DNA of 64,000 nt. Source: Escherichia phage vB_Ec-M-J. The stretch lies in the sequence record OQ718158.1; one strand, written 5' to 3'. Shown here one piece after another: positions 1 through 64,000 of this stretch; positions within the stretch are counted from its first letter, which is position 1, and the number at the start of each line of letters is the position of its first letter. Position numbers and translations under genes: made by a program. Under the pieces are notes generated by a model, which had not been told where the DNA came from, made no database searches, and was given only the letters and a program-made list of their open reading frames with translations.

Positions 1-2
1 CG

Positions 3-176
3 GTTGTGTCTATGTACAATGATGTGCAGCATGGAATTATCCCTGAAATTCTTCAAGATGGTCTAAATATTAACACAAAGATTCCAGCACAAGAGCCTGA
101 AGAGGTTGTTCAGCCTGAACCAGAACCTCCTATACGTAAAGTACTGGATCTGTCTGGCATCAAAATTAACATCTAA
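3..176 (+). CDS. hypothetical protein, 5'-truncated by window edge
   Basis: Frame +3 open from window start to TAA at 174-176; Pro/Glu-rich tail. Confidence 0.35.
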   Translation, partial: VVSMYNDVQHGIIPEILQDGLNINTKIPAQEPEEVVQPEPEPPIRKVLDLSGIKINI

Positions 177-198
177 AATACATTCAATAGGAGAAGTA

Positions 199-348
199 AT
201 GAGTAATCAAAAAATCGACTTAGTAGTAAAACTTCAAGAGATTCAAGCACTAGCTAAAGAACTTGATGAAAAACGTGCAGCAGCAGTTGATTCACTGTGT
301 GCAACAATTCTGACTGTTTTTGCAGATTACGAAAAGAAATCTGATTAA
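199..348 (+). CDS. hypothetical small protein
   Basis: ATG at 199 preceded by AGGAGAAG; hairpin terminator follows. Confidence 0.55.
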   Translation: MSNQKIDLVVKLQEIQALAKELDEKRAAAVDSLCATILTVFADYEKKSD

Positions 349-360
349 ACATTACTTTAT

Positions 361-388
361 ACCCAGTCTAGTACTGGGTATTTTTTTA
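361..388 (+). terminator. intrinsic terminator
   Basis: acccagtctagtactgggt hairpin followed by T7 run. Confidence 0.6.
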
Positions 389-398
389 AGGAAATAAA

Positions 399-791
399 AT
401 GACTGAATCAGAACTACATGAAATGATAGATTTCATTTATGAAATGATACAAGATAAAAATAACATCAATACAATTATTTCTGGTCCAAGACAAATTGGT
501 AATCAAATGACATATTCTTTATCTTTATGGATAAAACAGAACTACAAAGTTGATTGTTTGTATTTCCGTCCTGATATTGATGCTTATTATTTTGTCAATC
601 ATGATGCATTAATGAAACCAAATAAGCGTCCAGTTGATGATACCTTTGTGACACACCCATTTTACCTGGCTGATTCCGAAGAAGATGAGTTTCAAAAGAA
701 CACAACGTTAAGCCCAGGTGAAATTTGCATCCCTTACACACTAAAAGATAAAATGATTTACATCACAGAAGTTATGAAAACATGCTGGTAA
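399..791 (+). CDS. hypothetical protein (EE-FQ motif family)
   Basis: ORF with AAGGA SD; contains SEEDEFQKNT motif shared with dispersed paralogs. Confidence 0.65.
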   Translation: MTESELHEMIDFIYEMIQDKNNINTIISGPRQIGNQMTYSLSLWIKQNYKVDCLYFRPDIDAYYFVNHDALMKPNKRPVDDTFVTHPFYLADSEEDEFQKNTTLSPGEICIPYTLKDKMIYITEVMKTCW

Positions 792-839
792 GTGCAATGA
801 AACTCTGATATAATACAAATAATGATAATAGGAGGATAT

Positions 840-1058
840 ATGAAATTTATTAATTTTGATATTTCTAAGGTCAAAGAATTATTTGTAAGAAATGCAGTTT
901 ATGATATCATGTTACATAACGGTACTGTACAAGAAGATGTTGTATTGTTTTCGTTTGATGGTGAAAATCTCGAAACTATATATAAATTCAGCAACTTAGA
1001 TGGTGACTTTTGGGAAACCAGTGCTGTTAAAATGTATAGAATTAAAAAGGAGCAGTAA
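840..1058 (+). CDS. hypothetical protein
   Basis: ATG at 840 after AGGAGGA SD; track ORF 822 trimmed to SD-supported start. Confidence 0.6.
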   Translation: MKFINFDISKVKELFVRNAVYDIMLHNGTVQEDVVLFSFDGENLETIYKFSNLDGDFWETSAVKMYRIKKEQ

Positions 1059-1059
1059 T

Positions 1060-1548
1060 ATGCCAATTCGTGGTGTACCAGAACCATTAATGGAAGTTAT
1101 TAAGCATGTTCGCATTGGAGATCGAGAAGTTAATCTTCGCCGTAATAACATTTTTTACTTTAAAACTTCAGAAATGAGTTCTGTACAGATTGTCATTGGT
1201 ACATCTATTAAGATTACTCGTGTACTTGATGGTAGTACTGACTTCGTTGAATATAATGTACTTACTAATAAAGTAACGCATATATATAAATGGAGTGGGT
1301 ATAAAACTATTAAGTATGAATTTGACTTAGCTAGAACTGAAGAAGAACGATTTATGCTGAGTACTATCAATCCAGCAAACTATCCTGACCTTGATGCATT
1401 TTTGCTAATTTTAAAATTGTATAATGAAGCAAATCAGAAAGCCAAAGATTATGATAGAATCATGTATGAACGCCGAAAAGAACGTGCACAAAAAAGTTAT
1501 GATCTGTATGATAGCCCATACGTGAAATATAGTAAGGGGTCGAAATGA
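1060..1548 (+). CDS. hypothetical protein (EE-FQ motif family)
   Basis: ATG at 1060 after AAGGAG SD; TEEERFMLSTI motif. Confidence 0.6.
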   Translation: MPIRGVPEPLMEVIKHVRIGDREVNLRRNNIFYFKTSEMSSVQIVIGTSIKITRVLDGSTDFVEYNVLTNKVTHIYKWSGYKTIKYEFDLARTEEERFMLSTINPANYPDLDAFLLILKLYNEANQKAKDYDRIMYERRKERAQKSYDLYDSPYVKYSKGSK

Positions 1549-1949
1549 ATAAAGAAGTTCAAATTATCATAACTCCACCTATACAAAGTCTGGATGTATC
1601 CATTAGTGATTTTTTGGAAAAATACTATGAATGGTTTAATGAAGATTCAGTAATTTATAACCATTCATTACCTGATGGTTTCGTTGAGCTTATTGAATTA
1701 AATGCCAAATCACTATACTTCTGTGTTGAATACAATGATTATATGACAGATGAAGCATATCGTTTTCGTTGTACATTGTATCCTAACCATTTTTCCATTG
1801 GTTATAAAGACTATCAGTACTGCACCACAAACTATAGTGTAGAGGAAGAATTTCAGTACAATTTACTTTATCCTGATTTGGATTATACGATTGCAGTACT
1901 GTTGACTAAAATCATGGATTTTTATAAAGATAAATATAATGCAGCCTAA
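1545..1949 (+). CDS. hypothetical protein (EE-FQ motif family)
   Basis: ATGA overlap with upstream gene; VEEEFQYNLL motif. Confidence 0.6.
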   Translation: MNKEVQIIITPPIQSLDVSISDFLEKYYEWFNEDSVIYNHSLPDGFVELIELNAKSLYFCVEYNDYMTDEAYRFRCTLYPNHFSIGYKDYQYCTTNYSVEEEFQYNLLYPDLDYTIAVLLTKIMDFYKDKYNAA

Positions 1950-2124
1950 GACATTTGATGAGTGGTTTAATCTACACTATAATATAAATGCAGCAGATAT
2001 ATACTATTTTAAGCTTGAATTGTATATATCATTGCGTAACCCAATTGAGTACTATAACAACATTATCAATTGTGATGATTTTGGTACATATTTTAGTATA
2101 GCAGTCATGGACAAAATAAGATGA
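1939..2124 (+). CDS. hypothetical small protein
   Basis: 61-aa ORF overlapping neighbours. Confidence 0.45.
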   Translation: MQPKTFDEWFNLHYNINAADIYYFKLELYISLRNPIEYYNNIINCDDFGTYFSIAVMDKIR

Positions 2125-2294
2125 CACACAAAGAATGGTTAGATGAACTAAAATTTAAACATAATCCTTTTGGTTTTGGTATACGCCAAGGTCATTATGA
2201 TGTGTTAAAAGATAAACAACTTTTCAAATCATTTGTACTTGATGAGGATAGTAATCACTGGTACATCTATGAGCTTGCAATTAGGAAATAGAAG
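2121..2294 (+). CDS. hypothetical small protein, MTH(E/K)EW family
   Basis: 57-aa ORF, ATGA overlap; N-terminus MTHKEWLDEL similar to the tandem 54-aa genes at 3620-4106. Confidence 0.5.
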
Positions 2295-2301
2295 ATATAG
2301 T

Positions 2302-2651
<350 letters not shown>

Positions 2652-2664
2652 CGAGGAATCCAAA

Positions 2665-2862
2665 GTGACTAAAGCAGAACTTGTAGCATTATTGGAATCA
2701 TATCCCGATGATGCATGTATTGAAGTTGTTCATAGTGCGAGACATTTTGACATTGAAGATGTAGTACGTTATAATGATAAAGGTGTACTCATCATGGAAC
2801 TATGTATTGGTGAAATGAAAACTGTACCCGAATCAGAAAAACGTAAAAATAGTAAACCGTAA
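2665..2862 (+). CDS. hypothetical protein
   Basis: GTG start after ACGAGGAAT SD. Confidence 0.55.
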   Translation: MTKAELVALLESYPDDACIEVVHSARHFDIEDVVRYNDKGVLIMELCIGEMKTVPESEKRKNSKP

Positions 2863-2872
2863 GGAAAATAAA

Positions 2873-3091
2873 ATGGAATCTACTCTATTAGAAGTTATTA
2901 ACTCATTAAACGCTGGCGACAATGTTCAAGTACTCCTACAGGGATACCGTGTAAAAGGTTCAGTAGTTTTAGTTAATGACACCACTGTTGTTGTAACTGA
3001 AACTAACCCGTTTGACAGTAATGAACTTGCTAATATCCATATTGATATTAAAAGTATTATTGGTGTTGGTGTAACTAAACCACAAGAATAA
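2873..3091 (+). CDS. hypothetical protein
   Basis: AAGGAAAA SD then ATG. Confidence 0.6.
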   Translation: MESTLLEVINSLNAGDNVQVLLQGYRVKGSVVLVNDTTVVVTETNPFDSNELANIHIDIKSIIGVGVTKPQE

Positions 3092-3112
3092 CAATTGTTA
3101 TTGGGGATTACT

Positions 3113-3379
3113 ATGCATTTTGAAAAATTCAATACAAATCGTAACACACGCATTGACGTTCTTTATGAAACACAAGACTCAATAAGCATTCGTACACGTA
3201 GTGGTGATGTATATCATGACTGTACTATTGGTTGGGAACAGGGAAGAACACGTAGTGCAGAATTCGATAACTATCGCTTCTACCAAGGGGACACCACAAT
3301 CTGGCCTGAAGACGTAGAAGATATTGCGTTTGAAGATGAACATAAAGATGAATTTATAAAATTTAATCCCGAATCATAA
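3113..3379 (+). CDS. hypothetical protein
   Basis: ATG at 3113 after GGGGA; track start 3095 is TTG. Confidence 0.55.
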   Translation: MHFEKFNTNRNTRIDVLYETQDSISIRTRSGDVYHDCTIGWEQGRTRSAEFDNYRFYQGDTTIWPEDVEDIAFEDEHKDEFIKFNPES

Positions 3380-3396
3380 ATATTGGAACAGACTAT

Positions 3397-3512
<116 letters not shown>

Positions 3513-3516
3513 AAAT

Positions 3517-3602
<86 letters not shown>

Positions 3603-3619
3603 CAATTAAAGGTTAAACC

Positions 3620-3780
<161 letters not shown>

Positions 3781-3784
<4 letters not shown>

Positions 3785-3941
3785 CACATGAAGAATGGAT
3801 GAATGACATTAATTTTAGATATTCGGGTATCGGTAAATGGCTAAAGTATCATTGGGAATTCATTTCAGAGCCACATCTGTATGATAAACTTATCAACGAT
3901 CCAGCATATGAAATGTACTTAATTGAACTACTGGTACGAAT

Positions 3942-3945
<4 letters not shown>
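3781..3945 (+). CDS. hypothetical 54-aa protein, MTHEEW family copy 2
   Basis: Near-identical 5' half to copy 1; ATGA overlap. Confidence 0.55.
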
Positions 3946-4113
<168 letters not shown>

Positions 4114-4114
4114 G

Positions 4115-4536
<422 letters not shown>

Positions 4537-4540
<4 letters not shown>

Positions 4541-4565
4541 CTAAATAGTTCAGTACTGATATAAT
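4537..4565 (+). promoter_or_regulatory. sigma70-like promoter with cagtactg spacer
   Basis: TTGACT-N17-TATAAT. Confidence 0.6.
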
Positions 4566-4569
4566 GAAT

Positions 4570-4910
4570 TCCACAATCAGACGTATATGGTGTAAGTTAC
4601 GTCGATGTAATCCAGAACAAGATCTCTGGTACTCTAGGAAGTGGTGAATGTTAACCTAGACGGGTTTGATAATTGGACGATAGGCAATTATTACTTGACT
4701 AGCAGGTTTAAACTAGAGGTGACAGTCCTTTACCAAACTGGAAAACCGGATGGACTTTTATTTAAAAGGGTAAGGCGTGGAAATATGTTTACAGTAGTTG
4801 CTTTTAGTAGCCTGTACGCCCCACGTCAAGGTAGCCGAAAGGCAAGTTAAAACGGGTGGTTATAAAGCTGAATTAACAGCGGCGTTTAAAAGCGTCACCA
4901 TCCATTTTTT
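4570..4910 (+). ncRNA. candidate structured non-coding RNA (about 340 nt)
   Basis: Promoter-proximal, locally GC-richer, no convincing ORF, ends in T8 run. Confidence 0.3.
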
Positions 4911-4928
4911 TTAATTAAAGTTGGTGAT

Positions 4929-5568
<640 letters not shown>

Positions 5569-5572
5569 CAAA

Positions 5573-5730
<158 letters not shown>

Positions 5731-5755
5731 CAAAAAAAAACAATGAGAGGTATAA

Positions 5756-6253
<498 letters not shown>

Positions 6254-6254
6254 T

Positions 6255-6286
<32 letters not shown>

Positions 6287-6330
6287 GATTCCCGATTCAG
6301 TAGTTTTAAAGCAGACCCGTATGTGCCTAT

Positions 6331-6422
<92 letters not shown>

Positions 6423-6441
6423 AGAGGTACTTCGAGTATGC

Positions 6442-6493
<52 letters not shown>

Positions 6494-6582
6494 TCAGTAC
6501 TACTTTTTAATTGACATATCATTGGATGAGGTGTAATATGGTTCAAGAAGAAAACTGGGGTTTTTAACACAAAGAGGCCAAT

Positions 6583-6725
<143 letters not shown>

Positions 6726-6726
6726 A

Positions 6727-6766
<40 letters not shown>

Positions 6767-6882
6767 TCAGGTCGATTAGTTAAAAGAGTATAACACGGAC
6801 CTTGTAAGTCTGAATAATCAGTGCAATTCTGATATTGACCTCAAAAATGATATTTTTCTTACATATAAATACTCCATAATAT

Positions 6883-7290
6883 ATGGAGAACTATATGAAA
6901 GAAAAACGTTATTGTACATGTTGTAAAATTGAATTGGTTCGAAAGGGCCAAACAAAATATTGTAGTGTTGCATGTCAACAAGAGCTACAATATCAACAGA
7001 AAGTTGATAAATGGCTTAACGGTGAACATCCTGGATATAAAGGTATTACCATACAGTTATGTCCATTTGTGAGAAGATATCTACATGAAACACGCGGAAC
7101 TGCATGTGAAGAATGTGGATGGGATAAACGTCATCCAATAGATGGTGCAGTACTGACAGAAGTTGAGCACATTGATGGTGATGCTACAAATAATGACCTA
7201 CCAAATTTAAAAATCCTTTGCCCTAATTGTCATTCGATGACACCAACATTCAGAGCAAGGAACAAGAACTCCGCAAGGAATCGTAAATAA
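6883..7290 (+). CDS. HNH homing endonuclease
   Basis: N-terminal Cys cluster plus EVEHIDGD...NN...LCPNCHS HNH motif. Confidence 0.75.
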   Translation: MENYMKEKRYCTCCKIELVRKGQTKYCSVACQQELQYQQKVDKWLNGEHPGYKGITIQLCPFVRRYLHETRGTACEECGWDKRHPIDGAVLTEVEHIDGDATNNDLPNLKILCPNCHSMTPTFRARNKNSARNRK

Positions 7291-7306
7291 TTTTTTAAGG
7301 TACAAT

Positions 7307-7726
7307 ATGACATACAACATTGTTAAAATGGTGAACTACGTATTAAAAAACAACGCATGGTCACTGCATGATGTACAATTAGAAGATATTGGTGAAGTTA
7401 GAGTTTTTTGCTATGATGACGATTTGAACGAAACCACAGATTTGAGTAAATGTTTTAATATTTTTCTTGGTTATGAAATCGATAATCATTTTTATTCATT
7501 TGATGTGTATGTTGAACGAGTTAAAATCAGAATTTCTAATGTAAATAGTGATTATTTTGACACTATTATGATTGAATTGAATTTTGACGATATTGATACT
7601 GAAGAAAAATTCTTTCAGTACTGTCTCGTAAACGATCTAAATGGATTGACATTTGAGGACATTAAAGCTATACTTATAGTTCAAAGATTAATTCCAGAAG
7701 AGGTTATAAATCCCTTTAATGACTAG
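7307..7726 (+). CDS. hypothetical protein (EE-FQ motif family)
   Basis: TEEKFFQYCLVNDLNGLTFEDI motif; paralog of next gene. Confidence 0.6.
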   Translation: MTYNIVKMVNYVLKNNAWSLHDVQLEDIGEVRVFCYDDDLNETTDLSKCFNIFLGYEIDNHFYSFDVYVERVKIRISNVNSDYFDTIMIELNFDDIDTEEKFFQYCLVNDLNGLTFEDIKAILIVQRLIPEEVINPFND

Positions 7727-8078
7727 TTTAATAACTCGTATAATGCAAGATGTTCGTAAGAATCTTCATACTGGTAATTTTGATGATCCTAACATAAAAA
7801 TATTATGTTATGATGTATTCACACTGGTACACCCATCTGAATCTAATAATATATACATAGCATATACTTCTCCTAATATTTTGTATCAATTTGACTTATA
7901 TAGTACAATGGCTAAGATAACATTAGATGTTTCTAAGGAGCCATTTTTTATAGCAGTACGTGATTTTGAGTACACAGAAGAGTCATTATTCCAGTACTCA
8001 ATGATAAATGACATTGGTGACTTGACATTAGAAGAGATAAATGTTATAGTTGGTATGTGTCGTTTGATTAATCCATAA
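7719..8078 (+). CDS. hypothetical protein (EE-FQ motif family)
   Basis: TEESLFQYSMINDIGDLTLEEI motif; overlaps upstream gene by 8 nt. Confidence 0.6.
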   Translation: MTSLITRIMQDVRKNLHTGNFDDPNIKILCYDVFTLVHPSESNNIYIAYTSPNILYQFDLYSTMAKITLDVSKEPFFIAVRDFEYTEESLFQYSMINDIGDLTLEEINVIVGMCRLINP

Positions 8079-8091
8079 CTCGGAGCTTAAT

Positions 8092-8283
8092 ATGTTTTTG
8101 AATTTGTTATGCTTATTTGGTCGTACATTGGTTCTTGCTATTATTCATACACCTGGTATTCGTAATTATGTTTCTTATGAATTTAAGAAAAATTACCACA
8201 ACAATACTGAAGTTCGTGCAACTAAGATGTGCAAAGACTTCAATGGAGATGTTCCACCATTCAAGAAGTACGAGGATGAATAA
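8092..8283 (+). CDS. hypothetical protein
   Basis: GGAG SD; TAATG coupling to next gene. Confidence 0.5.
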   Translation: MFLNLLCLFGRTLVLAIIHTPGIRNYVSYEFKKNYHNNTEVRATKMCKDFNGDVPPFKKYEDE

Positions 8284-8567
8284 TGGAATTTATTGTTGCA
8301 CCTGATGAACTAAAAACATTCACGTTCCGAGACAATAACAATTATCCTTATACAAATCATTCATTGAATTCATTGCATGTTATTTCAATCATTGCATCTG
8401 AATACAGAGACAATCCATGTATTGATTTTAAAACCACTGATGGTGAATATACATGGGTAGTTCCGAACGATAAATACAGTTATCAGGGTGCAGTAGAGAT
8501 CCGCGACTCGATTCTAAAGCAAATCGAAGATGGACATACTCATCCTAAACTAAACATTCAGTACTGA
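8283..8567 (+). CDS. hypothetical protein
   Basis: TAATG overlap start. Confidence 0.55.
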   Translation: MEFIVAPDELKTFTFRDNNNYPYTNHSLNSLHVISIIASEYRDNPCIDFKTTDGEYTWVVPNDKYSYQGAVEIRDSILKQIEDGHTHPKLNIQY

Positions 8568-8726
8568 AATCGTTTAACCGGATAGCTTCTAGTCGGTACT
8601 GAATTCCTCCTTTTGTCTAGAAGCTATCACTCTTTTAAAGTATAATGATATCACCCTCATGGTTCATTATATTCGTTACCCTCTAACAGTATCTTTTTAT
8701 TCCTCTTTGATACTGTATTTTAGAAG

Positions 8727-8756
8727 TTGACATTTTTACTTCTACTGTGTTATACT
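8727..8756 (+). promoter_or_regulatory. sigma70-like promoter
   Basis: TTGACA-N18-TATACT. Confidence 0.5.
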
Positions 8757-8759
8757 TAA

Positions 8760-8795
8760 GGCTGATTCATTATGAATCGGCCTTTTTTCTTGTGG
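8760..8795 (+). terminator. hairpin plus T-run immediately downstream of promoter (attenuator-like)
   Basis: ggctgattca..tgaatcggcc stem followed by TTTTTTC. Confidence 0.4.
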
Positions 8796-8806
8796 GGATT
8801 AATGTA

Positions 8807-9223
8807 ATGAATAAAGAAGTTATTAGTTTAATGGATGAGTATATCAACCAAACATATCGTTTTATATTTTTTAATGCATTTGAGTCCAGGACAACGTATC
8901 ATTCTGGTGAATATGAGATAATAACTGGATCATTTCTTAACGGATACATGGAGTTTTTAGAACAAAGCGATAATGTTTTCATTTCCATATCTGAAAAACA
9001 TGGTGATGATTATGTTATTGATGTATGGCCTAATAAAGTAGAGATTGACACTACAAAGAAAATTGTAATTGATGTGGACGAATCATTGTATGATTTAACT
9101 GAAGATATGTATATGCAACTAAATTTCGTATACGATCTAACTAACATAAGTTATTCTAATCTAAGTAAATTATTTTATATTTGTGGTGTACTACATAAAA
9201 ACGTACAACAAAATAAAGGATAA
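8807..9223 (+). CDS. hypothetical protein (EE-FQ-like motif)
   Basis: ATG at 8807 (MNKEV); track ORF 8747 trimmed; TEDMYMQLNFVYDLTN motif. Confidence 0.55.
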   Translation: MNKEVISLMDEYINQTYRFIFFNAFESRTTYHSGEYEIITGSFLNGYMEFLEQSDNVFISISEKHGDDYVIDVWPNKVEIDTTKKIVIDVDESLYDLTEDMYMQLNFVYDLTNISYSNLSKLFYICGVLHKNVQQNKG

Positions 9224-9234
9224 ACATTTAAATG

Positions 9235-9263
9235 TTGACAATTGACAACATAAATGGTATCTT
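9235..9263 (+). promoter_or_regulatory. sigma70-like promoter
   Basis: TTGACA-N17-TATCTT with TG extension. Confidence 0.4.
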
Positions 9264-9295
9264 TGAAATTGCCAGAAACCTACGAGGAATATGAT

Positions 9296-9703
9296 ATGGT
9301 CAAAATTTTAAGTGACAATGCGGTTGATATTGTCATTGATGTACTTGAAAACAGTAATACATTTGAGAAGAAACACAGTACTGTATACTTCGGTAAAGAT
9401 TGTTGGCTGAACTATACATCTGATAGTTCATTTATAATTCGTGTTGAGAAGGGTGATATTGGATTAACGATACATGCTTCCTATACTAAAACAATCACTG
9501 TTATTGCCAACAAGCCAAGTACTTCTGATTTCTGGGATAGAATTGATGATTGTGACCATTTCATGTCAACATTCTATAAAACAGAAGAAGAACATTTCAT
9601 GGATAGTACTGTCAAAGAATTAGCTATTCCATTTAAACTTATGAAAGCAGCAAGAGATTTTATTTTAAAATACAAAAAAATAGGAGTTGATGATGCAATT
9701 TAA
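9296..9703 (+). CDS. hypothetical protein (EE-FQ motif family)
   Basis: ATG after ACGAGGAAT; KTEEEHFMDSTV motif; alternative start at 9254. Confidence 0.5.
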   Translation: MVKILSDNAVDIVIDVLENSNTFEKKHSTVYFGKDCWLNYTSDSSFIIRVEKGDIGLTIHASYTKTITVIANKPSTSDFWDRIDDCDHFMSTFYKTEEEHFMDSTVKELAIPFKLMKAARDFILKYKKIGVDDAI

Positions 9704-10139
9704 TGGTAAGGTTTCTAAAGTAGGTTTAGTTTTTGAAAATTGTGAGTTCATTGAGATTGATGTAAAGAATGTTTTATGGATGCATATTGCTGACGTGAAA
9801 ACTCTTTGTAGTCGTTTTTCCAACGGTCTAACTATTAGTACTGGTATTGGTGAGTTCGGTATTGCATTGCGTAGTGATACTCCATCGGATTTCATGGATA
9901 ACTCTACACTGTTAGACCGTTTAAAAATGCGTGATGTTACACACGTTTATCTTTATGATACTAATGGTGTTGAACAGCGTTATGTAGTTGAATGGGCTAA
10001 TTATAACCTTAGTGATCAATATTCAGTAAACCAGCGTGTTCAACTCACCCCTGGTGGTAATATTGTGTTTGTTAGTTCAACTGGTAAATTAATCAGTGTA
10101 GATGATGAAAGTATTGATCTATTCACTTCATATAACTAA
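9690..10139 (+). CDS. hypothetical protein
   Basis: AGGAG SD; overlaps upstream stop. Confidence 0.6.
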   Translation: MMQFNGKVSKVGLVFENCEFIEIDVKNVLWMHIADVKTLCSRFSNGLTISTGIGEFGIALRSDTPSDFMDNSTLLDRLKMRDVTHVYLYDTNGVEQRYVVEWANYNLSDQYSVNQRVQLTPGGNIVFVSSTGKLISVDDESIDLFTSYN

Positions 10140-10150
10140 TACGAGATAAT

Positions 10151-10570
10151 ATGAAAACAATCAAAACACATTTCAAAGATACATGGACAGAAGTAAGTAC
10201 TGGTAATATTCAAGATATTTTATACAGTACTGAAACTATTCATGTATATGATGAAGAGACAGCAGCCGAGCAGTTAAAGGTATTGCATCGTAGTGTAGGT
10301 GAACACACCGAGTACGGTGTCAAACATACTCGTGAATTGGTAAGTACTGATCATATTGACACCCGCACTGTAAATCTATCAAAAGAAGAAATGTTTGATT
10401 TTATTCTAAACAATACTTTAGCAATTCAACCAGATGGTTCACTATACAGTAAAACAGATGGTACACAAGTTCGTAAAAAGTACAATGTGACCATCAATGA
10501 TACGGTGATGTCTGGATATGATTTAGTTGATGCAATCAACGAGTACGTTTCTATGCAGAGGTTGAAATGA
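10151..10570 (+). CDS. hypothetical protein
   Basis: 139-aa ORF. Confidence 0.55.
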   Translation: MKTIKTHFKDTWTEVSTGNIQDILYSTETIHVYDEETAAEQLKVLHRSVGEHTEYGVKHTRELVSTDHIDTRTVNLSKEEMFDFILNNTLAIQPDGSLYSKTDGTQVRKKYNVTINDTVMSGYDLVDAINEYVSMQRLK

Positions 10571-10932
10571 TTAATCTGATATATTTTACAATTATTTGTT
10601 GCATTACTATTGTACTTTGTCGTCTAATTCATGTATACTCATATCATAAAGCGTTGAGAATCGAACAAGAGATTTACAACGAAAACCGTGAGCCAGAGCC
10701 AGAGAAGCTACCCCGCTCACCATATGCATTGAAGCGTGAGATGCATTCGGAGAGTAAGAAGTGGGGTTATGCAATAACCAAGCATGGTTATATCTACACT
10801 GCTGCAAATGGCTATTTTCAAATTCACCATGATCTTTCAGTTGCGATTGGAATTTTATGGGAAATGGAGGATATAGGTGGTTATGAGCGTACTAAATTCC
10901 CAAACTTACAAAATGATCCAGGAACTTCATGA
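10567..10932 (+). CDS. hypothetical membrane-anchored protein
   Basis: ATGA overlap; hydrophobic N-terminal helix. Confidence 0.55.
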   Translation: MINLIYFTIICCITIVLCRLIHVYSYHKALRIEQEIYNENREPEPEKLPRSPYALKREMHSESKKWGYAITKHGYIYTAANGYFQIHHDLSVAIGILWEMEDIGGYERTKFPNLQNDPGTS

Positions 10933-11086
10933 AGAACATGATATAATTGTAGATGTAGAAAAGAAGGAAGTTGTTATGAAGAAGCAAGCATACCGCATCT
11001 TAGACAACTTCTATCTTAAGGCATTTATAATGAAGTTCTGTGCAGACGAGCACTTAACAGGACGTGTTATACGCAAGGAGTCGTAG
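10913..11086 (+). CDS. hypothetical small protein
   Basis: ATG at 10913 overlapping upstream gene end. Confidence 0.4.
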   Translation: MIQELHEEHDIIVDVEKKEVVMKKQAYRILDNFYLKAFIMKFCADEHLTGRVIRKES

Positions 11087-11428
11087 ATGGACATGAGTTC
11101 AACAATTCAGTACTTGAGCGAGAATTTTGTCAAAATCATTTCACGTGGTGGTATGATTGTGCATCCTGAAACTGAAGATATGTATATCATTCGTTTTGAT
11201 GCAAATTCTTATGATCAAGTACTTGTTGTTTCGAAATTAGTAGGTTATAATGAAGTCGTTCAGTTCTGCTGTACCGAGTTCGGTATCTATATTAAAGATG
11301 CAGAAACCAATGAGATTTCACATTATTTTTATCACACACTGATGGGTACTAAAGATTTTGGATTGAAATTCAATGATTTAGTACAATGTCACTATATGTT
11401 TAAAACATACCCAGCATCTGGGAAATAA
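11087..11428 (+). CDS. hypothetical protein
   Basis: AGGAG SD then ATG. Confidence 0.6.
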   Translation: MDMSSTIQYLSENFVKIISRGGMIVHPETEDMYIIRFDANSYDQVLVVSKLVGYNEVVQFCCTEFGIYIKDAETNEISHYFYHTLMGTKDFGLKFNDLVQCHYMFKTYPASGK

Positions 11429-11439
11429 GGAGTAACAAT

Positions 11440-12255
11440 ATGAGCAACATTTTCTTCAAAACCATTTCCTTCAAAAAAGAATCTTACTCTTACGCTTATG
11501 TAGATGGTAAAGTACTCAATATCGTTCTAGATGGTGTTGATGTGCCTGTTCAATTTACCAGTCATCAAGAAGCGATTGAGGGTGCTCAAGAGCTTAACAG
11601 CTTACTAAATGGTATTGAGAAGAAACCTGAAGTTAAATCTGACCTTGATTTATTGGTTGACAAAATTAAAAGTGGTGAACTATTATCAATTCTAGACCAG
11701 TGTAATGAAAAATTACGTGGTGTTGTTGGTGATGTACGTACTACAGTTCAAGATCGTCTACTTGAGCAAGCATTCAAAGAAGTTACTAAGAAAACTGAAG
11801 AACGTGTTGAAGGTATGATTAAAAACATTGATGACGTTCTCACTCATATGTTCACCAAGCCATACGAATCAAGTACTGATTCTGAAGAGAAACAAGAAGA
11901 ACCAGTAGAACGCACCAAGCCATCTATTGTTACTAAAGTTAAACATAGTTTTGGTTCACTGGATGATGTATTTGGCTTTACAAATGTACGTGTTAGTACT
12001 GATGAAAAACCAGAAGTTGATGAAATGCTAATTGGTGACATGACAACTGGACAACTCAAAAAAGAGATTGATACCTTTGTTAATGAACTAATTAGTTCTG
12101 AACGTGCTGAAAATATGTTTAGCAGTATTTCAGCAAACTTCGGTAAAGAAGCAACTGAGCAAGCAGTACAGGCATTCAAAGATTTGATTTACACTGTTGC
12201 AATTGCTAATCCAGAACAAACACTGGAAGAAGTTCTACGTAAAAACTTCAAATAA
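11440..12255 (+). CDS. hypothetical acidic protein
   Basis: 271-aa ORF with AAGGAG SD; followed by terminator. Confidence 0.65.
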   Translation: MSNIFFKTISFKKESYSYAYVDGKVLNIVLDGVDVPVQFTSHQEAIEGAQELNSLLNGIEKKPEVKSDLDLLVDKIKSGELLSILDQCNEKLRGVVGDVRTTVQDRLLEQAFKEVTKKTEERVEGMIKNIDDVLTHMFTKPYESSTDSEEKQEEPVERTKPSIVTKVKHSFGSLDDVFGFTNVRVSTDEKPEVDEMLIGDMTTGQLKKEIDTFVNELISSERAENMFSSISANFGKEATEQAVQAFKDLIYTVAIANPEQTLEEVLRKNFK

Positions 12256-12261
12256 GATATA

Positions 12262-12298
12262 GATAAAAGAAAAGCCACTACAATGTAGTGGCTTTTTT
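12262..12298. terminator. bidirectional intrinsic terminator
   Basis: gccactacaatgtagtggc hairpin flanked by A-run and T-run between convergent genes. Confidence 0.65.
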
Positions 12299-12299
12299 G

Positions 12300-13457
12300 T
12301 TATGCGTTATAACCAACAATGACTACAGTACAGCCAAATGGTTCAACAACTTTTAATACAACATTATCATCTGCATCGAGTTCAACTTCACTTAGAACAA
12401 CATGATTGTCTTCAGCATATACTTGAACTTGTGGGAGGATTTTACCATGTTCACTGACAGGAATGGACAGTGTGTACATAGAATCACCATCAACTACCCA
12501 ATCACTATCGGTATACGTGTTGTGATATGGAGTGGTGTGTAAGGTTTTACCAATAATACTCAATGAGATTGGAGCGTCATCAGTTTGGTACACAGTAATA
12601 TTACCGCTAGGATCTACAATGAGGTCTACTCCAATTTGGAATAAATCACCACTGTATGCTTGTAGAGCAAGATACTCACCACGCTCATGCACAGTAGCTG
12701 GTACAGTTGCCATGTACATACCATCGGACGTGTACTCAAACTGAGATAGAAGTACTGAAGTAACGAAGTCAATATCTTCGCCGCTTTCTAGTATATCAAA
12801 TTCAATAGTTTTGGTATTATATATGTCAGAAGTGAGTATGATGGTTCCTTTACCGGATTGAGTAATTGGATCAACTGGAATACTAAAAACATCATCAATT
12901 ATTTCAGTTGTGAAGTACTCGGTTCCGTCAGGAAGTATAACGGTAATACGCATTCCAGTTGTATCAATGGCTGAACCTGCGTTGAATAGGCGACCACCTA
13001 CCAAATCATCACCTACGAACGTTGGGAACATAAGGATGTTGTCTATATCTCTATCTATAATCCCGCATTCAGGGGTGTACATATTATATAGTGTTTGTGA
13101 ACTACCTAGAATTGTTTTGTGCAAAAGAAACTTATAAACAAACCCAGTAGGATCTGATTCAAGTTTAGCATCTGAGTATCCTCTTACGAAAAAAGAGTTC
13201 TTTCTTATTTCACTTAGGATTTGGTCATTAGTTTTGTTGTAGTTTAATTGATATCCTTGTATATCCTTTGTTGTAATTTGTACTTTACGATAAATTACAT
13301 TACTTACAGGATCAAGTAAATCATATAATCTATGGCTTCTCTGACGATAGATTCGAACATTTTTGAGTTTAGTCCCATCGTTGAGAATTGCACCATCGAC
13401 TACATATCCACATTCACCGAACTTATATCGTCCAGCAGCAGCAATCGATCTTGACAT
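12300..13457 (-). CDS. hypothetical protein (lone minus-strand gene in plus-strand block)
   Basis: 385-aa ORF with GGAGGG SD upstream on minus strand. Confidence 0.65.
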   Translation of the reverse strand: MSRSIAAAGRYKFGECGYVVDGAILNDGTKLKNVRIYRQRSHRLYDLLDPVSNVIYRKVQITTKDIQGYQLNYNKTNDQILSEIRKNSFFVRGYSDAKLESDPTGFVYKFLLHKTILGSSQTLYNMYTPECGIIDRDIDNILMFPTFVGDDLVGGRLFNAGSAIDTTGMRITVILPDGTEYFTTEIIDDVFSIPVDPITQSGKGTIILTSDIYNTKTIEFDILESGEDIDFVTSVLLSQFEYTSDGMYMATVPATVHERGEYLALQAYSGDLFQIGVDLIVDPSGNITVYQTDDAPISLSIIGKTLHTTPYHNTYTDSDWVVDGDSMYTLSIPVSEHGKILPQVQVYAEDNHVVLSEVELDADDNVVLKVVEPFGCTVVIVGYNA

Positions 13458-13517
13458 TCATCCCTCCATTGGTATAATTATTATAACGTATTTATTCTAG
13501 ATAGGTAAAAAAGCACC

Positions 13518-13546
13518 TTGACTGAGTTGTGTTTTTGACGTATACT
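13518..13546 (+). promoter_or_regulatory. sigma70-like promoter
   Basis: TTGACT-N17-TATACT. Confidence 0.55.
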
Positions 13547-13573
13547 TAAATGGAATATCAATAAGGGGATTTT

Positions 13574-14158
13574 ATGAGTGTTGTAGAAAAACGTTTAGTA
13601 CTGAAAAATGGTAAAATGACTGTTAAGCTATACAAAGATGAAGCTGATTCTTTTATGGCTAAAGCAATTGAGAAATCCGAACGATATAAAATTCTTGCAC
13701 CTGCAAGTAAATCGCCGTATGGGTTTAATCACGCTCACAGTCATTTTGTTGGTATGGTATGTGAACATGCTTCATTTGTACTTTTTAATGAAATTGAAAA
13801 CTATTCAGGTATTGCACTTAACATCGATCCAGCGTTCCAAAGTGATGGACGTGATGGGGAATGTGATATCAAAGTAAACAACTTAAGAATTGAAGTGAAA
13901 GGTATCAAGTACAAATCGTGGACCGACTTTGGACCATGTGTTAGTACTCGACAGTTAAAAAATATACAGAAAAAAGCTGACGTTATTCTGTGGGTATTGT
14001 ATAATGAGAAAAAGCAAGAATTCACATTTGAGGGATTCAACTATGTAAAAGACATTAGTTCGATTCCAGTTGTGCTAACAGGTGTACCAGGGCGACCAAT
14101 GATTGAAAATCACCCAGTACTGAGTATTATTAAACCACTTCAGGAGTTACCATTATGA
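13574..14158 (+). CDS. hypothetical protein
   Basis: 194-aa ORF after AAGGGG SD. Confidence 0.65.
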   Translation: MSVVEKRLVLKNGKMTVKLYKDEADSFMAKAIEKSERYKILAPASKSPYGFNHAHSHFVGMVCEHASFVLFNEIENYSGIALNIDPAFQSDGRDGECDIKVNNLRIEVKGIKYKSWTDFGPCVSTRQLKNIQKKADVILWVLYNEKKQEFTFEGFNYVKDISSIPVVLTGVPGRPMIENHPVLSIIKPLQELPL

Positions 14159-14382
14159 TTACTGCCACTGTATATCAAGATATTAATGAAGAATTTAATT
14201 CTAAAATTGCATTTTTATCCTTTCCCGTATTGCCAGCTATTGGTGCTACGTTGAATCTTACAATCTGTGGCTTTGAAAAATACTATGAAGTACTAGATAT
14301 TGAGTACTGTGCAGATGTTTATTCATGCAACAGTGAGATTGCTATTCCTGTGCAAATCGACATTATTGTAAAAGAGGTTTGA
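14155..14382 (+). CDS. hypothetical protein
   Basis: ATGA overlap. Confidence 0.55.
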   Translation: MITATVYQDINEEFNSKIAFLSFPVLPAIGATLNLTICGFEKYYEVLDIEYCADVYSCNSEIAIPVQIDIIVKEV

Positions 14383-14843
14383 TTATGTTTAAACACTTTC
14401 TAGTAATCACTGCTGTTGTATTCAGTACTTCCTGCTTTGTTGCACCAGTACATGCGGAAGACCAGCGTCAAACAATCAAGACGATTGGAACAGGGAAAGC
14501 CCAACCAAAACGTACTGCTGAAGAATACATGCCTGAGATGCGTGAACGTTACCGCCAGCAATACCGTGAAAAACATGCTAATGATAAGCCTATCAAAAAG
14601 CATAAATGGAATGTAGTCAAATCGCCATCGTTTTGTGCTGGGTATGCTAAGGTTAAGGATGAACAGCACAACAAACAGTACTATAAAGATATGTACACAT
14701 TCTATGATTCGAGGATCTCGGATGATGACATGATGGCTGCTAAGGTTGATAAAGAAGAATTTCTTCAGGGTTATGACATGACCGATGATGACAAGATCAT
14801 GGAATGTGTTGAAGTATATGAAAAATACAGAGGTTTTGAATGA
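14379..14843 (+). CDS. hypothetical secreted protein
   Basis: ATGA overlap; signal-peptide-like N-terminus ending VHAEDQ. Confidence 0.6.
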   Translation: MIMFKHFLVITAVVFSTSCFVAPVHAEDQRQTIKTIGTGKAQPKRTAEEYMPEMRERYRQQYREKHANDKPIKKHKWNVVKSPSFCAGYAKVKDEQHNKQYYKDMYTFYDSRISDDDMMAAKVDKEEFLQGYDMTDDDKIMECVEVYEKYRGFE

Positions 14844-15283
14844 CACTTTTGCTGATTCTAGGTTTATTAGTGTCATATTTCATTTTTCTTAACATCTTCT
14901 CTGATGCATCACATTTTGCATATGCTTCAGCTATTGCAAAACACGAAGGGATAAAGAAGTATATTCCTGCATTGTTATTCTCATATATGTACCATCCAAG
15001 GTACTTTACACTAGGTGTGTTTGACAAGTATGTATACGACGAAAAAGCACTCAATGAAATTGAATACTTTGTAAGAACTCATGCTAATAACAATCCAAAA
15101 TCATTAATTAACTTTACTGATAATCGCAAACGTGTTAGTATTAGAAGTGACTTGTATCCTACCAGTCACTTTCATCTAGGCGATTGTAGTGTGTACAGGG
15201 TTAGATACGAAAACTTACTGTTACCACCATCACATATAAGATACATAGAAAAATACTTGTTGAAATGTGTTGACTCCAAATAG
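14840..15283 (+). CDS. hypothetical membrane-associated protein
   Basis: ATGA overlap; N-terminal hydrophobic helix. Confidence 0.55.
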   Translation: MTLLLILGLLVSYFIFLNIFSDASHFAYASAIAKHEGIKKYIPALLFSYMYHPRYFTLGVFDKYVYDEKALNEIEYFVRTHANNNPKSLINFTDNRKRVSIRSDLYPTSHFHLGDCSVYRVRYENLLLPPSHIRYIEKYLLKCVDSK

Positions 15284-15336
15284 TAAATGGCAGTATAATA
15301 GCTTCGTACCGCAATAACTGACAAGAGGATTTAACG

Positions 15337-15795
15337 ATGGACGTATTAGCTACTCAATTCAAACGCAACGCAGAAGAACGTGAAGGTTACCTAAGTATCA
15401 GTGAAGTGGTTGAAGATGGATTCAAGCAGTACATTTTCAACAGTGCAATTAAACTGAAGCCAACAAAAGATTCACCGGACCGCAGCTTCACCAAGTGGAT
15501 TGCATTCTGGGAAGAGTCACCAATTGCAATCGAAATGACTGTCATCACTACAGTACTGGAAACTGGTTACATCAAAGCAATTGTAGTTGATAAGAAAGTT
15601 CGTACTCTTGATGAAATCGGGACATACCCAGCACGTAACTCTAAAGTATTTGGGTGTTTAGTTGATGGTAAGTTTATGATTGAAAAAGATGCTAAGAACT
15701 ATGTAATTGATAAACTACAAACCAGTGCTACTAAACAGGAAGTCGTAGACCAGAACGCAGTGGATGCTATTAAAAAGGCATGGGGTCTGAAATAA
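15337..15795 (+). CDS. hypothetical protein
   Basis: AGAGGA SD. Confidence 0.6.
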   Translation: MDVLATQFKRNAEEREGYLSISEVVEDGFKQYIFNSAIKLKPTKDSPDRSFTKWIAFWEESPIAIEMTVITTVLETGYIKAIVVDKKVRTLDEIGTYPARNSKVFGCLVDGKFMIEKDAKNYVIDKLQTSATKQEVVDQNAVDAIKKAWGLK

Positions 15796-16217
15796 TGTTC
15801 ACACTTAGCAATGCAAAGTATCTATTTCTTATTGCTATTATTGGTTGGGTGATGGCTCCAGTGCTTAATGCACTGGGGTTTCCAGACGGACATAAACTTG
15901 TAAATGTTTCAGGTGTAATCCAGGGCATTTCATGGTATTCATTGATTATATTTTCTATATGTATTCATACATTTGCACGTGATCACCGCCGTCTGCTTTT
16001 TGTTAAAGTATTCGGTACTAAGAGATATAGTTTTGTGTTTACATTTATTTTAATACCATGTATTATCTATGCTTTTGTATTTGATTACTATACTTATCTG
16101 TGGGTGTGTGGTTCTATGTTTGTTATGTTGGAATATACAAGAACTGTTCAAAACTCATATGCTGATGAGTATTATGATCTTGAAGTTAAACGAAAATTAA
16201 CGGAGCTAAACAAATGA
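15795..16217 (+). CDS. hypothetical membrane protein
   Basis: TAATG coupling; multiple hydrophobic segments. Confidence 0.55.
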   Translation: MFTLSNAKYLFLIAIIGWVMAPVLNALGFPDGHKLVNVSGVIQGISWYSLIIFSICIHTFARDHRRLLFVKVFGTKRYSFVFTFILIPCIIYAFVFDYYTYLWVCGSMFVMLEYTRTVQNSYADEYYDLEVKRKLTELNK

Positions 16218-16639
16218 GGGGATACAATAAGATTTGTATTTTTGTATTTTTAGTTTGTGCAATCAATACATTTGGATATTACTGTACTGAAAACAACATT
16301 TCATATGGTTTAAATCCTTTGTGGTTTACAATTGCCAATGTAGCACAAATTGGTATTGCTGTTATGTCTGCACTTATGTTCTGTCCAATTGTCACTATGG
16401 ATACTGATCATGAAAGGCTTGGATTTATCCGTGATACTGGAGACGAACCTTACAGTAGATTGATTGTGTTGTATCCATTTATTGTTATTTTAGGTACTAA
16501 CATCCAACTTGGGTCTTTATCTAATAGTGTTACTTCAGCAGCCATTACAGTCTTTGCATTCACATTTTTTATGGTACACAAATCAGTACTCAAATGGCAC
16601 ATCACCAAAATGGCAGAGAAAGGTACGGAAAACAGTTGA
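16214..16639 (+). CDS. hypothetical membrane protein
   Basis: ATGA overlap; multiple hydrophobic segments. Confidence 0.55.
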   Translation: MRGYNKICIFVFLVCAINTFGYYCTENNISYGLNPLWFTIANVAQIGIAVMSALMFCPIVTMDTDHERLGFIRDTGDEPYSRLIVLYPFIVILGTNIQLGSLSNSVTSAAITVFAFTFFMVHKSVLKWHITKMAEKGTENS

Positions 16640-16664
16640 CGTGAGTTATTGAGAGATATATAAT
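16636..16664 (+). promoter_or_regulatory. sigma70-like promoter
   Basis: TTGACG-N17-TATAAT. Confidence 0.55.
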
Positions 16665-16698
16665 TATTACATCAAAACTGGGAAATGGTAAGGAACTT

Positions 16699-16950
16699 AT
16701 GAACATCGATAAGGTCAAAGAACTTAGTGAAGCACTAATTAAGAACGAAGAAGCTTGTGAAGAACTTCGCAGTACTATCAAAGTTGAGTACGCACGTCTT
16801 CAAGCTATGCTTCAGGAATCCGAATGGGTTGTAACTAAATCTATCGAAGCAATCTATAAGGATATCGAATCCCTTTTCAACAAGAAAAGTAAGATTGAAT
16901 CTGATTCATATAACAAACGTAAAGAGTTATCTACTGCACTTGGTATCTAA
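16699..16950 (+). CDS. hypothetical protein
   Basis: AAGGAA SD. Confidence 0.55.
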   Translation: MNIDKVKELSEALIKNEEACEELRSTIKVEYARLQAMLQESEWVVTKSIEAIYKDIESLFNKKSKIESDSYNKRKELSTALGI

Positions 16951-16956
16951 AAGTAT

Positions 16957-16985
16957 TTGACTTAACCAATAACATGGAGTACAAT
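16957..16985 (+). promoter_or_regulatory. sigma70-like promoter
   Basis: TTGACT-N17-TACAAT. Confidence 0.5.
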
Positions 16986-17024
16986 GTGCTCCTAATTTAA
17001 TTATCAGCTAAAAAGGAAAACATT

Positions 17025-17285
17025 ATGAAATCTATTCTCGTTGCAGTTAACCTGGTTGCTTCCCCATCTTTTAACTTCAAACAAGTTGTTGCTGATAATC
17101 TGAAGAAGATCTGTCCAAACGCTGAATTGACTTTCTGTGTGTTTGATTCAGAAAAAGTAACTAAAGTTGATCTAAACTATCTTTTGAACGAAGTACAAAG
17201 TATTTCTGGTGAAAGTAGTTTGGAAGTACTGAATACGGTTGCTGATGACTATGATGATACACTGGTAATTTCGGAGAAATTCTAA
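17025..17285 (+). CDS. hypothetical protein
   Basis: AAGGAAA SD. Confidence 0.55.
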   Translation: MKSILVAVNLVASPSFNFKQVVADNLKKICPNAELTFCVFDSEKVTKVDLNYLLNEVQSISGESSLEVLNTVADDYDDTLVISEKF

Positions 17286-17290
17286 ATCCA

Positions 17291-17710
17291 ATGCTTAGAT
17301 TTATACATTACTTAATCAGTAAGTTCTTTGGTTATTATACTATTGAAGGTAAAGCTACGCTTGCACATAAAATCTTTGTAGCATTATGTGTGGGTGATTA
17401 TGACGTATTGAATAAGCACTGTAAATCTAAAGCATGTATTGACATAATGGCACTTCGTATCTATGAGTGTCAGTTCAATAGATATAATTTTTACCAGTAC
17501 AGATATGATAAAGATGATTTTGATAGCATTAAAATGCTAAAGAATTTATGTAATAATAAAAAGAATATGCATATATCTGAATTTGTTGCATTGTATTTTT
17601 ATTTAAAAAGTTCATTATACATGAATACACTACAACGCTTCGATACTAGAATTAATGTATTCAACGATAAAGAATTTTATATCTATGATAAATTTTTAGA
17701 TAAGGTTTAA
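17291..17710 (+). CDS. hypothetical protein
   Basis: 139-aa ORF. Confidence 0.5.
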   Translation: MLRFIHYLISKFFGYYTIEGKATLAHKIFVALCVGDYDVLNKHCKSKACIDIMALRIYECQFNRYNFYQYRYDKDDFDSIKMLKNLCNNKKNMHISEFVALYFYLKSSLYMNTLQRFDTRINVFNDKEFYIYDKFLDKV

Positions 17711-17711
17711 T

Positions 17712-18209
17712 ATGACAACTGTTTATATTGATAAACGCTTGGGAGTATTACTTACTGATTCAAAAGTGACATCAACTGAGCAACGTTCATTTTTGAACCT
17801 ATTCCCGTTGAAGCCAAAACTTAGTTATGGTGTAGTTTCACAAAAAACATTGTATGTACACGACCGACTGTTTAGTGCTTGCGGTGAGGTTAGTGAAATT
17901 AACAAAGTACTGAGATACTTGATTTCACAAGAGACTGTGATACCAGACCGCAAGGCGAGTTGTCACTGTGTTCTTGTGTCAAAAGATTACATCATTCACT
18001 TAATCGTTAATAAGGGTAAGTTTACCAAGAAGATTGATTATCTCCATAATGATTATACATTCTTTATGGGTAGTGGTGGTGAATACATGCTTGATGCAGC
18101 AGTACATGAAGAGTATAATACTCTTCTTGATAAGGTATTTGATACCTTCATGGATGTTCATAACCATGATATCTATACCGATGATAATATTAATGTATAC
18201 CGTTTTTGA
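17712..18209 (+). CDS. hypothetical protein
   Basis: 165-aa ORF. Confidence 0.55.
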   Translation: MTTVYIDKRLGVLLTDSKVTSTEQRSFLNLFPLKPKLSYGVVSQKTLYVHDRLFSACGEVSEINKVLRYLISQETVIPDRKASCHCVLVSKDYIIHLIVNKGKFTKKIDYLHNDYTFFMGSGGEYMLDAAVHEEYNTLLDKVFDTFMDVHNHDIYTDDNINVYRF

Positions 18210-18231
18210 TTTCATTCATTAGGAGAAGTAA

Positions 18232-19200
18232 GTGAAAAAGCTTGATTTAAATGCAATTTCTGAAGAAGTACTGGATGAGTGTTTTGCTAGTGAAGAAGTC
18301 AACGTATTAGAGGCTCTTGATTCCGTAGAAGAAGAAGAAGAACATGACGGTCACAAGTTTGAGAAACCAAAAACAGGTATCAGCTTAACTCGCCCTAAAG
18401 GGATAACGAATGAAATGCTCATCCAAGCAGTGCGTGATGGCATAGACGTTAAAAAGAACATTGACCTTTTGGTTCGCTACAACTATCCAATGGTAGTAAG
18501 TGTTGCACGTAAGTGTACATGTTTTATCCCATTTGAAGATAAGATTTCTTATGGTGTTGAAGGTTTAATGCGAGCAATTCATACGTTCGACACTACCAAA
18601 AATGTTAAGTTCATTACATATGCAACAACAACTGTGTACATGACAATCTATAACGAAAGTGCAGATGCTAATTATCTAGTGCATTTCCCACGTTATATGA
18701 GTGTTAATAACATTTATGTGAAACGTTGTGTTGAAGAGTATCAAAGGAAACATGGTAAATACCCAACTCCTGAGATGGTGTCAAAAGAGACTGGTATTGA
18801 GATTCAACACGTTAAGAATTGTCTAACTTACAATAACACTTATGTAGCATTGAATATGAAAATGAGTAATGATTCAGAAAGTACATTATCTGACATTGTT
18901 ACTTCAGTTGAACCTGATTACAACTTAGGTGTAGAAACTGTCAGTACCCCACTGGTACAAAGTATTGCAGAAATGATGAGTAACCTATCTACCAAAGACC
19001 GTGAATTGATTGAACGTGTACATGGTATTGGTTCTTATTCTGAACCAGAAACGCTACGAGAAATCATTGAGAGTGGTTTTGAAGATGAGAAGGGTAAGGT
19101 CATGACTGCTCGTTCTTCATTGCACCGTAAGTACTCTGAAGCAATGGAACGACTGCGTAAGATGGTTAAGACAAAAGGTTATGAGTTCGAAGATTTTTAA
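18232..19200 (+). CDS. RNA polymerase sigma factor, sigma-70 family (phage-encoded)
   Basis: GTG start after AGGAGAAG; region-2-like GVEGLMRAIHTFD...KFITYATTTVYMTI and region-4-like LSTKDRELIERVHGIGSYSEPETLREI; acidic N-terminus. Confidence 0.6.
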   Translation: MKKLDLNAISEEVLDECFASEEVNVLEALDSVEEEEEHDGHKFEKPKTGISLTRPKGITNEMLIQAVRDGIDVKKNIDLLVRYNYPMVVSVARKCTCFIPFEDKISYGVEGLMRAIHTFDTTKNVKFITYATTTVYMTIYNESADANYLVHFPRYMSVNNIYVKRCVEEYQRKHGKYPTPEMVSKETGIEIQHVKNCLTYNNTYVALNMKMSNDSESTLSDIVTSVEPDYNLGVETVSTPLVQSIAEMMSNLSTKDRELIERVHGIGSYSEPETLREIIESGFEDEKGKVMTARSSLHRKYSEAMERLRKMVKTKGYEFEDF

Positions 19201-19207
19201 GATTAAA

Positions 19208-19236
19208 GGGTTGACTTCGGTCAGCCCTTTTTTTAT
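19208..19236 (+). terminator. intrinsic terminator (PeSL-like hairpin lacking the -10)
   Basis: gggttgacttcggtcagccc UUCG-loop hairpin followed by T7. Confidence 0.65.
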
Positions 19237-19239
19237 GGG

Positions 19240-19760
19240 ACAAATTTATTAATGGTGATACAATGATCTATGTACAATCACAATGACAGTACTGGTACTG
19301 ACAATCTTCCCCTACTTCACTTGAAAATGTAAAGGATAGATGAGCTTTTCATTGTAGCGAACAGCAAAAGAAACCCGTTAGATGTGGGCATAGTTTGAAC
19401 CCCTCACGGCAATGCGGCTGTATAAAGAACCACGTTAGGATAGCTGGTGGTTCCTCGATAGACATATAAGGATAACACCTTACGAATTATCTAAGGGAGA
19501 GTTATCGAATTTTGTACAGGAAAGTTGCGTCCAAAATTTGAGTACTCACATTAAGTATTTGATTGCATAGATACTTAATGAAGATACACTATGTTTAAAA
19601 GTGTAGACCGTCATATGAAACTGAAGTAGAGAGAAACAGGATGACCCGCTTTCGCACTCGTTATGAGTAATCTTCAATGCAATAGCTCTGATACCATTAG
19701 CGTCAAATTTCCCTCCGTGCGGGGGGGAAGAAAAATCCCTTCCTCAAATCCCGTCAATAT
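19240..19760 (+). ncRNA. ORF-free structured region, candidate non-coding RNA
   Basis: About 520 nt with no ORF of 60 aa or more on either strand, locally GC-richer, between terminator and next promoter. Confidence 0.3.
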
Positions 19761-19769
19761 TAAAAGTCC

Positions 19770-19798
19770 TTGACAGTTATGATTCATTCGCGTAGAAT
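19770..19798 (+). promoter_or_regulatory. sigma70-like promoter
   Basis: TTGACA-N17-TAGAAT. Confidence 0.55.
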
Positions 19799-19862
19799 AC
19801 GTAGTATTAGAAGCGAACAGACATCTCGAAGAGATGGATGATTAACCACTAAGGAATATCTA

Positions 19863-20072
19863 ATGAATTCAGTAATCTTTTTAATTATTGCTCTTTCACC
19901 ACAATCTGGTGTACAAATCACCCCAATGAATTCAATGAATCAATGCATTGCAGTACGTGACAGTACGTATGAACAAGTAAACAGCGTTTCACTTAGAACA
20001 GTTGGTGAAGAATTAATGTGGTGTTACAATAGTAATACTAAAGAAAAACTAATTGTTGGACAAACAGAATGA
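19863..20072 (+). CDS. hypothetical secreted protein
   Basis: AAGGAA SD; hydrophobic N-terminus. Confidence 0.55.
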   Translation: MNSVIFLIIALSPQSGVQITPMNSMNQCIAVRDSTYEQVNSVSLRTVGEELMWCYNSNTKEKLIVGQTE

Positions 20073-20296
20073 GTTATGGTGTTCGTTTTGAGATTCGTTC
20101 TATTGTTATCAATGACGAGAAACAAGCATCGTTGGATGACGATATACGAGAACTATATCTATCATGTATCCGTGCAAAATCTGAAGCAGATGCATTATCA
20201 CAAATGATTGGTTTTAATTTCTTTCATGGATACTATTTGGTACGAGTTATCGAAGTTAAAAAAGTCACTTTTGAGTGTCTTGCTGGAGAAATATAA
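20069..20296 (+). CDS. hypothetical protein
   Basis: ATGA overlap. Confidence 0.55.
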   Translation: MSYGVRFEIRSIVINDEKQASLDDDIRELYLSCIRAKSEADALSQMIGFNFFHGYYLVRVIEVKKVTFECLAGEI

Positions 20297-20297
20297 A

Positions 20298-21092
20298 ATG
20301 AGCACTATAGATGAATTGATTCGCCGGAATTCAAAATACTACGAACCATCAGAAATTGTCGGCAACATTACTAAATCTGAGTTCGGACCAAATACTCGAA
20401 AACTCATTCATGTAATGTCACGTGATGGCTTTAAATGTGATTGTTGTGGTGAATCCAATGTGGTATTCACTTTACATAAGCACAGTACTAAAGACCGTTA
20501 TAAATTCAGACCTTATGTACTTAAAGGGAAACGCCTTGTACGCATGACGTTAGACCATAATGTACTAGACTGTCTTCAGGGCGGTAATGATAAAGAGAAC
20601 ATGACTGCATTGTGTGAGGATTGTAACGCATTACGCCAGCATAAGTTTGCTGAGTACAGTGAGTTTAAGTACTGGTATCATAACGCAGATCGTTCCATCG
20701 AGCCTGACGTTAACTACTGCTTCATTGAGTACATTAAGAATGCAAAAGATACATACATTCTAAAATCAATGTCACCTATTACAGTGTTCCCTGAGAATCT
20801 ATTCAGTACTATGCAGCGTGATTTTAAACGTGGTATCATTAATGCATTCAAACACTTAGACAAAGGTATCAAGCACTTTGAGGTGCAATGCTTAAATGAA
20901 GGAATGAATCGTTTAGTACAAATTTACATGAAATCATTTATAGGTGTTGACACCGCACGTCTACCAGTATATAATTACTTTATTGAAAGCGAAGAAGGTG
21001 AATCACTTCGTGATTATGGTGAAAGATTTAATAATAAAGTTTTCACTGCAATCGCAAACGAGATTCATTACTATAAACCATATGTAATTTAA
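20298..21092 (+). CDS. HNH-family endonuclease-like protein
   Basis: ATG at 20298; KCDCCGE...LDHNVLDC...ALCEDCNALRQHK Cys/His/Asn motif. Confidence 0.5.
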   Translation: MSTIDELIRRNSKYYEPSEIVGNITKSEFGPNTRKLIHVMSRDGFKCDCCGESNVVFTLHKHSTKDRYKFRPYVLKGKRLVRMTLDHNVLDCLQGGNDKENMTALCEDCNALRQHKFAEYSEFKYWYHNADRSIEPDVNYCFIEYIKNAKDTYILKSMSPITVFPENLFSTMQRDFKRGIINAFKHLDKGIKHFEVQCLNEGMNRLVQIYMKSFIGVDTARLPVYNYFIESEEGESLRDYGERFNNKVFTAIANEIHYYKPYVI

Positions 21093-21106
21093 TTAGAGGA
21101 TATATC

Positions 21107-21289
21107 ATGCAAATCATCATTCTTATCGTAGGTATCATTCTTGGTGTATATGGTCACTCCTGGATGAACGAGAAGTTCCCTAATACCCGTCCTGAGTATT
21201 GCAGTACTAATGTATTCCAGAATAGTGATAAACCAAAGGATAGTATTGGTAAGAAACTGGACAAAGTACTTGACGTAATCAACGAATAA
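21107..21289 (+). CDS. hypothetical small membrane protein
   Basis: GAGGA SD; N-terminal TM helix. Confidence 0.5.
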   Translation: MQIIILIVGIILGVYGHSWMNEKFPNTRPEYCSTNVFQNSDKPKDSIGKKLDKVLDVINE

Positions 21290-21298
21290 GGGTAAAGT

Positions 21299-21499
21299 AT
21301 GTTTAAATCAAATACAAATGTTGGTAAGAAGGTTCAATTACTTGAGGATGTATCCACTATGAGTGGAACCTTCACTAAAGGTCACATCATGACTATTATT
21401 GCCGAAACATCCCGTGGGTGGGATTTGGAAGATGCTGATGGTAATCGCATCCTTGAGGCTGGATTCTATGGTCATCGTGAATATAAAATCATTGATTAA
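21299..21499 (+). CDS. hypothetical protein
   Basis: 66-aa ORF. Confidence 0.5.
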   Translation: MFKSNTNVGKKVQLLEDVSTMSGTFTKGHIMTIIAETSRGWDLEDADGNRILEAGFYGHREYKIID

Positions 21500-21595
21500 G
21501 GATGCAACATGACTTTAGAGATTGTCTTTGGTATTGTTAGCTTAGTCGTCTGTGTGGGTTGGTTTGGGTATCTGATGATTTTTGGTGATTAATAC

Positions 21596-21623
21596 TTGAC
21601 ATAAGATATCAGTACTGTATAAT
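21596..21623 (+). promoter_or_regulatory. sigma70-like promoter with cagtactg spacer
   Basis: TTGACA-N16-TATAAT followed by gtttatatcaaa. Confidence 0.6.
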
Positions 21624-21668
21624 GTTTATATCAAACGACACCCACTTTAACAAATAATAGGAAATATT

Positions 21669-21947
21669 ATGTCTTTTACCAAAGAAGAACGTGACCTTAT
21701 TAAAAAAGCAATCTGGTTTTATGCTAATGAAGGGGAGTGCGATGAAGAAAAAGCACGTGAACTGTGTAATATCCTTGAGCAGAAACAAGAACTGAAAGTT
21801 TATCGTATCCGTGTTTTGGATGACGGGGATCGTATTGTCCTAGCTGAAACAAAAGAAGAAGCAGAACAAATCTTCACTGATAAAAACGAAAATCCACATT
21901 GGATGGAAGAAGTCTGTGAAGTAAAAAAAGGTACTTATATCGATTGA
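21669..21947 (+). CDS. hypothetical acidic protein
   Basis: 92-aa ORF downstream of promoter. Confidence 0.6.
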   Translation: MSFTKEERDLIKKAIWFYANEGECDEEKARELCNILEQKQELKVYRIRVLDDGDRIVLAETKEEAEQIFTDKNENPHWMEEVCEVKKGTYID

Positions 21948-21972
21948 CTGTACTGAATAATAGCAGTATAAT
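21945..21972 (+). promoter_or_regulatory. sigma70-like promoter
   Basis: TTGACT-N16-TATAAT followed by gtttatatcaaa. Confidence 0.55.
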
Positions 21973-22065
21973 GTTTATATCAAAGGGAATGCAGTGAAAG
22001 GAAAGACAGCATAATCGTACTCGTCACTGCGTTTCCACCCTTTTAAATTAAATGAGGAATTAACT

Positions 22066-22374
22066 ATGTTTCAAACTAACACTCAAGGTTTTGTAATCAT
22101 CGATTTGAATCAAAACAGCGGTTATTGGATGAAACCTACTGACGCATGTATGCAGTTTGATTTTTTAGGTTACAGGATTAGTGTAAGTACTGGTGCTTCT
22201 GTACTGCGTGGTGGTTGTATCGTTGAACATCTGGTAACTGATCCAGAAGGTCGTGAGTATGAAATCGCAGGTTCAGTACAAGATGCCATTATGTTTGTAT
22301 GTCAGCGTGAAATGAATAGTTCGAATTCAAATGCACTGACTCATGCTCTTTCTCAAGAAGTGGAGGTTCGTTAA
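22066..22374 (+). CDS. hypothetical protein
   Basis: GAGGAA SD. Confidence 0.6.
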   Translation: MFQTNTQGFVIIDLNQNSGYWMKPTDACMQFDFLGYRISVSTGASVLRGGCIVEHLVTDPEGREYEIAGSVQDAIMFVCQREMNSSNSNALTHALSQEVEVR

Positions 22375-22625
22375 TGAAATATATCGTAGCAGTACTCGTT
22401 GCATTTTTACTCACTGCATGTGACGCTTCAACCAAAGAACGCACAAGTGATTTTATTCTCCCTATTGAATTACAAGAAGCAGGATGTAAGATTTATCGTA
22501 TGCAAAAGGATGGTGCTGGCGTAACCTTGTATACAGTTTATTGCCCTAATGCAAATACCAGTACTGGATACAGCAGCGGTAAAACACGAATCAATACTTC
22601 AGTGATTAATGGAGTACAACAATGA
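22374..22625 (+). CDS. putative lipoprotein
   Basis: TAATG coupling; signal peptide with lipobox LLTAC. Confidence 0.6.
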   Translation: MKYIVAVLVAFLLTACDASTKERTSDFILPIELQEAGCKIYRMQKDGAGVTLYTVYCPNANTSTGYSSGKTRINTSVINGVQQ

Positions 22626-22990
22626 GCCTTGATACAACCCGTGCAACAGATTTATTAACTCGTATGAATAATGAAGAATTTCTTGCTGAAATAAAGTACA
22701 AGCTTGAAAAACTGGCACGAAGTGCTGAAGTAATTGAAGTTGAAGGTCACTTACCAATGGACCAATTCCATACGTTCAACGAAGATATGGTTTATTATCC
22801 AAATGAAATTTGGATTGAGTGGGAGTCATGGACTAACAAAACTCTACGCATTGAAGGTTATTGTGTGAATTATGAATCTGAACCTGGTGATGTTACAAAA
22901 ACTCTCTCCATTTGGTGTACAAAAACACATGAACTCGTTGAGGTGAATTTGAATTATATGAAAGGTTTCCGTTGGGGTGATGTTCAATGA
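22622..22990 (+). CDS. hypothetical protein
   Basis: ATGA overlap. Confidence 0.55.
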   Translation: MSLDTTRATDLLTRMNNEEFLAEIKYKLEKLARSAEVIEVEGHLPMDQFHTFNEDMVYYPNEIWIEWESWTNKTLRIEGYCVNYESEPGDVTKTLSIWCTKTHELVEVNLNYMKGFRWGDVQ

Positions 22991-23262
22991 TTAAAAAACT
23001 ATTGACAGTTGTCTTTGTATTCTGTACAATGTTTCTTACAGCATGTAATGATGACGGCAGGTTTAGTGCAAAAGACTTAGTTCGTCAGGATTGTACATTC
23101 ACAGGTAAGTCTTTTATTAACGAGTATGAAATATGTACACAATCAGGTCGTATCTGTGGTGGTTGGGAAAAACGTCAGGAGCGATTGTATGTATATGAAT
23201 GCCCTGGTCATCTCAACAAAGTACTAAGCACACACAAACTTGTTTATGATAAGGTTGAATAA
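22987..23262 (+). CDS. putative lipoprotein
   Basis: ATGA overlap; signal peptide with lipobox FLTAC. Confidence 0.6.
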   Translation: MIKKLLTVVFVFCTMFLTACNDDGRFSAKDLVRQDCTFTGKSFINEYEICTQSGRICGGWEKRQERLYVYECPGHLNKVLSTHKLVYDKVE

Positions 23263-23477
23263 TGACTACCAATGAAATGATGCAGGTTATTTGGGATAAA
23301 GGTTGCGATCTTAAAATCACCAGTACTGATGTTCGTGTATTCAAAACTGAATATATGGAGTACTTGGACCTTGATACTTATAATAATATTGTATCAATTG
23401 AACACAAAGGTGCAGTACTGGAAACAATTGACGTAGTACTGAAGAAAGCTACCGACCTATTAGGAGCGGCAGTGTGA
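23262..23477 (+). CDS. hypothetical protein
   Basis: TAATG coupling. Confidence 0.55.
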   Translation: MTTNEMMQVIWDKGCDLKITSTDVRVFKTEYMEYLDLDTYNNIVSIEHKGAVLETIDVVLKKATDLLGAAV

Positions 23478-23620
23478 ATAACAAAGAGTGGGAAGAGTAC
23501 CGTAAGAAGTGCAGGGAGTTTGATAAAGAACTAACTGGTACAGTGAATGCAGTAATGTGGGTATCTGTAATTATTGCAGTTCTTGCGTTGGGTGCTATTA
23601 TTATTAATAAATTATTCTAA
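23474..23620 (+). CDS. hypothetical small membrane protein (48 aa)
   Basis: GTG start overlapping upstream stop (GTGTGA); C-terminal TM helix; below track cutoff. Confidence 0.3.
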   Translation: MNNKEWEEYRKKCREFDKELTGTVNAVMWVSVIIAVLALGAIIINKLF

Positions 23621-23630
23621 GGCGAATATC

Positions 23631-23831
23631 ATGTTTACTTTATATCTCGCAGTAGTTCTCACCAATGGTGAAATCACTCGTACTATTGGTGAAGGTGTAT
23701 ATAAAACACCAGACCAGTGCTACTCTGCTACTCATTGGCCTCGCGATAGTGGGGATGAAACTCGCACTGAATTCAAATGCATGAAAGTAAAAGGTGATTT
23801 TGTTAACCTTAAGGTTATCGAGGCGAAATAA
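23631..23831 (+). CDS. hypothetical protein
   Basis: ATG at 23631 after AAGGCGA; track ORF 23574 trimmed. Confidence 0.5.
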   Translation: MFTLYLAVVLTNGEITRTIGEGVYKTPDQCYSATHWPRDSGDETRTEFKCMKVKGDFVNLKVIEAK

Positions 23832-24346
23832 TGGATATTAATGAGTTGTTGATCTTATTGTTTAATCGTGGAAATGATGTAAGACGTTCTGAATATCAAG
23901 ACAAAATTCACATTGAAACTGATAAATGTTATGGTAAAACAACTCATGAGATTTTGAAGCCAAATGGCAAACGATATGCCGATGTATGTTTTCATGAACG
24001 AAGTGATGGTAGTGAAATAATCAGTACTGAAATTGTGTTTTATGATAGATCCTCGGAAGGTTCGTATGAAATAGAACTTATATATTGTCCTGGTTCAGAA
24101 ACACACAATAAACGTCAGATATTATATGATGTTTATTCACCTCCAGGTGTAGCTGAATATTTTGTTATTGATTACAGTACTGAAGAAAGTGTGTTTCAAC
24201 AGAGCTTGATTCATAACTTCCAGTTGAATGATCCAAATGTACCAAAGTTGTTCAAACTACTCGATACTATCGATGTTGATTTTGAATTTGTTATGTGCAT
24301 TAGAACTTCCTTGATCGATGAATTTATGGAACTACTTAATATATGA
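23831..24346 (+). CDS. hypothetical protein (EE-FQ motif family)
   Basis: TAATG coupling; TEESVFQQSLIHN motif. Confidence 0.6.
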   Translation: MDINELLILLFNRGNDVRRSEYQDKIHIETDKCYGKTTHEILKPNGKRYADVCFHERSDGSEIISTEIVFYDRSSEGSYEIELIYCPGSETHNKRQILYDVYSPPGVAEYFVIDYSTEESVFQQSLIHNFQLNDPNVPKLFKLLDTIDVDFEFVMCIRTSLIDEFMELLNI

Positions 24347-24564
24347 ATCGTTACTACATTGTGTATGAGCATGTATCTGAGTTTAATAATGTACGTGGTT
24401 ATAAGAAAGAAGTACAGAAGATTGATGTATTTGTTCGTGCATTAAGTCCAACACATGCACTATTTAAATTGTTTGATGAAGTAACTAAGTACAACACACC
24501 AAAAACACAACGCTATATTGAAACAGTACATAGTGTAATACTCACTGAATATGATGGAGAATGA
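24343..24564 (+). CDS. hypothetical protein
   Basis: ATGA overlap. Confidence 0.55.
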   Translation: MNRYYIVYEHVSEFNNVRGYKKEVQKIDVFVRALSPTHALFKLFDEVTKYNTPKTQRYIETVHSVILTEYDGE

Positions 24565-24567
24565 CAA

Positions 24568-24786
24568 ATGAATTTATATCTAGTTGAAGGGTCAGTACAA
24601 GTATCCAAGCAAGACGGAGAAGGGTATCGTTTTTCACATGTAGAATATTTTAAGTACGTAGTAAAGGCCGATGGTCAGTACGACGCAGAAATTCAGGTTG
24701 AAGAATCATTCCGTAAGAAGAATGATATTGGTAAATTTGAATACCAAGACTTACAATTCACTGTATGGCCTAGCATTAATGACTAA
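24568..24786 (+). CDS. hypothetical protein
   Basis: GGAGA SD. Confidence 0.55.
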   Translation: MNLYLVEGSVQVSKQDGEGYRFSHVEYFKYVVKADGQYDAEIQVEESFRKKNDIGKFEYQDLQFTVWPSIND

Positions 24787-24787
24787 G

Positions 24788-24991
24788 ATGTGGTGGTGTC
24801 ATGGTGTCTACAATGTCTATGAATATGGTAGATTCAAAATGAGCAGCACCTATGCCAGACGTGTTAATGCGAAAAACCAAGTTGATGCTGCTTGTGAGAT
24901 TGTAGAGTGGTATGCAGAGTTCAATGCAATTGATTTTATGTACGAAATAGTTACAATAAATGTTGTACAAATTGACACGTCTTTGATATAA
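24788..24991 (+). CDS. hypothetical protein
   Basis: ATG at 24788 just after upstream stop. Confidence 0.45.
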   Translation: MWWCHGVYNVYEYGRFKMSSTYARRVNAKNQVDAACEIVEWYAEFNAIDFMYEIVTINVVQIDTSLI

Positions 24992-25025
24992 TAACTGTAT
25001 CAAAACAACCGCAACTGAGGATACT

Positions 25026-25688
25026 ATGTTAGTTAATCTTAATTTCATCACTTCTCCTGATTGGGCATTGCGTGGTGTTTCTTTGAACTTTAAAGAAACT
25101 AATTTCGACTACATTGGTGATTGTACTTTAGTTAATGCTAAATTTGATCCTCATCATCCTTTTTGGGCTGAAATTCATGATCCTAATGTAAACAATAGTA
25201 CATCTGTTATGACTATTGTACAGACGAAACATACAGGTATCCTCGCAGGTTACAGACCAGGACATGCGATTGAACACTTCACTGATTATGATGTAGTAGA
25301 TGAGTATCCAATGATCCATGAAGATGGAAGTTTATACACGTCAGAAGACTTCCGTGCTATCTTTAATAGTACTGATGACATTCTACCAAGTGGTCGTCCA
25401 CGTCCTGAGTCTTATCTTATGCACTCGTCTTATGGTGTAGCAGATACGCTTGAACAGATTTTGACGAAGTACAAGAACCTTATTGAAGGTCCAGAAGAAA
25501 TTGTCATGTGCTATCATCCAGTACTGAAGTCTGACCAACCAGAGAGTGGTGGGTGGCGTTGGCATAAGAATGGTGAGTACATCGGTACTAAGCGTAGTAA
25601 AGAACGCTTTGAGTACTTGTATGATGAGCCAGATGTTGAGGTTGTTTTATGTTATAATTTTCTTAAGGTGAAAAAGAAATGTATCTAG
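25026..25688 (+). CDS. hypothetical protein
   Basis: 220-aa ORF with GAGGA SD. Confidence 0.65.
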   Translation: MLVNLNFITSPDWALRGVSLNFKETNFDYIGDCTLVNAKFDPHHPFWAEIHDPNVNNSTSVMTIVQTKHTGILAGYRPGHAIEHFTDYDVVDEYPMIHEDGSLYTSEDFRAIFNSTDDILPSGRPRPESYLMHSSYGVADTLEQILTKYKNLIEGPEEIVMCYHPVLKSDQPESGGWRWHKNGEYIGTKRSKERFEYLYDEPDVEVVLCYNFLKVKKKCI

Positions 25689-25921
25689 TATTGAGTTTTG
25701 TAGTTGCATTATTGTTTATGTTCTACCCTACACTAGTAGCAGTAGCCACTAAACGAAAGCTGGTGGATATCACTACTGTATTCTTGCTAAACGTGGCACT
25801 CGTTCTAGTGTCTATTATAATTCCCGTGAGCTTTACGGTTATTGATATGGCATCTGTATTACTATTCGTCTTCAGTTATCTTATGCTTATTGAAGAAAAA
25901 CCTGTTGACAAACGTTTGTAG
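25679..25921 (+). CDS. hypothetical membrane protein
   Basis: Two hydrophobic helices. Confidence 0.5.
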   Translation: MYLVLSFVVALLFMFYPTLVAVATKRKLVDITTVFLLNVALVLVSIIIPVSFTVIDMASVLLFVFSYLMLIEEKPVDKRL

Positions 25922-25932
25922 TACTGTATAAT
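25905..25932 (+). promoter_or_regulatory. sigma70-like promoter
   Basis: TTGACA-N16-TATAAT overlapping upstream gene end. Confidence 0.5.
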
Positions 25933-25979
25933 GGTTCTTGTAGTCTGAAACTTAACACTTAAACTTGAGGATATAAAAC

Positions 25980-26306
25980 ATGTTATCAGTTCTAATTTCA
26001 ATTCCTGCTCTAATTCTGTTATGGGTTATGGTTTTCGAATTCTTCATTAAAGACGAAACCGAGCGTGATGAGTTTCGTGAGTTGTTTATGTTAGACTCAC
26101 CCATTGTACGAATCTTCTTCGTTGTAGTACTTATTTCAGTACTGTCATGGTTAGTAAATTTTGTATTACCAATTGGACCATTTGTTTCAATTATGAATTT
26201 AGTTGAGAACATTGTTGGTATTGTGTGGTTTACTAATGCATTGTTTGCTGGTAAAGTTTCCATTTGGTTTGATATCTTGAAAGATAAACTAACTAGTAAG
26301 AAGTAA
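25980..26306 (+). CDS. hypothetical membrane protein
   Basis: GAGGA SD; hydrophobic segments. Confidence 0.55.
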   Translation: MLSVLISIPALILLWVMVFEFFIKDETERDEFRELFMLDSPIVRIFFVVVLISVLSWLVNFVLPIGPFVSIMNLVENIVGIVWFTNALFAGKVSIWFDILKDKLTSKK

Positions 26307-26384
26307 CGTTCAAAAAGTCTCTAATAGTATTAAATACTTCTGTACAAATAATATGTGCAGAAGTATTGCTCGTTAGAGGTTATA

Positions 26385-26750
26385 ATGAAAAAATATATAA
26401 GAATGATAATGGTGTTTGTAGTATTCATGCTTTATTCAAGGTTCAGTACAGCCGTACCTGCTTACCTTGATTGTATGGGAAACGATGGAACATGGCATGT
26501 ACTTTCTAATGACCCACAAAATGGAAACAATATTGTCGTAGATAATGAGGTTTACCGTTTCAGGGCCGAGAGTTTGATTGGGAATAAAAAGGTATCGACA
26601 TATAAATCAGATGCTGGTATAATAGCAAATGTAATATTGATAGTGGACCCCAAGACAAAGGATGGGGATATTTACATAGTCATTTATCAAGATTCGTCGA
26701 ACAAACGCGATCAGGATATTGATAAATTGAATATTCATTGTGAACTGTAA
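26385..26750 (+). CDS. hypothetical secreted protein
   Basis: ATG at 26385 after AGAGG; signal-peptide-like N-terminus. Confidence 0.55.
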   Translation: MKKYIRMIMVFVVFMLYSRFSTAVPAYLDCMGNDGTWHVLSNDPQNGNNIVVDNEVYRFRAESLIGNKKVSTYKSDAGIIANVILIVDPKTKDGDIYIVIYQDSSNKRDQDIDKLNIHCEL

Positions 26751-26760
26751 GGTATAACAA

Positions 26761-27144
26761 ATGATAAACGATGTAATGCTTTATGTATTAATTACTCCGA
26801 TTCTTATTAACTCAGTAATAACTATTTCAATGGCATTATTTGGTATAGTAGCAATTGTTTATGCGGTTAGTACTGGAAAGTATACTTTAATTAGTAAGGT
26901 TGATTCATGGTTCGCATCTGATAGTGTACCATATTCAGCTAGTATGATTACGATTGGTATTCTAATCGTTGCATTTACACTGCACTGTATTGGTTTTATT
27001 AATACAAGTATTTTTTCAGTTTTTATTGGTCTATCATTATATCCATCACTTTGGTACTTGATTTATGTAATCGATGTTTGGTATAATAACTACAAGCAGT
27101 ACAAAGTGAAGAAATCCATTTTATCCAAAGGAAACAAATCATGA
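26761..27144 (+). CDS. hypothetical membrane protein
   Basis: Several TM helices. Confidence 0.55.
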   Translation: MINDVMLYVLITPILINSVITISMALFGIVAIVYAVSTGKYTLISKVDSWFASDSVPYSASMITIGILIVAFTLHCIGFINTSIFSVFIGLSLYPSLWYLIYVIDVWYNNYKQYKVKKSILSKGNKS

Positions 27145-27491
27145 AAGTAATTTTGTTTTTTGTTTGTATGATTATATGTGGTATGTCTTATGCAGAACCA
27201 TTACCTGGACTAGTCTGTACTGAAGGTGATATTAAACACATTTACCAAGGTGATAGCGATGACCATACTATCGTTTATATCGATGGTGAAGTGTATAATT
27301 TTGTTAAAGAACATACTGTAGGTGACATTAGTTTTACGCAGTACTCGAATGATACTGATCCCAATATGCTTGCATTTCTTCAAGTTGATGTATATGAAGA
27401 AAGTAATGGTGAACAGTATGTTAAACTTGTGATGATGCGTAAGGCAGCAAAACAGGCAACATTCGGTGGCTTGTGTAAATATGAGGACTAA
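27141..27491 (+). CDS. hypothetical secreted protein
   Basis: ATGA overlap; signal peptide. Confidence 0.55.
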   Translation: MKVILFFVCMIICGMSYAEPLPGLVCTEGDIKHIYQGDSDDHTIVYIDGEVYNFVKEHTVGDISFTQYSNDTDPNMLAFLQVDVYEESNGEQYVKLVMMRKAAKQATFGGLCKYED

Positions 27492-27495
27492 ACAT

Positions 27496-27687
27496 ATGTT
27501 GATTTATCAATGTGATAACATTCGTGTTATGCAGCATCCCTACTTACAAATCTTTGATGTGCAGCAGTATATGGAAGGTGATGACCCAAGAACCTATGGT
27601 CGTAAGTATGATTACTTCACTGTAAAGCAGTGTCATAACATCAAAGAAGTACGACAATTAGTTCAAGAACTTCAAAATAAAGGTTGA
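27496..27687 (+). CDS. hypothetical protein
   Basis: ATG at 27496 after GAGGA; stop overlaps -35 of next cassette. Confidence 0.5.
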   Translation: MLIYQCDNIRVMQHPYLQIFDVQQYMEGDDPRTYGRKYDYFTVKQCHNIKEVRQLVQELQNKG

Positions 27688-27713
27688 CTTCGGTCAACCT
27701 TTTTTGTTATAAT
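27681..27713 (+). promoter_or_regulatory. PeSL-like promoter/UUCG-hairpin cassette
   Basis: aggTTGACTtcggtcaacct hairpin containing the -35, T-run, TATAAT 18 nt downstream. Confidence 0.6.
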
Positions 27714-27742
27714 TACTTCATCAACTACTGGGGATTTTAATT

Positions 27743-28183
27743 ATGTACGTATATCGTTTTGAACTTAAATTCAGTTATATTGAACCTAACTTAGATCCAG
27801 CAAAAACAGTAGGGCCGTTCGCACGGTACTCTTCACGATACAGTACTAAAAATGGATTTGACCGTTTGTGCATGACCACGCCTTCGCAATTCCAACCAGA
27901 ACCAACTGAAGATGGAATCTATTCAATCAAACGTGGCTGGGCATTTGGCTGTCAGAGTTTGAATGATTTGTTTAAGTTCTTTACTATGGACTTGGGTAAA
28001 TTACATCGTGCAGGGTTTGCTGTATCAGTATATGAAGTTCCTGATAATCATGTTGACATTGGTCGTAGTCAGGTTCAGTACTATTGTGGTAGTGCCAATC
28101 TGGTTCGTATTATGTCAGTGAGAGAAGCAAAGGATGAGTACCGCCAAAGTAAAAGAGTAATACATGAGGCTGTATATGGATAA
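27743..28183 (+). CDS. hypothetical protein
   Basis: 146-aa ORF downstream of cassette. Confidence 0.6.
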   Translation: MYVYRFELKFSYIEPNLDPAKTVGPFARYSSRYSTKNGFDRLCMTTPSQFQPEPTEDGIYSIKRGWAFGCQSLNDLFKFFTMDLGKLHRAGFAVSVYEVPDNHVDIGRSQVQYYCGSANLVRIMSVREAKDEYRQSKRVIHEAVYG

Positions 28184-28520
28184 GACTCAAATAGAATTAA
28201 AAAAATTTGTATCGTTTTATCTACCCAATGACCCACGTTGTACACAATATGATGTTGCATATTACAATGCATTGACTACACAGTTAATGAAGAAATTCAA
28301 ACAGTGTTTGACTGTATTCAATGATGATGGTAGACGTAGATATAGAATCATTCCAATGAATGATGAAAACGATAACTACTTTGACTTTGATGTTGTTTTT
28401 CGAGCATATAATGATGATAGAATAAAATTAAATTATGAGCAAATAATGCTTGACCTCAGTGTTATCTGTGTTATAATTACTCACATAGCCGAACTTGATG
28501 GTTTAAAAGAATGGTATTAA
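28176..28520 (+). CDS. hypothetical protein
   Basis: ATG at 28176 overlapping upstream gene end. Confidence 0.5.
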   Translation: MDKTQIELKKFVSFYLPNDPRCTQYDVAYYNALTTQLMKKFKQCLTVFNDDGRRRYRIIPMNDENDNYFDFDVVFRAYNDDRIKLNYEQIMLDLSVICVIITHIAELDGLKEWY

Positions 28521-28534
28521 CTTAGAGGATAATC

Positions 28535-28801
28535 ATGAAGCTTAAATTACAATACAATGGTTTTACTTTGCGTAACGACACTGAGTTTGTCAATCGTTCA
28601 CCAGGTGCTGAGTTGTTTTTGCGAGAGATGAACATTCCTTTCGTCATCACTACTGTTGGTGACCGTGAAGTGCTACAATACGCAGAGCATCCAGTTATTG
28701 ATGTTCCGTGGTATTCTGAGCATATGTATATGGATATGGCCCGTCGCTACGACTGTAAGTTCGTAGTTGAAGGTGATAAAATTACAGTCCAATTCAAATA
28801 A
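28535..28801 (+). CDS. hypothetical protein
   Basis: GAGGA SD. Confidence 0.6.
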   Translation: MKLKLQYNGFTLRNDTEFVNRSPGAELFLREMNIPFVITTVGDREVLQYAEHPVIDVPWYSEHMYMDMARRYDCKFVVEGDKITVQFK

Positions 28802-28812
28802 GGTAACTTAAA

Positions 28813-29106
28813 ATGATCAGTACTTCAGTAAATGCAAGCATCGTGGCAGACGTAGAAATGGTTAAAGAATGTACAGACGAAACCCTTCGCAACATGTACA
28901 TCAATGATTTGATTTCAGAGTACGGAAGTCGTGGTGTTCATGAGTTTGTTCGCCTAAGCGGTGAATTGATGAAGAATCGCATTCGTATGAAGCTTAATGT
29001 GCATCCAAAAGCATGGGCGTTTACAATGAAGTACGCTGAAGATATTGTTGAGTTGCGTCGCAATGATGTGTATAATCGTTTACACAATGGTACATTAAAG
29101 GACTAA
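28813..29106 (+). CDS. hypothetical protein
   Basis: AAGG SD. Confidence 0.55.
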   Translation: MISTSVNASIVADVEMVKECTDETLRNMYINDLISEYGSRGVHEFVRLSGELMKNRIRMKLNVHPKAWAFTMKYAEDIVELRRNDVYNRLHNGTLKD

Positions 29107-29156
29107 ATTATAGGAATCCGTAAAAGGATTCCTGTTCTTGTTTATAAGGTAATAAA

Positions 29157-29381
29157 ATGAAATATCTAGTACTAGTACTGCTATTCTTGAGTACTGTTGT
29201 ATGTGCTAAACCAAAGTATCATGTAGTGTGTATCAACGAGATGGAAGGATATACTGAAACATATAAGAACCATATTGTTGAAGTTGCAGCCCAAGGTTCC
29301 TATGGGACCATCATCTTCCTTAAGAACAATGTGATTGTTCAGTACAAAAAAGATTCAAATTGTAAAGTGACTAAAAAATGA
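29157..29381 (+). CDS. hypothetical secreted protein
   Basis: Signal peptide MKYLVLVLLFLSTVVCA. Confidence 0.55.
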   Translation: MKYLVLVLLFLSTVVCAKPKYHVVCINEMEGYTETYKNHIVEVAAQGSYGTIIFLKNNVIVQYKKDSNCKVTKK

Positions 29382-29451
29382 TCTAGATCAATTTTTCAGA
29401 TATTCTCTGTAAATAATAGCAGTACAGAACATTATTTTACGGAGGTGTAAT

Positions 29452-29688
29452 ATGGAAACTATAATCATCATATGTGCGTTGTTTGCATTTTTGGTAATGT
29501 GGTCACCAACATTCATTGCATATAAAATGAAAAATAAAAATGCAGAAGCAATTATGTACGTAAACTTATGTTGCATACTAACTTATGGAATACTTTTATT
29601 CTTTACTGAATTTACATTAATCCCAGTAGTAGTTTGTTCATCAATGTTTATTTGGTTGTTTCTGCTTTATGAATCTATTAAAAAATAA
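29452..29688 (+). CDS. hypothetical membrane protein
   Basis: GGAGGTG SD; TM helices. Confidence 0.55.
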   Translation: METIIIICALFAFLVMWSPTFIAYKMKNKNAEAIMYVNLCCILTYGILLFFTEFTLIPVVVCSSMFIWLFLLYESIKK

Positions 29689-29742
29689 AAGATATAGGGT
29701 TGGTAATATGCCATCCCTTTTACTTTATGTGGGGTTTAATTA

Positions 29743-30315
29743 ATGAATAGAAAAGGTAAGTTCAAAGTATCAAAGAAGAACAAAAGTTCTAGATTTAGAC
29801 CTATAACTTTAACTTTTAAGGCTAAAGAAGAATTAACTGCACTTAGTAAAAAGATAATTTCATCTAAGATTAAAGTATCATACGTAAATTCGGTAAAATT
29901 TCAGAAGGTTAAACCACAAGACAAACTCATTTCACTTATATTTAAACGTAATGATTTTGAGATATTAGTAGATGATTATAGAGCCTATAATGCTGGATTC
30001 ATTCATGTCACTTGTAATACCGAACTAACTGAGTTGGAACATTTGACATGTATCATAAGTGTAGATAACGGTGTGGTGAAGTACAATTTTTTACATTTTA
30101 CCAATATCAATAATGGAATGGGTGTACAATCCAGACCTATAGTACCTACATGTGATGTGACTAATTTAGCAAAGCTCAATGAAGAAGAATATTTTCAAGA
30201 AAGCATTGTAACTGAGCATTTAGATGCTATAATAGCAACTTACAAAGAATGCATATGGGTTTTGAATGCGATAAAGCCCAAATTGTGTTTAATGAATGTC
30301 GTTCGTGATTTATAA
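29743..30315 (+). CDS. hypothetical protein (EE-FQ motif family)
   Basis: NEEEYFQESIV motif. Confidence 0.6.
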   Translation: MNRKGKFKVSKKNKSSRFRPITLTFKAKEELTALSKKIISSKIKVSYVNSVKFQKVKPQDKLISLIFKRNDFEILVDDYRAYNAGFIHVTCNTELTELEHLTCIISVDNGVVKYNFLHFTNINNGMGVQSRPIVPTCDVTNLAKLNEEEYFQESIVTEHLDAIIATYKECIWVLNAIKPKLCLMNVVRDL

Positions 30316-30328
30316 CTGGAGATGTAGT

Positions 30329-30772
30329 ATGGGTTGGATTAACGTTAATAGCATTGAACTAAATGAGCAAGACATATTTGCCTTTGTTAATTTGGTAGAG
30401 AACATTGCTATTAAAGGTCGTCTGTTTAGTTCATCGGACGGTAAAAAATGGATCTCTCTTATGAACGACAATGGCGAGATTTATGACGTTATGCAACTAC
30501 CTCATTGGGCTTATAAGAATACATCTGATGATGTGATGGCTGCTGTTATGCGTGAGTTTGAGAAGCTGCCAGGTGGTGATATTAAGAACATCGTATTCAA
30601 TGCAGAACGCATGAACTACACACCAGAGCAGCTTCAACAGTTGGCAATTGCTGCCTATCAAGCTGCCATTAAGAAACCTGAATGTGTGATATTAAAGTAC
30701 ACACCGAACTTGAAGTTAACACTAGAAGATATGGATTCCTTTATCTTCAGTTCAGAACTTAAACAGTACTGA
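30329..30772 (+). CDS. hypothetical protein
   Basis: ATG at 30329 after GGAGATG. Confidence 0.55.
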   Translation: MGWINVNSIELNEQDIFAFVNLVENIAIKGRLFSSSDGKKWISLMNDNGEIYDVMQLPHWAYKNTSDDVMAAVMREFEKLPGGDIKNIVFNAERMNYTPEQLQQLAIAAYQAAIKKPECVILKYTPNLKLTLEDMDSFIFSSELKQY

Positions 30773-30883
30773 TTTGACTTTGGAACAACCATTTCATATG
30801 TGATATAATCTTAAGTGTCTGTTGAAATAAACAGCACATGAAGTATAAATATTAAAGTAATTTATCTCTTTAAGGAGTATGAA

Positions 30884-31267
30884 ATGGTTGATAAATGGAA
30901 TAAGAAAGATCCATCGCATGATGTGGATATTTCTGGAATTGATAATGCACATAAGCATAAGTATCTTGATTCACTAGGTCTACTAAAGCCTGACCAAAGT
31001 CTTGCACATGATCGTCCTTCACGCGAAAAAGCTTTCAGTTTAGAATCACTAGGCCATGAATTGAATCGTGTATTTGAAGATCATCCAATTTATGTACGTG
31101 ATATCATTGAGAAACTTAAAGTGACTCCTAAAGAGCACTTCAAGGCAACAGTACACGCAGCATTCCGTGCACTACATGAAGCACTAAAGAAAACTCATAA
31201 CCTTCGTAAGATTCATGATGATATCGTGAACTCTATTGAAGGCGAAAAACATAAGTTTAAAAAATAA
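30884..31267 (+). CDS. hypothetical basic protein with SLGLL motif
   Basis: AAGGAG SD; KYLDSLGLLKP motif shared with 32115 gene. Confidence 0.6.
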   Translation: MVDKWNKKDPSHDVDISGIDNAHKHKYLDSLGLLKPDQSLAHDRPSREKAFSLESLGHELNRVFEDHPIYVRDIIEKLKVTPKEHFKATVHAAFRALHEALKKTHNLRKIHDDIVNSIEGEKHKFKK

Positions 31268-31274
31268 TTAAAAG

Positions 31275-31307
31275 GGGTTGACTTCAGTCAGCCCTTTGTC
31301 GTATAAT
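31275..31307 (+). promoter_or_regulatory. PeSL-like promoter/hairpin cassette
   Basis: gggTTGACTtcagtcagccc hairpin, TATAAT 18 nt downstream. Confidence 0.55.
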
Positions 31308-31354
31308 ATTTTCATCAAGTGATACAAAATACAAACAACGTGAGGTATTAAATT

Positions 31355-31468
31355 ATGCAAGGTACTAAATTCATCATCGCTGCCCTAATCGCTGCTGTTG
31401 TAGTGGGTACAGTATGTTATTCAATTGACACCTATATCAATACACCTAGTGTTGAACAAACCAAATAA
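31355..31468 (+). CDS. hypothetical small membrane protein (37 aa)
   Basis: GAGG SD; single TM helix; below track cutoff. Confidence 0.4.
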   Translation: MQGTKFIIAALIAAVVVGTVCYSIDTYINTPSVEQTK

Positions 31469-31476
31469 GGGATATC

Positions 31477-31740
31477 ATGGCTGAAACATTATCACTATAT
31501 GCGTTAGTACTGTTATTTGTCGGATTTCTTCCCGCACTCATTACAGCCATTCGTGTTGTTAAACATGAAGCTGCATTGATTGTATGTAGTATTGGGTCGA
31601 ACATTCTATTGTATTTCTTTTTGACAAACACTATTGTACTGTTCGCTTTCTTTATCATGATTCTGTGGGTACTTGTAATTCTCGGATTCTTCATTTGGTC
31701 ATTGGTTGATCCTAAGAAAAAAACAGGAGAAGTGAAATGA
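31477..31740 (+). CDS. hypothetical membrane protein
   Basis: TM helices. Confidence 0.55.
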   Translation: MAETLSLYALVLLFVGFLPALITAIRVVKHEAALIVCSIGSNILLYFFLTNTIVLFAFFIMILWVLVILGFFIWSLVDPKKKTGEVK

Positions 31741-32033
31741 AATTAATTATTGTAATGATGATGTTTTTGGCTTTCCCAGTACTGGCTACTCCTAATCTGG
31801 ACTGCACACTGTTGCGTTCAGATGGTGACACACTTGAAATCAACACATATGAACTCTTTGGTCCAAGTGTAGTGGAGAATGAAACCACCTACAATTTCAA
31901 AGCTATTGACTTTGAAGGTAATGTTCCAGTACTAACTACAATGACTATTGACAAAACTACTTTACTCGGACGAATCACCACACAACGCGGAGAAAGTAAA
32001 ACATTCACAGCGAAAGCTGACTGTAACTACTAA
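31737..32033 (+). CDS. hypothetical secreted protein
   Basis: ATGA overlap; signal peptide. Confidence 0.55.
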   Translation: MKLIIVMMMFLAFPVLATPNLDCTLLRSDGDTLEINTYELFGPSVVENETTYNFKAIDFEGNVPVLTTMTIDKTTLLGRITTQRGESKTFTAKADCNY

Positions 32034-32045
32034 TGGTATAGTACA

Positions 32046-32076
32046 GTGAAAATAGGGTTGACTTCGGTCAACCTTT
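32046..32076 (+). promoter_or_regulatory. PeSL-like promoter/UUCG-hairpin cassette
   Basis: ggTTGACTtcggtcaacc hairpin, TATACT 17 nt downstream. Confidence 0.55.
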
Positions 32077-32114
32077 TCTTTATACTATAAATATAGTCAT
32101 AGAGAATAAACAAT

Positions 32115-33626
32115 ATGAAATCTATGGAGAGAAATCAAATGCCAGGTCAATTTACTGATAAAAATGGCGGGAACATGGCAGGTCACTCTGATAAATGGAG
32201 TGAACGCAATCGTCGTCAAAATAGCTACCAAGCAGGACAGGGGTCACGTGGTTCACGTAATCAAGGGACAGGTTTAGCTGGTAAGGCAAACGCAGAAGCA
32301 GGTGAAGTTAAGAGTACTGAGAACATGACTGAGCTAGAAAAGCTACGTTATGTTAACTCATTAGGTCTTCTTAACGCAACACAGAAACAACGCCTTGCTG
32401 ATATGGAACGTGCTGAGAAAGAACAAGAAGTTCCTAAAGAAGAACCAAAACCAGAAGCTCCTAAAGCAGCTAACCCTGTTAAAGAGTTATCTGATAACTT
32501 AGGTAAGATCTTTGCTAACAAACCACAGTTGATTCAGGGTATTGTCAAAGCACTACAGGCAGTTCCTAAAGAAGAACTCAAAGGTAAAGCACAAGCTGTA
32601 CTTGATGCAATGAAAGGTAATAAGAGCACTGAACCTACTGAAGTATTCAGTACTATCATGCGTGCACTTGAAGGTACACACAAAGAAGATTCCAAAGAAC
32701 CTGAACAGGGTGAAGCAAGTCTTGATGGTATTCTTAAAACTTTTGATAGTATTGGTAAAGCAGACCGTGCTAATGCCCAGCAAGTCAAGAATGTACTGGC
32801 TAAACTTGAAAACCGTTTAGAAGGTAAAGATGATAAGGTTAAGCTCGTATCAGATGCAGTTAACAGTGCACTTAAATCTTATGTACAAGGTGAGAAAAGT
32901 CGCTTCGTAACAGCTATGGATGCTGCATTCAACACTATGAAAAAGTATGAAGCAGAACATGGTGAGAAAGTGACACCTGATGGATATCTACTACGTAAAG
33001 ATGAAGAAGGTGCAGTTGAACAGAAAGATGTTGAGCCTGAGCAAGAAGATCTACCTGATACCGTTGATATGGATGGATACATTCATCGTCCTGAGATGGA
33101 AGAGTTTGGGTCAGATAAAGAAGGTTTTGAACATGCAATGGCAGTATATAAAGCATTAGTTAAAAATCCAGATTATGCTAACCGTTTTGTTGACGAGTTT
33201 GATAGTGCATGGAATAACTACAAAGAGAAAGGTTATGATTTCCCTGCTGAAGCTGCATTCTTTGAACTTGGTAAACTATTAGCTAAACATGGAATTGACG
33301 TTGGTTCATCTGATTCCGAAGGTATGGAAGAAGAACATCTTGAAATGACTGATAAATCAATTCATGAACTTCAAAAGTTAATGATGTGGATATCCGAGAT
33401 TGGTAAAAAAGCAGGTGCTGATAGTAAAAGTATCAACAAAAATATTAGTTGGATTAAAGATAATGTTGGTAACAATGCTCGTAAACTTCAAAAGGCTTGG
33501 GCTGATTTAGTAAATGGTGCAGATGATGTTGACATTGAATCACCAGAAGCATATGAGTATGCACTAACTACACTTGATAACTCATTCAAAGAGTACGACC
33601 GTGGTGTTGGAAAGGATAAAAAATAA
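32115..33626 (+). CDS. hypothetical charged Lys/Glu-rich protein (503 aa) with SLGLL motif
   Basis: Long ORF; RYVNSLGLLNAT motif; start codon uncertain. Confidence 0.65.
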   Translation: MKSMERNQMPGQFTDKNGGNMAGHSDKWSERNRRQNSYQAGQGSRGSRNQGTGLAGKANAEAGEVKSTENMTELEKLRYVNSLGLLNATQKQRLADMERAEKEQEVPKEEPKPEAPKAANPVKELSDNLGKIFANKPQLIQGIVKALQAVPKEELKGKAQAVLDAMKGNKSTEPTEVFSTIMRALEGTHKEDSKEPEQGEASLDGILKTFDSIGKADRANAQQVKNVLAKLENRLEGKDDKVKLVSDAVNSALKSYVQGEKSRFVTAMDAAFNTMKKYEAEHGEKVTPDGYLLRKDEEGAVEQKDVEPEQEDLPDTVDMDGYIHRPEMEEFGSDKEGFEHAMAVYKALVKNPDYANRFVDEFDSAWNNYKEKGYDFPAEAAFFELGKLLAKHGIDVGSSDSEGMEEEHLEMTDKSIHELQKLMMWISEIGKKAGADSKSINKNISWIKDNVGNNARKLQKAWADLVNGADDVDIESPEAYEYALTTLDNSFKEYDRGVGKDKK

Positions 33627-33635
33627 ACATTTAAA

Positions 33636-33667
33636 AGGTTGACTTCGGTCAACCTTTTTTTGTAAAT
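33636..33667 (+). promoter_or_regulatory. PeSL-like cassette (weak -10)
   Basis: aggTTGACTtcggtcaacct hairpin plus T-run; -10 only GTAAAT. Confidence 0.45.
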
Positions 33668-33697
33668 ATTGTAGAGGGTTTTATAAGAGGTAATGCA

Positions 33698-33949
33698 ATG
33701 TTTAAATATGTTTTATTTTCACTTGTATTGTTTACTGATATAGTTTATAGTACTGAATACCAGTGCTCCATTGCTAGACAGGAGTTTAGAAACGGTGAGT
33801 TCTATACCAAGTCTTACACTAGAGGATTGGTACATGACAATAATAAAACTATAGGGTTCAATGCATTTGATAACAAAGATCGATATACGTCTGGAATACT
33901 ATCTGAACGTAAGTCTGATATACTAGGTATCGAGCGTGAATTCCGGTGA
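33698..33949 (+). CDS. hypothetical secreted protein
   Basis: Hydrophobic N-terminus. Confidence 0.5.
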   Translation: MFKYVLFSLVLFTDIVYSTEYQCSIARQEFRNGEFYTKSYTRGLVHDNNKTIGFNAFDNKDRYTSGILSERKSDILGIEREFR

Positions 33950-33959
33950 CACGGTTGCA

Positions 33960-34310
33960 ATGTGTAATGATATTGAGAGTACTAAGAAAGTATATACTAA
34001 TGGTGAAAATACTTTTAGATTCCACAATCTTACTACTAATGAAAGTTTATACTTCTACAACTGTAAAGAGTTCATTAAACCTGTGGATAACTCATGTGAT
34101 ATGCCGGAGCCAAAAGCTGCTGTATGTGAGGAACCACAATCCAAAGCTGACAAAGATTCAAAAGATAAGAAAGACAAAGCTGACAAATCGGATAAAAAAG
34201 AAAACAAAAAGAAAGCTAAAGATGATAAAGATAAAAAGTCCCCTAAGCCAAATCCATTTGAAAAGCCAAAGAATGAAAAGCCAAAACCAGACATGACATG
34301 TAAAATATAA
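33960..34310 (+). CDS. hypothetical Cys-containing protein with Lys/Asp-rich tail
   Basis: ATG at 33960; low-complexity KDKKDKADKSDKK tail. Confidence 0.45.
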   Translation: MCNDIESTKKVYTNGENTFRFHNLTTNESLYFYNCKEFIKPVDNSCDMPEPKAAVCEEPQSKADKDSKDKKDKADKSDKKENKKKAKDDKDKKSPKPNPFEKPKNEKPKPDMTCKI

Positions 34311-34317
34311 AAGAAAA

Positions 34318-34350
34318 GGGTTGACTTCGGTCGGCCTTTTTTGCTATAAT
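34318..34350 (+). promoter_or_regulatory. PeSL-like promoter/UUCG-hairpin cassette
   Basis: gggTTGACTtcggtcggcc hairpin, T-run, TATAAT, conserved leader catttcatcaact. Confidence 0.6.
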
Positions 34351-34376
34351 CATTTCATCAACTACTGGAGGCAAAC

Positions 34377-34790
34377 ATGTTAAAAGTTATTTTCCGTTCT
34401 ATCAGTTCATTACTTCTTATGATTAGTTCAGTTTGTTATGCAAATGAAGTATCTGATTTATTTGAGAAGAATTACCCAACTGCACAAGAGATGGGTGTTT
34501 TAAAATGCAAGCTAACTTCGTACAACATCATCGGCAGTAAACTTGTACTAGAACATGAACGTAGTACACCAATCCCTCTAGTAGAAGAAGGTAGTACCTT
34601 TAGCTTCAAGTACGGGGTGAACGTAACATCTGGTGTAATGAACAATGTTGATGCAGAGACTGGTTCAACATGGAGTACTAGCGGTAAAGATGTGTTTCAT
34701 CGTATGCGTGAAAATGGTAAACTGAAGTACGTATATGAAAGTTCATTCATGAAACGTGTATTCATTATAAAAAATTGTGTACCAGCATAA
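34377..34790 (+). CDS. hypothetical secreted protein
   Basis: GGAGG SD; signal peptide. Confidence 0.6.
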   Translation: MLKVIFRSISSLLLMISSVCYANEVSDLFEKNYPTAQEMGVLKCKLTSYNIIGSKLVLEHERSTPIPLVEEGSTFSFKYGVNVTSGVMNNVDAETGSTWSTSGKDVFHRMRENGKLKYVYESSFMKRVFIIKNCVPA

Positions 34791-34801
34791 GGAACAACAT
34801 C

Positions 34802-35077
34802 ATGCGTTCATTTGAAAACTTAATAGGTAAACTTCGCTTACAAGAAATTGAAGCTGATGTGAAGGAATTATCTGAAACTAAGAGTTACATTCATTTAGAT
34901 GAACTGTTTATTAAGTACGGTGAGATTGGTTTTAAGTCATTATTTGTGTTTGTCATGAAGGTGCATAGTTTAAAGTACTTTGATTTGAGTTCAAAAGACG
35001 GACAACCAAATCTGTATTACATGTATTATCTTAAGAACATAGACGAAGCTAATACATTATTCTTAGAATATATGTAG
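34802..35077 (+). CDS. hypothetical protein
   Basis: ATG at 34802 after AAGGAAC. Confidence 0.5.
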   Translation: MRSFENLIGKLRLQEIEADVKELSETKSYIHLDELFIKYGEIGFKSLFVFVMKVHSLKYFDLSSKDGQPNLYYMYYLKNIDEANTLFLEYM

Positions 35078-35086
35078 GGGTAAAAA

Positions 35087-35425
35087 ATGGAACAACATTT
35101 TGAATTAATTAATAAGGTATCATTTTATGTAGTATCATTAATTTGGGTGTATTACATGTTTTGTTACATTATTGCATTCTTCCGATACACGACCTTGTAT
35201 CAACGCATATACTACGATGCACCCATTTCATTTATGATGTTCTGTGCATGTACGTGGGGGATAATTGAAGCACTGGTATGTGGATATAGTACTGACGAAT
35301 TAAATCTCGTATCGGGGTTGACATTACTAACAATTGCCATTATGATAGCTACTGTTCCGATATTTTTGCTCTTTAAACTGCTTCATCGTATCGATGAGTG
35401 GCGTAATAAAATCCCTGAAAAGTAA
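35087..35425 (+). CDS. small 3-TM membrane protein, family copy A
   Basis: Three hydrophobic helices; C-terminal WRNKIPEK. Confidence 0.6.
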   Translation: MEQHFELINKVSFYVVSLIWVYYMFCYIIAFFRYTTLYQRIYYDAPISFMMFCACTWGIIEALVCGYSTDELNLVSGLTLLTIAIMIATVPIFLLFKLLHRIDEWRNKIPEK

Positions 35426-35434
35426 GGATTGATA

Positions 35435-35776
35435 ATGATTTTTTACACTAATGCGTTTGCTTATGCCGTTGCATCAATCTACATTGTGTACTTCTTATTT
35501 GGTGGAGTACTGTACTTCTTTAAGTACAAAACATTGTTTAACCGAATGTATCCAAATCACCCAATTGTAGTAGTACTTTTGATGATTTCTGTTGCTCACA
35601 TCATTGTAGAAACAATAATGGGTATCAGTGCAGTACATTACAGTCTAGGTACTATTGTGATTATTACTATGATCATCGCATACATTTTAGTAATGGGTTC
35701 TGGTTTATTTGGGAATGTAGCAATGAAATTGTATAATCGAATTAAAACCTTACGTGATAATCTACCGGAGCGTTGA
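35435..35776 (+). CDS. small 3-TM membrane protein, family copy B
   Basis: C-terminal LRDNLPER; tandem to copy A. Confidence 0.6.
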   Translation: MIFYTNAFAYAVASIYIVYFLFGGVLYFFKYKTLFNRMYPNHPIVVVLLMISVAHIIVETIMGISAVHYSLGTIVIITMIIAYILVMGSGLFGNVAMKLYNRIKTLRDNLPER

Positions 35777-35777
35777 G

Positions 35778-36122
35778 ATGTATAATTTAAATTTAATCTC
35801 ATATATCATAACAACACTGTTTACTTTCTATACCTTTGTCGGTATACTCCTACTGTACTTTAAATTTTATAAACTCTTTGACCGTTTATATCCATCATTG
35901 GAACATGAATTCTTATTGGTGATGTACATCTGTTTAACGTGTATGTCTACATTTTTCACTGTATTTGATGGTATCATCGGTATTAAAGCTGAAGATCCAA
36001 ATGGCAGTACACTTGTTGCCTTTATCCTGGTAGGATTCTTCGGTACTTATATCACTTTCATTTCAACATGGTCTGTGGTTGATTATCTCATTAGATTACG
36101 AGATAAAATGCCAAATCGATAG
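35778..36122 (+). CDS. small 3-TM membrane protein, family copy C
   Basis: C-terminal LRDKMPNR; ATG 2 nt after upstream stop. Confidence 0.6.
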   Translation: MYNLNLISYIITTLFTFYTFVGILLLYFKFYKLFDRLYPSLEHEFLLVMYICLTCMSTFFTVFDGIIGIKAEDPNGSTLVAFILVGFFGTYITFISTWSVVDYLIRLRDKMPNR

Positions 36123-36131
36123 GGGATTGCT

Positions 36132-36389
36132 ATGTTTGCATTGCGTAATAAAAATACAAAAGAGATTCTATGTATCTCAACAGTATGGGATTGTGCAGGA
36201 AGTGAAATGATCCTCGAAGAAGGTTCAGGTGATTGTGTTTATGTTGTTCATGATCGTCGCGAACTGGAATCATTACTTGATGAATTTAATGCTGGTGGAA
36301 ATCCTAAAAGTACTCAATTCCCTGAGATCAGGAATCCAGCACCACCAGGCTCTTATGAAATTCTACAACTGTGGGAGATGGATAAGTAA
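36132..36389 (+). CDS. hypothetical protein
   Basis: 85-aa ORF. Confidence 0.55.
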   Translation: MFALRNKNTKEILCISTVWDCAGSEMILEEGSGDCVYVVHDRRELESLLDEFNAGGNPKSTQFPEIRNPAPPGSYEILQLWEMDK

Positions 36390-36769
36390 TGCGACAAATG
36401 CACAAAGTAACCGAGCTAAACAAGCGTCTGATTAAACAATCAATGTTTGAGGATAAAGAGTCTTACTATAACTTCAAACGTGCTGTAGAGGCTGCTATCC
36501 ACATTCAGAAGCTTAAAGATAGTGGATGTATTATTCTCGAAAATGGTTCTGACGTTGTTACTGATGACTTCAGTGTAGCGTTTGATGTTTCACCTGATGG
36601 TTCGCTATCAATGCCACGCTTAGGGACTGGTGACATGACTGTGTGGGTAGGTTTCACTATGGGGAATGTACCAGGCACGGTGTATGTAGATGATGCTGAG
36701 TTGAAAGAAAGCTTTAAAAACTTATCGCATCTTGAACCACAATACGCACATGAAATGAATTTATTTTGA
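36389..36769 (+). CDS. hypothetical protein
   Basis: TAATG coupling. Confidence 0.55.
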   Translation: MRQMHKVTELNKRLIKQSMFEDKESYYNFKRAVEAAIHIQKLKDSGCIILENGSDVVTDDFSVAFDVSPDGSLSMPRLGTGDMTVWVGFTMGNVPGTVYVDDAELKESFKNLSHLEPQYAHEMNLF

Positions 36770-36770
36770 G

Positions 36771-36799
36771 TTGACAAACTCATTCAGTACTGTATAATG
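36771..36799 (+). promoter_or_regulatory. sigma70-like promoter with cagtactg spacer
   Basis: TTGACA-N17-TATAAT followed by gtttatcaa. Confidence 0.6.
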
Positions 36800-36845
36800 T
36801 TTATCAAGGGGATGAACTTCTCATCCCCACAATCGAGGAATTGTC

Positions 36846-37400
36846 ATGATTACTTTTAAGAAAACTGCTAACCACATCCATGAGATCTACATTAACGGTC
36901 ACAAAGCTGGCCTTCTTCGTTTACTCGCCCATCATCCGAATATTACCGTATCTGATAATGAACCTAAAGATTGGCGTGTATTTTTCTTTGGAAAGTACAG
37001 TGATTTTCAAGTATCAAACCTGAAGAACATTCGTTCAGTATGCACGTTAACTGAAATTAAAGAAAAGTTAACCAAAGCATTGAAAACTAATCCAGATGGT
37101 GTTCTTCCACCTGATAACTTTGTAGAGAAAGGATATGCCTTAGCTCATTTCAAAGATGGTACTATTCAATCTATCAGTACTGAATATGAATATCAATGGA
37201 CTGAGTACTTCACTTATGGATCGCGTAATACATTGATGGCTTCACGTAGTAAATTGGAAGAAGTACTGACTCGTATGAATGAACGCGAGCGTCAGTACTA
37301 TGACAAACCAGAAATGTGGAGTTCAACTTACATTGACCGTATTGACTATGTTATTATGACTCCAATCTTTGACACTGCTTACTATGATTCTTTGAAATAA
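36846..37400 (+). CDS. hypothetical protein
   Basis: CGAGGAA SD; 184 aa. Confidence 0.65.
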   Translation: MITFKKTANHIHEIYINGHKAGLLRLLAHHPNITVSDNEPKDWRVFFFGKYSDFQVSNLKNIRSVCTLTEIKEKLTKALKTNPDGVLPPDNFVEKGYALAHFKDGTIQSISTEYEYQWTEYFTYGSRNTLMASRSKLEEVLTRMNERERQYYDKPEMWSSTYIDRIDYVIMTPIFDTAYYDSLK

Positions 37401-37411
37401 GGATAACTTAT

Positions 37412-37588
37412 ATGAAACTACGTACTCGTAATCGACTGATGGATGCACTGTACCATGAACAGCTTTCACTGAATGAAGTGAAGCGACAGTTAATGTACAC
37501 ATATCTGTTACCCGCTCGCATTGCAAAACAACGTGCTAAAGAATTGCTGAAAGAAGCAATCGAGTACTGGGAATCTGATTCGTACTAA
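37412..37588 (+). CDS. hypothetical small basic protein (58 aa)
   Basis: AAGGA SD; below track cutoff; the overlapping antisense track ORF is rejected. Confidence 0.45.
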   Translation: MKLRTRNRLMDALYHEQLSLNEVKRQLMYTYLLPARIAKQRAKELLKEAIEYWESDSY

Positions 37589-37616
37589 TTGTCACGTTAA
37601 TTAAGTGAGGCGATAA

Positions 37617-37868
37617 ATGAAAATTTTATTAGTTCTAATACTACTAATTGTTTTACCATTTACGTTAGTATCCCCTGAACTTGCATGGAATGTGTTTGTG
37701 TACTTACTATGTACTATGATAGTAAATGGTATCTTGTTCTTAGTTCTATTCATAAATGGAATAGGACACGGTGGAGGATGGACCAGTACTGCTGATATTG
37801 TACATAAAACCACTATGTCTTTATTTGTAGTGTGGAATTTATTCTGGACTTGGTTTGTGTTCTTCTAA
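37617..37868 (+). CDS. hypothetical membrane protein
   Basis: GAGG SD; TM helices. Confidence 0.55.
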   Translation: MKILLVLILLIVLPFTLVSPELAWNVFVYLLCTMIVNGILFLVLFINGIGHGGGWTSTADIVHKTTMSLFVVWNLFWTWFVFF

Positions 37869-37878
37869 TTAAAAAAAT

Positions 37879-38250
37879 ATGAATATAGATTTGAAAGGTG
37901 CAACACGAACTGTCATACTCATTGGGGAATATGCTATCAAGATTCCAACCTTTAAAAGTTGGAAGCTATTCTTAACAGGGATGATAGCTAACCTCAATGA
38001 ACGTTCGTGGATGCAGTACTCCAAGCGTAGTGATACTGGTATCTGTCCTACTTTGTGGTCATCATGTACTGGACTAGTAACTGTACAGAAACGTTGTAAG
38101 CCAGTACAACATAGGGGTTTATTTTGGGTGGAGTTGTGTGCTTTAGCATTGAATTCAGAGTTAAGTACTGACTTCTTCTATTCAGATGCGAAGCCAGAAA
38201 ACTTTGGGTATCTGTGTGGTAAGTTGGTTAAACTTGATTATGGAGATTAA
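37879..38250 (+). CDS. hypothetical protein
   Basis: 123-aa ORF. Confidence 0.5.
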   Translation: MNIDLKGATRTVILIGEYAIKIPTFKSWKLFLTGMIANLNERSWMQYSKRSDTGICPTLWSSCTGLVTVQKRCKPVQHRGLFWVELCALALNSELSTDFFYSDAKPENFGYLCGKLVKLDYGD

Positions 38251-38251
38251 T

Positions 38252-38521
38252 ATGTACGCATTGTATAATAAAGAAAAGAAACGATTTGCTAAGGTTGAAA
38301 TTTCGATTGATACATTTGATATGTTGGAGTACTGTATTGTAACGGACTTATATGCTAACTTGTATTACGTTCTTGATGACGTATCAGTACTGCAACGATT
38401 GCTTGAGAATTCCAAAAGTCAATGCCAGGGCATCCATGATGGTTCATCTTATGAAACACCTGAGTGTTCCTACGGCTATCTGGACGGGTATGAGATTGTG
38501 AAGTTGGGGATTGTTGAATAA
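38252..38521 (+). CDS. hypothetical protein
   Basis: ATG at 38252 after GGAGA. Confidence 0.5.
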   Translation: MYALYNKEKKRFAKVEISIDTFDMLEYCIVTDLYANLYYVLDDVSVLQRLLENSKSQCQGIHDGSSYETPECSYGYLDGYEIVKLGIVE

Positions 38522-38533
38522 ATGGATTAAACA

Positions 38534-38947
38534 ATGAAGAAGTGTATCACGTGTAATATTGAAAAAGACATTAGTGAATTTGGTATAAGAAGTGATACTG
38601 GGAAACATAGAAATACATGCAAAGGTTGTAGTAATATTACCAGTAAGAAAACCAGAAATAAAAAAACTGATGTCAAAAAACTTGAAGAAATCAAAAGAAA
38701 AAATAAAGATTTCATGACCAGAGTTAAATCATTTTATGGTTGTAGTGTTTGTATGATGAAGTATCCAGAATGTTTAGACTTTCACCATCTTGACCCTAAT
38801 ACCAAAGAACATACACCAAGTTCTATGTTCAGTAAAAGTCGAGATGCTATCAAAGATGAAATTCGAAAGTGTATGATTCTTTGTTCTAATCACCATCGCA
38901 TGGTACATTCTGGTAGACTATGTTTGATTGAAAGAAAAAAGGGTTGA
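38534..38947 (+). CDS. HNH homing endonuclease
   Basis: CxxC pairs plus DFHHLDPNTKEH...ILCSNHHRMVH; stop codon lies within the -35 of the next cassette. Confidence 0.7.
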   Translation: MKKCITCNIEKDISEFGIRSDTGKHRNTCKGCSNITSKKTRNKKTDVKKLEEIKRKNKDFMTRVKSFYGCSVCMMKYPECLDFHHLDPNTKEHTPSSMFSKSRDAIKDEIRKCMILCSNHHRMVHSGRLCLIERKKG

Positions 38948-38973
38948 CTTCGGTCAGCCCTTTTTGCTATAAT
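38941..38973 (+). promoter_or_regulatory. PeSL-like promoter/UUCG-hairpin cassette
   Basis: gggTTGACTtcggtcagccc hairpin, T-run, TATAAT. Confidence 0.65.
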
Positions 38974-39001
38974 CATTTCATCGAAACGAGAGGATGAATA
39001 C

Positions 39002-39517
39002 ATGACACGCATTAACTTAGTACACGTTAAAGAACTTGCTGACCAACATCTGATGGCTGAATATCGTGAACTCCCACGTGTGTTTGGTGCTGTACAAAAA
39101 CATGTTCAAGCACGTAAGCGAGTCCGTGATTTCAAAATTAACAGTACTTACCTGTTAGGTTCAGGTCATGTAACATTCTTCTACAACAAGTTATTGTACT
39201 TACAGAAGCGTCATATTGATATTGTTAACGAATGTTTGCGTCGTGGTATGAAGATTCAAAACACTGAAGTAAACGACATTAGCGGATTCCCTGCTGAGTT
39301 TTGTAATGACTACGTACCATCGGAGTCAGAGATTAAAATGTCTCGTGAGCGTTTGATTGAGAAGCTCCAGATGAAGCCTACGTGGTATAAATTTACTGAC
39401 GTTGAACGCCCACAGTACGTTAAAGATATGCAGGACGTAAGTAGTAATATAGAATCTAGTACTGATATGTTAGACGAAATTGAAGAACAAATCAAAGATG
39501 AAATGAATAATTATTAA
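39002..39517 (+). CDS. denV: endonuclease V (pyrimidine-dimer DNA glycosylase/AP lyase), T4 DenV homolog
   Basis: N-terminus [35 protein letters not shown]...RVRDFKI...GHVTFFY closely matches T4 endonuclease V as recalled from memory. Confidence 0.8.
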
Positions 39518-39522
39518 AGGTA

Positions 39523-39540
39523 AGGGTTAACTTCGGTCAC
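39523..39540 (+). repeat. degenerate remnant of PeSL-like cassette
   Basis: gggttaacttcggtcac resembles the cassette hairpin but lacks T-run and -10. Confidence 0.35.
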
Positions 39541-39555
39541 ACAAAGGAACATAAC

Positions 39556-39750
39556 ATGTTATTAGTATATTCAAAGCGTTTCTGGATTTCTTTTATTGTA
39601 CTATCGCTTATCGGCTTCGGTGTGAGTATACTCTTTTCGTGGGATGAATTGGGTACATGGTATTATGAAGTTCCGTGGTACATGAAGATAGCTCCTTGTT
39701 ATGCGGCATTGTTCGTGTCATTCCTTATTGTTGTCTTCAGCGAGGATTAG
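39556..39750 (+). CDS. hypothetical membrane protein
   Basis: AAGGAA SD; two TM helices. Confidence 0.55.
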   Translation: MLLVYSKRFWISFIVLSLIGFGVSILFSWDELGTWYYEVPWYMKIAPCYAALFVSFLIVVFSED

Positions 39751-39801
39751 TTGATGTAGTAGGTGCTACACCAAAGTATTTGGATATTTGAGATATAAAC
39801 A

Positions 39802-39830
39802 TTGACACCTGTTCTATCTTTCTGTATTAT
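39802..39830 (+). promoter_or_regulatory. sigma70-like promoter
   Basis: TTGACA-N17-TATTAT. Confidence 0.5.
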
Positions 39831-39856
39831 GTACATCACCAAATGAGGAATACCAC

Positions 39857-40216
39857 ATGGCATCTTTAAGTGAAATCGCGGAATACAACCCACTAACAAT
39901 CTCAACAATTCAACGTACAAAAACTTTTTATTTCCGTCCTGCTGATGGATGGAAACGTGGAATGAATGGTGACTATCGAGTACTGGAAGATGCACTCGTC
40001 GAGCGTATCAACTCTGAACTACATAAGTATGAAGGTGTTAAAGTTGTGCGTTCAACTTCTCGTTATTTTGAGTACTACATTGAGTCTTCAACTGTAAATG
40101 AAAACTCATCATTCTCGGTGGATAACACTGATATTCTTCGCAATGCAGTTGGTCTGTTATGCAACATTGCTGAGGAAATGGGATTAACTATTACTACAAT
40201 GAGTGAATTAGAATGA
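39857..40216 (+). CDS. hypothetical protein
   Basis: GAGGAA SD. Confidence 0.6.
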   Translation: MASLSEIAEYNPLTISTIQRTKTFYFRPADGWKRGMNGDYRVLEDALVERINSELHKYEGVKVVRSTSRYFEYYIESSTVNENSSFSVDNTDILRNAVGLLCNIAEEMGLTITTMSELE

Positions 40217-40410
40217 TTAAAACTTTTATTCTTACTATGGTATTTGGGTCTTATGGGTATGGTGGTGGTGTAGCAACAGTTGAGTATCCATTATACGAAG
40301 ATTGTAAGGCCGCCGCTGAAGTGTTTGTAAAAACAACCAAAGATTTAGCAACTGTCACTGATGCAAAAGCTTGGTGTACAACTAAAAATACACCAGAAAC
40401 TAAGAAATAA
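40213..40410 (+). CDS. hypothetical secreted/membrane protein
   Basis: ATGA overlap; hydrophobic N-terminus. Confidence 0.5.
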   Translation: MIKTFILTMVFGSYGYGGGVATVEYPLYEDCKAAAEVFVKTTKDLATVTDAKAWCTTKNTPETKK

Positions 40411-40418
40411 AAAATAAA

Positions 40419-40451
40419 GGGTTGACTTCGGTCAGCCCTTTTTGCTATAAT
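40419..40451 (+). promoter_or_regulatory. PeSL-like promoter/UUCG-hairpin cassette
   Basis: Near-identical copy of cassette at 38941 and 41830. Confidence 0.65.
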
Positions 40452-40477
40452 TATTTCATCAACTGATGAGGTAACAA

Positions 40478-40714
40478 ATGAAACTATCTTTTATACGATT
40501 AGCTGAATTTTTCGGTACTAATGTAATTACTCTACAACAAATCGCAGATAATACATCATTAACTACTCAAGAAGTACTTGACTTAGATGTAATTCAGTGC
40601 GATAATACTTCCATCGATTACAAAGAAGGTCTTGTCGAAAAAGATAAGATTCAAGCTAAGATTAATGGTGCTGGACGGGTTCAGTACTGGAAAGGAGTTT
40701 TAAGTAATGTATAA
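40478..40714 (+). CDS. hypothetical protein
   Basis: GAGG SD in conserved cassette leader. Confidence 0.55.
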   Translation: MKLSFIRLAEFFGTNVITLQQIADNTSLTTQEVLDLDVIQCDNTSIDYKEGLVEKDKIQAKINGAGRVQYWKGVLSNV

Positions 40715-41822
40715 ATTTTATTTTAATGACGATGGTGAAAAAGTTTATTTCCACGAAGAACTTGGTATGCGTTTTGAATGGATGCACGCGGAAGACATTG
40801 AACAATTTTCTTGTGGAAAAACTGCCAAAGACCACGTTGATGACATAGAGGCATCATTCTATGATTTAGGAATAACTGATATCACAATTTTGGGTATTGG
40901 TGTGTCAAACGCAGCTGAATTTGGTATTTCTGGAAATTCACATGCTAAAATCGTCTTAAAAAAAGACGATATCATCTATAATAATTATAAAATAACTGCT
41001 TTTAAAACAAAGCTTAATAAGTTGTCAGAAGGTGATGGTATTAAGTTATCTTTTTCATACACAAATGATAATTATTACTATTACGTAACCAAACTTGCAA
41101 AATTACAATCTAAAAACTGTCATATACATCCAAATGAAATAATTGATAATGGAATTTCATCTAAAATAAAATTCACATATAGTGATGGTGTAACTGTACC
41201 TAGAAGAATAAATGATATATTGACAAAAACTAAAATTAATGTGAGTTATTTTGTAGATGATGATATTAGAGATGGGGTAGCTTTAAATCGATGTAGAGAA
41301 TTGAAATATCATTTTCAGTCTATTTACAAGCATGAGAATGGACGATACTTTGTAAAATATGAGTGTACTAGAGGTCATCAATGTGATCAAGACTATCATG
41401 CATTTACTGGTACAGCGAAGCAATCATGTGGTGTGTGTTCTAAACTTAAGACACACTCATATGGTCATAATGATACCATGAAATTTTTAAGGAATTTGCA
41501 TATTACAATAACGGAAAAAACTTTCAATGATTTGAAAGATAAAATGAAACTTCCATATGATTTTTATGTGAAAGATTTAAATGCGTTGATAGAATATGAC
41601 GGTAGTGATCATTTTAAAAATAAGTCATCTCGAAACAATTTTATTGATCGTCAGAAGAAAGATAAAATGAAAACGGAGTACGCAATCAACAATGGATATA
41701 ACTTCCTACGAATTGCATATTATGAAGGTCATCTTGAAGTACTGGAATCTTTCCTGAAACTCATCGAAGAGAACCCAGGAAAGCAAATCGTACAGATTTA
41801 TGGTGATGTGAAAATCATCTAA
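40707..41822 (+). CDS. putative nuclease with C-terminal Vsr/DUF559-like domain
   Basis: C-terminal ALIEYDGSDHF...RQKKD...NGYNFLRI pattern plus internal Cys cluster; family assignment from memory. Confidence 0.4.
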   Translation: MYKFYFNDDGEKVYFHEELGMRFEWMHAEDIEQFSCGKTAKDHVDDIEASFYDLGITDITILGIGVSNAAEFGISGNSHAKIVLKKDDIIYNNYKITAFKTKLNKLSEGDGIKLSFSYTNDNYYYYVTKLAKLQSKNCHIHPNEIIDNGISSKIKFTYSDGVTVPRRINDILTKTKINVSYFVDDDIRDGVALNRCRELKYHFQSIYKHENGRYFVKYECTRGHQCDQDYHAFTGTAKQSCGVCSKLKTHSYGHNDTMKFLRNLHITITEKTFNDLKDKMKLPYDFYVKDLNALIEYDGSDHFKNKSSRNNFIDRQKKDKMKTEYAINNGYNFLRIAYYEGHLEVLESFLKLIEENPGKQIVQIYGDVKII

Positions 41823-41829
41823 AACAAAA

Positions 41830-41862
41830 AGGGTTGACTTCGGTCAGCCCTTTTTGCTATAA
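41830..41862 (+). promoter_or_regulatory. PeSL-like promoter/UUCG-hairpin cassette
   Basis: gggTTGACTtcggtcagccc hairpin, T-run, TATAAT, leader catttcatcaactgatgagg. Confidence 0.65.
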
Positions 41863-41891
41863 TCATTTCATCAACTGATGAGGATAACGAA

Positions 41892-42662
41892 ATGACCAGA
41901 GAAGCACGTAGCATTCAAATCCAGAAAAACTTCAACTCCATGATGGTTGCTCTTGAGTGTTTGCTCGACGATAACAGTACTGTAAAAAGTATGGTTGTCA
42001 GCGGTGCACCTGGTGTTGGTAAGACTTACACCCTGTCACAACGCCTCCAGAAAGCTCATGACGCAGCAGAATGGAACGTAGCTACTATCAGTGGTAAGAT
42101 GACTACTCTTGCTCTGTACGAAGTTCTGTACAAGAATCGTCACAGCACTAACGTATTAGTACTGGATGATATGGACAGCATCTTTGATTCAGAAGACGGT
42201 ATGAACCTGCTCAAAGCAGTACTGGACAGCGGTAAACGTACTGTGTCTTACATGACTAGCTCTAAGTACTTAACTACCAACGGTATCCCTAACAGCTTTG
42301 ATTTTAACGGTCGTATCGTATTCATTACTAACAAAGATTTAGCACTGAATGCTAAAGCTAAAACCAAAATGTCTGCTCACTATGCTGCTCTTATGTCTCG
42401 CTCTGTGTATGTTGACTTACAGATCCAGACTAAAAGCGATATCATGATTCACATTGAAAACGTAATGAACAAGACCAACATCCTGTCAACTAAAGGTGTT
42501 AATAGTAATGGTAGCAAAGCAATCCTGAATTGGATGCTGAAACATGAAGATGCACTTCGTGCCCCTTCACTGCGTATGCCTCTGTTGATTTCAGCAGTAT
42601 ACAACAACAACCCGTATGATTGGGAAGAGCAGTGCGAAAACTTGTTCCTTGAGAAAATTTAA
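41892..42662 (+). CDS. P-loop NTPase (AAA-like ATPase)
   Basis: Walker A SGAPGVGKT, Walker B VLVLDDMD, sensor-like RIVFITN. Confidence 0.65.
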   Translation: MTREARSIQIQKNFNSMMVALECLLDDNSTVKSMVVSGAPGVGKTYTLSQRLQKAHDAAEWNVATISGKMTTLALYEVLYKNRHSTNVLVLDDMDSIFDSEDGMNLLKAVLDSGKRTVSYMTSSKYLTTNGIPNSFDFNGRIVFITNKDLALNAKAKTKMSAHYAALMSRSVYVDLQIQTKSDIMIHIENVMNKTNILSTKGVNSNGSKAILNWMLKHEDALRAPSLRMPLLISAVYNNNPYDWEEQCENLFLEKI

Positions 42663-42729
42663 TTACATGTATTGACAGCACTACACTATGGTAGTACTAT
42701 AACTTAATATTCACCACCGGAGATACGAT

Positions 42730-43068
42730 ATGCTTGAGTTTTTTAATTCAGATACAATGCTTAGTATTACTTTGATTTATCTGTTTGGTTTTTTCTTTTA
42801 TCATGCACTAGTTGTAGTACTATGGTATTTTAAAAAGAAAATTGTTTTCAAACTGTATCCTGATGGAAATATTTCACTACTTCTTTTCACTATTATCCAA
42901 GGTATGTTTGCAATTGTTGGTCTTATCGCACACTTAATTTATTGTGCTAATCCACAGTTGAACTCAATATCACAATATATTGTTTTCCTTGGATTACTAA
43001 TTTGGGTGCTGATATACTTGTTTAATCTCATCATTAATGGTAGAGCAAAAATTCGTGGGGACTTCTAA
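42730..43068 (+). CDS. small 3-TM membrane protein, family copy D
   Basis: GGAGA SD; three hydrophobic helices. Confidence 0.6.
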   Translation: MLEFFNSDTMLSITLIYLFGFFFYHALVVVLWYFKKKIVFKLYPDGNISLLLFTIIQGMFAIVGLIAHLIYCANPQLNSISQYIVFLGLLIWVLIYLFNLIINGRAKIRGDF

Positions 43069-43415
43069 TGTTTGAATCTTATCTTGAGTTTTTAAAGAGT
43101 AGTTCTGTTGCACATTCAATTGCAGGGATTATTCTAACAGGTTATGTAACATTTTGGGTAGTTATGTTTCTAGGATGGTATTTTAAACGACAATTCTATA
43201 AGCGTAATGGTGAAGATTTTATGAATTCTTTCATTAATCAATCGTTGTTTGCATCAACATTGATAGCATGTATTGTAGCAACACTCACAGGAAAGGTACT
43301 GCCAGCATTCTCCGCAGTTTACGGTACATTGGGTATGATATGTGTAGTTTTTTACTTGACCATTAAACTTTGTTGTGTTATGATTGAACTTCGAAACAAG
43401 ATACCGGAGGAATGA
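43068..43415 (+). CDS. small 3-TM membrane protein, family copy E
   Basis: TAATG coupling; C-terminal ELRNKIPEE. Confidence 0.6.
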   Translation: MFESYLEFLKSSSVAHSIAGIILTGYVTFWVVMFLGWYFKRQFYKRNGEDFMNSFINQSLFASTLIACIVATLTGKVLPAFSAVYGTLGMICVVFYLTIKLCCVMIELRNKIPEE

Positions 43416-43750
43416 TGGAATATTTTTTACACTTACTGCCGTGGTATATGAAAGTTAGTACTATGTACTATATTCTTAGTGCTGGATTCTACTTTCTGAT
43501 GTGGTTCTTCAAACGACCAATTTCAGTATTCATCTCTGATAACATGCTGCAATTAAAATTACACGCATGGTTTTTTATGGCGATGTTTATGCCTATTATT
43601 CACTACTCAATGATTAGTAGAGGTTTACGTTCTAATGGTGAACCAATTATATTAGTATTCTATTGGGGTTCAACTATTGCATATGTAAGTTTGTTGTTGA
43701 TCCCAGCCGTTCATAAATTGCGTTCTAAAGTTCCTGATGCGAGGTACTAA
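43412..43750 (+). CDS. small 3-TM membrane protein, family copy F
   Basis: ATGA coupling; C-terminal HKLRSKVPDARY. Confidence 0.6.
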   Translation: MMEYFLHLLPWYMKVSTMYYILSAGFYFLMWFFKRPISVFISDNMLQLKLHAWFFMAMFMPIIHYSMISRGLRSNGEPIILVFYWGSTIAYVSLLLIPAVHKLRSKVPDARY

Positions 43751-44064
43751 TGGATATCGTAACATTGATTTACACGTTGTATTCATTCTATTTTATTATG
43801 TGTTGGGTTGGATTTTTATTTGTACTGAAAATGTTTGATTATGTTGAAAAACAGATAAAAGAATTTTGTATTCCTTTTATTGGGTCAACCATAATTAGTA
43901 TTACTTGTTTGTATTATTTGGTATGTGATCCACCTGTTAATACAGCAATGATTGACTTCATGTTATTACCAACAACTGTTATTTTTTTATGTAGTCTGAT
44001 GCCACCGATTAGTCGTGGGCTAACCGAATTTAGACGCAATCAAAAGCGTAAACGAGGGATGTGA
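43750..44064 (+). CDS. small membrane protein, family copy G
   Basis: TAATG coupling; basic C-terminus. Confidence 0.55.
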   Translation: MDIVTLIYTLYSFYFIMCWVGFLFVLKMFDYVEKQIKEFCIPFIGSTIISITCLYYLVCDPPVNTAMIDFMLLPTTVIFLCSLMPPISRGLTEFRRNQKRKRGM

Positions 44065-44432
44065 TGGAAATTGCACTTATTATATTAACTGCTATGTTGT
44101 TTATTAGTACAATTGTTATTATTGGCAAGTTCTTCTGTGTATCCTTCTTGGAAACCGTATACGATGAAATTGCTGATGATTATGAATTACATGCGGGATT
44201 TTTTACTACGTATTGGATTAGTTTATTACTACTTATCACTGTATGGATTTTACATATATTCAAATGGGGTATGGTAGATGGTGATCCAGTACTGGCAATT
44301 ATCTGTGTAGTGTTTGGTCTACTCGGTGGTGCTGTCCATAATCTGATGGTAATTTGGCAAACCGTACAATATGTATTAGTTCCACATTTTCAGAGAATGC
44401 ACCAAAGCATCAAATACCGCAAACGAGGATAA
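44061..44432 (+). CDS. small membrane protein, family copy H
   Basis: ATGA coupling; basic C-terminus. Confidence 0.55.
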   Translation: MMEIALIILTAMLFISTIVIIGKFFCVSFLETVYDEIADDYELHAGFFTTYWISLLLLITVWILHIFKWGMVDGDPVLAIICVVFGLLGGAVHNLMVIWQTVQYVLVPHFQRMHQSIKYRKRG

Positions 44433-44433
44433 C

Positions 44434-44796
44434 ATGAATAATATTGAATTATCTTTTATTGGTCAATTAATGGTAATGGCGTATACATTTATCTTCTCAC
44501 TGAATGCATTCGTGTGCATTGGGAAGTACTTCCATAAGCGACCATTATCAAATATATATGATGTAATACAAAGGAGATATAGTCCAGCATATACTGTGTT
44601 GAGTACAGCATTCAATTTTGGTTTTATTCTAATGCTGGTTGCATTATTAACATCGAGTTCGAATTTTATAACATTTGGTATTATGGTATGTTCACTAACA
44701 CTGTGTGTGGTTATTCTCTGTGCATCAGTTGAGTTGATGGCGTGGATGTATAATAAGATTTCCGAAATCCATGAGCGTTTAGGTAAGAGGAACTAA
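44434..44796 (+). CDS. small membrane protein, family copy I
   Basis: GAGGA SD; basic C-terminus. Confidence 0.55.
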   Translation: MNNIELSFIGQLMVMAYTFIFSLNAFVCIGKYFHKRPLSNIYDVIQRRYSPAYTVLSTAFNFGFILMLVALLTSSSNFITFGIMVCSLTLCVVILCASVELMAWMYNKISEIHERLGKRN

Positions 44797-44797
44797 A

Positions 44798-45169
44798 ATG
44801 AGTTATCGTGAAATATTTTCGATCATTACTATTATTGTGTTTAGTTTAGGTTCTTTGATTTGGTTATTGTATTACTTCTGTGTAACCCCAGTATATAATA
44901 TGCTAAATTCAGTACGCTCTGATGTTGGTATTGTTTCTTTTATTATCTTCATGGCATATTATATGCTAAGTATCACAGGTTTGGTTTTGGTTGTTATCTT
45001 TGACCTTGGACCGAATCAAGATGGTATGGAGGTGTGGGAATTGATAACGATGTTTGCATGTATGATACCTGCATTTGGTGTATGTGCTGGTGTATTTTAT
45101 GGGTTATGTAAAGGTGTGAACTACTTAAAAAATATCCACAATACTATTCGTAAAAAACGTATGTTATAA
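44798..45169 (+). CDS. small membrane protein, family copy J
   Basis: AGAGGAA SD; basic C-terminus. Confidence 0.55.
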   Translation: MSYREIFSIITIIVFSLGSLIWLLYYFCVTPVYNMLNSVRSDVGIVSFIIFMAYYMLSITGLVLVVIFDLGPNQDGMEVWELITMFACMIPAFGVCAGVFYGLCKGVNYLKNIHNTIRKKRML

Positions 45170-45172
45170 TAA

Positions 45173-45205
45173 AAAATCCAGTACTATAATAGTACTGGAT
45201 TAATT
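45173..45205. terminator. bidirectional terminator between convergent blocks
   Basis: ccagtactataatagtactgg palindromic hairpin flanked by A/T runs. Confidence 0.6.
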
Positions 45206-46330
45206 TTAATTATCTAAGCCACCAATTACACTGAACTGTGTGGTAACGTCTGAACTATTATCTATGTAAGTTCTTCGACCAACATAATATAGTTGTCCTT
45301 TTGCTTGAATAAAAGTTACGGTCCCTGTATTGAATGTTATAATATCATTGTATGTAATGTCAGGTGGTAGTGCTGCTGATAATGCAGTAACAGCACTTAA
45401 TGCAGCACTAGCACTACCATTTATACCAGCAGCAATACTACCAGTACCATAGAACTTATTATCTTTACCAATGAATACGTTGGCTGATGCTTGTGTAGCT
45501 GATGTTATTGCCTTACCAATTTGGAATGCGGTTCCTATGGTGTATGGTGTGCTCCTGGCTGCGTCTATGCTTTGTGTATATCCATCCCCTAGCTGACCAT
45601 TAACTTTGTCACCACATGAGTATAGAGTACCATTGAGGCTGTATATGATCCCACGGTTAGAGAAGCTAACAGCTTCTGCATTAGTCCATACTGGTGCGGT
45701 GTATGAGTTTACACGACTAGCGGTAGTTCCTAGACCTAGTATACCATATGTGTTATCACCACATCCAAACCATTGTCCAGAACTGTTTTGATAGAACACT
45801 GAACGTTCTGTTGATTCCATGCGTACAGCATCCACAGCACCACTTTTAACGAACGAAGTGGATGAGGATGTAGTACCAGTACCCAATGCACCATAAGTGT
45901 TTGTACCAATCGCATAGATTGATCCTAGTGGTGTCATAACACGTATGCAGTTATATCCCAATTGAACTTTACATTCAAATAGGTTGTCCCATATTTCAGG
46001 AACAGCAGAAAATAAATTTGTAATTTCGAACCATGATGTTGTCGAACCAGTTAATCCTATACTGCTTTTGTTTCCTAAAATGAAAACAGTTTTGTCCTTC
46101 TTAATTATCCATGATGATAGAAAGCCTATCTCACAGCTATGAACATTTGATTCGATTTGGGTAATATAATACTTAACGGTGTTATCACCCATAAATGCCG
46201 CAGCACCAGATGCAAAAAGGTTTCCAGTTTGTTTATTTAAAATGTAGTTATTGTTTCCATATACACTAACATCATAAGAACTTTCTTGTTTTTCGTTCCC
46301 ATAATCAAATAACAATACGAAAGGTAACAT
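45206..46330 (-). CDS. MLPF-family beta-propeller protein, paralog 1 of 15
   Basis: N-terminus MLPFVLLFDYGNE; RCC1-like blade CGDKVNGQLGDG; AAGGAG SD. Confidence 0.7.
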   Translation of the reverse strand: MLPFVLLFDYGNEKQESSYDVSVYGNNNYILNKQTGNLFASGAAAFMGDNTVKYYITQIESNVHSCEIGFLSSWIIKKDKTVFILGNKSSIGLTGSTTSWFEITNLFSAVPEIWDNLFECKVQLGYNCIRVMTPLGSIYAIGTNTYGALGTGTTSSSTSFVKSGAVDAVRMESTERSVFYQNSSGQWFGCGDNTYGILGLGTTASRVNSYTAPVWTNAEAVSFSNRGIIYSLNGTLYSCGDKVNGQLGDGYTQSIDAARSTPYTIGTAFQIGKAITSATQASANVFIGKDNKFYGTGSIAAGINGSASAALSAVTALSAALPPDITYNDIITFNTGTVTFIQAKGQLYYVGRRTYIDNSSDVTTQFSVIGGLDN

Positions 46331-46407
46331 GATAAAATCTCCTTGTGTTATACTTTATTTAATCATTTTATAATGTACAATTTTACAGCGATTTAATTGA
46401 GGTACTC
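46331..46407. promoter_or_regulatory. divergent promoter region
   Basis: A/T-rich 77-nt spacer between divergent starts, SD on each side. Confidence 0.4.
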
Positions 46408-47058
46408 ATGAATAAAAGAAGTAAGTTCTATCAAGAATATTTCACTAAACAGAAACGATTCACAAAAAAATACTTTACATCATCCCACCGACCAGTTGCA
46501 AGTTACAAACGTCCTAATACTAACTATCTTACTGGTGGCAAGTTTAGTGCAAAGTTCGAATTACTTATGCGTGAAAAGAATATCAAGATGCATTACGCAG
46601 AGACAAGAAAAAACTCATCAATTATTTGTTCTGATTTTCTTGAGTACGGTTGCTTAACTTATAAATTCAATGATGTATATTTGTATATTGATGTTGATTG
46701 TAACAGTACTCGTATGTTTGAGATTTCAATTCACCCAAATCACAACCGTTATATAAACATTAACTTGGTTGATAAAGTACTGATTGGTATATCTAGTACT
46801 GATGGTGGTGGATTTGAATTTATTGCTTCAAAATATGATGAAGATTTCGTACTTTACCCAGTACTTGATGATGTGAAAGATATTCTCAATTCATTAAAAG
46901 GAAGTCAATACAAATTATCTGAAGAACAGCTATTTCAGTACTCACTTATTCATGATGATATCGAGATATACTTAGAGTGTGCGAGAATCTTGGAGTATCT
47001 TTATAATGAACTAACAACAACTGGTAAAGTGACAGCATTCACATTATATAATATGTAA
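46408..47058 (+). CDS. hypothetical protein (EE-FQ motif family) embedded in the minus-strand array
   Basis: GAGG SD; SEEQLFQYSLIHDD motif. Confidence 0.6.
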   Translation: MNKRSKFYQEYFTKQKRFTKKYFTSSHRPVASYKRPNTNYLTGGKFSAKFELLMREKNIKMHYAETRKNSSIICSDFLEYGCLTYKFNDVYLYIDVDCNSTRMFEISIHPNHNRYININLVDKVLIGISSTDGGGFEFIASKYDEDFVLYPVLDDVKDILNSLKGSQYKLSEEQLFQYSLIHDDIEIYLECARILEYLYNELTTTGKVTAFTLYNM

Positions 47059-47091
47059 AAGAAAAAGCCAGTACATAGTACTGGCTTTATA
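47059..47091. terminator. bidirectional terminator
   Basis: gccagtacatagtactggc hairpin flanked by A-run and T-run. Confidence 0.6.
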
Positions 47092-48225
47092 TTAAACTGG
47101 TGGAGAATTATATGGCTCAAATTTATAAGTTGTCGTAGCAGTACCAGCAATGGCGTTGTTAGCTAGTATGTACATAGTCCTATAGTCGATTACTACCACA
47201 GTAATACTACCACCAAAAGCATAGTCTGTTATGTTATTAGTGTTGAATGGTAAATTAGATGAACTGGTCCATGTATTAGCTGTTGTGCTATTTGTACCAT
47301 TGGAATAGCCGACACTAGATGCACCAGTTGTCCATAAGTTTCCATCATTGAACAACGATACATGGTTAGCTGTATATGATTTATTAGGTATAGAACTATC
47401 AATTGGCGTATTCCAAACTTTAGTAACCCATGTTGTGACGGCTGTATTATTAGTAACACCATTACCTAACGAACCATTTATTGGTATACCTCTTATATAA
47501 GAAGTGTTAGTACTAGGGTCAACATATCCAAATGTATATGTATCAAATGCAAATTGAAAACAATCAGAACTCGGTAATGTGTACAGTAATGTATATGAAG
47601 ACGTGATTATTGATGAATTTGTACCGTTCACGCCTTGGTATAAAATACCACTACCCAATATTTGATTATTATTTTTTGTTATAGCAGTCATAGATGGATA
47701 TGTTTTTACTTCACGCACATCATTAGTTACATATGTTTGTGTTGATAATGCAACATTACTACCATTACCAATAACACCTGTATTTGCACCGCTTCCATAA
47801 AGTGAACCATCATTCAAAAGTACCATTGTGGCATTACTATTTCCAGTAATTGTTTTAATATTACTAACATCCACCGCAGCAAATACAGTTGATGTTAAAT
47901 CAGTGAAACGTGTATAATGTGATGTTGTGCCATTGATTGGTGTCGCAAAACCAGAATACAAAATTCTATTTTCTTTGGTAATAAGGAATGTTCCAGTAAC
48001 ACCGTTTGAATGGATATCAATAATATTATCGCCCATTAATACCCAATCACTTACGAATGTTGTACCAGCACCCAACCCATATGTCGTATTGTATCCACGT
48101 CCATACACTCTACCATCACTGAGTAATGTTACCACACATTGACCACCACCACCAAGGATAACTTTTTGGATAGTACTCTTTACTTTTATATTCCCGTACT
48201 TAACCATTCTTGCAAAAGGTAACAT
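47092..48225 (-). CDS. MLPF-family beta-propeller protein, paralog 2
   Basis: MLPFARMVKYGNIKV; Gly/Thr/Asn-rich body; conserved upstream box. Confidence 0.7.
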   Translation of the reverse strand: MLPFARMVKYGNIKVKSTIQKVILGGGGQCVVTLLSDGRVYGRGYNTTYGLGAGTTFVSDWVLMGDNIIDIHSNGVTGTFLITKENRILYSGFATPINGTTSHYTRFTDLTSTVFAAVDVSNIKTITGNSNATMVLLNDGSLYGSGANTGVIGNGSNVALSTQTYVTNDVREVKTYPSMTAITKNNNQILGSGILYQGVNGTNSSIITSSYTLLYTLPSSDCFQFAFDTYTFGYVDPSTNTSYIRGIPINGSLGNGVTNNTAVTTWVTKVWNTPIDSSIPNKSYTANHVSLFNDGNLWTTGASSVGYSNGTNSTTANTWTSSSNLPFNTNNITDYAFGGSITVVVIDYRTMYILANNAIAGTATTTYKFEPYNSPPV

Positions 48226-48295
48226 AATTCCCTCCTTTATTCTTTATACTATATTTAATCAAAAAGAAAAGCCAGTACTCTGTACTGGCATTATT
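48226..48295 (-). promoter_or_regulatory. array intergenic module: hairpin terminator plus conserved TATAA/SD box
   Basis: Minus-sense gccagtacagagtactggc-TTTTCTTTTTGATTAAATATAGTATAAAGAATAAAGGAGGGAATT-ATG. Confidence 0.55.
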
Positions 48296-49456
48296 TTAAA
48301 TTGGTGAATCTTCAACAAATATAGTACTAGCAGTACCACCAGATACTAGGTTAGTACCACTTGAATATATTTTGTTTCCATCTGTCATATATGTTTTACC
48401 ATAGCAACTTTGGATTTTAACATCTTTGAAATTCAAATCAGGAGTAATAGATTTAGTGTAAGTTAATACGTTAGTAGTTGAACCTGTACTTAATTGTCCA
48501 TAGTATGAAGTCGCTGAGTTATTACCAGCAACGTATACACCTGTGTCAGTAATAACAAAGTTAGAGTAATATCCGTACCCATATCCTATATCTAATATAT
48601 TTCCTTGTGGTTGATTTGCCACAACAGTTGTCAATATGTTGGTTGATGCTGCTGTATTAGTAGCAGCCTGTCCATATGATTGGTCACCACCAGTATACAC
48701 AGTAACAACAGACGTACTATTGTTTCTAGCAATACCTTGAACCATACCATTAACAGTACTTATAAATGCTATAGTACTAACAGTTGCTGGTAATCTATCT
48801 GATAATGCGAATACATTATAAAAACTCACGGTTGAAGTACTGTTAGTATCACCCTTAACTTCACCTGTGTAATATAGTCTACCACTTTCGGCAATAAACG
48901 AACACATGTTTATACCTGCAATAATCCTTTTCGGAACCGCACCACTTGGTATAATTGATTGTACTAAAGTAGAGAAACTGTTAGAATAAGAAGCATTCCC
49001 AAGCTGCCCTCCTGTGTTATAACCACCACTCCAAATTGTCCCATTACTCATAAGTATTGAAATGAAGTTATTCCCTAGTGATATTTCTGAAATTGTTCCT
49101 TGGGAATTAACTTGATTAATAACAGTTTGCATAGAAGTCCATGCATTAACAGATGATGTACCCATACACACATTGTATTGTCGCCCTGTGTATTGATATG
49201 TACCATCTGATTTGTGAATCATTGTAGCATACTGACCACACCATACATCAATGACATCCGATGCAGTTACTGTCCATGATGTTCTGGTTGTATTGTCTCC
49301 TAAACCCAACTGACCACTTGAATTGGAACCACGGGTATATAATTTACCATTACTACCCAATACCATAACCCAGTTATACCCTGCAACTAATTTTTTAATG
49401 GCAGCAGGGGATGGTGCAATGTTCCCGTAATCAAACAATCTTACAAAAGGTAACAT
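48296..49456 (-). CDS. MLPF-family beta-propeller protein, paralog 3
   Basis: Start set at MLPFVRLFDYGN (track ORF extends 13 codons upstream); GQLGLGDNTT and GGQLGN blades; AAGGAG SD. Confidence 0.7.
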   Translation of the reverse strand: MLPFVRLFDYGNIAPSPAAIKKLVAGYNWVMVLGSNGKLYTRGSNSSGQLGLGDNTTRTSWTVTASDVIDVWCGQYATMIHKSDGTYQYTGRQYNVCMGTSSVNAWTSMQTVINQVNSQGTISEISLGNNFISILMSNGTIWSGGYNTGGQLGNASYSNSFSTLVQSIIPSGAVPKRIIAGINMCSFIAESGRLYYTGEVKGDTNSTSTVSFYNVFALSDRLPATVSTIAFISTVNGMVQGIARNNSTSVVTVYTGGDQSYGQAATNTAASTNILTTVVANQPQGNILDIGYGYGYYSNFVITDTGVYVAGNNSATSYYGQLSTGSTTNVLTYTKSITPDLNFKDVKIQSCYGKTYMTDGNKIYSSGTNLVSGGTASTIFVEDSPI

Positions 49457-49469
49457 TTTTTTCTCCTTA

Positions 49470-50618
49470 TTATATTGATGGCATATCCAACACATATGAG
49501 TTGCTAGTAATTGATGAATATGTAGAATTTAAACCTGTACTATAAACATAATCACCTGCCCATAAGAATGTTCTATCCAATGTTGTATGTATTTCAATAT
49601 CATCATATGATGATAATGATATTTGTGCTAGTGTATATGTAGTAGCATCAATGTTTGAACCAATACCCAAAGTACCATTGTATTGTGATTGGGAGTTTTG
49701 ACCAGTTGCATATATACCAGATTTGGTTATTAAATGCTGATTGTACATTGACGTACCTTTAAACAATTTAATTAAATTAGAGTTAGGTGTAGTTATTGGT
49801 GCAGGAGCAAGTATTGTTGTTGTAGTGCCACCATCACCTAATTGTCCATATCGTTGGTAACCACCAGCGTATACCTGTTTAACTCCAGCCGTAGTTTCAA
49901 TAATAAAGAATGAACCATAGCCAGTAGTATTAAAGTCTATAATTTTATTTGTACTCAAACCAACATTATATCTAGTAAATGTTGTTGCATTTGCTGAACC
50001 ACCAGCATTCCCACCTACCATTTGCCCACTATAATAAAATGCTCCAGTACTGTCAGTATAAGCCATACAGTTCTCACTACCATAGATTTTTACTGGTGTA
50101 CTGGGGAAACTAGAGGTTATATTCACACATGTATTATATTTTGCAGTAGTTCCAGTAATTTCACCATTGTTGTTTTGCCCAATTACCCAAACTGTGTCAT
50201 CCGAACGTATAGCCATTGAGCTATAAAACGAGGATACAAATTGTTTAATAAAGGAACCAGGGAGAGAAGTAAGCATACTATTGATTTGTGCACTCACATT
50301 GGTCCATGTATTCACAACTGAATTGACACCTGCGGCTGCACCTGAACCAGAACTCCACCATGATTCATCATTCTTTTTAATCAATGTACCATTAGCAGAG
50401 CAATAAACATCAGCAACTGAACTATTAACTAATATCCATGCCCTCGCTGCTGTTGTATTACCAGTACCTAGCTGTCCTGCTGCATTACTACCCTTAGCAT
50501 ATAAATCTCCATTCTGCGTTAAAAGCATAGCATGTTGGTATCCAGTTGACAATTTCTTTATTTTTGGTAATGCTGGTGCTTCATTTCCATAATCAAACAT
50601 TCTAACAAAAGGTAACAT
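49470..50618 (-). CDS. MLPF-family beta-propeller protein, paralog 4
   Basis: MLPFVRMFDYGNEAP; AAGQLGTGNTT and YGQLGDGG blades; C-terminal YVLDMPSI. Confidence 0.7.
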   Translation of the reverse strand: MLPFVRMFDYGNEAPALPKIKKLSTGYQHAMLLTQNGDLYAKGSNAAGQLGTGNTTAARAWILVNSSVADVYCSANGTLIKKNDESWWSSGSGAAAGVNSVVNTWTNVSAQINSMLTSLPGSFIKQFVSSFYSSMAIRSDDTVWVIGQNNNGEITGTTAKYNTCVNITSSFPSTPVKIYGSENCMAYTDSTGAFYYSGQMVGGNAGGSANATTFTRYNVGLSTNKIIDFNTTGYGSFFIIETTAGVKQVYAGGYQRYGQLGDGGTTTTILAPAPITTPNSNLIKLFKGTSMYNQHLITKSGIYATGQNSQSQYNGTLGIGSNIDATTYTLAQISLSSYDDIEIHTTLDRTFLWAGDYVYSTGLNSTYSSITSNSYVLDMPSI

Positions 50619-50689
50619 AATTCCCTCCTTTATTCATTATACTATATTTAATCAAAAAGAAAAGCCAGTACTCAAGTACTGGCATTATC
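50619..50689 (-). promoter_or_regulatory. array intergenic module: hairpin terminator plus conserved TATAAT/SD box
   Basis: Minus-sense gccagtacttgagtactggc-TTTTCTTTTTGATTAAATATAGTATAATGAATAAAGGAGGGAATT-ATG. Confidence 0.55.
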
Positions 50690-51868
50690 TTAAAATTGTG
50701 GTAGTTGGTATTCAGTTAATGTCCATGTACCTGTAACTGTTCCATTCGGGGACATCCCTGTGTAGTATAATTTGCCACCAGCGTATACAAATAATGCATT
50801 GTCATTAGCAGCAACCATCGAAGTTTCTGGATCAAATACTACAGAAATTGGTAATTGTGATTGAACAAATACTGACGCATTGGTAGTTGAATTGTTACCA
50901 AGTTGTCCATAGTTGTTATACCCAGTACTGAAAATACGGCTACCATTTCTATATAATATACCCCTAGTACTTTGTGAATGTAGATCTATAAATTCAAAAT
51001 CGGAAACATTAGTTAATTGCAAATAAGTACTTTGTGGAGTTAGTGCTGTCTTATTCGTATTGGTTGTAACTCCATTACCTAATTGACCGTAAAATTGTGA
51101 TCCTAAACCATATAGCGGATAAGTACCATCTGAATAAAGAACTATACCCAACATCTTATTATGTGAAAGAATATCTATTGGATATTTCCCTGTACCAAAG
51201 TCGTATCTAGTCCAAGACGTTAATGTAGCCGACGCTGCCCCAGTTAACAAAGTACCAGTGGTAGTTGTGCCACATCGCCACGCTGAATTATCATTCTTAA
51301 TTATCCAAGTTGGACTATTAAAAAATGAACTAACCTTTTTAACATTAATATTGACCTGGGTTAATTCTGTAAGCATTGATGAACTTGAACCCAACTCATA
51401 TGTGGAGTTATTACCTATTGCATAAAGAACCCCACTATTTGTTAGTACAAACAAATTACGAACATTAGGATATATCTCTTTAATATCATCAATATTAATA
51501 CCCGAAAAATAAGAAGTACATTCCACAAAGGTAGTACTTTGTACTTCACTCGATGCACCTGTCCAGGTGTTCCATCCTGCATAATAAAATTTATTATCAT
51601 TAGTCTGTACTAAGCTATATGAAGAGTTCCTAGTGCACCAGAAATTTTTCACATTTTGCATTAATCGAACCCATGATGTCTGTGTTGTAGTATTACCCAG
51701 TCCGAAAATACCAGCATTGTTTCCACCGATACCCCACAAATCACCGTTACTATACTGTAGCATCAATGTATTGTTGGTGAACGCTGATGGTGCTTGCATT
51801 TTAATTACATTAGCTGATGGTGCAGGTTTAATATTCCCGTACTTAACCATTCTTGCAAAAGGTAACAT
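50690..51868 (-). CDS. MLPF-family beta-propeller protein, paralog 5
   Basis: MLPFARMVKYGNIKP; YGQLGNG blades; C-terminal EYQLPQF. Confidence 0.7.
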   Translation of the reverse strand: MLPFARMVKYGNIKPAPSANVIKMQAPSAFTNNTLMLQYSNGDLWGIGGNNAGIFGLGNTTTQTSWVRLMQNVKNFWCTRNSSYSLVQTNDNKFYYAGWNTWTGASSEVQSTTFVECTSYFSGINIDDIKEIYPNVRNLFVLTNSGVLYAIGNNSTYELGSSSSMLTELTQVNINVKKVSSFFNSPTWIIKNDNSAWRCGTTTTGTLLTGAASATLTSWTRYDFGTGKYPIDILSHNKMLGIVLYSDGTYPLYGLGSQFYGQLGNGVTTNTNKTALTPQSTYLQLTNVSDFEFIDLHSQSTRGILYRNGSRIFSTGYNNYGQLGNNSTTNASVFVQSQLPISVVFDPETSMVAANDNALFVYAGGKLYYTGMSPNGTVTGTWTLTEYQLPQF

Positions 51869-51943
51869 ATATTTTTCCTCCTTTATTCATTATACTATAT
51901 TTAATCAAAACGAAATGCCAGCACTCAAGTACTGGCATTATTG
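51869..51943 (-). promoter_or_regulatory. array intergenic module
   Basis: Same hairpin plus TATAATGAATAAAGGAGG box. Confidence 0.55.
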
Positions 51944-53134
51944 TTATAGTTGTCTTGGAGTATCAAGTACATATCTATTTGTACTAGGACCACCATCATC
52001 ATAAGTTCCGGTTGAATATATATTTTTCATATCAGCAGTTAGGAAAGTACGTAACGACCCTCGATATATTTTTATTTTATCATACATAGAATATGTTATT
52101 TCTGACGGCAATGGACATGCAGTAAATTTACCAATGGTAACATTAGAACCAACACCCAATGAACCAGCATAACTACTCGCATTTAAACCTGTTGCATATA
52201 CACCAGAACTCGTAACTAGTATACTAGATTGTGCTGGGTATCCAGTATGAATTGAATACAAAGTACCGGGTGGTAAGGTTGTACTATTATTTCCTAATAC
52301 TGCTCGTGCTGTACTAGACGTAGTGTTATTACCCCATGCCCCATTATTGGCGTTCCCACCCACTAGGAACTGACGTGCTCCTGTACTTGGATTCTCCACT
52401 AAAGCACTGACTGCACCAATTGTACATACAACATATTGTAATGTTTTTGTATATGTTGTACTTGGCTGATATAAAGTATATTGATTGTATGGAGTCCATG
52501 TATCAGTAGTACTTATACCTGATGTACTACCACCAATATATAAATTATTTTGTGTATCATAAAACATTACACAGCTATTTGTTGACTGTATTCGTGCAAT
52601 ATCAACATTAGGCGTGACAGCTTTTACAAATGATCCATCTGTTATTTGCTGAGTACTACCAGTACCATCAGCGAATTGTCTAGCCCCACTCCAACCAGTA
52701 CTCCATATTGTATTATTATCCATTAAGAAAGTAAACCAAGTAGTACCTGCATACATCTGTTTAATTGAAGTACCTGAACTTTGTGTGTACAAATTTTCAA
52801 TATATTGGTTATAACTTAAAAATGATGTAGTACTAGTTTCTAAACCAATATGACTACCATATCCACAATAAAAATAATTTAAGTCCTTATCTTGAACTAA
52901 CAAAGTTCCTTGTGTCATCCAGCAATCTTTGACATTTTCTCTAATTAATGTCCACGACCTTACTGCATTATTATTTCCGCGACCGAACTTCCCATAACTA
53001 TTATTTCCTCGTGCGTATAGTTGACCGTCAGTATAAAGTACAACCACATCAGTATCAGTTGGTATTATTTTCTTAATTAGAAGAGGTTCAGGTGTGATAT
53101 TCCCATAATCAAACAATCTAACAAAAGGTAACAT
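51944..53134 (-). CDS. MLPF-family beta-propeller protein, paralog 6
   Basis: MLPFVRLFDYGNITP; C-terminal YVLDTPRQL. Confidence 0.7.
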   Translation of the reverse strand: MLPFVRLFDYGNITPEPLLIKKIIPTDTDVVVLYTDGQLYARGNNSYGKFGRGNNNAVRSWTLIRENVKDCWMTQGTLLVQDKDLNYFYCGYGSHIGLETSTTSFLSYNQYIENLYTQSSGTSIKQMYAGTTWFTFLMDNNTIWSTGWSGARQFADGTGSTQQITDGSFVKAVTPNVDIARIQSTNSCVMFYDTQNNLYIGGSTSGISTTDTWTPYNQYTLYQPSTTYTKTLQYVVCTIGAVSALVENPSTGARQFLVGGNANNGAWGNNTTSSTARAVLGNNSTTLPPGTLYSIHTGYPAQSSILVTSSGVYATGLNASSYAGSLGVGSNVTIGKFTACPLPSEITYSMYDKIKIYRGSLRTFLTADMKNIYSTGTYDDGGPSTNRYVLDTPRQL

Positions 53135-53204
53135 ATTTTCCTCCTTTATTCATAATACTATATTTAACCAAAAAGAAAAGCCAGTACTTGATACTGGCGT
53201 AATG
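53135..53204 (-). promoter_or_regulatory. array intergenic module
   Basis: gccagtatcaagtactggc hairpin plus conserved box. Confidence 0.55.
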
Positions 53205-54347
53205 TCAATAAGCTTCCCACGGTAAGGGTGTCTTCCTAAATCCATACCTGGTTGTGGTCGCACCATCACCAGCAATGTATCGACCGATACCACATTGGTA
53301 TAACTCTGTACTACTACATATAGCACCACCAATAGTACCACTACTCCACAGAATTATATTAGAATATGTTATTGGTAAATCACTACATTTAGTATATACA
53401 CCAACGGTAGCAGTCCCACTAATACCACCAAACATACTTCGGTTAGCACCAGTATAATATATACCATCTGGACTCATAAATGCAGAGGTGTAAGTTGTAC
53501 TACAATCCACTGGACTTCTTATAGTATTAAGATCGCCTGGGTATGTCCTGACACCAAAGGTGTATACATTACCATCAGTTGTAATACCATTACCTAACTG
53601 CCCACTGTTTTGTCCACCACATGTAAGCAACAATGCAGAACCAGAAACAATTGCAGTAGCATTATACGAAGTACCCATCGCAATAGAAGCACCAGACAAT
53701 AGTTTTGGAGTAACAATAGCTGTTGTATTACCCTGGCCTAATTCACCATTGATATTTCGTCCCCATGCGTATATAGAAGTTGTATCCAATCGACATAGTA
53801 CTGAACCATAACTAAACGTATATCGCATGTCAATTACCGCATTAGGCAAATTAACCTTAGTTGCAACACTAATAACACCACCAGTAACACCACTGTTTGC
53901 GTTCATGTTACGACCATATGCATATAAAGAACCATCTGAAGTTTTAATATGCATCATACCATCTGTACAATACAATGCATCTATACTATCCACTGCAACC
54001 GGACCCATACTGGTAGTTATATCGGTCCACCCAAGCGTGGTAGTACTGGAAATTAAGTTATTTCCGGCGTATAGTATTCTATTATTATTAGTAACTACAA
54101 CTGTATATCTGGCAGTAACACCAATTAATCGAACATCAGTATATATCTTAGACCACGCACCTAATGAATTGGTGTTTGCATCCAAAAAGCCCAACTGCCC
54201 ATCTGTATTGTATCCAATACCCCATACATCACCTGCACTGTCCAATAACACTTCATGTGAAAATCCAATCTTAAAATCTTTTATTGTAGGAACTACCGGA
54301 ACTGGTGCAATATTCCCGTACTTAACCATTCTAGCAAAAGGTAACAT
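53205..54347 (-). CDS. MLPF-family beta-propeller protein, paralog 7
   Basis: MLPFARMVKYGNIAP; DGQLGF, GELGQGNTT and SGQLGNG blades. Confidence 0.7.
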   Translation of the reverse strand: MLPFARMVKYGNIAPVPVVPTIKDFKIGFSHEVLLDSAGDVWGIGYNTDGQLGFLDANTNSLGAWSKIYTDVRLIGVTARYTVVVTNNNRILYAGNNLISSTTTLGWTDITTSMGPVAVDSIDALYCTDGMMHIKTSDGSLYAYGRNMNANSGVTGGVISVATKVNLPNAVIDMRYTFSYGSVLCRLDTTSIYAWGRNINGELGQGNTTAIVTPKLLSGASIAMGTSYNATAIVSGSALLLTCGGQNSGQLGNGITTDGNVYTFGVRTYPGDLNTIRSPVDCSTTYTSAFMSPDGIYYTGANRSMFGGISGTATVGVYTKCSDLPITYSNIILWSSGTIGGAICSSTELYQCGIGRYIAGDGATTTRYGFRKTPLPWEAY

Positions 54348-54423
54348 AATTCCCTCCTTTATTCATTATACTATATTTAATACAAAAAAGAAAAGCCAGC
54401 ACTCAAGTACTGGCATTTTAATT
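54348..54423 (-). promoter_or_regulatory. array intergenic module
   Basis: Hairpin plus conserved box. Confidence 0.55.
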
Positions 54424-55572
54424 TTAACGAGGTATAACTATTTTTTTGAATAATCCAGTATTTCCTGCATTTTCTTCTTCATATGGAATTGTACCCATAC
54501 CAGCAGTTCTGCCACCATTCCCTGAACCATACAGTTCTCCATTCTTAATCATGAATGTTATCATATAACCATGTGTCATTTTATCATATGGAACTGGTTC
54601 AGTTATATTATTACATGCTCGCCATGTACTAATAACACTAGAGTTCGTTATACCATCACCTGATGCGTTTCCTCGACCAGCGAAATACCATATCCCACCT
54701 GCTCTAACGTGTGCTTCATAATTAGAACCACCTATGTAATCAATCGCAGTACTAGGAATACTAGAAGCTGGTATCTTTGTGATTGTTCTAAGACTGTTAA
54801 TAGTGCCATTAGTACCATCACCCAACTGTCCATATATTTGTGAACCGAATACATATAGCCCATCACTCTTTAATACGTAATTAGCACTATATGCATTTTC
54901 TGAATTTACCTGTAATACTCCAGTAGTAACAGTAGTCAATGTGGTGGTAGTTGTACCAGTCGAACCAATACTAGATTTATTCCCACTGTACTTTAATATT
55001 CCATTATTGTATAATACAAATGAAGCATTATCAGCGGTTACACCAATATCTTTAACATCAACTTCTGGTGTCAATGTCAGTACTGATACTCTTTGGTCAA
55101 CAGCCCCAGTAAAAACTTCACCGTTGTTATTGTAACCCATCTTATATAATTTATTATCTATTGTTAATAATAATGTAACGCCGTTTCCTATAACTATTTT
55201 ACTATATGTGTCATTCACATCATCAAAAATACCAAGTATTTCTGTCCATACACGATAAGTAGTATTAACACCACGATAGATTTGAGCACCAGTACTCCAC
55301 CATGTGCCATCATTTTTACGTACTAATATTCCATGTGTATTACCAGTAGTCCAAAATTCCTTTACATCAGTTAAACATAAAACCCACTCTTCAACTATAG
55401 TAGGAGAACTACTACCAGTACCTAATTGATAGTAAAAATTATGCCCTCTGCCATATAATCTTCCGTCTTCTAATAAAATAAACACATTATTCTGTAAAAC
55501 TTTTACCATCTTTATACCAACTGGCACAGGTGCTTCATTCCCATAATCAAACATTCTAACAAAAGGTAACAT
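54424..55572 (-). CDS. MLPF-family beta-propeller protein, paralog 8
   Basis: MLPFVRMFDYGNEAP; YYQLGTG and YGQLGDG blades. Confidence 0.7.
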   Translation of the reverse strand: MLPFVRMFDYGNEAPVPVGIKMVKVLQNNVFILLEDGRLYGRGHNFYYQLGTGSSSPTIVEEWVLCLTDVKEFWTTGNTHGILVRKNDGTWWSTGAQIYRGVNTTYRVWTEILGIFDDVNDTYSKIVIGNGVTLLLTIDNKLYKMGYNNNGEVFTGAVDQRVSVLTLTPEVDVKDIGVTADNASFVLYNNGILKYSGNKSSIGSTGTTTTTLTTVTTGVLQVNSENAYSANYVLKSDGLYVFGSQIYGQLGDGTNGTINSLRTITKIPASSIPSTAIDYIGGSNYEAHVRAGGIWYFAGRGNASGDGITNSSVISTWRACNNITEPVPYDKMTHGYMITFMIKNGELYGSGNGGRTAGMGTIPYEEENAGNTGLFKKIVIPR

Positions 55573-55643
55573 ATTTCCCTCCTTTATTCATTATACTATA
55601 TTTAATTCAAAAAGAAAAGCCAGTATCAAGTACTGGCATTATG
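55573..55643 (-). promoter_or_regulatory. array intergenic module
   Basis: Hairpin plus conserved box. Confidence 0.55.
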
Positions 55644-56753
55644 TTATTTTGGTAAATCAATTTTAGTAAAGACTGCAACATCCTCGCTTGCCCCTGGGAT
55701 GGCGTAATAAGAACCAGTACTATATACATCTCCGTCTTTTGTTAATATTGAAGTTAAACCATCACTAAAAAGAACATCACTAATCTCACTAACTGAAACA
55801 GGTAATTGTAAATTAGTAGCACTATATATTGCACCAGTTTGAGAATTGTTTAATCCCAAACCACGGTTCGCCCCAACACCCTTCTGATATGTACTAGTAA
55901 TTATAATTTGTGTAGCAGTATTTAATGCAGGTGAATTCGTCATAAACAACGGAGAACTATTAGGCAAAGAACTTACAGGAACTGCACGAAATGTAGTTGT
56001 ATCTGAACTAAGAAAGTTTGGCGTTTGACCACATACGAAATATGATGTACCATTATAGTAATTAAATGCATTACCACCTATAGCTGCATCTATTACTCCA
56101 GTACTACGTAATCCCCACGTGTTAATTTGTGTTCGGTTCCCCGTGCCATGCTGACCCCTGTCATTCCACCCAGAACTATATAACTTATTATCTAATGTAA
56201 TATACATACTGTCATTTGAATTCGTCATTACTTTACGCACATTAGTAGCACATTGAGTTAATGTGTAAATTGATGATGAACCAATACCTAAAGCACCACG
56301 ATATCCATTAGCCCCTGCACCATAGAGTACTGAACTAGTGCTAAGTACAAATATTAAACCATACGAACATACTATATCAGCAATTTCATTTACCGATAGT
56401 ACACTCGTAAACCACGCAGTCCTATCAACTAATACAGTACTGTAAGAAGTCCCAGTAGAAGACGAAAACCAATAAGTCTCACCAGCAGTCCATATAGTAT
56501 TGTCACTCTTAATAACAACAACTGTACGATCACCAGCAAAAAAATTAGTAACTTCTGTACTCACTAATCTCCATGAAGATACAGTGTTGGTATTACCATT
56601 TCCAGATTCACCACCTTGATTTCTACCTATGTAATATAAATCATGTGAATCAGTCAATAAGAATTGACCCTGTGTAGACGCACCAACTTTTATTATATTT
56701 TTAGGACCAGGTGTGATATTCCCATAATCAAACATTCTTACAAAAGGTAACAT
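55644..56753 (-). CDS. MLPF-family beta-propeller protein, paralog 9
   Basis: MLPFVRMFDYGNITP; RGQHGTGNRT blade; C-terminal FTKIDLPK. Confidence 0.7.
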   Translation of the reverse strand: MLPFVRMFDYGNITPGPKNIIKVGASTQGQFLLTDSHDLYYIGRNQGGESGNGNTNTVSSWRLVSTEVTNFFAGDRTVVVIKSDNTIWTAGETYWFSSSTGTSYSTVLVDRTAWFTSVLSVNEIADIVCSYGLIFVLSTSSVLYGAGANGYRGALGIGSSSIYTLTQCATNVRKVMTNSNDSMYITLDNKLYSSGWNDRGQHGTGNRTQINTWGLRSTGVIDAAIGGNAFNYYNGTSYFVCGQTPNFLSSDTTTFRAVPVSSLPNSSPLFMTNSPALNTATQIIITSTYQKGVGANRGLGLNNSQTGAIYSATNLQLPVSVSEISDVLFSDGLTSILTKDGDVYSTGSYYAIPGASEDVAVFTKIDLPK

Positions 56754-56763
56754 ATTTCTCTCC

Positions 56764-57894
56764 TTAATTTAATAATGCCCCTGGCAAATCCACTTTGACG
56801 AATTGTGCATATGCTGAGGAATTTTGATCAAAGTTTGGTCCCAATCCATAAAATGAGCTAATGCCGTCTTCATTTGTGTATATGATATAAACGTTCTTTA
56901 CATCATTTCCGCATATAAATCGAATGTCTTTCGTTTGTGTTCCCGCTGGAACATTACGAAGGTTCACAACGCCATTACTTGCATTGTTATCAGCCGACGC
57001 AATTGGTAATTGATTTTGACCATATTGACCACGCATATTTTTTGCATCTAAACCAAACACAGTATCTGATACCGCACCAACTTTCAAAAATGAACCAAAA
57101 CTATTATTGAATGACTTTGGAAATGTACCACTATAAACACTTCTCCCATCTGATAATACCGCTGAACTGAATTTCCCGCTATTCGATATGGCAAATTCAT
57201 TGTAAGGAAGTGTACCCATTTTGGTATATACAGAATATGAATTAGTGGAAGTATTATCAATAATCTTATTACCATTATATCCAATACCATACTGGTATCC
57301 GTCTGCATCTTGAACTATACACAAAGGACCACTTGGGGTTTGTGTCAACGAAACAACACGTTCAACTTGTATATCACCAAATGTATTTCTTCGCCATGTT
57401 CTATCTATTATAGTACTAGTATTACCCAAAGATAATGCCACACTATATAATAGATTGTTTTCAGTAAAAATGGCAACATAATATGCGTGGTTAATAACTT
57501 GCTTCATCCCAGCATCAATAACTTCCTGTGGAATATGATCAGTAACATCCAACCAATCAAGGTTAGATGATGCAATATCTGGAGTACTGAATTTGTCAAA
57601 TCTAGTTGAGCCACAAACTAGCACTCTATCATCATTTGTCAAAGCCACTGTGCTAGTCTGCATATTAGAACTGAATGATTTAACATTACTAATGTTAGAC
57701 TTGTACCAACCCTTATCAGCAGCACCCACCGTGAATCCGGTTCCCATTGATCCACTTGTACTTGTACCATAAGCCCACATCTCACCACTATATGTTAGTG
57801 CCATACAGTGGCTTCCATTTGCTTGGAAATCCTTTATACCAGTGGGAGCAACCACTGTATTCCCATAATCAAACATTCTAACAAAAGGTAACAT
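56764..57894 (-). CDS. MLPF-family protein, paralog 10
   Basis: MLPFVRMFDYGNTVV; only 10 nt from paralog 9 start; C-terminal FVKVDLPGALLN. Confidence 0.7.
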   Translation of the reverse strand: MLPFVRMFDYGNTVVAPTGIKDFQANGSHCMALTYSGEMWAYGTSTSGSMGTGFTVGAADKGWYKSNISNVKSFSSNMQTSTVALTNDDRVLVCGSTRFDKFSTPDIASSNLDWLDVTDHIPQEVIDAGMKQVINHAYYVAIFTENNLLYSVALSLGNTSTIIDRTWRRNTFGDIQVERVVSLTQTPSGPLCIVQDADGYQYGIGYNGNKIIDNTSTNSYSVYTKMGTLPYNEFAISNSGKFSSAVLSDGRSVYSGTFPKSFNNSFGSFLKVGAVSDTVFGLDAKNMRGQYGQNQLPIASADNNASNGVVNLRNVPAGTQTKDIRFICGNDVKNVYIIYTNEDGISSFYGLGPNFDQNSSAYAQFVKVDLPGALLN

Positions 57895-57971
57895 AACTAA
57901 TTCTCCAAATTCAAATAATTATAATGTATTTACAAAAAAAATACCAGCACATATTTCAGTACTGGTATCAT
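57895..57971 (-). promoter_or_regulatory. array intergenic module (variant box)
   Basis: Hairpin with cagtactg core plus TGTAAATACATTATAAT and GGAG SD. Confidence 0.5.
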
Positions 57972-59153
57972 TTATGGTAAAATGATAGATTGTAACGAAC
58001 TCATACCCAATGCTGGAACACTAGCCTGTGGTGCTGGAGAATTCAATTTTGGTGATGAAACCGCATATGACATTCCTGAACCCAAATCTGGATCAAAAAC
58101 TACAGCACAATAATTCCCACTATATATAAGTCCATTCTTGTATCCTTGTGCACTTTGAATGCATTTCGTGAACGTACCAATATCTGTAGTGGCATTTATT
58201 AAGTTCCTCCCACGATAACCGCAGGTGTATATGAAATTATCATCGCCTATGTACATACTAGAATCCCCAGAAGAACTACATAGATACGACATATAAGCAC
58301 GCATGTTTTTAGGAGCAACTGACAATGTACCTGCATAGAATTTATTATTCGAACCCGTAATATCACCATCACCCAATGCACCAAAACTTCCCCAGCCAGT
58401 ACCATAATATCTCTTATCACTCAAGAATATAATACAGTTGTTATTACACATCTTGACTTGATATATCAATGAAGGATCAACCCCAGGGAATGATTCAGTG
58501 TATGTTAGAACAGCCAGATCAGTACTAGCATTACATTGATGATATGTATTAGTACCAGCGGACAAGATTGTTCCATTAGCTAACAGAATTCTCGCAGTAC
58601 CAGTACCAGCAGTACAAGCAACTGCACTTCCTGCACTTCCGGTGTATATTTGTCTGAAAGTAAAGAAACCAACAGTTTTACTTCCCTGCCCACTCCAACC
58701 AGTATTATCAACTCCACACGCCCATACTGAACCATCTTGCATGATCATCATTACACCAAAGCGTTCTATTGAAATATAAACAATCTTCGTTGTATCAACT
58801 GCACTAAATCTAGAAGTTATATCAGTCCATACCTTAACACTTACCGCCGTCGCACTGGAAGTAGGATCTTCACCAGCTATCATTATCCTCCCATTGTTAG
58901 TAAGATACATTGTCTGACTATAACCAGTACTACAAAACTTAACACTATCAGTCTCTGGAACTTTTAACCACTCGTTGTAACGTGTTACGTTAGTGTTATT
59001 ACCTAACTGATAATAGTTATTCATCCCAGATACATATAACACACCATCCTTTATTAAACTATAAGTCGCACTATAGTCACTACAGGTATAACGTGTACCC
59101 ACAGGTCGCTCAACGACGTTCCCATAATCAAACATTCTAACAAAAGGTAACAT
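57972..59153 (-). CDS. MLPF-family protein, paralog 11
   Basis: MLPFVRMFDYGNVVE; divergent body. Confidence 0.7.
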   Translation of the reverse strand: MLPFVRMFDYGNVVERPVGTRYTCSDYSATYSLIKDGVLYVSGMNNYYQLGNNTNVTRYNEWLKVPETDSVKFCSTGYSQTMYLTNNGRIMIAGEDPTSSATAVSVKVWTDITSRFSAVDTTKIVYISIERFGVMMIMQDGSVWACGVDNTGWSGQGSKTVGFFTFRQIYTGSAGSAVACTAGTGTARILLANGTILSAGTNTYHQCNASTDLAVLTYTESFPGVDPSLIYQVKMCNNNCIIFLSDKRYYGTGWGSFGALGDGDITGSNNKFYAGTLSVAPKNMRAYMSYLCSSSGDSSMYIGDDNFIYTCGYRGRNLINATTDIGTFTKCIQSAQGYKNGLIYSGNYCAVVFDPDLGSGMSYAVSSPKLNSPAPQASVPALGMSSLQSIILP

Positions 59154-59226
59154 AATAAAATCTCCGTAATTAAATTATATAGTATTTACAAAAAATACCA
59201 GTACATATTTCAGTACTGACCTATTA
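59154..59226 (-). promoter_or_regulatory. array intergenic module (variant box)
   Basis: Hairpin plus GTAAATACTATATAAT and GGAGA SD. Confidence 0.5.
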
Positions 59227-60348
59227 TTAAAAGGGCAACGGTAACTCAGTAAAAGTACTTACGTCCGGTAAACCATACATTGAATTAGCATCACCACAGT
59301 AATACCACTTCGTAGAATCATGTACCACCGATAAACGCTGTGCACATAACACTTCCTGTATGTCATTAAACACCATCGGGACTAACTCATATGTATCCGC
59401 AAATGAAGATACACCACCACTCGCATGAAAAGTATTCGTCCCAGCATAAAATAACTGATTAGTGTTCTTACCCACAGCAAATGTCATCAATATCCCATCA
59501 TTCTCCCATAAAGAAGAAAACTTATCAACACTACCAGAAAGCTCTGTGTAAGTACTCGTAATGGCACTCGCAGCCGCCGCATTACCCATCTGTTTATTCA
59601 AGTTCTGTCCAGCAATAAAATATCTCGTGCGTGCACTAGAATCAGTATATAATAACCCAGTGTTCGTAGTCATCATTCCAATGTCCTTAATCGTCATACC
59701 AGTCTGTGAATAACTTAGATACGAAGTTAAACTACCATTATTACCCAACGAACCGTTATCACTCATGCCACAACGATGTAATATACCACTTGTATCAACG
59801 TAGATAGTACTAACTAAACTCGTATACAACTCTTGTACATTATTCGCAATAAACACAGCAGTCGCCTTATTACTAACCCCACCAAATGATAGGTTATTAT
59901 CAAATCCCTTAGCGTATAATTGATTATTAGTAGTCAATAATCCAATCGTGAAATAAGACATTTTCATATCCCTTACTGTACTCAAATCTACTGCCCCAAA
60001 TTGGTGCGTAACATCTGTCCATGTGAAAATCTGTGCACTACCAACACCACCCGTTTCAAACCATTTGTCACCACAGTACAATATGCGATTACCCTTAGTA
60101 AAGATAACTGTTACCAATCCACTACCACACGCAAACTTTACATCACTTCTAACCTTCGTCCAATCAAGTACATAGGTAGTGGTGTTATTACCTATACCTA
60201 ACTTGCCATAACGGTTATAACCACGCACCCACAAATCACCACTCTTAGTAATTAATAGTAATGCGTCTCCTGTACTTATTATTCGAAATCCCGAACTAGG
60301 ATCAGGTACTTCATTTCCATAATCAAACATTCTAACAAAAGGTAACAT
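59227..60348 (-). CDS. MLPF-family protein, paralog 12
   Basis: MLPFVRMFDYGNEVP; C-terminal FTELPLPF. Confidence 0.7.
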   Translation of the reverse strand: MLPFVRMFDYGNEVPDPSSGFRIISTGDALLLITKSGDLWVRGYNRYGKLGIGNNTTTYVLDWTKVRSDVKFACGSGLVTVIFTKGNRILYCGDKWFETGGVGSAQIFTWTDVTHQFGAVDLSTVRDMKMSYFTIGLLTTNNQLYAKGFDNNLSFGGVSNKATAVFIANNVQELYTSLVSTIYVDTSGILHRCGMSDNGSLGNNGSLTSYLSYSQTGMTIKDIGMMTTNTGLLYTDSSARTRYFIAGQNLNKQMGNAAAASAITSTYTELSGSVDKFSSLWENDGILMTFAVGKNTNQLFYAGTNTFHASGGVSSFADTYELVPMVFNDIQEVLCAQRLSVVHDSTKWYYCGDANSMYGLPDVSTFTELPLPF

Positions 60349-60421
60349 ATATCCCTCCTTTATTCATTATACTATATTTAATCAAAAAAGAAATGCCAGT
60401 ACTCAAGTACTGGCATAGTAT
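60349..60421 (-). promoter_or_regulatory. array intergenic module
   Basis: tgccagtactcaagtactggca hairpin plus conserved box. Confidence 0.55.
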
Positions 60422-61549
60422 TCAAAAAGGTAAATCAATTTGCTTAGTAATAATAGTATCTAACGGTATTGAACACAATGAGAAATTCTTTCCACCCGTA
60501 TTTTCAGGATTATATCCATTCATCCATACATTATTACCTTCGTAAAATGTATTCCAGTATAAAGACCCACTATATCGTGTATTCGAATTGAACGATGTAA
60601 AATTGAATTCTTGAAATGCTGTAAAATATGGAAGGGAACTTGAACTACTTCCCGTAAATGGGGTATGCCCAGTTGCTATTAGTTTGTTTGTATCTGCATT
60701 AATTAAAAATACAACACTAGTCGAATAGTCCAACGAATCAGGATGATATATATTACTCATATCACCTATAGTAAAACCAACATCAAAAACTTTACTATGT
60801 GCACCACTACCAGCAAAAGTAGTTCCAGTTGCATATATTTTATTATCAGATGTTATCATTACAAAACCAACACCAGAAACAAAACTGCATTTTATATCAT
60901 AAGATATATCATCAAACAACGGAACAAATGTGGTTGCATCACCCGATGTTGCTTTAACTTGAAAGCTGTTATTTGAACCTGAACCATATACAGTTCCATC
61001 GTTTTTAATCTTAAACAATGTATCGCCAAGGTAACCGCCAAATATATTATCCACATTAGTGTCAAGTACAGTCCACGCTGAAACATAATTTTTATGTCCT
61101 AAACCTAATGTACCACTTCGATTCCATCCTCTTCCATAAAGTGTTCCGTCTTTCATTAATATAAATGCTGTATAACCACATAACATTTTTTTAATTTGGG
61201 TAACATCTATACCAGTGAAATACACAGCCCAGTCAGTATATCCTTGTTGGAAAGTATTAGAATTCGTGAATGCATATGTTGAACCTGAACCATATATTTT
61301 ATCACCTTTAATAACAACGGAAAACGATCCTAACCATAAGTCATCAACTTCAGTTGTGATTTGTTGAACTGCTCCTAACGATACAAACTGTGTACTTAAA
61401 CCCGCATTATAGTTTGAATCTTCACCGTGTGCATATACAGTGCCATCTTGCATTAGAAACATTTCAAGAGTGTAACTAACAACACTTTTCTTTATATTAT
61501 TAACTTCGATTATATTCCCATAATCAAACATTCTAACAAAAGGTAACAT
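60422..61549 (-). CDS. MLPF-family protein, paralog 13
   Basis: MLPFVRMFDYGNIIE; C-terminal KQIDLPF. Confidence 0.7.
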   Translation of the reverse strand: MLPFVRMFDYGNIIEVNNIKKSVVSYTLEMFLMQDGTVYAHGEDSNYNAGLSTQFVSLGAVQQITTEVDDLWLGSFSVVIKGDKIYGSGSTYAFTNSNTFQQGYTDWAVYFTGIDVTQIKKMLCGYTAFILMKDGTLYGRGWNRSGTLGLGHKNYVSAWTVLDTNVDNIFGGYLGDTLFKIKNDGTVYGSGSNNSFQVKATSGDATTFVPLFDDISYDIKCSFVSGVGFVMITSDNKIYATGTTFAGSGAHSKVFDVGFTIGDMSNIYHPDSLDYSTSVVFLINADTNKLIATGHTPFTGSSSSSLPYFTAFQEFNFTSFNSNTRYSGSLYWNTFYEGNNVWMNGYNPENTGGKNFSLCSIPLDTIITKQIDLPF

Positions 61550-61618
61550 AATTCCCTCCTTTATTCATTATACTATATTTAATCAAAAAAAGCCAGTATC
61601 AAGTACTGGCATATTAAT
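61550..61618 (-). promoter_or_regulatory. array intergenic module
   Basis: Hairpin plus conserved box. Confidence 0.55.
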
Positions 61619-62767
61619 TTACTGCAAAAATGACATATCGACTTCTGTATAATTAAGAACGTTCTGTCCAGAAATACCACCCATTACTACTATTGCAAGG
61701 CCACAATAATATAATTTTCCAGTATCAGTAAGTATAAGTGAACCAGATGGGGTGCGTACCAAATTACAAGAGGTATTAAACGAAGTATATGAAGGAGTAT
61801 AGGAGTACTGATTAATATTATTACCAACACCTAATTGACCAGACGCGTTGCTTCCAGATGCATAAAGTACTTCATCACCTTTAACTATATGTGATGCCAT
61901 GTTACCAACACAAGTATATAAACTATAAACACCTGCACTCAATAATGTGGGGGTTTTATATTGTATATCAGTAGAAGAGGAAGTACCACCTGTACCAAAT
62001 TCGTTCCCATATTGTGCACCGAACTGTTTACCACAAGCGTACAAATTATTATCCGATTTGATAAAAAATGTACTCTGATAACTTACATTAAAATCTATAA
62101 CATCCGAAGAAATCATCGTCACCCCAGTAATAGAAGTTTGATTACCCGTGCCCAACTGGTAGTAATAGTTAAAACCACAACCCCATAAAGTATTATCTTC
62201 TCGCAAATAAATGTTACCAACTGCCTTTTTAACCGAAGTTATAGTATCTACTCTTTTGAATGTGTTAAAAGAATTAATGTTTGTGCCATCACCAAATGAT
62301 GATATGTTCGATATATTGTTAGCTCCACAACAATACAATGTACCATCGTTTGTTATCAAATTCACCTTCATATCATAAAAACTACTCATGTATTTTATAT
62401 CAGAAACATTAATACCACTTGATGTTATCCACGTAGTACAGTCCGTCCACAAAGTTTTTCTATCAGTTACACCAGTGAATGCCTTCGTGTTACCAGTGAT
62501 AAAAACTTTTCCAGTACCTTTCTCTTCATACAATTGACAATCACTACTGTTATCTTCCAATAGAACTCGTTTAACATTCTCCGCACAAAGAATAAATTTA
62601 CTCGATGCTACACCTGTACCAGTACCCCAATTCGTCGCAGAAGATGCATACAACTTATCAGTATAAGTATCATGAAGATACATAGAATCACTGGAATATA
62701 TTTTAAAACGCCCAGAGTTGGTAGGTGCTTCATTCCCATAATCAAACATTCTTACAAAAGGTAACAT
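61619..62767 (-). CDS. MLPF-family beta-propeller protein, paralog 14
   Basis: MLPFVRMFDYGNEAP; YYQLGTGNQT and SGQLGVGNN blades. Confidence 0.7.
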   Translation of the reverse strand: MLPFVRMFDYGNEAPTNSGRFKIYSSDSMYLHDTYTDKLYASSATNWGTGTGVASSKFILCAENVKRVLLEDNSSDCQLYEEKGTGKVFITGNTKAFTGVTDRKTLWTDCTTWITSSGINVSDIKYMSSFYDMKVNLITNDGTLYCCGANNISNISSFGDGTNINSFNTFKRVDTITSVKKAVGNIYLREDNTLWGCGFNYYYQLGTGNQTSITGVTMISSDVIDFNVSYQSTFFIKSDNNLYACGKQFGAQYGNEFGTGGTSSSTDIQYKTPTLLSAGVYSLYTCVGNMASHIVKGDEVLYASGSNASGQLGVGNNINQYSYTPSYTSFNTSCNLVRTPSGSLILTDTGKLYYCGLAIVVMGGISGQNVLNYTEVDMSFLQ

Positions 62768-62779
62768 ATTTCCTCCAAA

Positions 62780-63685
62780 TTATTTAAAAACATACTGCGT
62801 ATTAACACGTGTCCCGTTGTCGTAACCAAGTACGTAAAATATTTCAGCACTATTATTAGAGCCAAATAATGCACCAGTACTATTACTCAACGTTGTATTG
62901 ATAGCTAATGGTATCCATTTGTTTTGCTCGGCATCATATTTTAATAAATTTAATGCACCATAAGATACTGCATATATACCTTTGTCATATCTATTGTAAA
63001 TTATCTTACTAGGGTTAGCTCCACCAACTGCTGCCATTCTTGACCAAACCGCACTCTCTATGTGATATTTTTGTGCAGGAGTAGATCCTTGTCCTGTAAA
63101 ATATATGTAAGTACCATCAGTGCACATATCACCACCACCATTGTTTGTTGTATTCCCAGTAGTACCTAACGATGTCCATGTATTAGTACTCGGCGTATAA
63201 CTATATAATGCAGTATTAGACGGTGAACCCCACAAATATATCTTATCCCCTGTAGTAATCATCTTACTATATACTGCCTGGTTAGGTTTGCCAACACTTG
63301 TATTATTCAGTGTCCATGTATCAGAGCTTATGTCATATACATAAAAATTATTATTAGCAACATTCGCTGCACCTAAACCACCGAACAAATATATTTTTCC
63401 TTGATAGGCACACAATGCACTTCCATAGGTGGATACTGGTGGTGATGATAATTGTACCCATATTCTAGAATTTAAATTAAAACTCCATAACTGATTATCC
63501 TGGTTCGAAGTATTCATTATACCACCAAATATATAAGCAGTATTTCTTGATGCATCATACGTATAACCAAAGTTATTTCGTGCTGAAGGTACTGGTGATG
63601 TGGTAAATTGAGTTCGTATACCACCATTTGGGGCTGGTAATGGAGCTTCATTCCCATAATCAAACATTCTAACAAAAGGTAACAT
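62780..63685 (-). CDS. MLPF-family protein with kelch-like repeats, paralog 15
   Basis: Start set at MLPFVRMFDYGNEAP (track ORF extends 30 codons upstream); kelch-like IFGG / IYLFGG / IYLWG units. Confidence 0.65.
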   Translation of the reverse strand: MLPFVRMFDYGNEAPLPAPNGGIRTQFTTSPVPSARNNFGYTYDASRNTAYIFGGIMNTSNQDNQLWSFNLNSRIWVQLSSPPVSTYGSALCAYQGKIYLFGGLGAANVANNNFYVYDISSDTWTLNNTSVGKPNQAVYSKMITTGDKIYLWGSPSNTALYSYTPSTNTWTSLGTTGNTTNNGGGDMCTDGTYIYFTGQGSTPAQKYHIESAVWSRMAAVGGANPSKIIYNRYDKGIYAVSYGALNLLKYDAEQNKWIPLAINTTLSNSTGALFGSNNSAEIFYVLGYDNGTRVNTQYVFK

Positions 63686-63733
63686 ATTTCCTCCTTTATT
63701 CATTATATCATATTTACCCCATAAACAAAACCC
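63686..63733 (-). promoter_or_regulatory. conserved TATAAT/SD box upstream of paralog 15
   Basis: Minus-sense TAAATATGATATAATGAATAAAGGAGGAAAT-ATG. Confidence 0.5.
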
Positions 63734-63762
63734 TTGACATCCTTTCAGTACTGGTGTACTAT
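63734..63762 (+). promoter_or_regulatory. sigma70-like promoter
   Basis: TTGACA-N17-TACTAT with cagtactg in spacer. Confidence 0.5.
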
Positions 63763-63787
63763 AGAAGGAATACAAGGAGAACTACAC

Positions 63788-64000
63788 ATGACAGCTACAC
63801 TTAAGTACTACATTAATACTCTAAATGAACTAGAGTACGGTAAGTTTCTCGCGGATAGTTCGTGGCTAATTGAGCTAAAAACACATAACAGTACTGGATG
63901 TAACCTTATGCTGAACAATGCACTTGATACCCTTGTAGTGAGTATTTTACACAGCACCATCTGCGGGGATAGCAATAAACAATTATCAAAAATCTTAGTA
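63788..64000 (+). CDS. hypothetical protein, 3'-truncated by window end
   Basis: ATG after AAGGAGAA; open to window end. Confidence 0.5.
   Translation, partial: MTATLKYYINTLNELEYGKFLADSSWLIELKTHNSTGCNLMLNNALDTLVVSILHSTICGDSNKQLSKILV

Follow-up and report, generated by a model that had tools for sequence, protein, structure and literature searches.

The window analyzed here, a 64,000-nt stretch of Escherichia phage vB_Ec-M-J (OQ718158.1), carries a cluster of nine small genes whose products are predicted to be exported to the host envelope, and we consider it fairly likely that this cluster belongs to an early accessory block whose Sec-exported proteins render an infected cell resistant to further attack. 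In this explanation, the block of an Asteriusvirus-type jumbo coliphage would be read by host RNA polymerase, and its small proteins would enter the Sec pathway and reach the envelope soon after infection. As periplasmic or membrane-anchored proteins, they may then bind host or incoming-phage envelope components, so that, as with T4 Spackle/Imm and T5 Llp, superinfection is excluded or the cell is shielded from lysis from without. Since at least nine exported early proteins are present, two of them with predicted lysozyme-inhibitor-like folds, the phage probably refits the envelope of the cell that it infects.

Table 1. Exported and membrane proteins and promoters of the interval (a slash marks the predicted cleavage site; genes are called by their start positions in the text).
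Feature	Position	Strand	Properties
Exported protein, 152 aa	14385-14843	+	Signal peptide MFKHFLVITAVVFSTSCFVAPVHA/EDQ; 2 conserved mature Cys; phrog_36332, no assigned function
Two adjacent 3-TM membrane proteins	15780-16639 (15780-16217, 16214-16639)	+	phrog_15839 "membrane protein" and phrog_22013
Ambiguous protein, 69 aa	19863-20072	+	Short uncharged hydrophobic N-terminus MNSVIFLIIALS, 2 Cys downstream
Near-consensus sigma-70 promoter	21944-21972	+	TTGACT-17-TATAAT; before run 22066-22374-22622-22987 holding both lipoprotein genes
Lipoprotein, 83 aa	22374-22625	+	Lipobox LTA/C (Cys16), Asp at +2, 2 invariant Cys; phrog_902
Lipoprotein, 91 aa	22987-23262	+	Lipobox LTA/C (Cys20), 4 further Cys; phrog_31263
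Two small 2-TM membrane proteins	25679-26306 (25679-25921, 25980-26306)	+	Just upstream of 26385
Perfect sigma-70 consensus promoter	25905-25932	+	TTGACA-16-TATAAT; before run 25980 (2-TM)-26385-26761-27141
Exported predicted beta-barrel, paralogue A, 121 aa	26385-26750	+	Signal peptide ...SRFSTA/VPA; mature Cys7 and Cys96 invariant
Multi-pass membrane protein, 127 aa	26761-27144	+	4-5 hydrophobic segments; phrog_31707, no assigned function
Exported predicted beta-barrel, paralogue B, 116 aa	27141-27491	+	Signal peptide MKVILFFVCMIICGMSYA/EPL; mature Cys8 and Cys94 invariant
Exported protein, 74 aa	29157-29381	+	Signal peptide MKYLVLVLLFLSTVVCA/KPK; 57-aa mature part, Cys8 and Cys52 conserved
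Small 3-TM membrane protein, 78 aa	29452-29688	+	Adjoins 29157
Near-consensus sigma-70 promoter	31278-31307	+	Before 31477 (3-TM) and 31737 (exported)
Small 3-TM membrane protein, 87 aa	31477-31740	+	Stop overlaps 31737 start (ATGA)
Exported protein, 98 aa	31737-32033	+	Signal peptide MKLIIVMMMFLAFPVLA/TPN; mature Cys6 and Cys79
Exported protein, 83 aa	33698-33949	+	Signal peptide MFKYVLFSLVLFTDIVYS/TEY; single mature Cys; without lipobox
Near-consensus sigma-70 promoter	34321-34350	+	TTGACT-18-TATAAT; 27 nt upstream of 34377
Exported protein, 137 aa	34377-34790	+	Signal peptide ...SSVCYA/NEV; mature Cys22 and Cys112 invariant

Export signals were called with an in-house heuristic that combines n-region charge, an uncharged h-region of 7-20 residues with a mean Kyte-Doolittle value >=1.9, the (-3,-1) rule, and a lipobox pattern. 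Calibration gave scores of 4.7-6.1 for 8/8 classic E. coli Sec signal peptides, with the true cleavage site recovered in seven of them, and the correct Cys in 3/3 lipoproteins. The heuristic called seven cleavable type-I signal peptides, at 29157 (score 6.1, VCA/KP), 31737 (5.8, VLA/TP), 27141 (5.5, SYA/EP), 14385 (5.3, VHA/ED), 26385 (5.0, STA/VP), 34377 (4.45, CYA/NE), and 33698 (4.35, VYS/TE), and two lipoproteins, 22374 and 22987, both with an LTAC lipobox. A sequence-only reading of this DNA had listed ten starts and claimed at least nine exported or lipoprotein genes; since nine of the ten pass the heuristic, that count holds. One of these starts had been placed at a TTG at 14379, and its signal peptide is recovered when the gene is read from the ATG 6 nt downstream. 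The sole failure is 19863, which had been listed as a signal-peptide gene; its N-terminus lacks a positive charge, and the h-region spans ~8 residues. We regard this gene as ambiguous, since the hydrophobic N-terminus is kept in orthologues as far as RaK2 and some of these score ~3.9.

The high density of such genes that had been reported for this region is borne out by comparison with 57 small + strand genes of the same composition elsewhere in the window, none of which passes, compared to 9 of the 48 genes called in the region (Fisher p = 5.6e-4). The mature-part Cys count is even and non-zero in eight of the nine exported proteins, compared to 21.5% of background proteins (p = 3e-5), and in alignments the mature-part Cys of 8/9 are invariant across all orthologues; a conserved even number is expected of proteins that fold with periplasmic disulfides. 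The mature parts are small domains of 57-128 aa from about eight unrelated families, in which 26385 and 27141 are the sole paralogue pair. Signal-peptide or lipobox architecture is kept in orthologues from 121Q, ph0011, JNE01, A4, RaK2, and KP13-7, even where identity drops to 35-40%, although the signal peptides themselves diverge in sequence. For instance, the 26385 family, conserved in RaK2, has five different signal peptides, and the lipobox of 22987 is retained as LTGC in a JNE01 orthologue that is 35% identical. The 31737 gene is found in fEgEco12 and JNE01 and is missing from 121Q, ph0011, A4, and RaK2.

Near-consensus sigma-70 promoters are abundant on the + strand of positions 14000-35000, with 13 compared to 0.75 +/- 0.93 in shuffles, and the same scan of the - strand yielded none. 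The distance to the gene start downstream is mostly 27-140 nt, and the promoters precede 19863 (by 65 nt), the runs 22066-22987 and 25980-27141, the pair 31477-31737, and 34377. Since these promoters are of the host type across the block, early transcription by host RNA polymerase is the likely mode of expression. The exported genes are interleaved with at least seven genes for small multi-pass membrane proteins, one of which, 26761, sits between the paralogues 26385 and 27141 in a trio that is conserved in Klebsiella phage RaK2. Exported genes also show faster divergence and turnover than their neighbors, with median identities of 66% versus 89% to 121Q and 49% versus 84% to ph0011, differences of marginal significance (p = 0.03-0.05), and phage A4 carries an allele-replacement scar at the 27141 locus, a pattern that fits conflict-type evolution.

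The AF2 model of 27141 has eight strands (pLDDT 80.8, pTM 0.73), and its best PDB match is PliC/MliC. For both paralogues, an eight-stranded beta-barrel is predicted that most resembles these periplasmic lysozyme inhibitors, with PliC/MliC/PhiA/ACP as the best structural matches, and an N-proximal Y-x-C is common to P. aeruginosa MliC, Brucella PliC, and the 27141 family. On the other hand, no sequence homology between the phage family and PliC/MliC (PDB 3oe3, 2f09, 3f6z, 4mir; Brucella PhiA 7dpy) was detectable: a Pfam search gave no match, HHalign against MliC/PliC gave a probability <1%, equal to controls, and a search of 1.84 billion representatives with the family profile recovered only 14 relatives, without any MliC/PliC. 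The inhibitory, lysozyme-contacting loop motif of MliC/PliC, S-x-S-G-A-x-Y, is absent, whereas a different motif, E-(S/H)-x-(I/V)-G-(N/D)-x-x-x-(S/T)-x-Y, is conserved in the phage family and would lie at the beta4-beta5 hairpin judging from the predicted strand order. The target that we favor for 26385/27141 would be a peptidoglycan hydrolase, such as a GH24 tail lysozyme like the one found in this phage group. The 34377 model (pLDDT 91.5) combines an N-terminal helix with a closed beta-barrel that best matches generic barrels, and we count this protein as a further predicted small beta-barrel.

Signal-like N-termini could arise by chance in an AT-rich genome, through Phe, Ile, and Leu codons, in proteins that are cytoplasmic. 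The window has a G+C content of 32-38%, and many ORFs in non-coding frames are hydrophobic, but none of the 57 other small genes with matching composition passes, orthologues retain the architecture even though their signal-peptide sequences are unrelated, Cys parity does not depend on hydrophobicity, and distant phage genera all keep the lipobox Cys. A chance origin is largely refuted by these four observations, and we find it barely credible. If the N-termini were instead uncleaved signal anchors, the products would be bitopic in the inner membrane, with their domains facing the periplasm, and would either work at that membrane, as T4 Imm does, or pair with the neighboring multi-pass proteins, whose genes adjoin or overlap the exported genes (26385-26761-27141, 31477-31737, 29157-29452). 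Cleavage is not demonstrable by sequence, and the c-regions of 33698 (VYS) and 26385 (a long YSRFSTA) are weak. Signal anchors are nevertheless unlikely, since the h-regions of 8-15 residues are under membrane-span length, small -3/-1 residues occur in every orthologue despite differing sequences, and the scores equal those of classic cleaved signals. Envelope export of the nine proteins is well supported by these sequence features, from which we infer cleavage rather than retention as anchors.

Minor virion or ejected proteins with incidental hydrophobic N-termini would be in keeping with 30884 and 32139, two proteins of the interval that belong to the virion in 121Q and phAPEC6, and with the CRJP21 record, which calls the 27141 orthologue a "structural protein." However, the labels in CRJP21 are displaced by 8-9 genes, with sigma factor and kinase labels on the wrong genes, and virion mass spectrometry of phAPEC6, which includes gp035c, gp037c, and gp077 from the same neighborhood, is without the orthologues gp032c, gp034c, gp040c, gp047c, gp065c, and gp074c. 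Since tailed-phage virions assemble in the cytoplasm, Sec export would withdraw a protein from assembly, and a virion role is highly improbable. We give only slightly more credence to parts of lysis or lysis timing (spanin-like lipoproteins, antiholin or holin partners, regulators). Lysis cassettes typically hold small lipoproteins and small membrane proteins, and 22374 has sub-threshold matches to other small lipoprotein families, but these span the signal peptide only, the 121Q/PBECO4 spanins gp511/gp512 are unrelated in sequence and lie at 245 kb, ~150 kb off in that genome, no endolysin or muralytic domain is nearby, and the promoters belong to the early host type. It is also quite improbable that 26385/27141 are true functional analogues of PliC/MliC, unrelated to other phages, that protect against animal c-type lysozyme in the gut through the long jumbo-phage infection cycle. 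The best structural matches all inhibit host-animal lysozymes, E. coli MliC shares the N-proximal and C-terminal Cys arrangement of the 27141 family, sewage, faeces, and farm animals are the sources of these phages, and a "putative lysozyme inhibitor" is annotated in jumbo Serratia phage Moabite. Against this, the S-x-S-G-A-x-Y motif and profile-level similarity are missing, E. coli is already equipped with its own MliC and Ivy, and with fast divergence and allele swapping, a target that evolves quickly is more plausible than an animal enzyme that is conserved.

Superinfection exclusion or envelope remodeling, which the sequence-only reading had suggested for periplasm-directed proteins, fits the early promoters, absence from the virion proteome, distant spanins, divergence, A4 scar, PliC/MliC-like barrel, and disulfide lipoproteins. 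The export part of that suggestion is supported, whereas the exclusion and remodeling part is only compatible with our findings, and none of the exported proteins is a sequence member of the T4 Spackle/Imm, T5 Llp, or T1/phi80 Cor families. T4 Spackle (Sp, gp61.3), which is made early, has its signal cleaved off, and contains one disulfide, inhibits the gp5 tail lysozyme in the periplasm (PMC7677548). It resembles the proteins described here in its small mature domain (75 aa, compared to 57-128 aa), its single disulfide-capable Cys pair, and its action in the periplasm of the infected cell after export by a cleaved N-terminal signal, as predicted here. Its target class is also present in this phage group, since a GH24 T4-type lysozyme is annotated as the baseplate hub/tail lysozyme in 121Q (PMC12805682). 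However, Spackle is an alpha-helical bundle and allosteric inhibitor, whereas 26385/27141 and 34377 are predicted beta-barrels with no sequence similarity to it. T4 Imm-like exclusion proteins are small multi-pass or bitopic proteins encoded in early regions beside periplasmic partners, comparable to the trio 26385-26761-27141, but no sequence relation to T4 Imm or other small exclusion membrane proteins was detected for the membrane proteins here.

[quoted passage not shown] T5 Llp and T1/phi80 Cor are, like the lipoproteins here, small early phage lipoproteins with intramolecular Cys pairs (the timing here being promoter-based), but llp and cor adjoin a receptor-binding protein gene, whereas 22374 and 22987 neither adjoin nor lie downstream of one. 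In E. coli, Asp at +2 is an inner-membrane retention signal. T5 Llp acts at the outer membrane, whereas 22374 has Asp at this position, which may favor inner-membrane retention, but its homologues have N or E. The match of 22374 to the Cor PHROG (phrog_1119) is weak (E = 9e-4) and covers residues 1-49 only, signal peptide included, and phmmer matched it to no PDB chain. The "lytic conversion lipoprotein" labels of the fEgEco12 record were not reproduced, and one falls on 33698, which is without a lipobox. On the other hand, 22374 is a clear member of phrog_902 (E = 5e-13), a family of widespread phage lipoproteins without assigned function from which it shows no difference. Among the 579 phage records that contain homologues are those of Felixounavirus, Certrevirus, and Vibrio phages. 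The lipobox Cys, two further Cys, and the signature LP.E...C.(I/V)Y...CP...GK are invariant, and in Mooglevirus and Vibrio phages the homologues lie among replication/early genes.

We scored export signals in the 127 gene calls of the whole window with a self-written heuristic, which is not SignalP and which combines the charge of the n-region, the hydrophobicity and lack of charge of the h-region, the (-3,-1) rule and a lipobox pattern. A type I (SPase I) signal required a positive n-region, an uncharged hydrophobic h-region of about 7-15 residues and small residues at -3/-1, and an SPase II signal required a hydrophobic signal ending in the lipobox [LVI][ASTVI][GAS]C, whose Cys is invariant. 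As positive controls, eight classic E. coli Sec signals scored 4.66-6.07, seven of them with the true site called, and the right Cys was called in three of three lipoproteins. Within the interval 14379-34790, where the sequence-only reading had described a high density of small secreted and lipoprotein genes, seven proteins (14385, 26385, 27141, 29157, 31737, 33698, and 34377, each named by the start of its gene) passed with scores of 4.35-6.09 and a single N-terminal signal each, and the lipobox LTA↓C was found in 22374 (Cys16) and 22987 (Cys20). Sec and lipoprotein export signals are thus strongly supported as predictions. The density holds up as well, with 9 of 48 interval genes passing versus 0 of 57 other small plus-strand genes in the window by one and the same criterion (Fisher p = 5.6e-4), and this contrast rules out a composition artefact. 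Every gene listed by that reading is annotated as a gene in related phages, and the only coordinate to correct is 14379, a TTG, where the relatives start at the ATG at 14385. It had also listed 19863 among the signal-peptide-like N-termini; the hydrophobic N-terminus of this protein is conserved as far as Klebsiella phage RaK2, but it has no positive charge and an h-region of about 8 residues, which leaves it outside the signal-peptide criterion, and we treat it as ambiguous. Outside the interval, the only borderline candidate (MIKTFILTMVFGSYGYGGGVA↓TVE) scored 3.8, below the threshold.

Orthologues in 121Q, CRJP21, ph0011, JNE01, A4, RaK2, and KP13-7 keep the export architecture, while the signal sequences themselves have diverged. 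The 26385 family alone carries five unrelated signal peptides, all with scores of at least 4, and divergent orthologues of 22374 and 22987 have LSAC or LTGC as their lipobox. In eight of the nine exported proteins the mature part contains an even and non-zero number of cysteines (exactly two in seven of them), compared to only 21.5% of other small soluble proteins of the window (p = 3e-5), and these cysteines are invariant in every orthologue alignment made. This pattern, whose consistency with disulfides is strongly supported, is the signature expected of periplasmic disulfide-folded domains.

Five exported proteins place one Cys just past the cleavage site and another near the C-terminus. 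Because a signal peptide, an N-proximal Cys and a C-terminal Cys are shared, we considered whether 26385, 27141, 29157, 31737, 33698, and 34377 form one large family. An all-against-all BLAST, together with HHalign comparison of the ortholog alignments against a background of eight negative-control families, rejected this idea at the sequence level: the only supported pair was 26385 and 27141 (HHalign 95%, bridged by RaK2 proteins), the other pairs stayed at control level, and the exported set therefore splits into about eight families with no relation to one another. Most of them fall into small PHROGs families of unknown function, Pfam and NCBIfam searches returned nothing above threshold, and the sub-threshold NCBIfam matches of the lipoproteins span the signal peptide only. 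The superfamily of 26385 and 27141 is confined to this phage clade, with 22 clusters among 5.8 billion proteins in a word-indexed search and 14 representatives among 1.84 billion in an exhaustive HMM search, and its small members all keep the signal peptide and both cysteines. The non-clade matches of the profile are three very large proteins (P0042, P0044, and P0045), marginal and in multiple stretches (E 5e-4 to 8e-6); one is a giant flagellin with flagellin N- and C-terminal domains, two have weak Phage_attach matches, and the matches in these giant flagellin-like proteins may reflect a shared beta-domain or chance. Weak PDB sequence matches of the family to the CDTb/iota toxin receptor-binding domain (E 0.05-8) were taken as chance.

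Genes for small membrane proteins are interspersed among those of the exported set. Seven interval genes (15780, 16214, 25679, 25980, 26761, 29452, and 31477) encode at least two hydrophobic spans and up to four others have one predicted hydrophobic segment each (14840, 21107, 23474 and, with less confidence, 28176), so that exported and membrane proteins together give a predicted envelope-directed share of roughly 40% of interval genes. Family searches with these neighbouring membrane proteins gave no match to any family of known function. Coupling is tight in places: the stop codon of 31477 runs into the 31737 start, and the trio of exported 26385, multi-pass 26761 and exported 27141 is conserved in RaK2. 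Two tandem arrays of small 3-TM proteins just outside the interval extend the envelope-directed theme, and the nearer array is demonstrably paralogous (BLAST E = 4e-8 between 35087 and 35435).

Loose sigma-70-like sites were no commoner in the sequence than in shuffles. When we restricted the search to near-consensus sites, defined as at least 11 of 12 positions, we found 28, all on the plus strand of 1-47000, and none on the minus strand of the window or in 47001-64000, which holds a paralogue array. Between 14000 and 35000 there were 13 such sites versus 0.75 +/- 0.93 in dinucleotide shuffles. For most of them the next gene start is 27-140 nt downstream, and they precede 19863, the 22066-22987 run, the 25980-27141 run, 31477-31737, and 34377. 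Early-type promoters are therefore strongly supported as predictions, and from their distribution, which is good evidence on this point, we infer that the block would be transcribed early by host RNA polymerase. The GC skew flips where the near-consensus promoters end, at about 47000. A repeated hairpin, GGTTGACTTCGGTCAACC followed by a T-run, contains the -35 element TTGACT in its stem, and a -10 hexamer follows at the right spacing at 27679 (TATAAT) and at 32054 (TATACT); we read this repeat as a putative combined terminator-promoter cassette that separates early transcription units. The paralogues of the array all start MLPF(V/A)RM(F/V)(D/K)YGN behind a strong Shine-Dalgarno site each, and relatives name such proteins 'DNA condensation protein' or 'regulator of chromosome condensation'.

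Coordinates of features in the window and in related phages
Feature	Sequence	Coordinates	Strand	Remarks
Tandem paralogues	window	12300-13457	-	with the two other stretches, at least 14 paralogues of about 370-400 aa
HslV-like protease subunit gene	window	17712-18209		fEgEco12 label; within early block
Phage sigma factor gene	window	18232-19200		within early block
Hairpin repeat	window	19205-19230	+	
Near-consensus sigma-70 promoter	window	21944-21972		upstream of the 22374/22987 run
Window-type 27141 allele segment	window	27350-27491		counterpart of the A4 remnant
Hairpin repeat	window	27679-27713	+	
Hairpin repeat	window	32054-32086	+	
Hairpin repeat	window	33633-33658	-	
Gene 33698	window	33698-33949		
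Gene 33936	window	33936-34310		different frame from 33698; 14-nt overlap if it starts at its GTG
3-TM array, three proteins	window	35087-36122	+	about 104-123 aa; just outside interval
Borderline signal-peptide candidate	window	40213-40410		
3-TM array, seven proteins	window	42730-45169	+	about 104-123 aa
Tandem paralogues	window	45206-46330	-	
Predicted transcription boundary	window	47000/47001		putative host-polymerase early block versus differently transcribed block; sharp in promoter counts
Tandem paralogues	window	47092-63775	-	
Remnant of window-type 27141 allele	phage A4	17362-17526		
Orthologue of 22374	phAPEC6, MK817115.1	8738-8986		unannotated
Orthologue of 22987	phAPEC6, MK817115.1	9354-9626		unannotated
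Orthologue of 26385	phAPEC6, MK817115.1	12672-13121		unannotated
Spanin pair gp511/gp512	121Q	245337-246017		

The relatives of this phage belong to the RaK2-like group of jumbo myoviruses, with genomes of about 350-385 kb. Over 14000-35000 the window, with a G+C of 32-38%, is 99.5% identical to Escherichia phage Turkey3, 99% identical to fEgEco12, BF17, and WPEC5, and about 86% identical to the Asteriusvirus type phages 121Q and PBECO4. The interval holds about 50 small, densely packed plus-strand genes, nearly all 'hypothetical' in the GenBank records of relatives. The exported proteins have diverged further than their cytoplasmic neighbours and are absent from relatives more often, with a median identity of 66% versus 89% to 121Q, 49% versus 84% to ph0011, and 56% versus 68% to JNE01 (one-sided Mann-Whitney p = 0.03-0.05); 22374, 22987, and 14385 depart from this trend in being conserved. 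Phage A4's own 58%-identical 27141 allele is followed by about 140 nt of the window-type allele, with one mismatch, which run on into the shared downstream gene, and this remnant is the scar of a recent allele replacement by recombination. The divergence and the allele pattern fit conflict-driven diversification, with modest statistics, and that the exported families are clade-restricted and fast-evolving is strongly supported.

We weighed what such proteins might be against the known kinds of exported phage protein. Two-component spanins would supply lipoproteins, but an o-spanin is an outer-membrane lipoprotein whose gene is embedded in, overlaps or is adjacent to an i-spanin gene in a lysis cassette, and a hydrophobicity scan found no TM segment in the genes flanking 22374 and 22987. 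A curated spanin census assigns the 121Q/PBECO4 spanins to gp511/gp512 (PMC6139136 supplement), a pair that lies far off and is unrelated in sequence, and we rejected this candidate. Virion proteins were not supported either: the phAPEC6 virion proteome holds orthologues of 30884, 32139, and 12300-13457, and orthologues of the exported proteins are absent from it. Several 'DNA condensation' proteins of about 40 kDa (gp003-gp010) are also part of that proteome. Orthologues of 22374, 22987, and 26385 could not have been detected there because they are unannotated in phAPEC6. The 'structural protein' label on the CRJP21 orthologue of 27141 arises because product names in that record are shifted by 8-9 genes. 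That the exported proteins are non-structural is strongly supported.

The best precedents are T4 Spackle and T5 Llp. Llp, a small disulfide-containing lipoprotein made early, jams the FhuA receptor (PMC9586334), and 22374 and 22987 are likewise small lipoproteins with predicted disulfide(s), the further conserved cysteines beyond the lipobox numbering two and four, and probably early, with a near-consensus promoter upstream of their run. The fEgEco12 record labels the orthologues of 22374, 22987, and 33698 'lytic conversion lipoprotein', but the fEgEco12 paper makes no mention of these genes, 33698 has no lipobox, and searches of PHROGs, Pfam, NCBIfam and PDB sequences did not reproduce Llp/Cor membership. 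The sole match of 22374 to the Cor PHROG was marginal (E = 9.4e-4) and covered residues 1-49, which include the signal peptide; 22987 matched no Cor or Llp family in PHROGs, and a phmmer search of all PDB chains gave no match for 22374 and chance-level matches only for 22987. Whereas Llp and Cor genes lie directly downstream of a receptor-binding protein or tail-tip gene, 22374 and 22987 have small hypothetical neighbours and an HNH endonuclease upstream. On its own terms, 22374 belongs to phrog_902 (E = 5e-13), with homologues in 579 phage records that include Felixounavirus, Mooglevirus, Certrevirus, and Vibrio phages; in other phages the homologous genes are surrounded by replication or early genes. 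These homologues share, without variation, the lipobox Cys, two more Cys and a short signature, and the lipobox reads L-x-[AG]-C in the Certrevirus, Mooglevirus, and Vibrio phage members. Llp and Cor belong to the outer membrane (inner leaflet). Asp at +2 is a Lol-avoidance signal in E. coli; this residue is Asp in 22374 and its close orthologues and N or E in homologues, while 22987 has N and its JNE01 orthologue D-E. PF16225, a precomputed domain of 22374 homologues, gave no match with our Pfam copy at E <= 10 and was not used.

Spackle is an early periplasmic protein with a cleaved signal and one disulfide that inhibits the gp5 tail lysozyme of T4 (PMC7677548), and the exported proteins share with it a predicted cleaved periplasmic signal, a small mature domain and one predicted disulfide. 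On the other hand, Spackle is an alpha-helical bundle while the AF2 models of 27141 and 34377 are beta-barrels, and a PHROGs search of the exported proteins gave no match annotated as Spackle. Beta-barrel predictions are strongly supported for three proteins.

For 26385 and 27141, the predicted fold points to the bacterial periplasmic lysozyme inhibitors PliC/MliC. The eight-stranded antiparallel beta-barrel that defines MliC/PliC is present in the predicted fold of this family, although other eight-stranded barrels score just slightly below PliC/MliC. Cys8 and Cys94 of the mature part are invariant in all 22+ members of the 27141 family; PDB MliC/PliC chains open the barrel with Y-x-C, E. coli MliC has NNC near its end, and the phage family would have the same Cys arrangement. 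The likeness stops at predicted fold and putative cysteine topology. We rejected a sequence link after Pfam MliC gave no match to 26385 or 27141 at E <= 1, the family profile found no MliC/PliC among PDB sequences, the 14 relatives from the exhaustive HMM search included no MliC/PliC, and HHalign against three MliC/PliC sequences gave a probability below 1%. The S-x-S-G-A-x-Y motif that enters the lysozyme active site is present in PDB MliC/PliC sequences but absent from all phage family members, which have a strongly conserved motif of their own, E-(S/H)-x-(I/V)-G-(N/D)-x-x-x-(S/T)-x-Y, placed at the beta4-beta5 hairpin by the predicted strand order. The pair is conserved from E. coli Asteriusviruses to Klebsiella RaK2. 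A search of a viral structure library with the 27141 model recovered its orthologues and gave a weak match to a 'putative lysozyme inhibitor' of Serratia phage Moabite; at the level of annotation, the idea that phages carry inhibitors with this fold is therefore not new. A 93-aa protein of 121Q (BFVD A0A097EXD3) has the same barrel fold as 27141 (TM 0.70-0.73, 18% identity), and the fold may recur elsewhere in these genomes.

We consider it very probable that the exported set consists of exported early accessory proteins. They would work within the periplasm or at the membranes of an infected cell, where they would bind envelope components of the host or of an incoming phage. Exclusion or envelope protection as their main role is a tentative assignment, somewhat doubtful at present. 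A GH24 T4-type lysozyme with the annotation baseplate hub/tail lysozyme occurs in this phage group (PMC12805682), and a muramidase target for the PliC-like pair is therefore plausible; that the pair inhibits a peptidoglycan hydrolase is nonetheless unlikely. Comparably unlikely is the joint reading, in which 26385 and 27141 would be a phage-borne offshoot of the PliC/MliC fold that inhibits the tail lysozymes of incoming phages in the periplasm, and their fast-evolving exported neighbours a multi-target exclusion arsenal. The offshoot would have replaced S-x-S-G-A-x-Y with a new recognition loop; as a beta-barrel it would be T4 Spackle's structurally independent counterpart, and jumbo phages would deploy the arsenal during the opening minutes of infection.

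Early phage proteins that carry export signals are already a known kind, and the genes of the exported set are found in dozens of GenBank records as 'hypothetical'; a literature search found no description of this cluster. New here are the enrichment and conservation of export signals, the cysteine-parity signal, the early-promoter context and the split into about eight families, together with the PliC/MliC-like predicted fold of a clade-restricted pair and the placement of 22374 in a very widespread phage lipoprotein family. Hundreds of jumbo-phage genes have no known function, and about 20 genes of one early block now form one coherent class, proteins predicted to go to the host envelope, which yields concrete hypotheses that can be tested cheaply by single-gene expression. 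If there is no exclusion or envelope phenotype, this is an ordinary annotation refinement. Should muramidases of a phage or the host be inhibited by this pair, T4's Spackle would have a structurally unrelated counterpart as a second solution to the same problem, and a bacterial anti-lysozyme fold would be tied to phage-phage competition. Hundreds of virulent phages carry a member of the 22374 family, among them Felixounavirus-group therapeutic candidates, and the family's target would matter for the design of cocktails, whose efficacy falls when members exclude one another.

Several smaller observations concern the annotation of the block. The early block contains genes for an HslV-like protease subunit and a sigma factor, the latter 58-60% identical to the 121Q and ph0011 versions and 87% to that of JNE01, which suggests mosaic exchange. 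In the CRJP21 record (OQ708376.1, vB_EcoM_CRJP21), the displaced product names put 'RNA polymerase sigma factor' on a 477-nt gene instead of the 966-nt gene and 'protein kinase' on a 222-nt gene. Downstream of 33698, the gene 33936 encodes a protein without an export signal, with Cys in its N-terminal part and a long Lys/Asp-rich tail. Its 121Q orthologue begins 11 nt past the upstream stop, equivalent to an ATG at about 33960 in the window, and since both reading frames are intact in 121Q, the split between 33698 and 33936 is real and involves no frameshift.

Follow-up and report, generated by a model that had tools for sequence, protein, structure and literature searches.

A sigma-70-family protein of a Rak2/121Q-type jumbo phage as a candidate middle-gene factor

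The 64,000-nt stretch of Escherichia phage vB_Ec-M-J that we analysed (OQ718158.1; hereafter the window) carries a gene whose product belongs to the sigma-70 family. This sigma is probably an early-made middle-gene factor that steers the host RNA polymerase to promoters of the form G(G/A)GACA-N16-TG(A/C)TATAAT (probability about 0.6). The family membership of the protein, the context of its gene, the promoter classes with their distribution and the co-variation of the -35 box with the recognition helix are observations; core binding, promoter recognition and timing we infer from the sequence. The role of the gene had not been worked out in the literature that we searched, and a promoter class, a regulon and a helix-box correspondence are now proposed for it. 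A preliminary description of this DNA had placed the open reading frame exactly and had suggested a transcriptional switch, which is still the best reading. The features of the locus are listed in Table 1.

Table 1. Features at and around the sigma gene, in window coordinates.
Feature	Position	Strand	Basis and remarks
Host-type promoter TTGACG-17-TATAAT	16636..16664	+	Consensus scan, 11/12; nearest strong one upstream of the sigma-gene operon
Host-type promoter TTGACT-17-TACAAT	16957-16985	+	Consensus scan, 10/12
Ribosome-binding site AGGAG	18221..18225	+	6 nt 5' of GTG; read directly from sequence
Sigma-70-family gene	18232..19200	+	GTG start, 322 aa, TAA stop included
Family-specific N-terminal motif MKKLDLNAIxxEVLDECFxxEE	18232..18297	+	Alignments; L6 and F18 invariant, I9 nearly invariant
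Sigma region 2, residues 80-142	18469..18657	+	Pfam PF04542 (Sigma70_r2), 2.6e-9, 37.2 bits, cut-off 24
Sigma region 3, residues 163-225	18718..18906	+	Pfam PF04539 (Sigma70_r3), 1.4e-11, 44.8 bits, cut-off 25.3; pLDDT ~80
Sigma region 4, ~residues 240-315	18949..19176	+	AlphaFold2 pLDDT 85-90; alignments to SigB/SigA/Taq sigma-A
Family-specific insertion GFEDEKGKVMT	19075..19107	+	Between the two helices of the 4.2 helix-turn-helix; modelled as small beta-hairpin
Region 4.2 recognition helix ARSSLHRKYSEAMERLRK	19108..19161	+	Residue map to sigma-70
Conserved acidic-aromatic C-terminal tail KGYEFEDF	19174..19197	+	Alignments
Intrinsic terminator	19205..19237	+	GC-rich 11-bp stem and T-run; predicted end of the early unit holding the sigma gene
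Middle-class promoter GGGACA-N16-(TGA)TACAAT	19237..19264	+	Window's own copy; conserved in PBECO4 and UE-S1
Non-coding structured-RNA-like element, ~490 nt	19271..19757	+	Behind promoter 19237..19264
Host-type promoter TTGACA-17-TAGAAT	19770..19798	+	Consensus scan

Profile searches matched the protein to PHROG 351 'RNA polymerase sigma factor' (3.2e-48) and, over residues 79-297, to NCBIfam RpoD_Cterm (2.4e-27). Together with Pfam regions 2 and 3 and the fold matches, they agree with the sigma-70-family assignment made earlier by eye. The NCBIfam cut-offs for RpoD and RpoS were not reached (RpoD_Cterm, 96.1 bits vs 354; rpoS_proteo, 81.7 vs 378.7), and the product is not a normal RpoD or RpoS. 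PHROG 351 was the sole PHROG matched, and the T4 gp55-type late-sigma families gave no match. The window is ~99.8% identical to Escherichia jumbo phage Turkey3, and 99%-identical proteins are deposited as 'RNA polymerase sigma factor' in Turkey3, fEgEco12, WPEC5 and BF17. The gene itself is already known and ordinary for the Rak2/121Q-type phage group, of which such sigmas are a published hallmark (PMC7824862); the sigma factors of these jumbo phages are discussed in PMC5259590, PMC7824862, PMC11895373 and PMC13070987.

By tblastn, 71 records covered at least 80% of the sigma protein, and the ORF was intact, with full-length matches, in ~70 related jumbo phage genomes. A word-indexed homologue search returned 16 matches, namely close relatives and a few cellular sigmas, and the distant orthologues were drawn from phage records. 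Across 14 phage orthologues, with identity down to 29%, 21 alignment columns were invariant. The gene neighbourhood is syntenic in PBECO4, UE-S1 and KP13-7. Compared with PBECO4, the sigma gene is the most diverged gene of this neighbourhood: its product is ~60% identical in amino acids to the 121Q/PBECO4 protein, against 75-95% for the flanking genes and 92% for the primase; at such divergence synonymous sites are saturated. Collinear full length, the 4.2 insertion with its D-x-x-G, the N-terminal motif and the neighbourhood place the protein in the orthologous group of Rak2/121Q-type sigmas. The 'group 2' jumbo phage sigmas of the Rak2/121Q/GAP32/CBB type (CBB_513, 121Q gp167, PBECO4 gp356) are its orthologues and share its early-region position, domain layout, 4.2 insertion, N-terminal motif and loss of the WW dyad.

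The N-terminus is acidic, as previously described (15 D/E vs 2 K/R in residues 1-40), and a variable, acidic linker runs from its family-specific motif to about residue 58. In the AlphaFold2 model this module has low pLDDT, with a helix predicted at residues 6-17, while the domains reach 80-90; the model was built with an alignment, and a single-sequence version (pLDDT 38) was discarded. The best PDB fold matches were sigma-S, the best of all, and sigma-A in initiation complexes (Foldseek, E ~1e-11, ~265 columns), and structure prediction, proposed earlier as a check, thereby came out on the side of a sigma factor. Among cellular proteins, E. coli RpoS, the C-terminal part of RpoD and actinobacterial SigB are the best sequence or fold matches, with regions 2.1-4.2 collinear.

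The segment GVEGLMRAIHTFD...KFITYATTTVYMTI, which had been read by eye as region-2-like, aligns with regions 2.2-2.4 of sigma-70. We mapped residue equivalences onto the verified E. coli sigma-70 sequence. From the group 1/2 sigmas the phage protein keeps the -10 pocket residues Y430, F427 and N383 (its Y130, F127 and N84) and the core-contact residues D403 and M413 (D103 and M113). Changed residues are W433/W434 (T133/T134), R436/Q437 (Y/M), T440 (Y), R441 (N) and H455/E458 (Y/V), and the core-contact residues Q406/E407/N409 are lost. The positions of the W433/W434 dyad are occupied by T, S, A or V in all 14 phage orthologues.

Region 4 was recognised at the level of the family. The earlier proposal of a profile check was borne out for region 2, which scored above its cut-off; the region 4 profile (PF04545) did not match this protein alone, even at E<=10, and family-level evidence was needed. 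Seven of the 14 phage orthologues matched this profile at E<=1. A profile made of phage members only aligned with solved primary sigmas at 1e-30, covering region 4.1 and early 4.2 in all of them, and with Thermus sigma-A (Taq/Tth) it spanned the recognition helix, to profile position 303. The alignments extend to residue 309 with SigB and to 316-320 with RpoS. The segment LSTKDRELIERVHGIGSYSEPETLREI, formerly called region-4.2-like, aligns with region 4.1 and the first helix of the 4.2 helix-turn-helix of SigA/SigB/RpoD. With model helices at residues 254-264, 275-280 and 294-315, a region 4 helix-turn-helix is present according to alignment and predicted fold.

Two features of region 4.2 stand out. 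An insertion of ~8 residues, in which G282, D285 and G288 are invariant, occurs in 14/14 phage orthologues and not in sigma-70. Furthermore, of the five residues that read the -35 box in sigma-70, R584 alone is kept here (R294); E585 and R586 are replaced by S, R588 by H and Q589 by R. The earlier description as a 'full-length' sigma is an overstatement: regions 2, 3 and 4 are present, but region 1.1 and the non-conserved region are absent, and Pfam region 1.2 (PF00140) gave no match, although cellular relatives do match it. Unlike group 1/2 sigmas, the phage sigma thus combines the lack of region 1.1 and of a region 1.2 match with TT in place of WW, the 4.2 insertion and changed -35 readers.

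The sigma gene appears to sit in an early unit, with sigma-70 consensus promoters upstream and a strong terminator downstream. A terminator is annotated at the equivalent place in the UE-S1 record, and the promoter at 19770..19798 is predicted to restart early transcription for the downstream genes. The strong host-type promoters noted in the preliminary description were found in number: the window has 30 sites with at least 11/12 consensus positions, every one on the + strand, and the genome has 117, of which 110 are on the + strand, with clusters at 280-330 kb and 0-20 kb. In CBB/GAP32, too, the sigma gene was located in the early region (PMC5259590). A large repeated promoter family with a non-canonical -35, AAAAAGTACTTGCAA-N17-TATAAT, lies at genome 4-20 kb.

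A second promoter class, G(G/A)GACA-N16-TGnTATAAT, is dispersed over the genome. Its strict motif occurs 19 times on the + strand and never on the - strand, against 0.17 copies expected from third-order Markov genomes. Pairing with a -10 box at 16-18 nt was similarly frequent for GG-GACA (0.215), GA-GACA (0.17) and TT-GACA (0.26), and at most 0.058 for the other 13 dinucleotides. Compared with the host-type class, the modal spacer is 16 rather than 17 and the TG extension is more frequent (74% vs 29%). Promoters of this class precede the genes for DNA polymerase, sliding clamp, ssb, primase, exonuclease, helicase and gyrase, as well as four non-coding units and the gene of a gp55-like late sigma. 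The latter is a separate gene (Turkey3 191531-192370; PHROG 12791, 1.4e-152; PHROG 234, 1.5e-16) with a middle-class promoter at 191446 and its ATG at 191531. These 19 strict copies, with a proposed regulon of replication genes, late sigma and four non-coding RNAs, make the model concrete. An 'array box' had earlier been named as a candidate target, but no array was found near the gene, the sole local repeat signal being the four-copy RNA element described below; the candidate target is instead this dispersed class before replication genes. The authors of the CBB/GAP32 study independently described TGAAACG 'divergent RpoD-like' promoters before DNA-synthesis genes (PMC5259590).

In the mechanism that we propose, unmodified E. 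coli holoenzyme would transcribe the sigma gene early from the host-type promoters, and the product would take the place of sigma-70 on the core RNA polymerase of the host. The remodelled helix of region 4.2 (RSSLHRKY), with the beta-hairpin insertion before it, would read the altered -35 box, and region 2 the near-consensus extended -10. The middle promoters would then drive the replication genes together with the gene of the gp55-like late sigma and the four structured non-coding RNA units, in a three-step cascade leading from host sigma-70 through the phage sigma to the gp55-like sigma on TAAATA late promoters. If, in addition, the RNA served as a replication-origin primer, synthesis of the sigma would license middle transcription and DNA replication together. 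Such phages are under development as therapeutic agents against E. coli, Klebsiella and Salmonella, and knowledge of the temporal programme would aid their annotation and engineering.

The orthologous promoters in syntenic replication modules have kept the extended -10, and their -35 boxes are lineage-specific. The boxes track the recognition helices: G(A/G)GACA in the window phage and PBECO4 (RSS[LI]HRKY), GGGACA in SE_PL (RTSLHRCY), TGAACA in KP13-7 (RGTLHYKF), GAAACG in CBB (KATLSRRY) and GAAACA in XaC1 (KPTLSRRY). For EJP2 a G-A/G-G-A box was predicted blind from the helix RCTIHRRY, and GAGACA/GAGATA-N16-TGTGATATAAT was found. Through independent loci, the RNA-gene promoters, the pattern extends to 19 genomes and contigs. 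In addition, the base at -13 (A/C, G or C) changes in step with the residue equivalent to sigma-70 position 441 (N, R or S). A code of one residue for one base was rejected, as KP13-7/RaK2 do not fit it (R and H kept, box TGAACA), and we claim co-variation of box and helix at the class level only. Because this co-variation rests on ~3-4 independent lineage splits, shared ancestry could produce part of it.

Region 4.2 of host sigma-70 is essentially invariant among the hosts of these phages. A -35 box that differs between phages of the same or related hosts therefore calls for a reader encoded by the phage. At slightly under even odds, and hence tentatively, we propose that the sigma family co-evolves with its promoters as a recognition pair: the remodelled region 4.2 would read a lineage-specific box (G(G/A)GACA, TGAAAC or TTGAACA), each lineage would have a private middle regulon, and the same sigma would drive the four RNA copies, possibly as origin primers. 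A link between the divergent -35 box and the sigma recognition helix was not found in the literature searched, where PMC5259590 names the gene and lists promoter motifs. Natural region 4.2 variants with matched -35 boxes would supply orthogonal sigma/promoter pairs for synthetic biology.

The middle promoters might instead be read by host sigma-70, through the extended -10 and a phage activator bound to the -35 box, with the phage sigma serving another set. T4 follows such a scheme: it has no RpoD-like sigma, host sigma-70 is re-tooled by AsiA together with MotA, whose box has its centre at -30. Since E. coli sigma-70 can use extended -10 promoters (TGnTATAAT) without contact at -35, and 74% of the middle class carries the TG, the host holoenzyme may indeed also fire these promoters. 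In one form of this explanation the phage sigma would replace sigma-70 at TTGACA- or AAAAAGTACTTGCAA-type promoters after inactivation of the host sigma; the existence of the latter family fits such a division. We nevertheless regard sigma appropriation of this kind as unlikely. The box lies at the canonical -35 with a fixed 16-nt spacer, not at -30 like the MotA box, and it co-varies with the phage sigma's own recognition helix; the blind prediction for EJP2 also held. The substitutions E585S, R586S, R588H and Q589R are moreover incompatible with TTGACA recognition in the manner of sigma-70. Homologues of AsiA, MotA and gp33 were not detected, in a weak test by tblastn with approximate T4 sequences that gave nothing below E=1.7.

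It is far less probable still that the phage sigma is mainly a competitor or decoy that occupies host core RNA polymerase, or some other partner of sigma factors, and shuts off host transcription without productive initiation. Replacement of the W433/W434 melting dyad in every family member, the differences at several region 2.2 core-contact residues, the conserved acidic N-terminal module and the acidic-aromatic C-tail would all suit a decoy. However, group 3 sigmas have no WW dyad and still initiate transcription, Y430, F427 and N383 of the -10 pocket do not vary here, and regions 3 and 4 have been retained in phages of hosts as far apart as Escherichia and Xanthomonas. Moreover, the helix is kept within lineages and varies between them in step with the promoter box, which is unexpected for a pure decoy. 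A decaying or dispensable acquisition from a cellular RpoD or RpoS, without a specific role, would agree with the divergence of the gene from its neighbours, but judged by conservation it is effectively refuted by the intact ORF in all ~70 genomes, the 21 invariant columns, the conserved family-specific insertions and termini and the recognition of the sigma as a hallmark of this entire group of phages (PMC7824862).

The promoters assigned to the phage sigma as middle-gene factor keep a TATAAT-like -10 and depart from those of the host in the -35 box, spacer and TG extension alone. In contrast, the promoters of gp28 of Bacillus phage SPO1 differ from the host's in both -35 and -10. SPO1 gp28 is an early product that replaces the host primary sigma on the core and activates the middle genes, and a further phage sigma serves the late genes. 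The phage sigma would resemble the smaller gp28 in concept. With T4 the jumbo phage shares the predicted temporal logic, a TATAAATA-like late promoter, a gp55-like late sigma and an excellent extended -10 at middle promoters (compare PMC7824862); the difference is that the jumbo phage encodes a full sigma that has a region 4 of its own, and an AsiA/MotA homologue was not found by the weak tblastn search.

The structured RNA element next to the sigma gene was the least expected thing at the locus, and merits its own study. Four paralogous copies occur in the genome, all of them preceded by a middle-class promoter, and the element is 96-100% identical in nucleotides to PBECO4/UE-S1, compared with 64-95% for its neighbours. 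Its fold comprises 64 pairs, 40 of them with compensatory changes, and 95.8% paired vs 39-45% in slid controls. Rfam at a permissive E<=1 gave chance-level matches only, for the gap and five divergent RNA copies, and no tRNA or tmRNA was found in the gap after the sigma gene. Two candidate identities were rejected: PA5oct ncRNA002 (451 nt, RNA-seq-verified) gave no nhmmer match and has none of the conserved blocks, and a hammerhead ribozyme ('GATGAG...CGAA' in the RNA) has a core that misfits CUGANGA and nothing in Rfam. The comparisons thus point to a multi-copy, covariation-supported ~490-nt RNA family, conserved across the clade, with its own promoters and absent from Rfam. In T4 the replication origins are themselves middle promoters, and the pre-primer of ColE1 is a folded RNA of 555 nt; by analogy, the element could act as a primer at a replication origin, or it could be a regulatory RNA of a new kind. 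The hexamer AGTACT is strongly enriched genome-wide (990 observed vs 121 expected from composition); its sites fall in the stems of terminators, in RNA hairpins and in a single promoter family, with no specific relation to the sigma.

Profile searches confirm the preliminary description, which had read the ORF by eye as a sigma-70-family protein with an acidic N-terminus. Pfam Sigma70_r3 (1.4e-11) and Sigma70_r2 (2.6e-9) both scored above their curated cut-offs, and PHROG 351, 'RNA polymerase sigma factor', matched the entire protein (3.2e-48). The coordinates and codons of the ORF (see table) were confirmed; a ribosome-binding site (AGGAG) lies 6 nt upstream of the start, and residues 1-40 comprise 15 acidic versus 2 basic residues. 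The top NCBIfam models were RpoD_Cterm, SigB, cyanobacterial RpoD and RpoS, each far under its equivalog cut-off. Region 4, also read by eye, was not matched by the Pfam profile when the protein was searched singly. The same profile matched 7 of the 14 orthologues at E<=1, and a profile built from phage members only matched primary sigmas at 1e-30 and extended to the recognition helix of Thermus sigma-A. By these sequence comparisons, region 4 homology holds at the level of the family.

AlphaFold2, given a 16-sequence alignment, predicted sigma-2 and sigma-3 (pLDDT ~80) and sigma-4 (85-90) domains with confidence. The best Foldseek matches of the model in the PDB were sigma-S and primary sigmas in initiation complexes (~1e-11, ~265 columns), and their low TM-scores reflect domain arrangement only. 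We aligned the 14 phage orthologues with E. coli sigma-70, checked against PDB 4jk1_X. Within the -10 pockets and the core-binding helix, the phage sigmas keep the equivalents of N383, D403, M413, F427 and Y430. W433/W434 are altered in all family members (TT in the window sigma, T/S/A/V in others); in the window sigma, R436/Q437/T440/R441 are replaced by Y/M/Y/N and H455/E458 by Y/V. In region 4.2, an insertion of ~8 residues (GFEDEKGKVMT), modelled as a small beta-hairpin and with G282, D285 and G288 invariant, lies between the two helices of the helix-turn-helix and separates them. The recognition helix retains R584 alone, with E585/R586/R588/Q589 changed to S/S/H/R. Cellular sigmas have no counterpart to either of the two conserved termini, of which the acidic-aromatic tail may resemble the tails by which T4 gp33 and gp55 bind the clamp. 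From profiles, residue map and fold matches, we therefore conclude that the protein is a true member of the sigma-70 family, closest in character to group 1/2 sigmas, yet without their defining features.

Features at and around the sigma gene, in window coordinates unless Turkey3 (a near-identical Escherichia jumbo phage) is named
Feature	Coordinates	Strand	Remarks
Sigma ORF	18232-19200	+	GTG start, 322 codons, TAA stop
N-terminal motif MKKLDLNAIxxEVLDECFxxEE	18232-18297	+	residues 1-22; conserved across phage family
C-terminal tail KGYEFEDF	19174-19197	+	residues 315-322; conserved across phage family
Distant HslV-family peptidase homologue	17712-18209		22 nt 5' of sigma gene; PHROG 1040, 2.8e-6
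HNH endonuclease	20298-21092		two genes 3' of sigma gene; PHROG 35175
RNA element, non-coding, ~490 nt	19271-19757	+	4 copies per genome
RNA-element paralogues	Turkey3 61880-62410, 111739-112307, 196187-196680		the other three copies

The gene lies in an early-type unit bounded by promoters at 16636 and 16957 and by a strong terminator at 19205-19230. The host-type promoters noted previously amount to 30 sites in the full window that match the sigma-70 consensus at at least 11 of 12 positions; 13 such sites lie between 10 and 30 kb, all on the plus strand. At the same threshold, the composite of Turkey3 and the window contained 110 host-class sites on the plus strand versus 7 on the minus strand, with clusters at 280-330 kb and 0-20 kb. 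The HslV-like gene had no Pfam match and is also diverged (75% amino acid identity to phage PBECO4); apart from the HNH endonuclease, the other neighbours are small genes of unassigned function.

Three promoter classes were distinguished. Among 236 upstream regions, TATAAT was present in 103, TTGACA in only 39 and a T4-late-like TAAATA in 54. Alignment anchored on the -10 box revealed a middle class, with a -35 box of GGGACA, GAGACA or AGGACA, a 16-nt spacer and an extended -10 of TG(A/C)TATAAT. Its strict motif occurred 19 times on the plus strand and never on the minus strand, where third-order Markov genomes would give 0.17 occurrences by chance. As an internal control, we compared how often NN-GACA hexamers are followed by a -10 box: TT gave the highest fraction (0.26), then GG (0.215) and GA (0.17), and none of the remaining 13 dinucleotides exceeded 0.058. 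The modal spacer is 16 nt in the middle class versus 17 nt in the host class, and the TG extension is present in 74% versus 29%. Middle-class promoters precede the genes for DNA polymerase, sliding clamp, ssb, primase, exonuclease, Dda-like helicase and gyrase B, and also that for a gp55-like late sigma. This last gene (Turkey3 191432-192370; PHROG 12791, 1e-152) carries only the annotation 'RNA polymerase'. The start given there probably lies 33 codons upstream of the true one, because the promoter (191446-191473) falls within the 5' end of the gene as annotated and a later ATG, at 191531, has a GGAG site.

PBECO4, KP13-7, CBB, SE_PL and XaC1 share a syntenic replication module. Its orthologous promoters retain the extended -10 and have, in unchanged register, lineage-specific -35 boxes that were recovered both from selected orthologous sites and from a scan anchored on the extended -10 alone. 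Box and recognition helix vary together: G(A/G)GACA occurs with RSSLHRKY in the window phage and RSSIHRKY in PBECO4, (TT)GGGACA with RTSLHRCY in SE_PL, TGAACA with RGTLHYKF in KP13-7, GAAACG with KATLSRRY in CBB, and GAAACA with KPTLSRRY in XaC1. For phage EJP2, uninspected beforehand, we predicted a G-(A/G)-G-A box from the helix RCTIHRRY; the replication promoters of this phage indeed proved to be GAGACA/GAGATA-N16-TGTGATATAAT. Three helix classes matched three box classes in 19 genomes and contigs, representing only three or four independent splits, when sigma genes from viral contigs were paired with promoters of the RNA element, which are independent loci. KP13-7 and RaK2 violate any simple residue-to-base code. 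Furthermore, the residue aligned with position 441 of sigma-70 (N, R or S) tracks the -13 base (A/C, G or C).

To our knowledge, region 4.2 of the host primary sigmas is essentially invariant among these hosts, and variation of the -35 box between phages therefore calls for a phage-encoded reader. The phage sigma is the only candidate we found in these sequences whose predicted DNA-reading helix is suitably placed and changes in step with the box. We infer, with a probability of roughly 0.6, that it is made early and takes the place of sigma-70 on the host core. Its remodelled region 4.2 would read the private -35 box and its regions 2 and 3 the near-consensus extended -10, switching on the replication genes and the late sigma, which would then serve the TAAATA late promoters. 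The interpretation given in the preliminary description is supported in part. As the main alternative, host sigma-70 might use the extended -10 while a separate phage activator binds the box; box position, fixed spacer and helix co-variation all speak against this, and we consider it unlikely. A weak search found no homologues of AsiA, MotA or gp33. A decoy role, which would suit the lost WW dyad, is hard to reconcile with a recognition helix conserved in a lineage-specific manner and is improbable.

The window is 99.8% identical to Turkey3 (361 kb) over 4 kb, 97-99% identical to fEgEco12, WPEC3/5, EC.P1 and CMSTMSU, and ~85% identical to the Asteriusvirus phages 121Q and PBECO4. Full-length relatives of the sigma were found by tblastn in 71 phage records, with hosts in Escherichia, Klebsiella, Salmonella, Erwinia, Pectobacterium, Serratia, Yersinia, Cronobacter and Xanthomonas. 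The sigma gene as first described is known already and of low novelty, because several near-identical records carry it as 'RNA polymerase sigma factor' and the literature covers related cases. Jumbo phages of group 2 have no RNA polymerase but do encode sigma factors, among them one 'close to cellular RpoD' (PMC7824862). In CBB the orthologue is CBB_513, located in the presumed early region; 'divergent RpoD-like' promoters (-35 TGAAACG) stand upstream of DNA-synthesis genes in CBB and GAP32, which also have a late motif like that of T4 and a sigma resembling gp55 (PMC5259590). What is added here is a specific, testable assignment of promoter class and regulon, and the adjoining structured RNA family. 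The sigma is also the fastest-diverging protein locally, with 60% amino acid identity to PBECO4 versus 75-95% for its neighbours and 92% for primase. The differences are concentrated in the acidic linker and, beyond the recognition helix, in regions 3-4; they might stem from recombination or an arms race.

The sigma gene (64-67% nucleotide identity to PBECO4 and phage UE-S1) directly adjoins the most conserved stretch, the RNA element. This element occupies part of a 660-nt gene-free gap 3' of the sigma gene that opens with a middle-class promoter at 19237-19264, and is 96-100% identical to PBECO4 and UE-S1; other neighbours show 72-95%. All four copies lie in gene-free gaps immediately behind a middle-class promoter. 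Copies occur across Rak2/121Q/CBB-type jumbo phages at ~70% identity, and the lineage-typical promoter was present in 27 of 27 non-redundant copies. Structural covariation was strong: RNAalifold proposed 64 pairs, 40 with compensatory changes. In the MAFFT alignment, 95.8% of cells pair versus 39-45% with the 3' partners slid, and the covariation score was 0.50 versus 0.08-0.10; the observed values were reached in 0 of 500 shuffles. In many copies an internal intrinsic terminator precedes a conserved CCCCTGCGGGGGG hairpin. Rfam 15 gave no match, and no relation to the RNA-seq-verified 451-nt ncRNA of PA5oct was detectable. The element is a candidate new structured RNA family. It might act as a regulatory or scaffold RNA. 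T4 origins combine a middle promoter with an unwinding element, and ColE1 RNA II is a pre-primer RNA; by this analogy, the element might conceivably be an origin pre-primer.

The palindrome AGTACT is ~8-fold above base-composition expectation (990 versus 121 in the genome, 187 versus 22 in the window) and is found in the stems of terminators, in hairpins of the RNA element and in promoter cassettes. At 45206-63775 on the minus strand lie ~15 paralogous genes (370-400 aa), which have the annotation 'E3 ubiquitin-protein ligase HERC1' in Turkey3 and probably carry RCC1-like repeats. A terminator hairpin containing AGTACT and a late-type TAAATATAGTATAAT unit precede every one of these genes, and the run is ~3.5 kb (roughly 3 copies) shorter than in Turkey3. 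Outside the window, Turkey3 4-20 kb holds a dense array of tiny genes, probably immediate-early host-takeover genes. Each has a near-identical promoter cassette (A-tract, AGTACTTGCAA, N17, TATAAT, gttttacatc), with TTGCAA rather than TTGACA as -35. The first 10 kb of the window are ~2 kb shorter than in Turkey3 and include a tRNA cluster at 3423-6842 (Ser-TGA, Ser-GCT, Met, Asn, Thr), near which Turkey3 has an HNH homing endonuclease. A tandem duplication at 3620-3964 (period 161 nt, 2.1 copies, 83% match) yields two adjacent 54-aa ORFs, corresponding to three 165-nt ORFs in Turkey3.

Follow-up and report, generated by a model that had tools for sequence, protein, structure and literature searches.

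The 64,000-nucleotide (nt) stretch of Escherichia phage vB_Ec-M-J DNA analysed here (OQ718158.1; referred to below as the window) carries a locus that is conserved, occurs in several copies, and has its own promoter; selection maintains an elaborate, pseudoknotted RNA fold in its + strand. Judging from sequence characteristics, the product is probably a stand-alone, trans-acting structured RNA of a new class that would be transcribed by the host RNA polymerase. The family seems to be undescribed: no description of the element was found in the literature searched, including the genome papers of fEgEco12, UE-S1, and PA5oct.

The locus occupies the longest gap between open reading frames (ORFs) of at least 60 amino acids (aa) in the 64-kb window (19201-19862, 662 nt, neither strand having such an ORF and the ORFs inside being 36-45 aa in length). 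The initial annotation had correctly singled out 19240-19760 as lacking ORFs of this size and as an unusual 0.5-kb gap in coding-dense DNA; the actual ORF-free span is wider. The gaps ranked second to fourth by length (3380-3991, 5301-5755, and 6488-6882) are tRNA gene regions. The higher local GC content and G-runs that had also been remarked upon are real: GC is approximately 0.40 (0.392 for 19240-19760 and 0.403 for 19271-19759) compared with 0.351 for the whole window, just 2.4% of 490-nt segments reach the GC content of the RNA region, and the G7 at 19721-19727 is the sole run of six or more G or C residues in the window. The features that define the locus are as follows:

19205-19230, + strand: intrinsic terminator of the upstream sigma-like gene (18232-19200), with an 11-bp stem, a 4-nt loop, and a T-run in the terminator scan
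19237-19264, + strand: RNA-gene promoter from the promoter scan, with a -35-like GGGACA (19237-19242), a 16-nt spacer, TG at 19256-19257, and a -10 TACAAT (19259-19264)
Approximately 19271-19759, + strand: RNA gene of approximately 489 nt, from alignments A1 and A2, RNAalifold, and the structure count, with both ends predicted
19770-19798, + strand: promoter of the next transcription unit, TTGACA-17-TAGAAT, an 11/12 match in the scan

The terminator and the near-consensus downstream promoter, placed by the initial annotation near 19208 and at 19770, respectively, are both present and form the upstream and downstream boundaries outside the RNA (near-identical copies of the terminator occur elsewhere in the window). 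What that description overlooked is the RNA gene's own promoter, the extended -10 element of which (TGaTACAAT, 19256-19264) sits right after the sigma-gene terminator. The upstream protein is a sigma-factor homolog with Pfam Sigma70_r2 and r3 domains. A tRNA cluster is located 12 kb from the RNA gene, and a tRNA/tmRNA search of the window returned nothing beyond this known cluster.

The Rfam scan that had been suggested assigned neither the window copy nor its homologs to a family. With Rfam 15, the whole window at gathering thresholds yielded five tRNAs only, the region at E≤10 gave chance matches only (11-20 bits, mostly on the terminator), and five homolog loci at E≤1 gave nothing on the element. 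The RNA is therefore not GOLLD, ROOL, OLE, HEARO/omega RNA, raiA, RNase P, tmRNA, 6S, a group I/II intron, or a T-box as these are currently modelled.

The region is matched by blastn in 61 phage records. Escherichia phage fEgEco12 (PP777464.1), 99.7% identical over the region, is an Asteriusvirus of approximately 375 kb in the 121Q/PBECO4 group of RaK2-like jumbo phages. Distant matches, with 67-74% nt identity over approximately 450 nt, are found in Pectobacterium phage CBB, Cronobacter phage GAP32, Serratia phage BF, Yersinia phage fHe-Yen9-04, Salmonella phage Munch, Xanthomonas phage XbC2, and Erwinia phages. The distant copies fill 600-700-nt gaps with either no annotated genes or obviously spurious short ones, and the flanking genes in these genera are unlike those of the window. 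The RNA region is more highly conserved than the neighbouring genes, which the genera do not even share. The initial annotation had called for comparison with related phages and regarded absence or lack of conservation there as an argument against a functional element; the region proves to be conserved in these relatives.

The window element is one of four paralogs per genome, a further correction to the initial annotation. In the Asteriusvirus genome of Escherichia phage EC22.5-2 (350,000 of 351,992 bases covered), four copies are located at approximately 90.0, 143.4, 223.2, and 333.3 kb, all on one strand. Covariance models were built on the central domain (R1) and the 3' domain (R2) of the RNA. 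R1 detects exactly four copies in EC22.5-2 (113-146 bits) and one in the window (142 bits, E 5e-32), with all else at or below 16 bits. Mimas- and Eneladusvirus records each have 4-5 BLAST places, and a 740-nt gap in RaK2 and its Klebsiella relatives contains a diverged copy (R1 28 bits, E 1e-6), the 3' domain and 3' hairpin of which can be read by eye (one copy has been found so far in RaK2). The RNA is present in every RaK2-like jumbo phage examined, with at least four copies wherever these could be counted. In IMG/VR, a strict 18-base family motif matched 31 loci, every one on a contig of jumbo-phage size, with 2-3 per genome and none stray, and a 23-base motif identified 39 loci in metagenomes, mostly on 350-370-kb contigs. 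No copy was found on plasmids in the plasmid collection scanned. Because the element is present in four copies, it is unlikely to be a packaging site, one of the roles initially suggested.

Each paralog type has its own gene neighbourhood that is conserved across genera, indicating that the duplications predate the genera and that the element has not been recently mobile. As the 4-5 paralogs are ancient, syntenic, and structurally equivalent, dosage or sub-specialisation is suggested. A comparison of the neighbourhoods across genera identified no protein family common to all paralog types. The upstream genes of the four EC22.5-2 copies are unrelated to one another, and a tie between the RNA and the upstream sigma gene was rejected for this reason. 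Most copies are co-oriented with their downstream genes; c3-type copies (EC22.5-2 c3 and Munch) lie at a convergent junction, with genes on the opposite strand coming next. Homing endonuclease genes are found close to three of the four copies and HNH genes near only some. A HEARO-like link to HNH was rejected, as the HNH gene that follows the window copy is not a conserved neighbour in other genera. A group I/II self-splicing intron was likewise rejected: the RNA has its own promoter and sits between complete, unrelated genes that differ among the paralogs.

The RNA is also found in bacterial chromosomes. When bacteria were scanned with one genome for each species, four matches were obtained, and 2 of the 5,426 genomes in an E. 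coli collection carry the RNA. Three of the four species-scan copies are full-length, retaining the promoter, body, hairpin, and both repeats, as does the E. coli copy examined; the copy in Serratia sp. L9 is 5'-truncated. The hosts are Citrobacter, Enterobacter, Serratia, and E. coli, and the copies lie in integrative islands of unrelated gene content, approximately 10 kb in size where both ends are visible, at ppdD-hofBC/nadC in Citrobacter and Enterobacter and near dapE (Serratia 2723), rimO (Serratia L9), or ffs (E. coli) in the others. In the serine-recombinase islands, the RNA is directly downstream of the integrase gene. In islands of the Citrobacter/Enterobacter type, the RNA slot precedes a CI-like repressor, and such a repressor is likewise found immediately downstream of the MAG copy. 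The integrase of the E. coli island is truncated, with two annotated ORFs between it and the RNA. The integrases comprise three large serine recombinases with 27-31% mutual identity and, in E. coli, a tyrosine integrase fragment.

Defence cargo of the RNA-bearing islands includes a retron-Sen2-like reverse transcriptase (RT) with STM3845, GmrSD, and the candidate system PDC-M45, and sister islands without the RNA carry Hachiman and an NB-ARC protein. Since sister islands with a related integrase or backbone do not have the RNA, it is accessory island cargo. No island protein tested has a homolog at any phage RNA locus, and the island integrases, the RT, and a neighbouring 165-aa protein have no homolog in the phage. 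Only one island protein is matched in the phage, that of the DUF4326 ORF in the E. coli island; the match is at approximately 130.4 kb (approximately 13 kb from the nearest RNA copy), and this ORF is absent from the other islands. A protein partner shared by islands and phage was rejected, as no RNA locus has one; apart from the element itself, nothing is consistently common to the two.

The short complementary segments noted by the initial annotation are true helices maintained by covariation. At least 16 helices are present. The structure count was based on 33 distinct homologs in a MAFFT alignment not fitted to structure and covers 16 helices and 75 pairs, including two pseudoknots. Standard pairs make up 96.1% of cells, compared to 41% (37-45%) if the 3' partners are slid by 1-3 columns; double changes (on both sides) are seen in 56 of the 75 pairs; and on each of the five measures, all 500 shuffles fall short. 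RNAalifold predicts 76 pairs from 12 sequences (43 with compensatory double changes) and 69 pairs from 33 sequences (46 with such changes). On its own, the window copy has only a modest folding advantage over its shuffles (z = -2.0): the structural evidence is comparative, not thermodynamic. The body of the RNA is organized as follows:

19280-19355, + strand: 5' domain, in which H1 (19280-19287/19349-19355) encloses a variable hairpin and a hairpin with a conserved 9-nt loop, GAAAAUGUA (19323-19331)
19357-19500, + strand: central domain with H2 (19361-19365/19417-19421), H3 (19375-19378/19406-19409), and H4 (19427-19432/19448-19453), from the 142-bit R1 match and helix counts
19507-19542, + strand: peripheral module GAAUUUUGUACAGGAAAGUUGCGUCCAAAAUUUGAG, from alignment A2 columns approximately 345-380 versus approximately 515-545
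19549-19707, + strand: 3' domain with hairpin H5, H7, H9 (19622-19626/19672-19676), H10 (19629-19633/19649-19653), H11, PK1, and PK2
19562-19567 with 19678-19683, + strand: pseudoknot PK1, with 6/6 pairs covarying and 99.5% of cells paired
19610-19614 with 19641-19645, + strand: pseudoknot PK2, 100% paired, with 3/5 pairs covarying

H1 is a long-range helix in which all eight pairs change on both sides. The central domain includes the invariant strands CACGGCAAUGCGGC, GAUAGACAUAUAAGG (19457-19471), and AAGGGAG (19493-19499); over the whole RNA, the invariant unpaired strands are GAAAAUGUA, AAAAGAAAC/CAAUGCG, GAUAGACAUAUAAGG, AAGGGAG, CGACCGU, and AACCCGC. The peripheral module of approximately 32 nt has an alternative site in other copies, the H11 loop, and both sites are filled in EC22 c4 and the island copies. 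A paralog-specific 'guide' segment was rejected, as the differences between paralogs sit in helices and not in a loop.

Promoter position, strand, and coding potential were also compared among copies. TGnTAYAAT occurs at the same relative place in 12/12 and a further 25/25 copies, and it is also present in the island copies. In every copy examined, it is 113-191 nt upstream of the core motif, and the conserved end block AAAYCNCGUCA is 312-355 nt downstream. G.U pairs are frequent (alignment columns 405/412 are GU in 33 sequences and columns 477/498 are GU in 15 and AU in 12; others are in hairpin H12, described below), indicating that the + strand is the folded RNA strand. Indels among copies are not in multiples of three, no ORF is conserved across the copies, and the frame of the sole recurrent AUG shifts from copy to copy. 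This AUG, in the 3' hairpin, is missing in the window copy, in which the opposite hairpin strand has changed in compensation; a peptide starting from the AUG after the G-run was therefore rejected. Some GenBank records place 3-5 short hypothetical coding sequences (CDS) on the region, and others leave the four loci blank. An ORF of 71-90 aa is present on the opposite strand in 11 copies.

For practical purposes, a decayed gene, a chance spacer, and an unannotated gene for a small protein can all be excluded as explanations of the region. The hypothetical CDS and the opposite-strand ORF would suit such an explanation, but the window copy has ORFs of 36-45 aa only, the one recurrent start codon does not hold its frame, conservation takes the form of paired-column covariation rather than a codon-like pattern, and the neighbouring genes are less conserved than the region itself. 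Of the two possibilities raised by the initial annotation, a large non-coding RNA or a cis element for replication or packaging, the former is strongly supported by conservation, the RNA's own promoter, and compensatory changes.

Downstream of the body, the element ends in a G-rich hairpin flanked by two short direct repeats (the 3' cassette):

19696-19706, + strand: site 1 of the direct repeat, AUUAGCGUCAA, which closes the RNA body and co-varies with site 2 in 66 copies
19708-19729, + strand: 3' hairpin H12, UUUCCCUCC-GUGC-GGGGGGGAA, containing the G7 run, as read from the sequence
19747-19757, + strand: site 2 of the direct repeat, AAUCCCGUCAA, with which the conserved blocks of the element end

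A G-rich 3' hairpin is present in all copies, followed by a tail of approximately 25 nt. Other copies have UUCAUUCCCC-UGC-GGGGGGAUGAA at this position, and the H12 columns are 94% paired with many U.G pairs. When the whole EC22.5-2 genome was searched for the 3' hairpin motif, it was found at 4/4 RNA loci and nowhere else. The two repeats (approximately 10 nt each) change jointly in independent lineages among the 66 copies, at no fewer than four positions. The variants UCA..AUC and CCA..ACC are fully linked between the two sites, CGUCA is replaced at both sites by UGUCA in L041 and the L032 group and by CGACA in Serratia, and the A or G next after CGUCA mostly agrees between sites. The repeats are approximately 50-110 nt apart, with a variable distance and no conserved reading frame between them. 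An internal guide complementary to both repeats was rejected, as no conserved partner is found inside the RNA. In about half of the copies, a terminator-like hairpin and U-run lie between the body and the conserved 3' hairpin, and hence the cassette may not belong to the main RNA.

This last arrangement, seen in many copies, would suit a leader acting in cis on the downstream operon (a giant riboswitch, an attenuator, or a processive antiterminator), for which the hairpin and U-run after the body would be the expression platform. The prevailing co-orientation with downstream genes would also fit, as would the window copy, which has no strong terminator before the next genes. We nevertheless consider a leader quite improbable. 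It is contradicted by the EC22.5-2 c3 and Munch copies, which face convergent genes on the opposite strand; downstream genes are not the same from paralog to paralog or in phage and islands; in the window, the next unit is preceded by a near-consensus promoter of its own; and the conserved 3' cassette comes after the terminator-like hairpin rather than before it. Riboswitch, T-box, and antiterminator candidates were each rejected on finding no conserved co-oriented downstream gene.

The co-varying repeats resemble those of primer- and template-switching systems. In the DRT2 defence system, a segment of the ncRNA is copied repeatedly by template jumping. By analogy, the body of the RNA could be a protein-binding scaffold and the segment between the repeats could be copied repeatedly in the same way; alternatively, the element could be a selfish, non-autonomous cassette spreading into intergenic sites of phages and islands. 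Such a polymerase template or mobile RNA-based element is improbable. Consistent with it are joint changes of the repeats around a 50-110-nt segment at four or more positions in independent lineages, the multicopy, intergenic distribution with horizontal transfer between jumbo phages and integrative islands, the homing endonuclease genes near three of four copies, and a retron-type RT in one island. Against this, no RT or recombinase homolog was found in the jumbo phage genome, the paralogs are syntenic across genera, the repeat spacing varies with no frame kept between the sites, and the island RT belongs to a separate retron-Sen2-like unit 3 kb from the RNA.

The RT result comes from a retron-type RT used as the tblastn query, which found nothing in the jumbo phage genome; with one RT type searched, this is a weak negative. 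The same query matched 2 Escherichia records in the phage collection, and the approximately 32 RNA-bearing Escherichia records were not among them. An RT-associated template RNA (retron msr-msd or DRT2 ncRNA) was rejected as no adjacent RT was found, with the same reservation of a single RT type. With respect to the omega RNA of IscB/IsrB/TnpB and the IS110 bridge RNA, the phage copies have no common neighbour and no recombinase homolog was found in the phage genome; the island RNA does follow an integrase gene, but the integrases are of at least three unrelated types and sister islands have no RNA.

The main rival is a transcription-primed replication origin, which is unlikely on the available comparisons. 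The structured RNA would be a pre-primer, like ColE1 RNA II or the R-loop RNAs of T4 oriF/oriG, which are origin transcripts. The G-rich part would be the site of an RNA-DNA hybrid or of primer hand-over, and the repeats would let the primer 3' end re-anneal downstream, much as primers are translocated via DR1/DR2 in hepadnaviruses. Four to five origins over 350 kb would serve a T4-like replisome, and an island copy would be amplified upon phage infection. Several observations agree with this: copies dispersed over 352 kb (at approximately 90, 143, 223, and 333 kb), each with a strong host-type promoter, the location of the region's only G-run on the RNA-like strand at the 3' end, repeats that co-vary in the manner of a template- or primer-switching signature, and the fact that the element alone is consistently common to phage and islands, as expected of a pirated cis site. 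However, 16 covarying helices, two pseudoknots, and invariant loops far exceed the needs of known origin transcripts. In addition, the copies are unrelated to GC-skew switches and one is at a convergent gene junction, there are no iterons, DnaA boxes, or conserved DNA beyond site 2, and the islands have no recognisable replication genes.

We therefore return to the free, trans-acting structured RNA, which is suggested by the element keeping neither a cis nor a protein partner and by its occurrence, as a portable module, in both phage genomes and bacterial islands, two genetic settings that differ greatly. Host sigma-70 RNA polymerase would transcribe the gene from its own extended -10 promoter; both this promoter and the intact copies in chromosomal islands of uninfected cells point in this direction. 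Covariation shows the RNA to fold into three domains through long-range helices and two pseudoknots, and it would end in the cassette, with the G-rich hairpin between two identical repeats of approximately 10 nt. Candidate roles in trans are those of a ribonucleoprotein scaffold, of a ribozyme, or of a ROOL/GOLLD-like self-assembling particle. Because no protein gene travels with the RNA, its partners would be host components, or it may function alone. A simple scaffold model leaves the co-varying direct repeats unaccounted for.

A more ambitious combination, which we regard as rather unlikely, is that the RNA is an essential protein-independent machine of the RaK2-like jumbo phages (a ribozyme or self-assembling particle) with a strand- or template-switching 3' cassette, and that the island copies are decoys or pirated modules. 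If this were true, the cassette could function in primer hand-over at multiple origins or in repeated copying, and the island copies, between integrase and repressor, could sense, exploit, or poison an infecting jumbo phage, making them an RNA-only anti-phage or phage-hijacking device.

Very few classes of large, complex bacterial and phage RNAs have been described, and new biochemistry has followed from each: catalysis from RNase P and self-splicing introns, RNA guidance from HEARO, and RNA-only cages from ROOL and GOLLD. The present family has features that lack a ready explanation and lead to testable predictions (the multicopy syntenic arrangement, the co-varying direct repeats, and the presence in defence islands) and is experimentally tractable, as the phages grow on E. 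coli K-12 (Sharanji), there are several paralogs, and natural variants supply compensatory mutations. Its recognition also corrects the annotation of four loci that are now blank or filled with spurious hypothetical proteins in many GenBank records.

Among known systems, the Pseudomonas jumbo phage PA5oct provides a parallel: it has four ORF-free regions of 236-619 nt (ncRNA001-004) that are transcribed by RNA-seq, two of them very strongly, and for which the authors see no similarity outside MIJ3 (PMC7318152). No homology was detected with either covariance model: R1 and R2, run on ncRNA001-004 with filters off, gave at most 4.6 bits. PA5oct is a distantly related jumbo phage, and its ncRNA004 ends in a similar pyrimidine/G-rich hairpin. 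With ColE1 RNA II and T4 oriF/oriG, the RNA family has in common a sigma-70-type promoter that is predicted to drive a noncoding transcript of approximately 0.5 kb with a G-rich segment near its 3' end, and several copies in a large genome with a T4-like replisome would suit a multi-origin design. In contrast to these origin transcripts, its structure is far more elaborate and conserved, and one copy sits at a convergent junction.

Primer- or template-switching repeats are known from hepadnaviral DR1/DR2 and the DRT2 defence ncRNA. In both of these, as here, two short direct repeats located tens to approximately 100 nt apart are kept identical through evolution. Unlike them, the RNA family has no polymerase partner or RT found in the phage genome, and the unit between its repeats differs in length among copies and contains a hairpin, not a coding template.

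The RNA also resembles GOLLD and ROOL, large ornate RNAs that are frequent in phages and prophages. The RNA has the characteristics of this kind of molecule, which is not a homologous family: it is longer than 400 nt, with covarying helices and pseudoknots and no coding potential. Like GOLLD and ROOL, it is several hundred nt in length with many covarying helices, pseudoknots, and invariant unpaired strands, and it is phage-borne with no associated protein gene. Cryo-electron microscopy has shown ROOL and GOLLD to form RNA-only homo-oligomeric assemblies (PMC12286853). The family described here, known from sequence, differs in that it does not match their Rfam models and occurs in jumbo phages of Enterobacterales hosts. 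It has 4-5 syntenic paralogs per genome rather than one, is not beside tRNA genes, is also carried as defence-island cargo, and ends in a 3' cassette with co-varying direct repeats.

The gene encoding the sigma-like protein, upstream of the RNA copy, ends in a terminator of sequence AAAGGGTTGACTTCGGTCAGCCCTTTTTTT, which is listed here with the other window features considered below.

Features of the window
3423-6842, cluster of five tRNA genes (Ser-tga, Ser-gct, Met, Asn, Thr)
19205-19234, terminator of the sigma-like gene
19796-19808, triloop hairpin AATAC-GTA-GTATT
19823-19835, triloop hairpin ATCTC-GAA-GAGAT
20298-21092, ORF with an HNH motif

Near-identical copies of AAAGGGTTGACTTCGGTCAGCCCTTTTTTT are located at approximately 27679, 31267, 32054, 33631, 34315, 38938, 40415, and 41828, and many gene ends in the window carry a terminator of this type (28-29 nt are exact at three places); this is a stereotyped terminator of the phage. 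In RNA copies resembling c2, one of the four paralogs in Escherichia phage EC22.5-2, a terminator-like hairpin and T-run follow the -10 element and precede the conserved RNA body, so the first part of the RNA gene contains the terminator of the gene upstream. This arrangement is found in the c2-type copy of EC22.5-2 (L003, ~39931-39975) and at loci L017, L018, L020, L024, L028, L031, and L036. The sigma-like protein itself (18232-19200) matches only Pfam Sigma70 regions 2 and 3, and region 4 is absent. A protein of this composition would fit promoters that are read without a -35 element.

Most RNA copies examined are followed, no more than ~110 nt beyond site 2 (the 3' member of the two direct repeats), by a hairpin that has a 5-bp stem and a G-N-A triloop. 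The window has two such hairpins (see list), and other loci with this feature include L039, L043, L037, L040, L047, and Munch. A TTGAC(A/T) hexamer is often found immediately 5' of the hairpin, with the next start codon just 3'. The start codon is too near for this to be an ordinary promoter. The triloop hairpin could be a regulatory or boxB-like signal of the phage.

The HNH-motif ORF lies 450 nt downstream and is annotated as an HNH endonuclease in the near-identical relative fEgEco12. EC22.5-2 has endonuclease-like genes close to two further paralogs as well: c3 is preceded by a DUF723/treble-clef/DUF2726 protein and c4 by an HNH protein. From genus to genus, the association between endonuclease and RNA is inconsistent.

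In the GenBank records of WPEC3, WPEC5, SHEFM2K, the SD-series Salmonella phages, JP4, and E9.1, 3-5 "hypothetical protein" CDSs are annotated over the RNA locus, and GAP32_503A is a GAP32 annotation placed on the 3' hairpin of the RNA. These gene predictions are probably spurious. The tRNA gene cluster explains the window's other large ORF-free gaps. GC skew changes from positive to negative at ~46000-47000, coinciding with a switch in gene orientation.

The integrative defence islands compared (L093, Enterobacter roggenkampii; L051, Citrobacter; L094, Hafnia; L095, Serratia liquefaciens; L099, E. coli LR-29-1) belong to a family of about 10 kb in size where both ends are seen. The L093, L094, and L099 islands have a common backbone of a 118-aa protein and a small resolvase, to which L093 and L094 add a shared CI-like repressor, HTH_35 protein, and 186-aa protein; what L095 shares is limited to its integrase family and its insertion site. 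Integrases are interchangeable and defence cargo varies (retron-Sen2-like RT with STM3845, GmrSD, NB-ARC, Hachiman, SIR2, or PDC-M45). The RNA is optional cargo, occupying a slot between integrase and repressor.

Among known RNAs, ncRNA004 of Pseudomonas jumbo phage PA5oct (L096, 246116-246734), defined by RNA-seq, matches neither covariance model of the RNA family. Its 3' end, AUUUCCUUCCC-AAAC-GGGGAGGAAAU, is similar to the family's 3' hairpin, and a GAAAUGUA loop is located close to its 5' end. PA5oct ncRNA004 could be a very distant relative of this RNA family, or the resemblance could be due to convergence.
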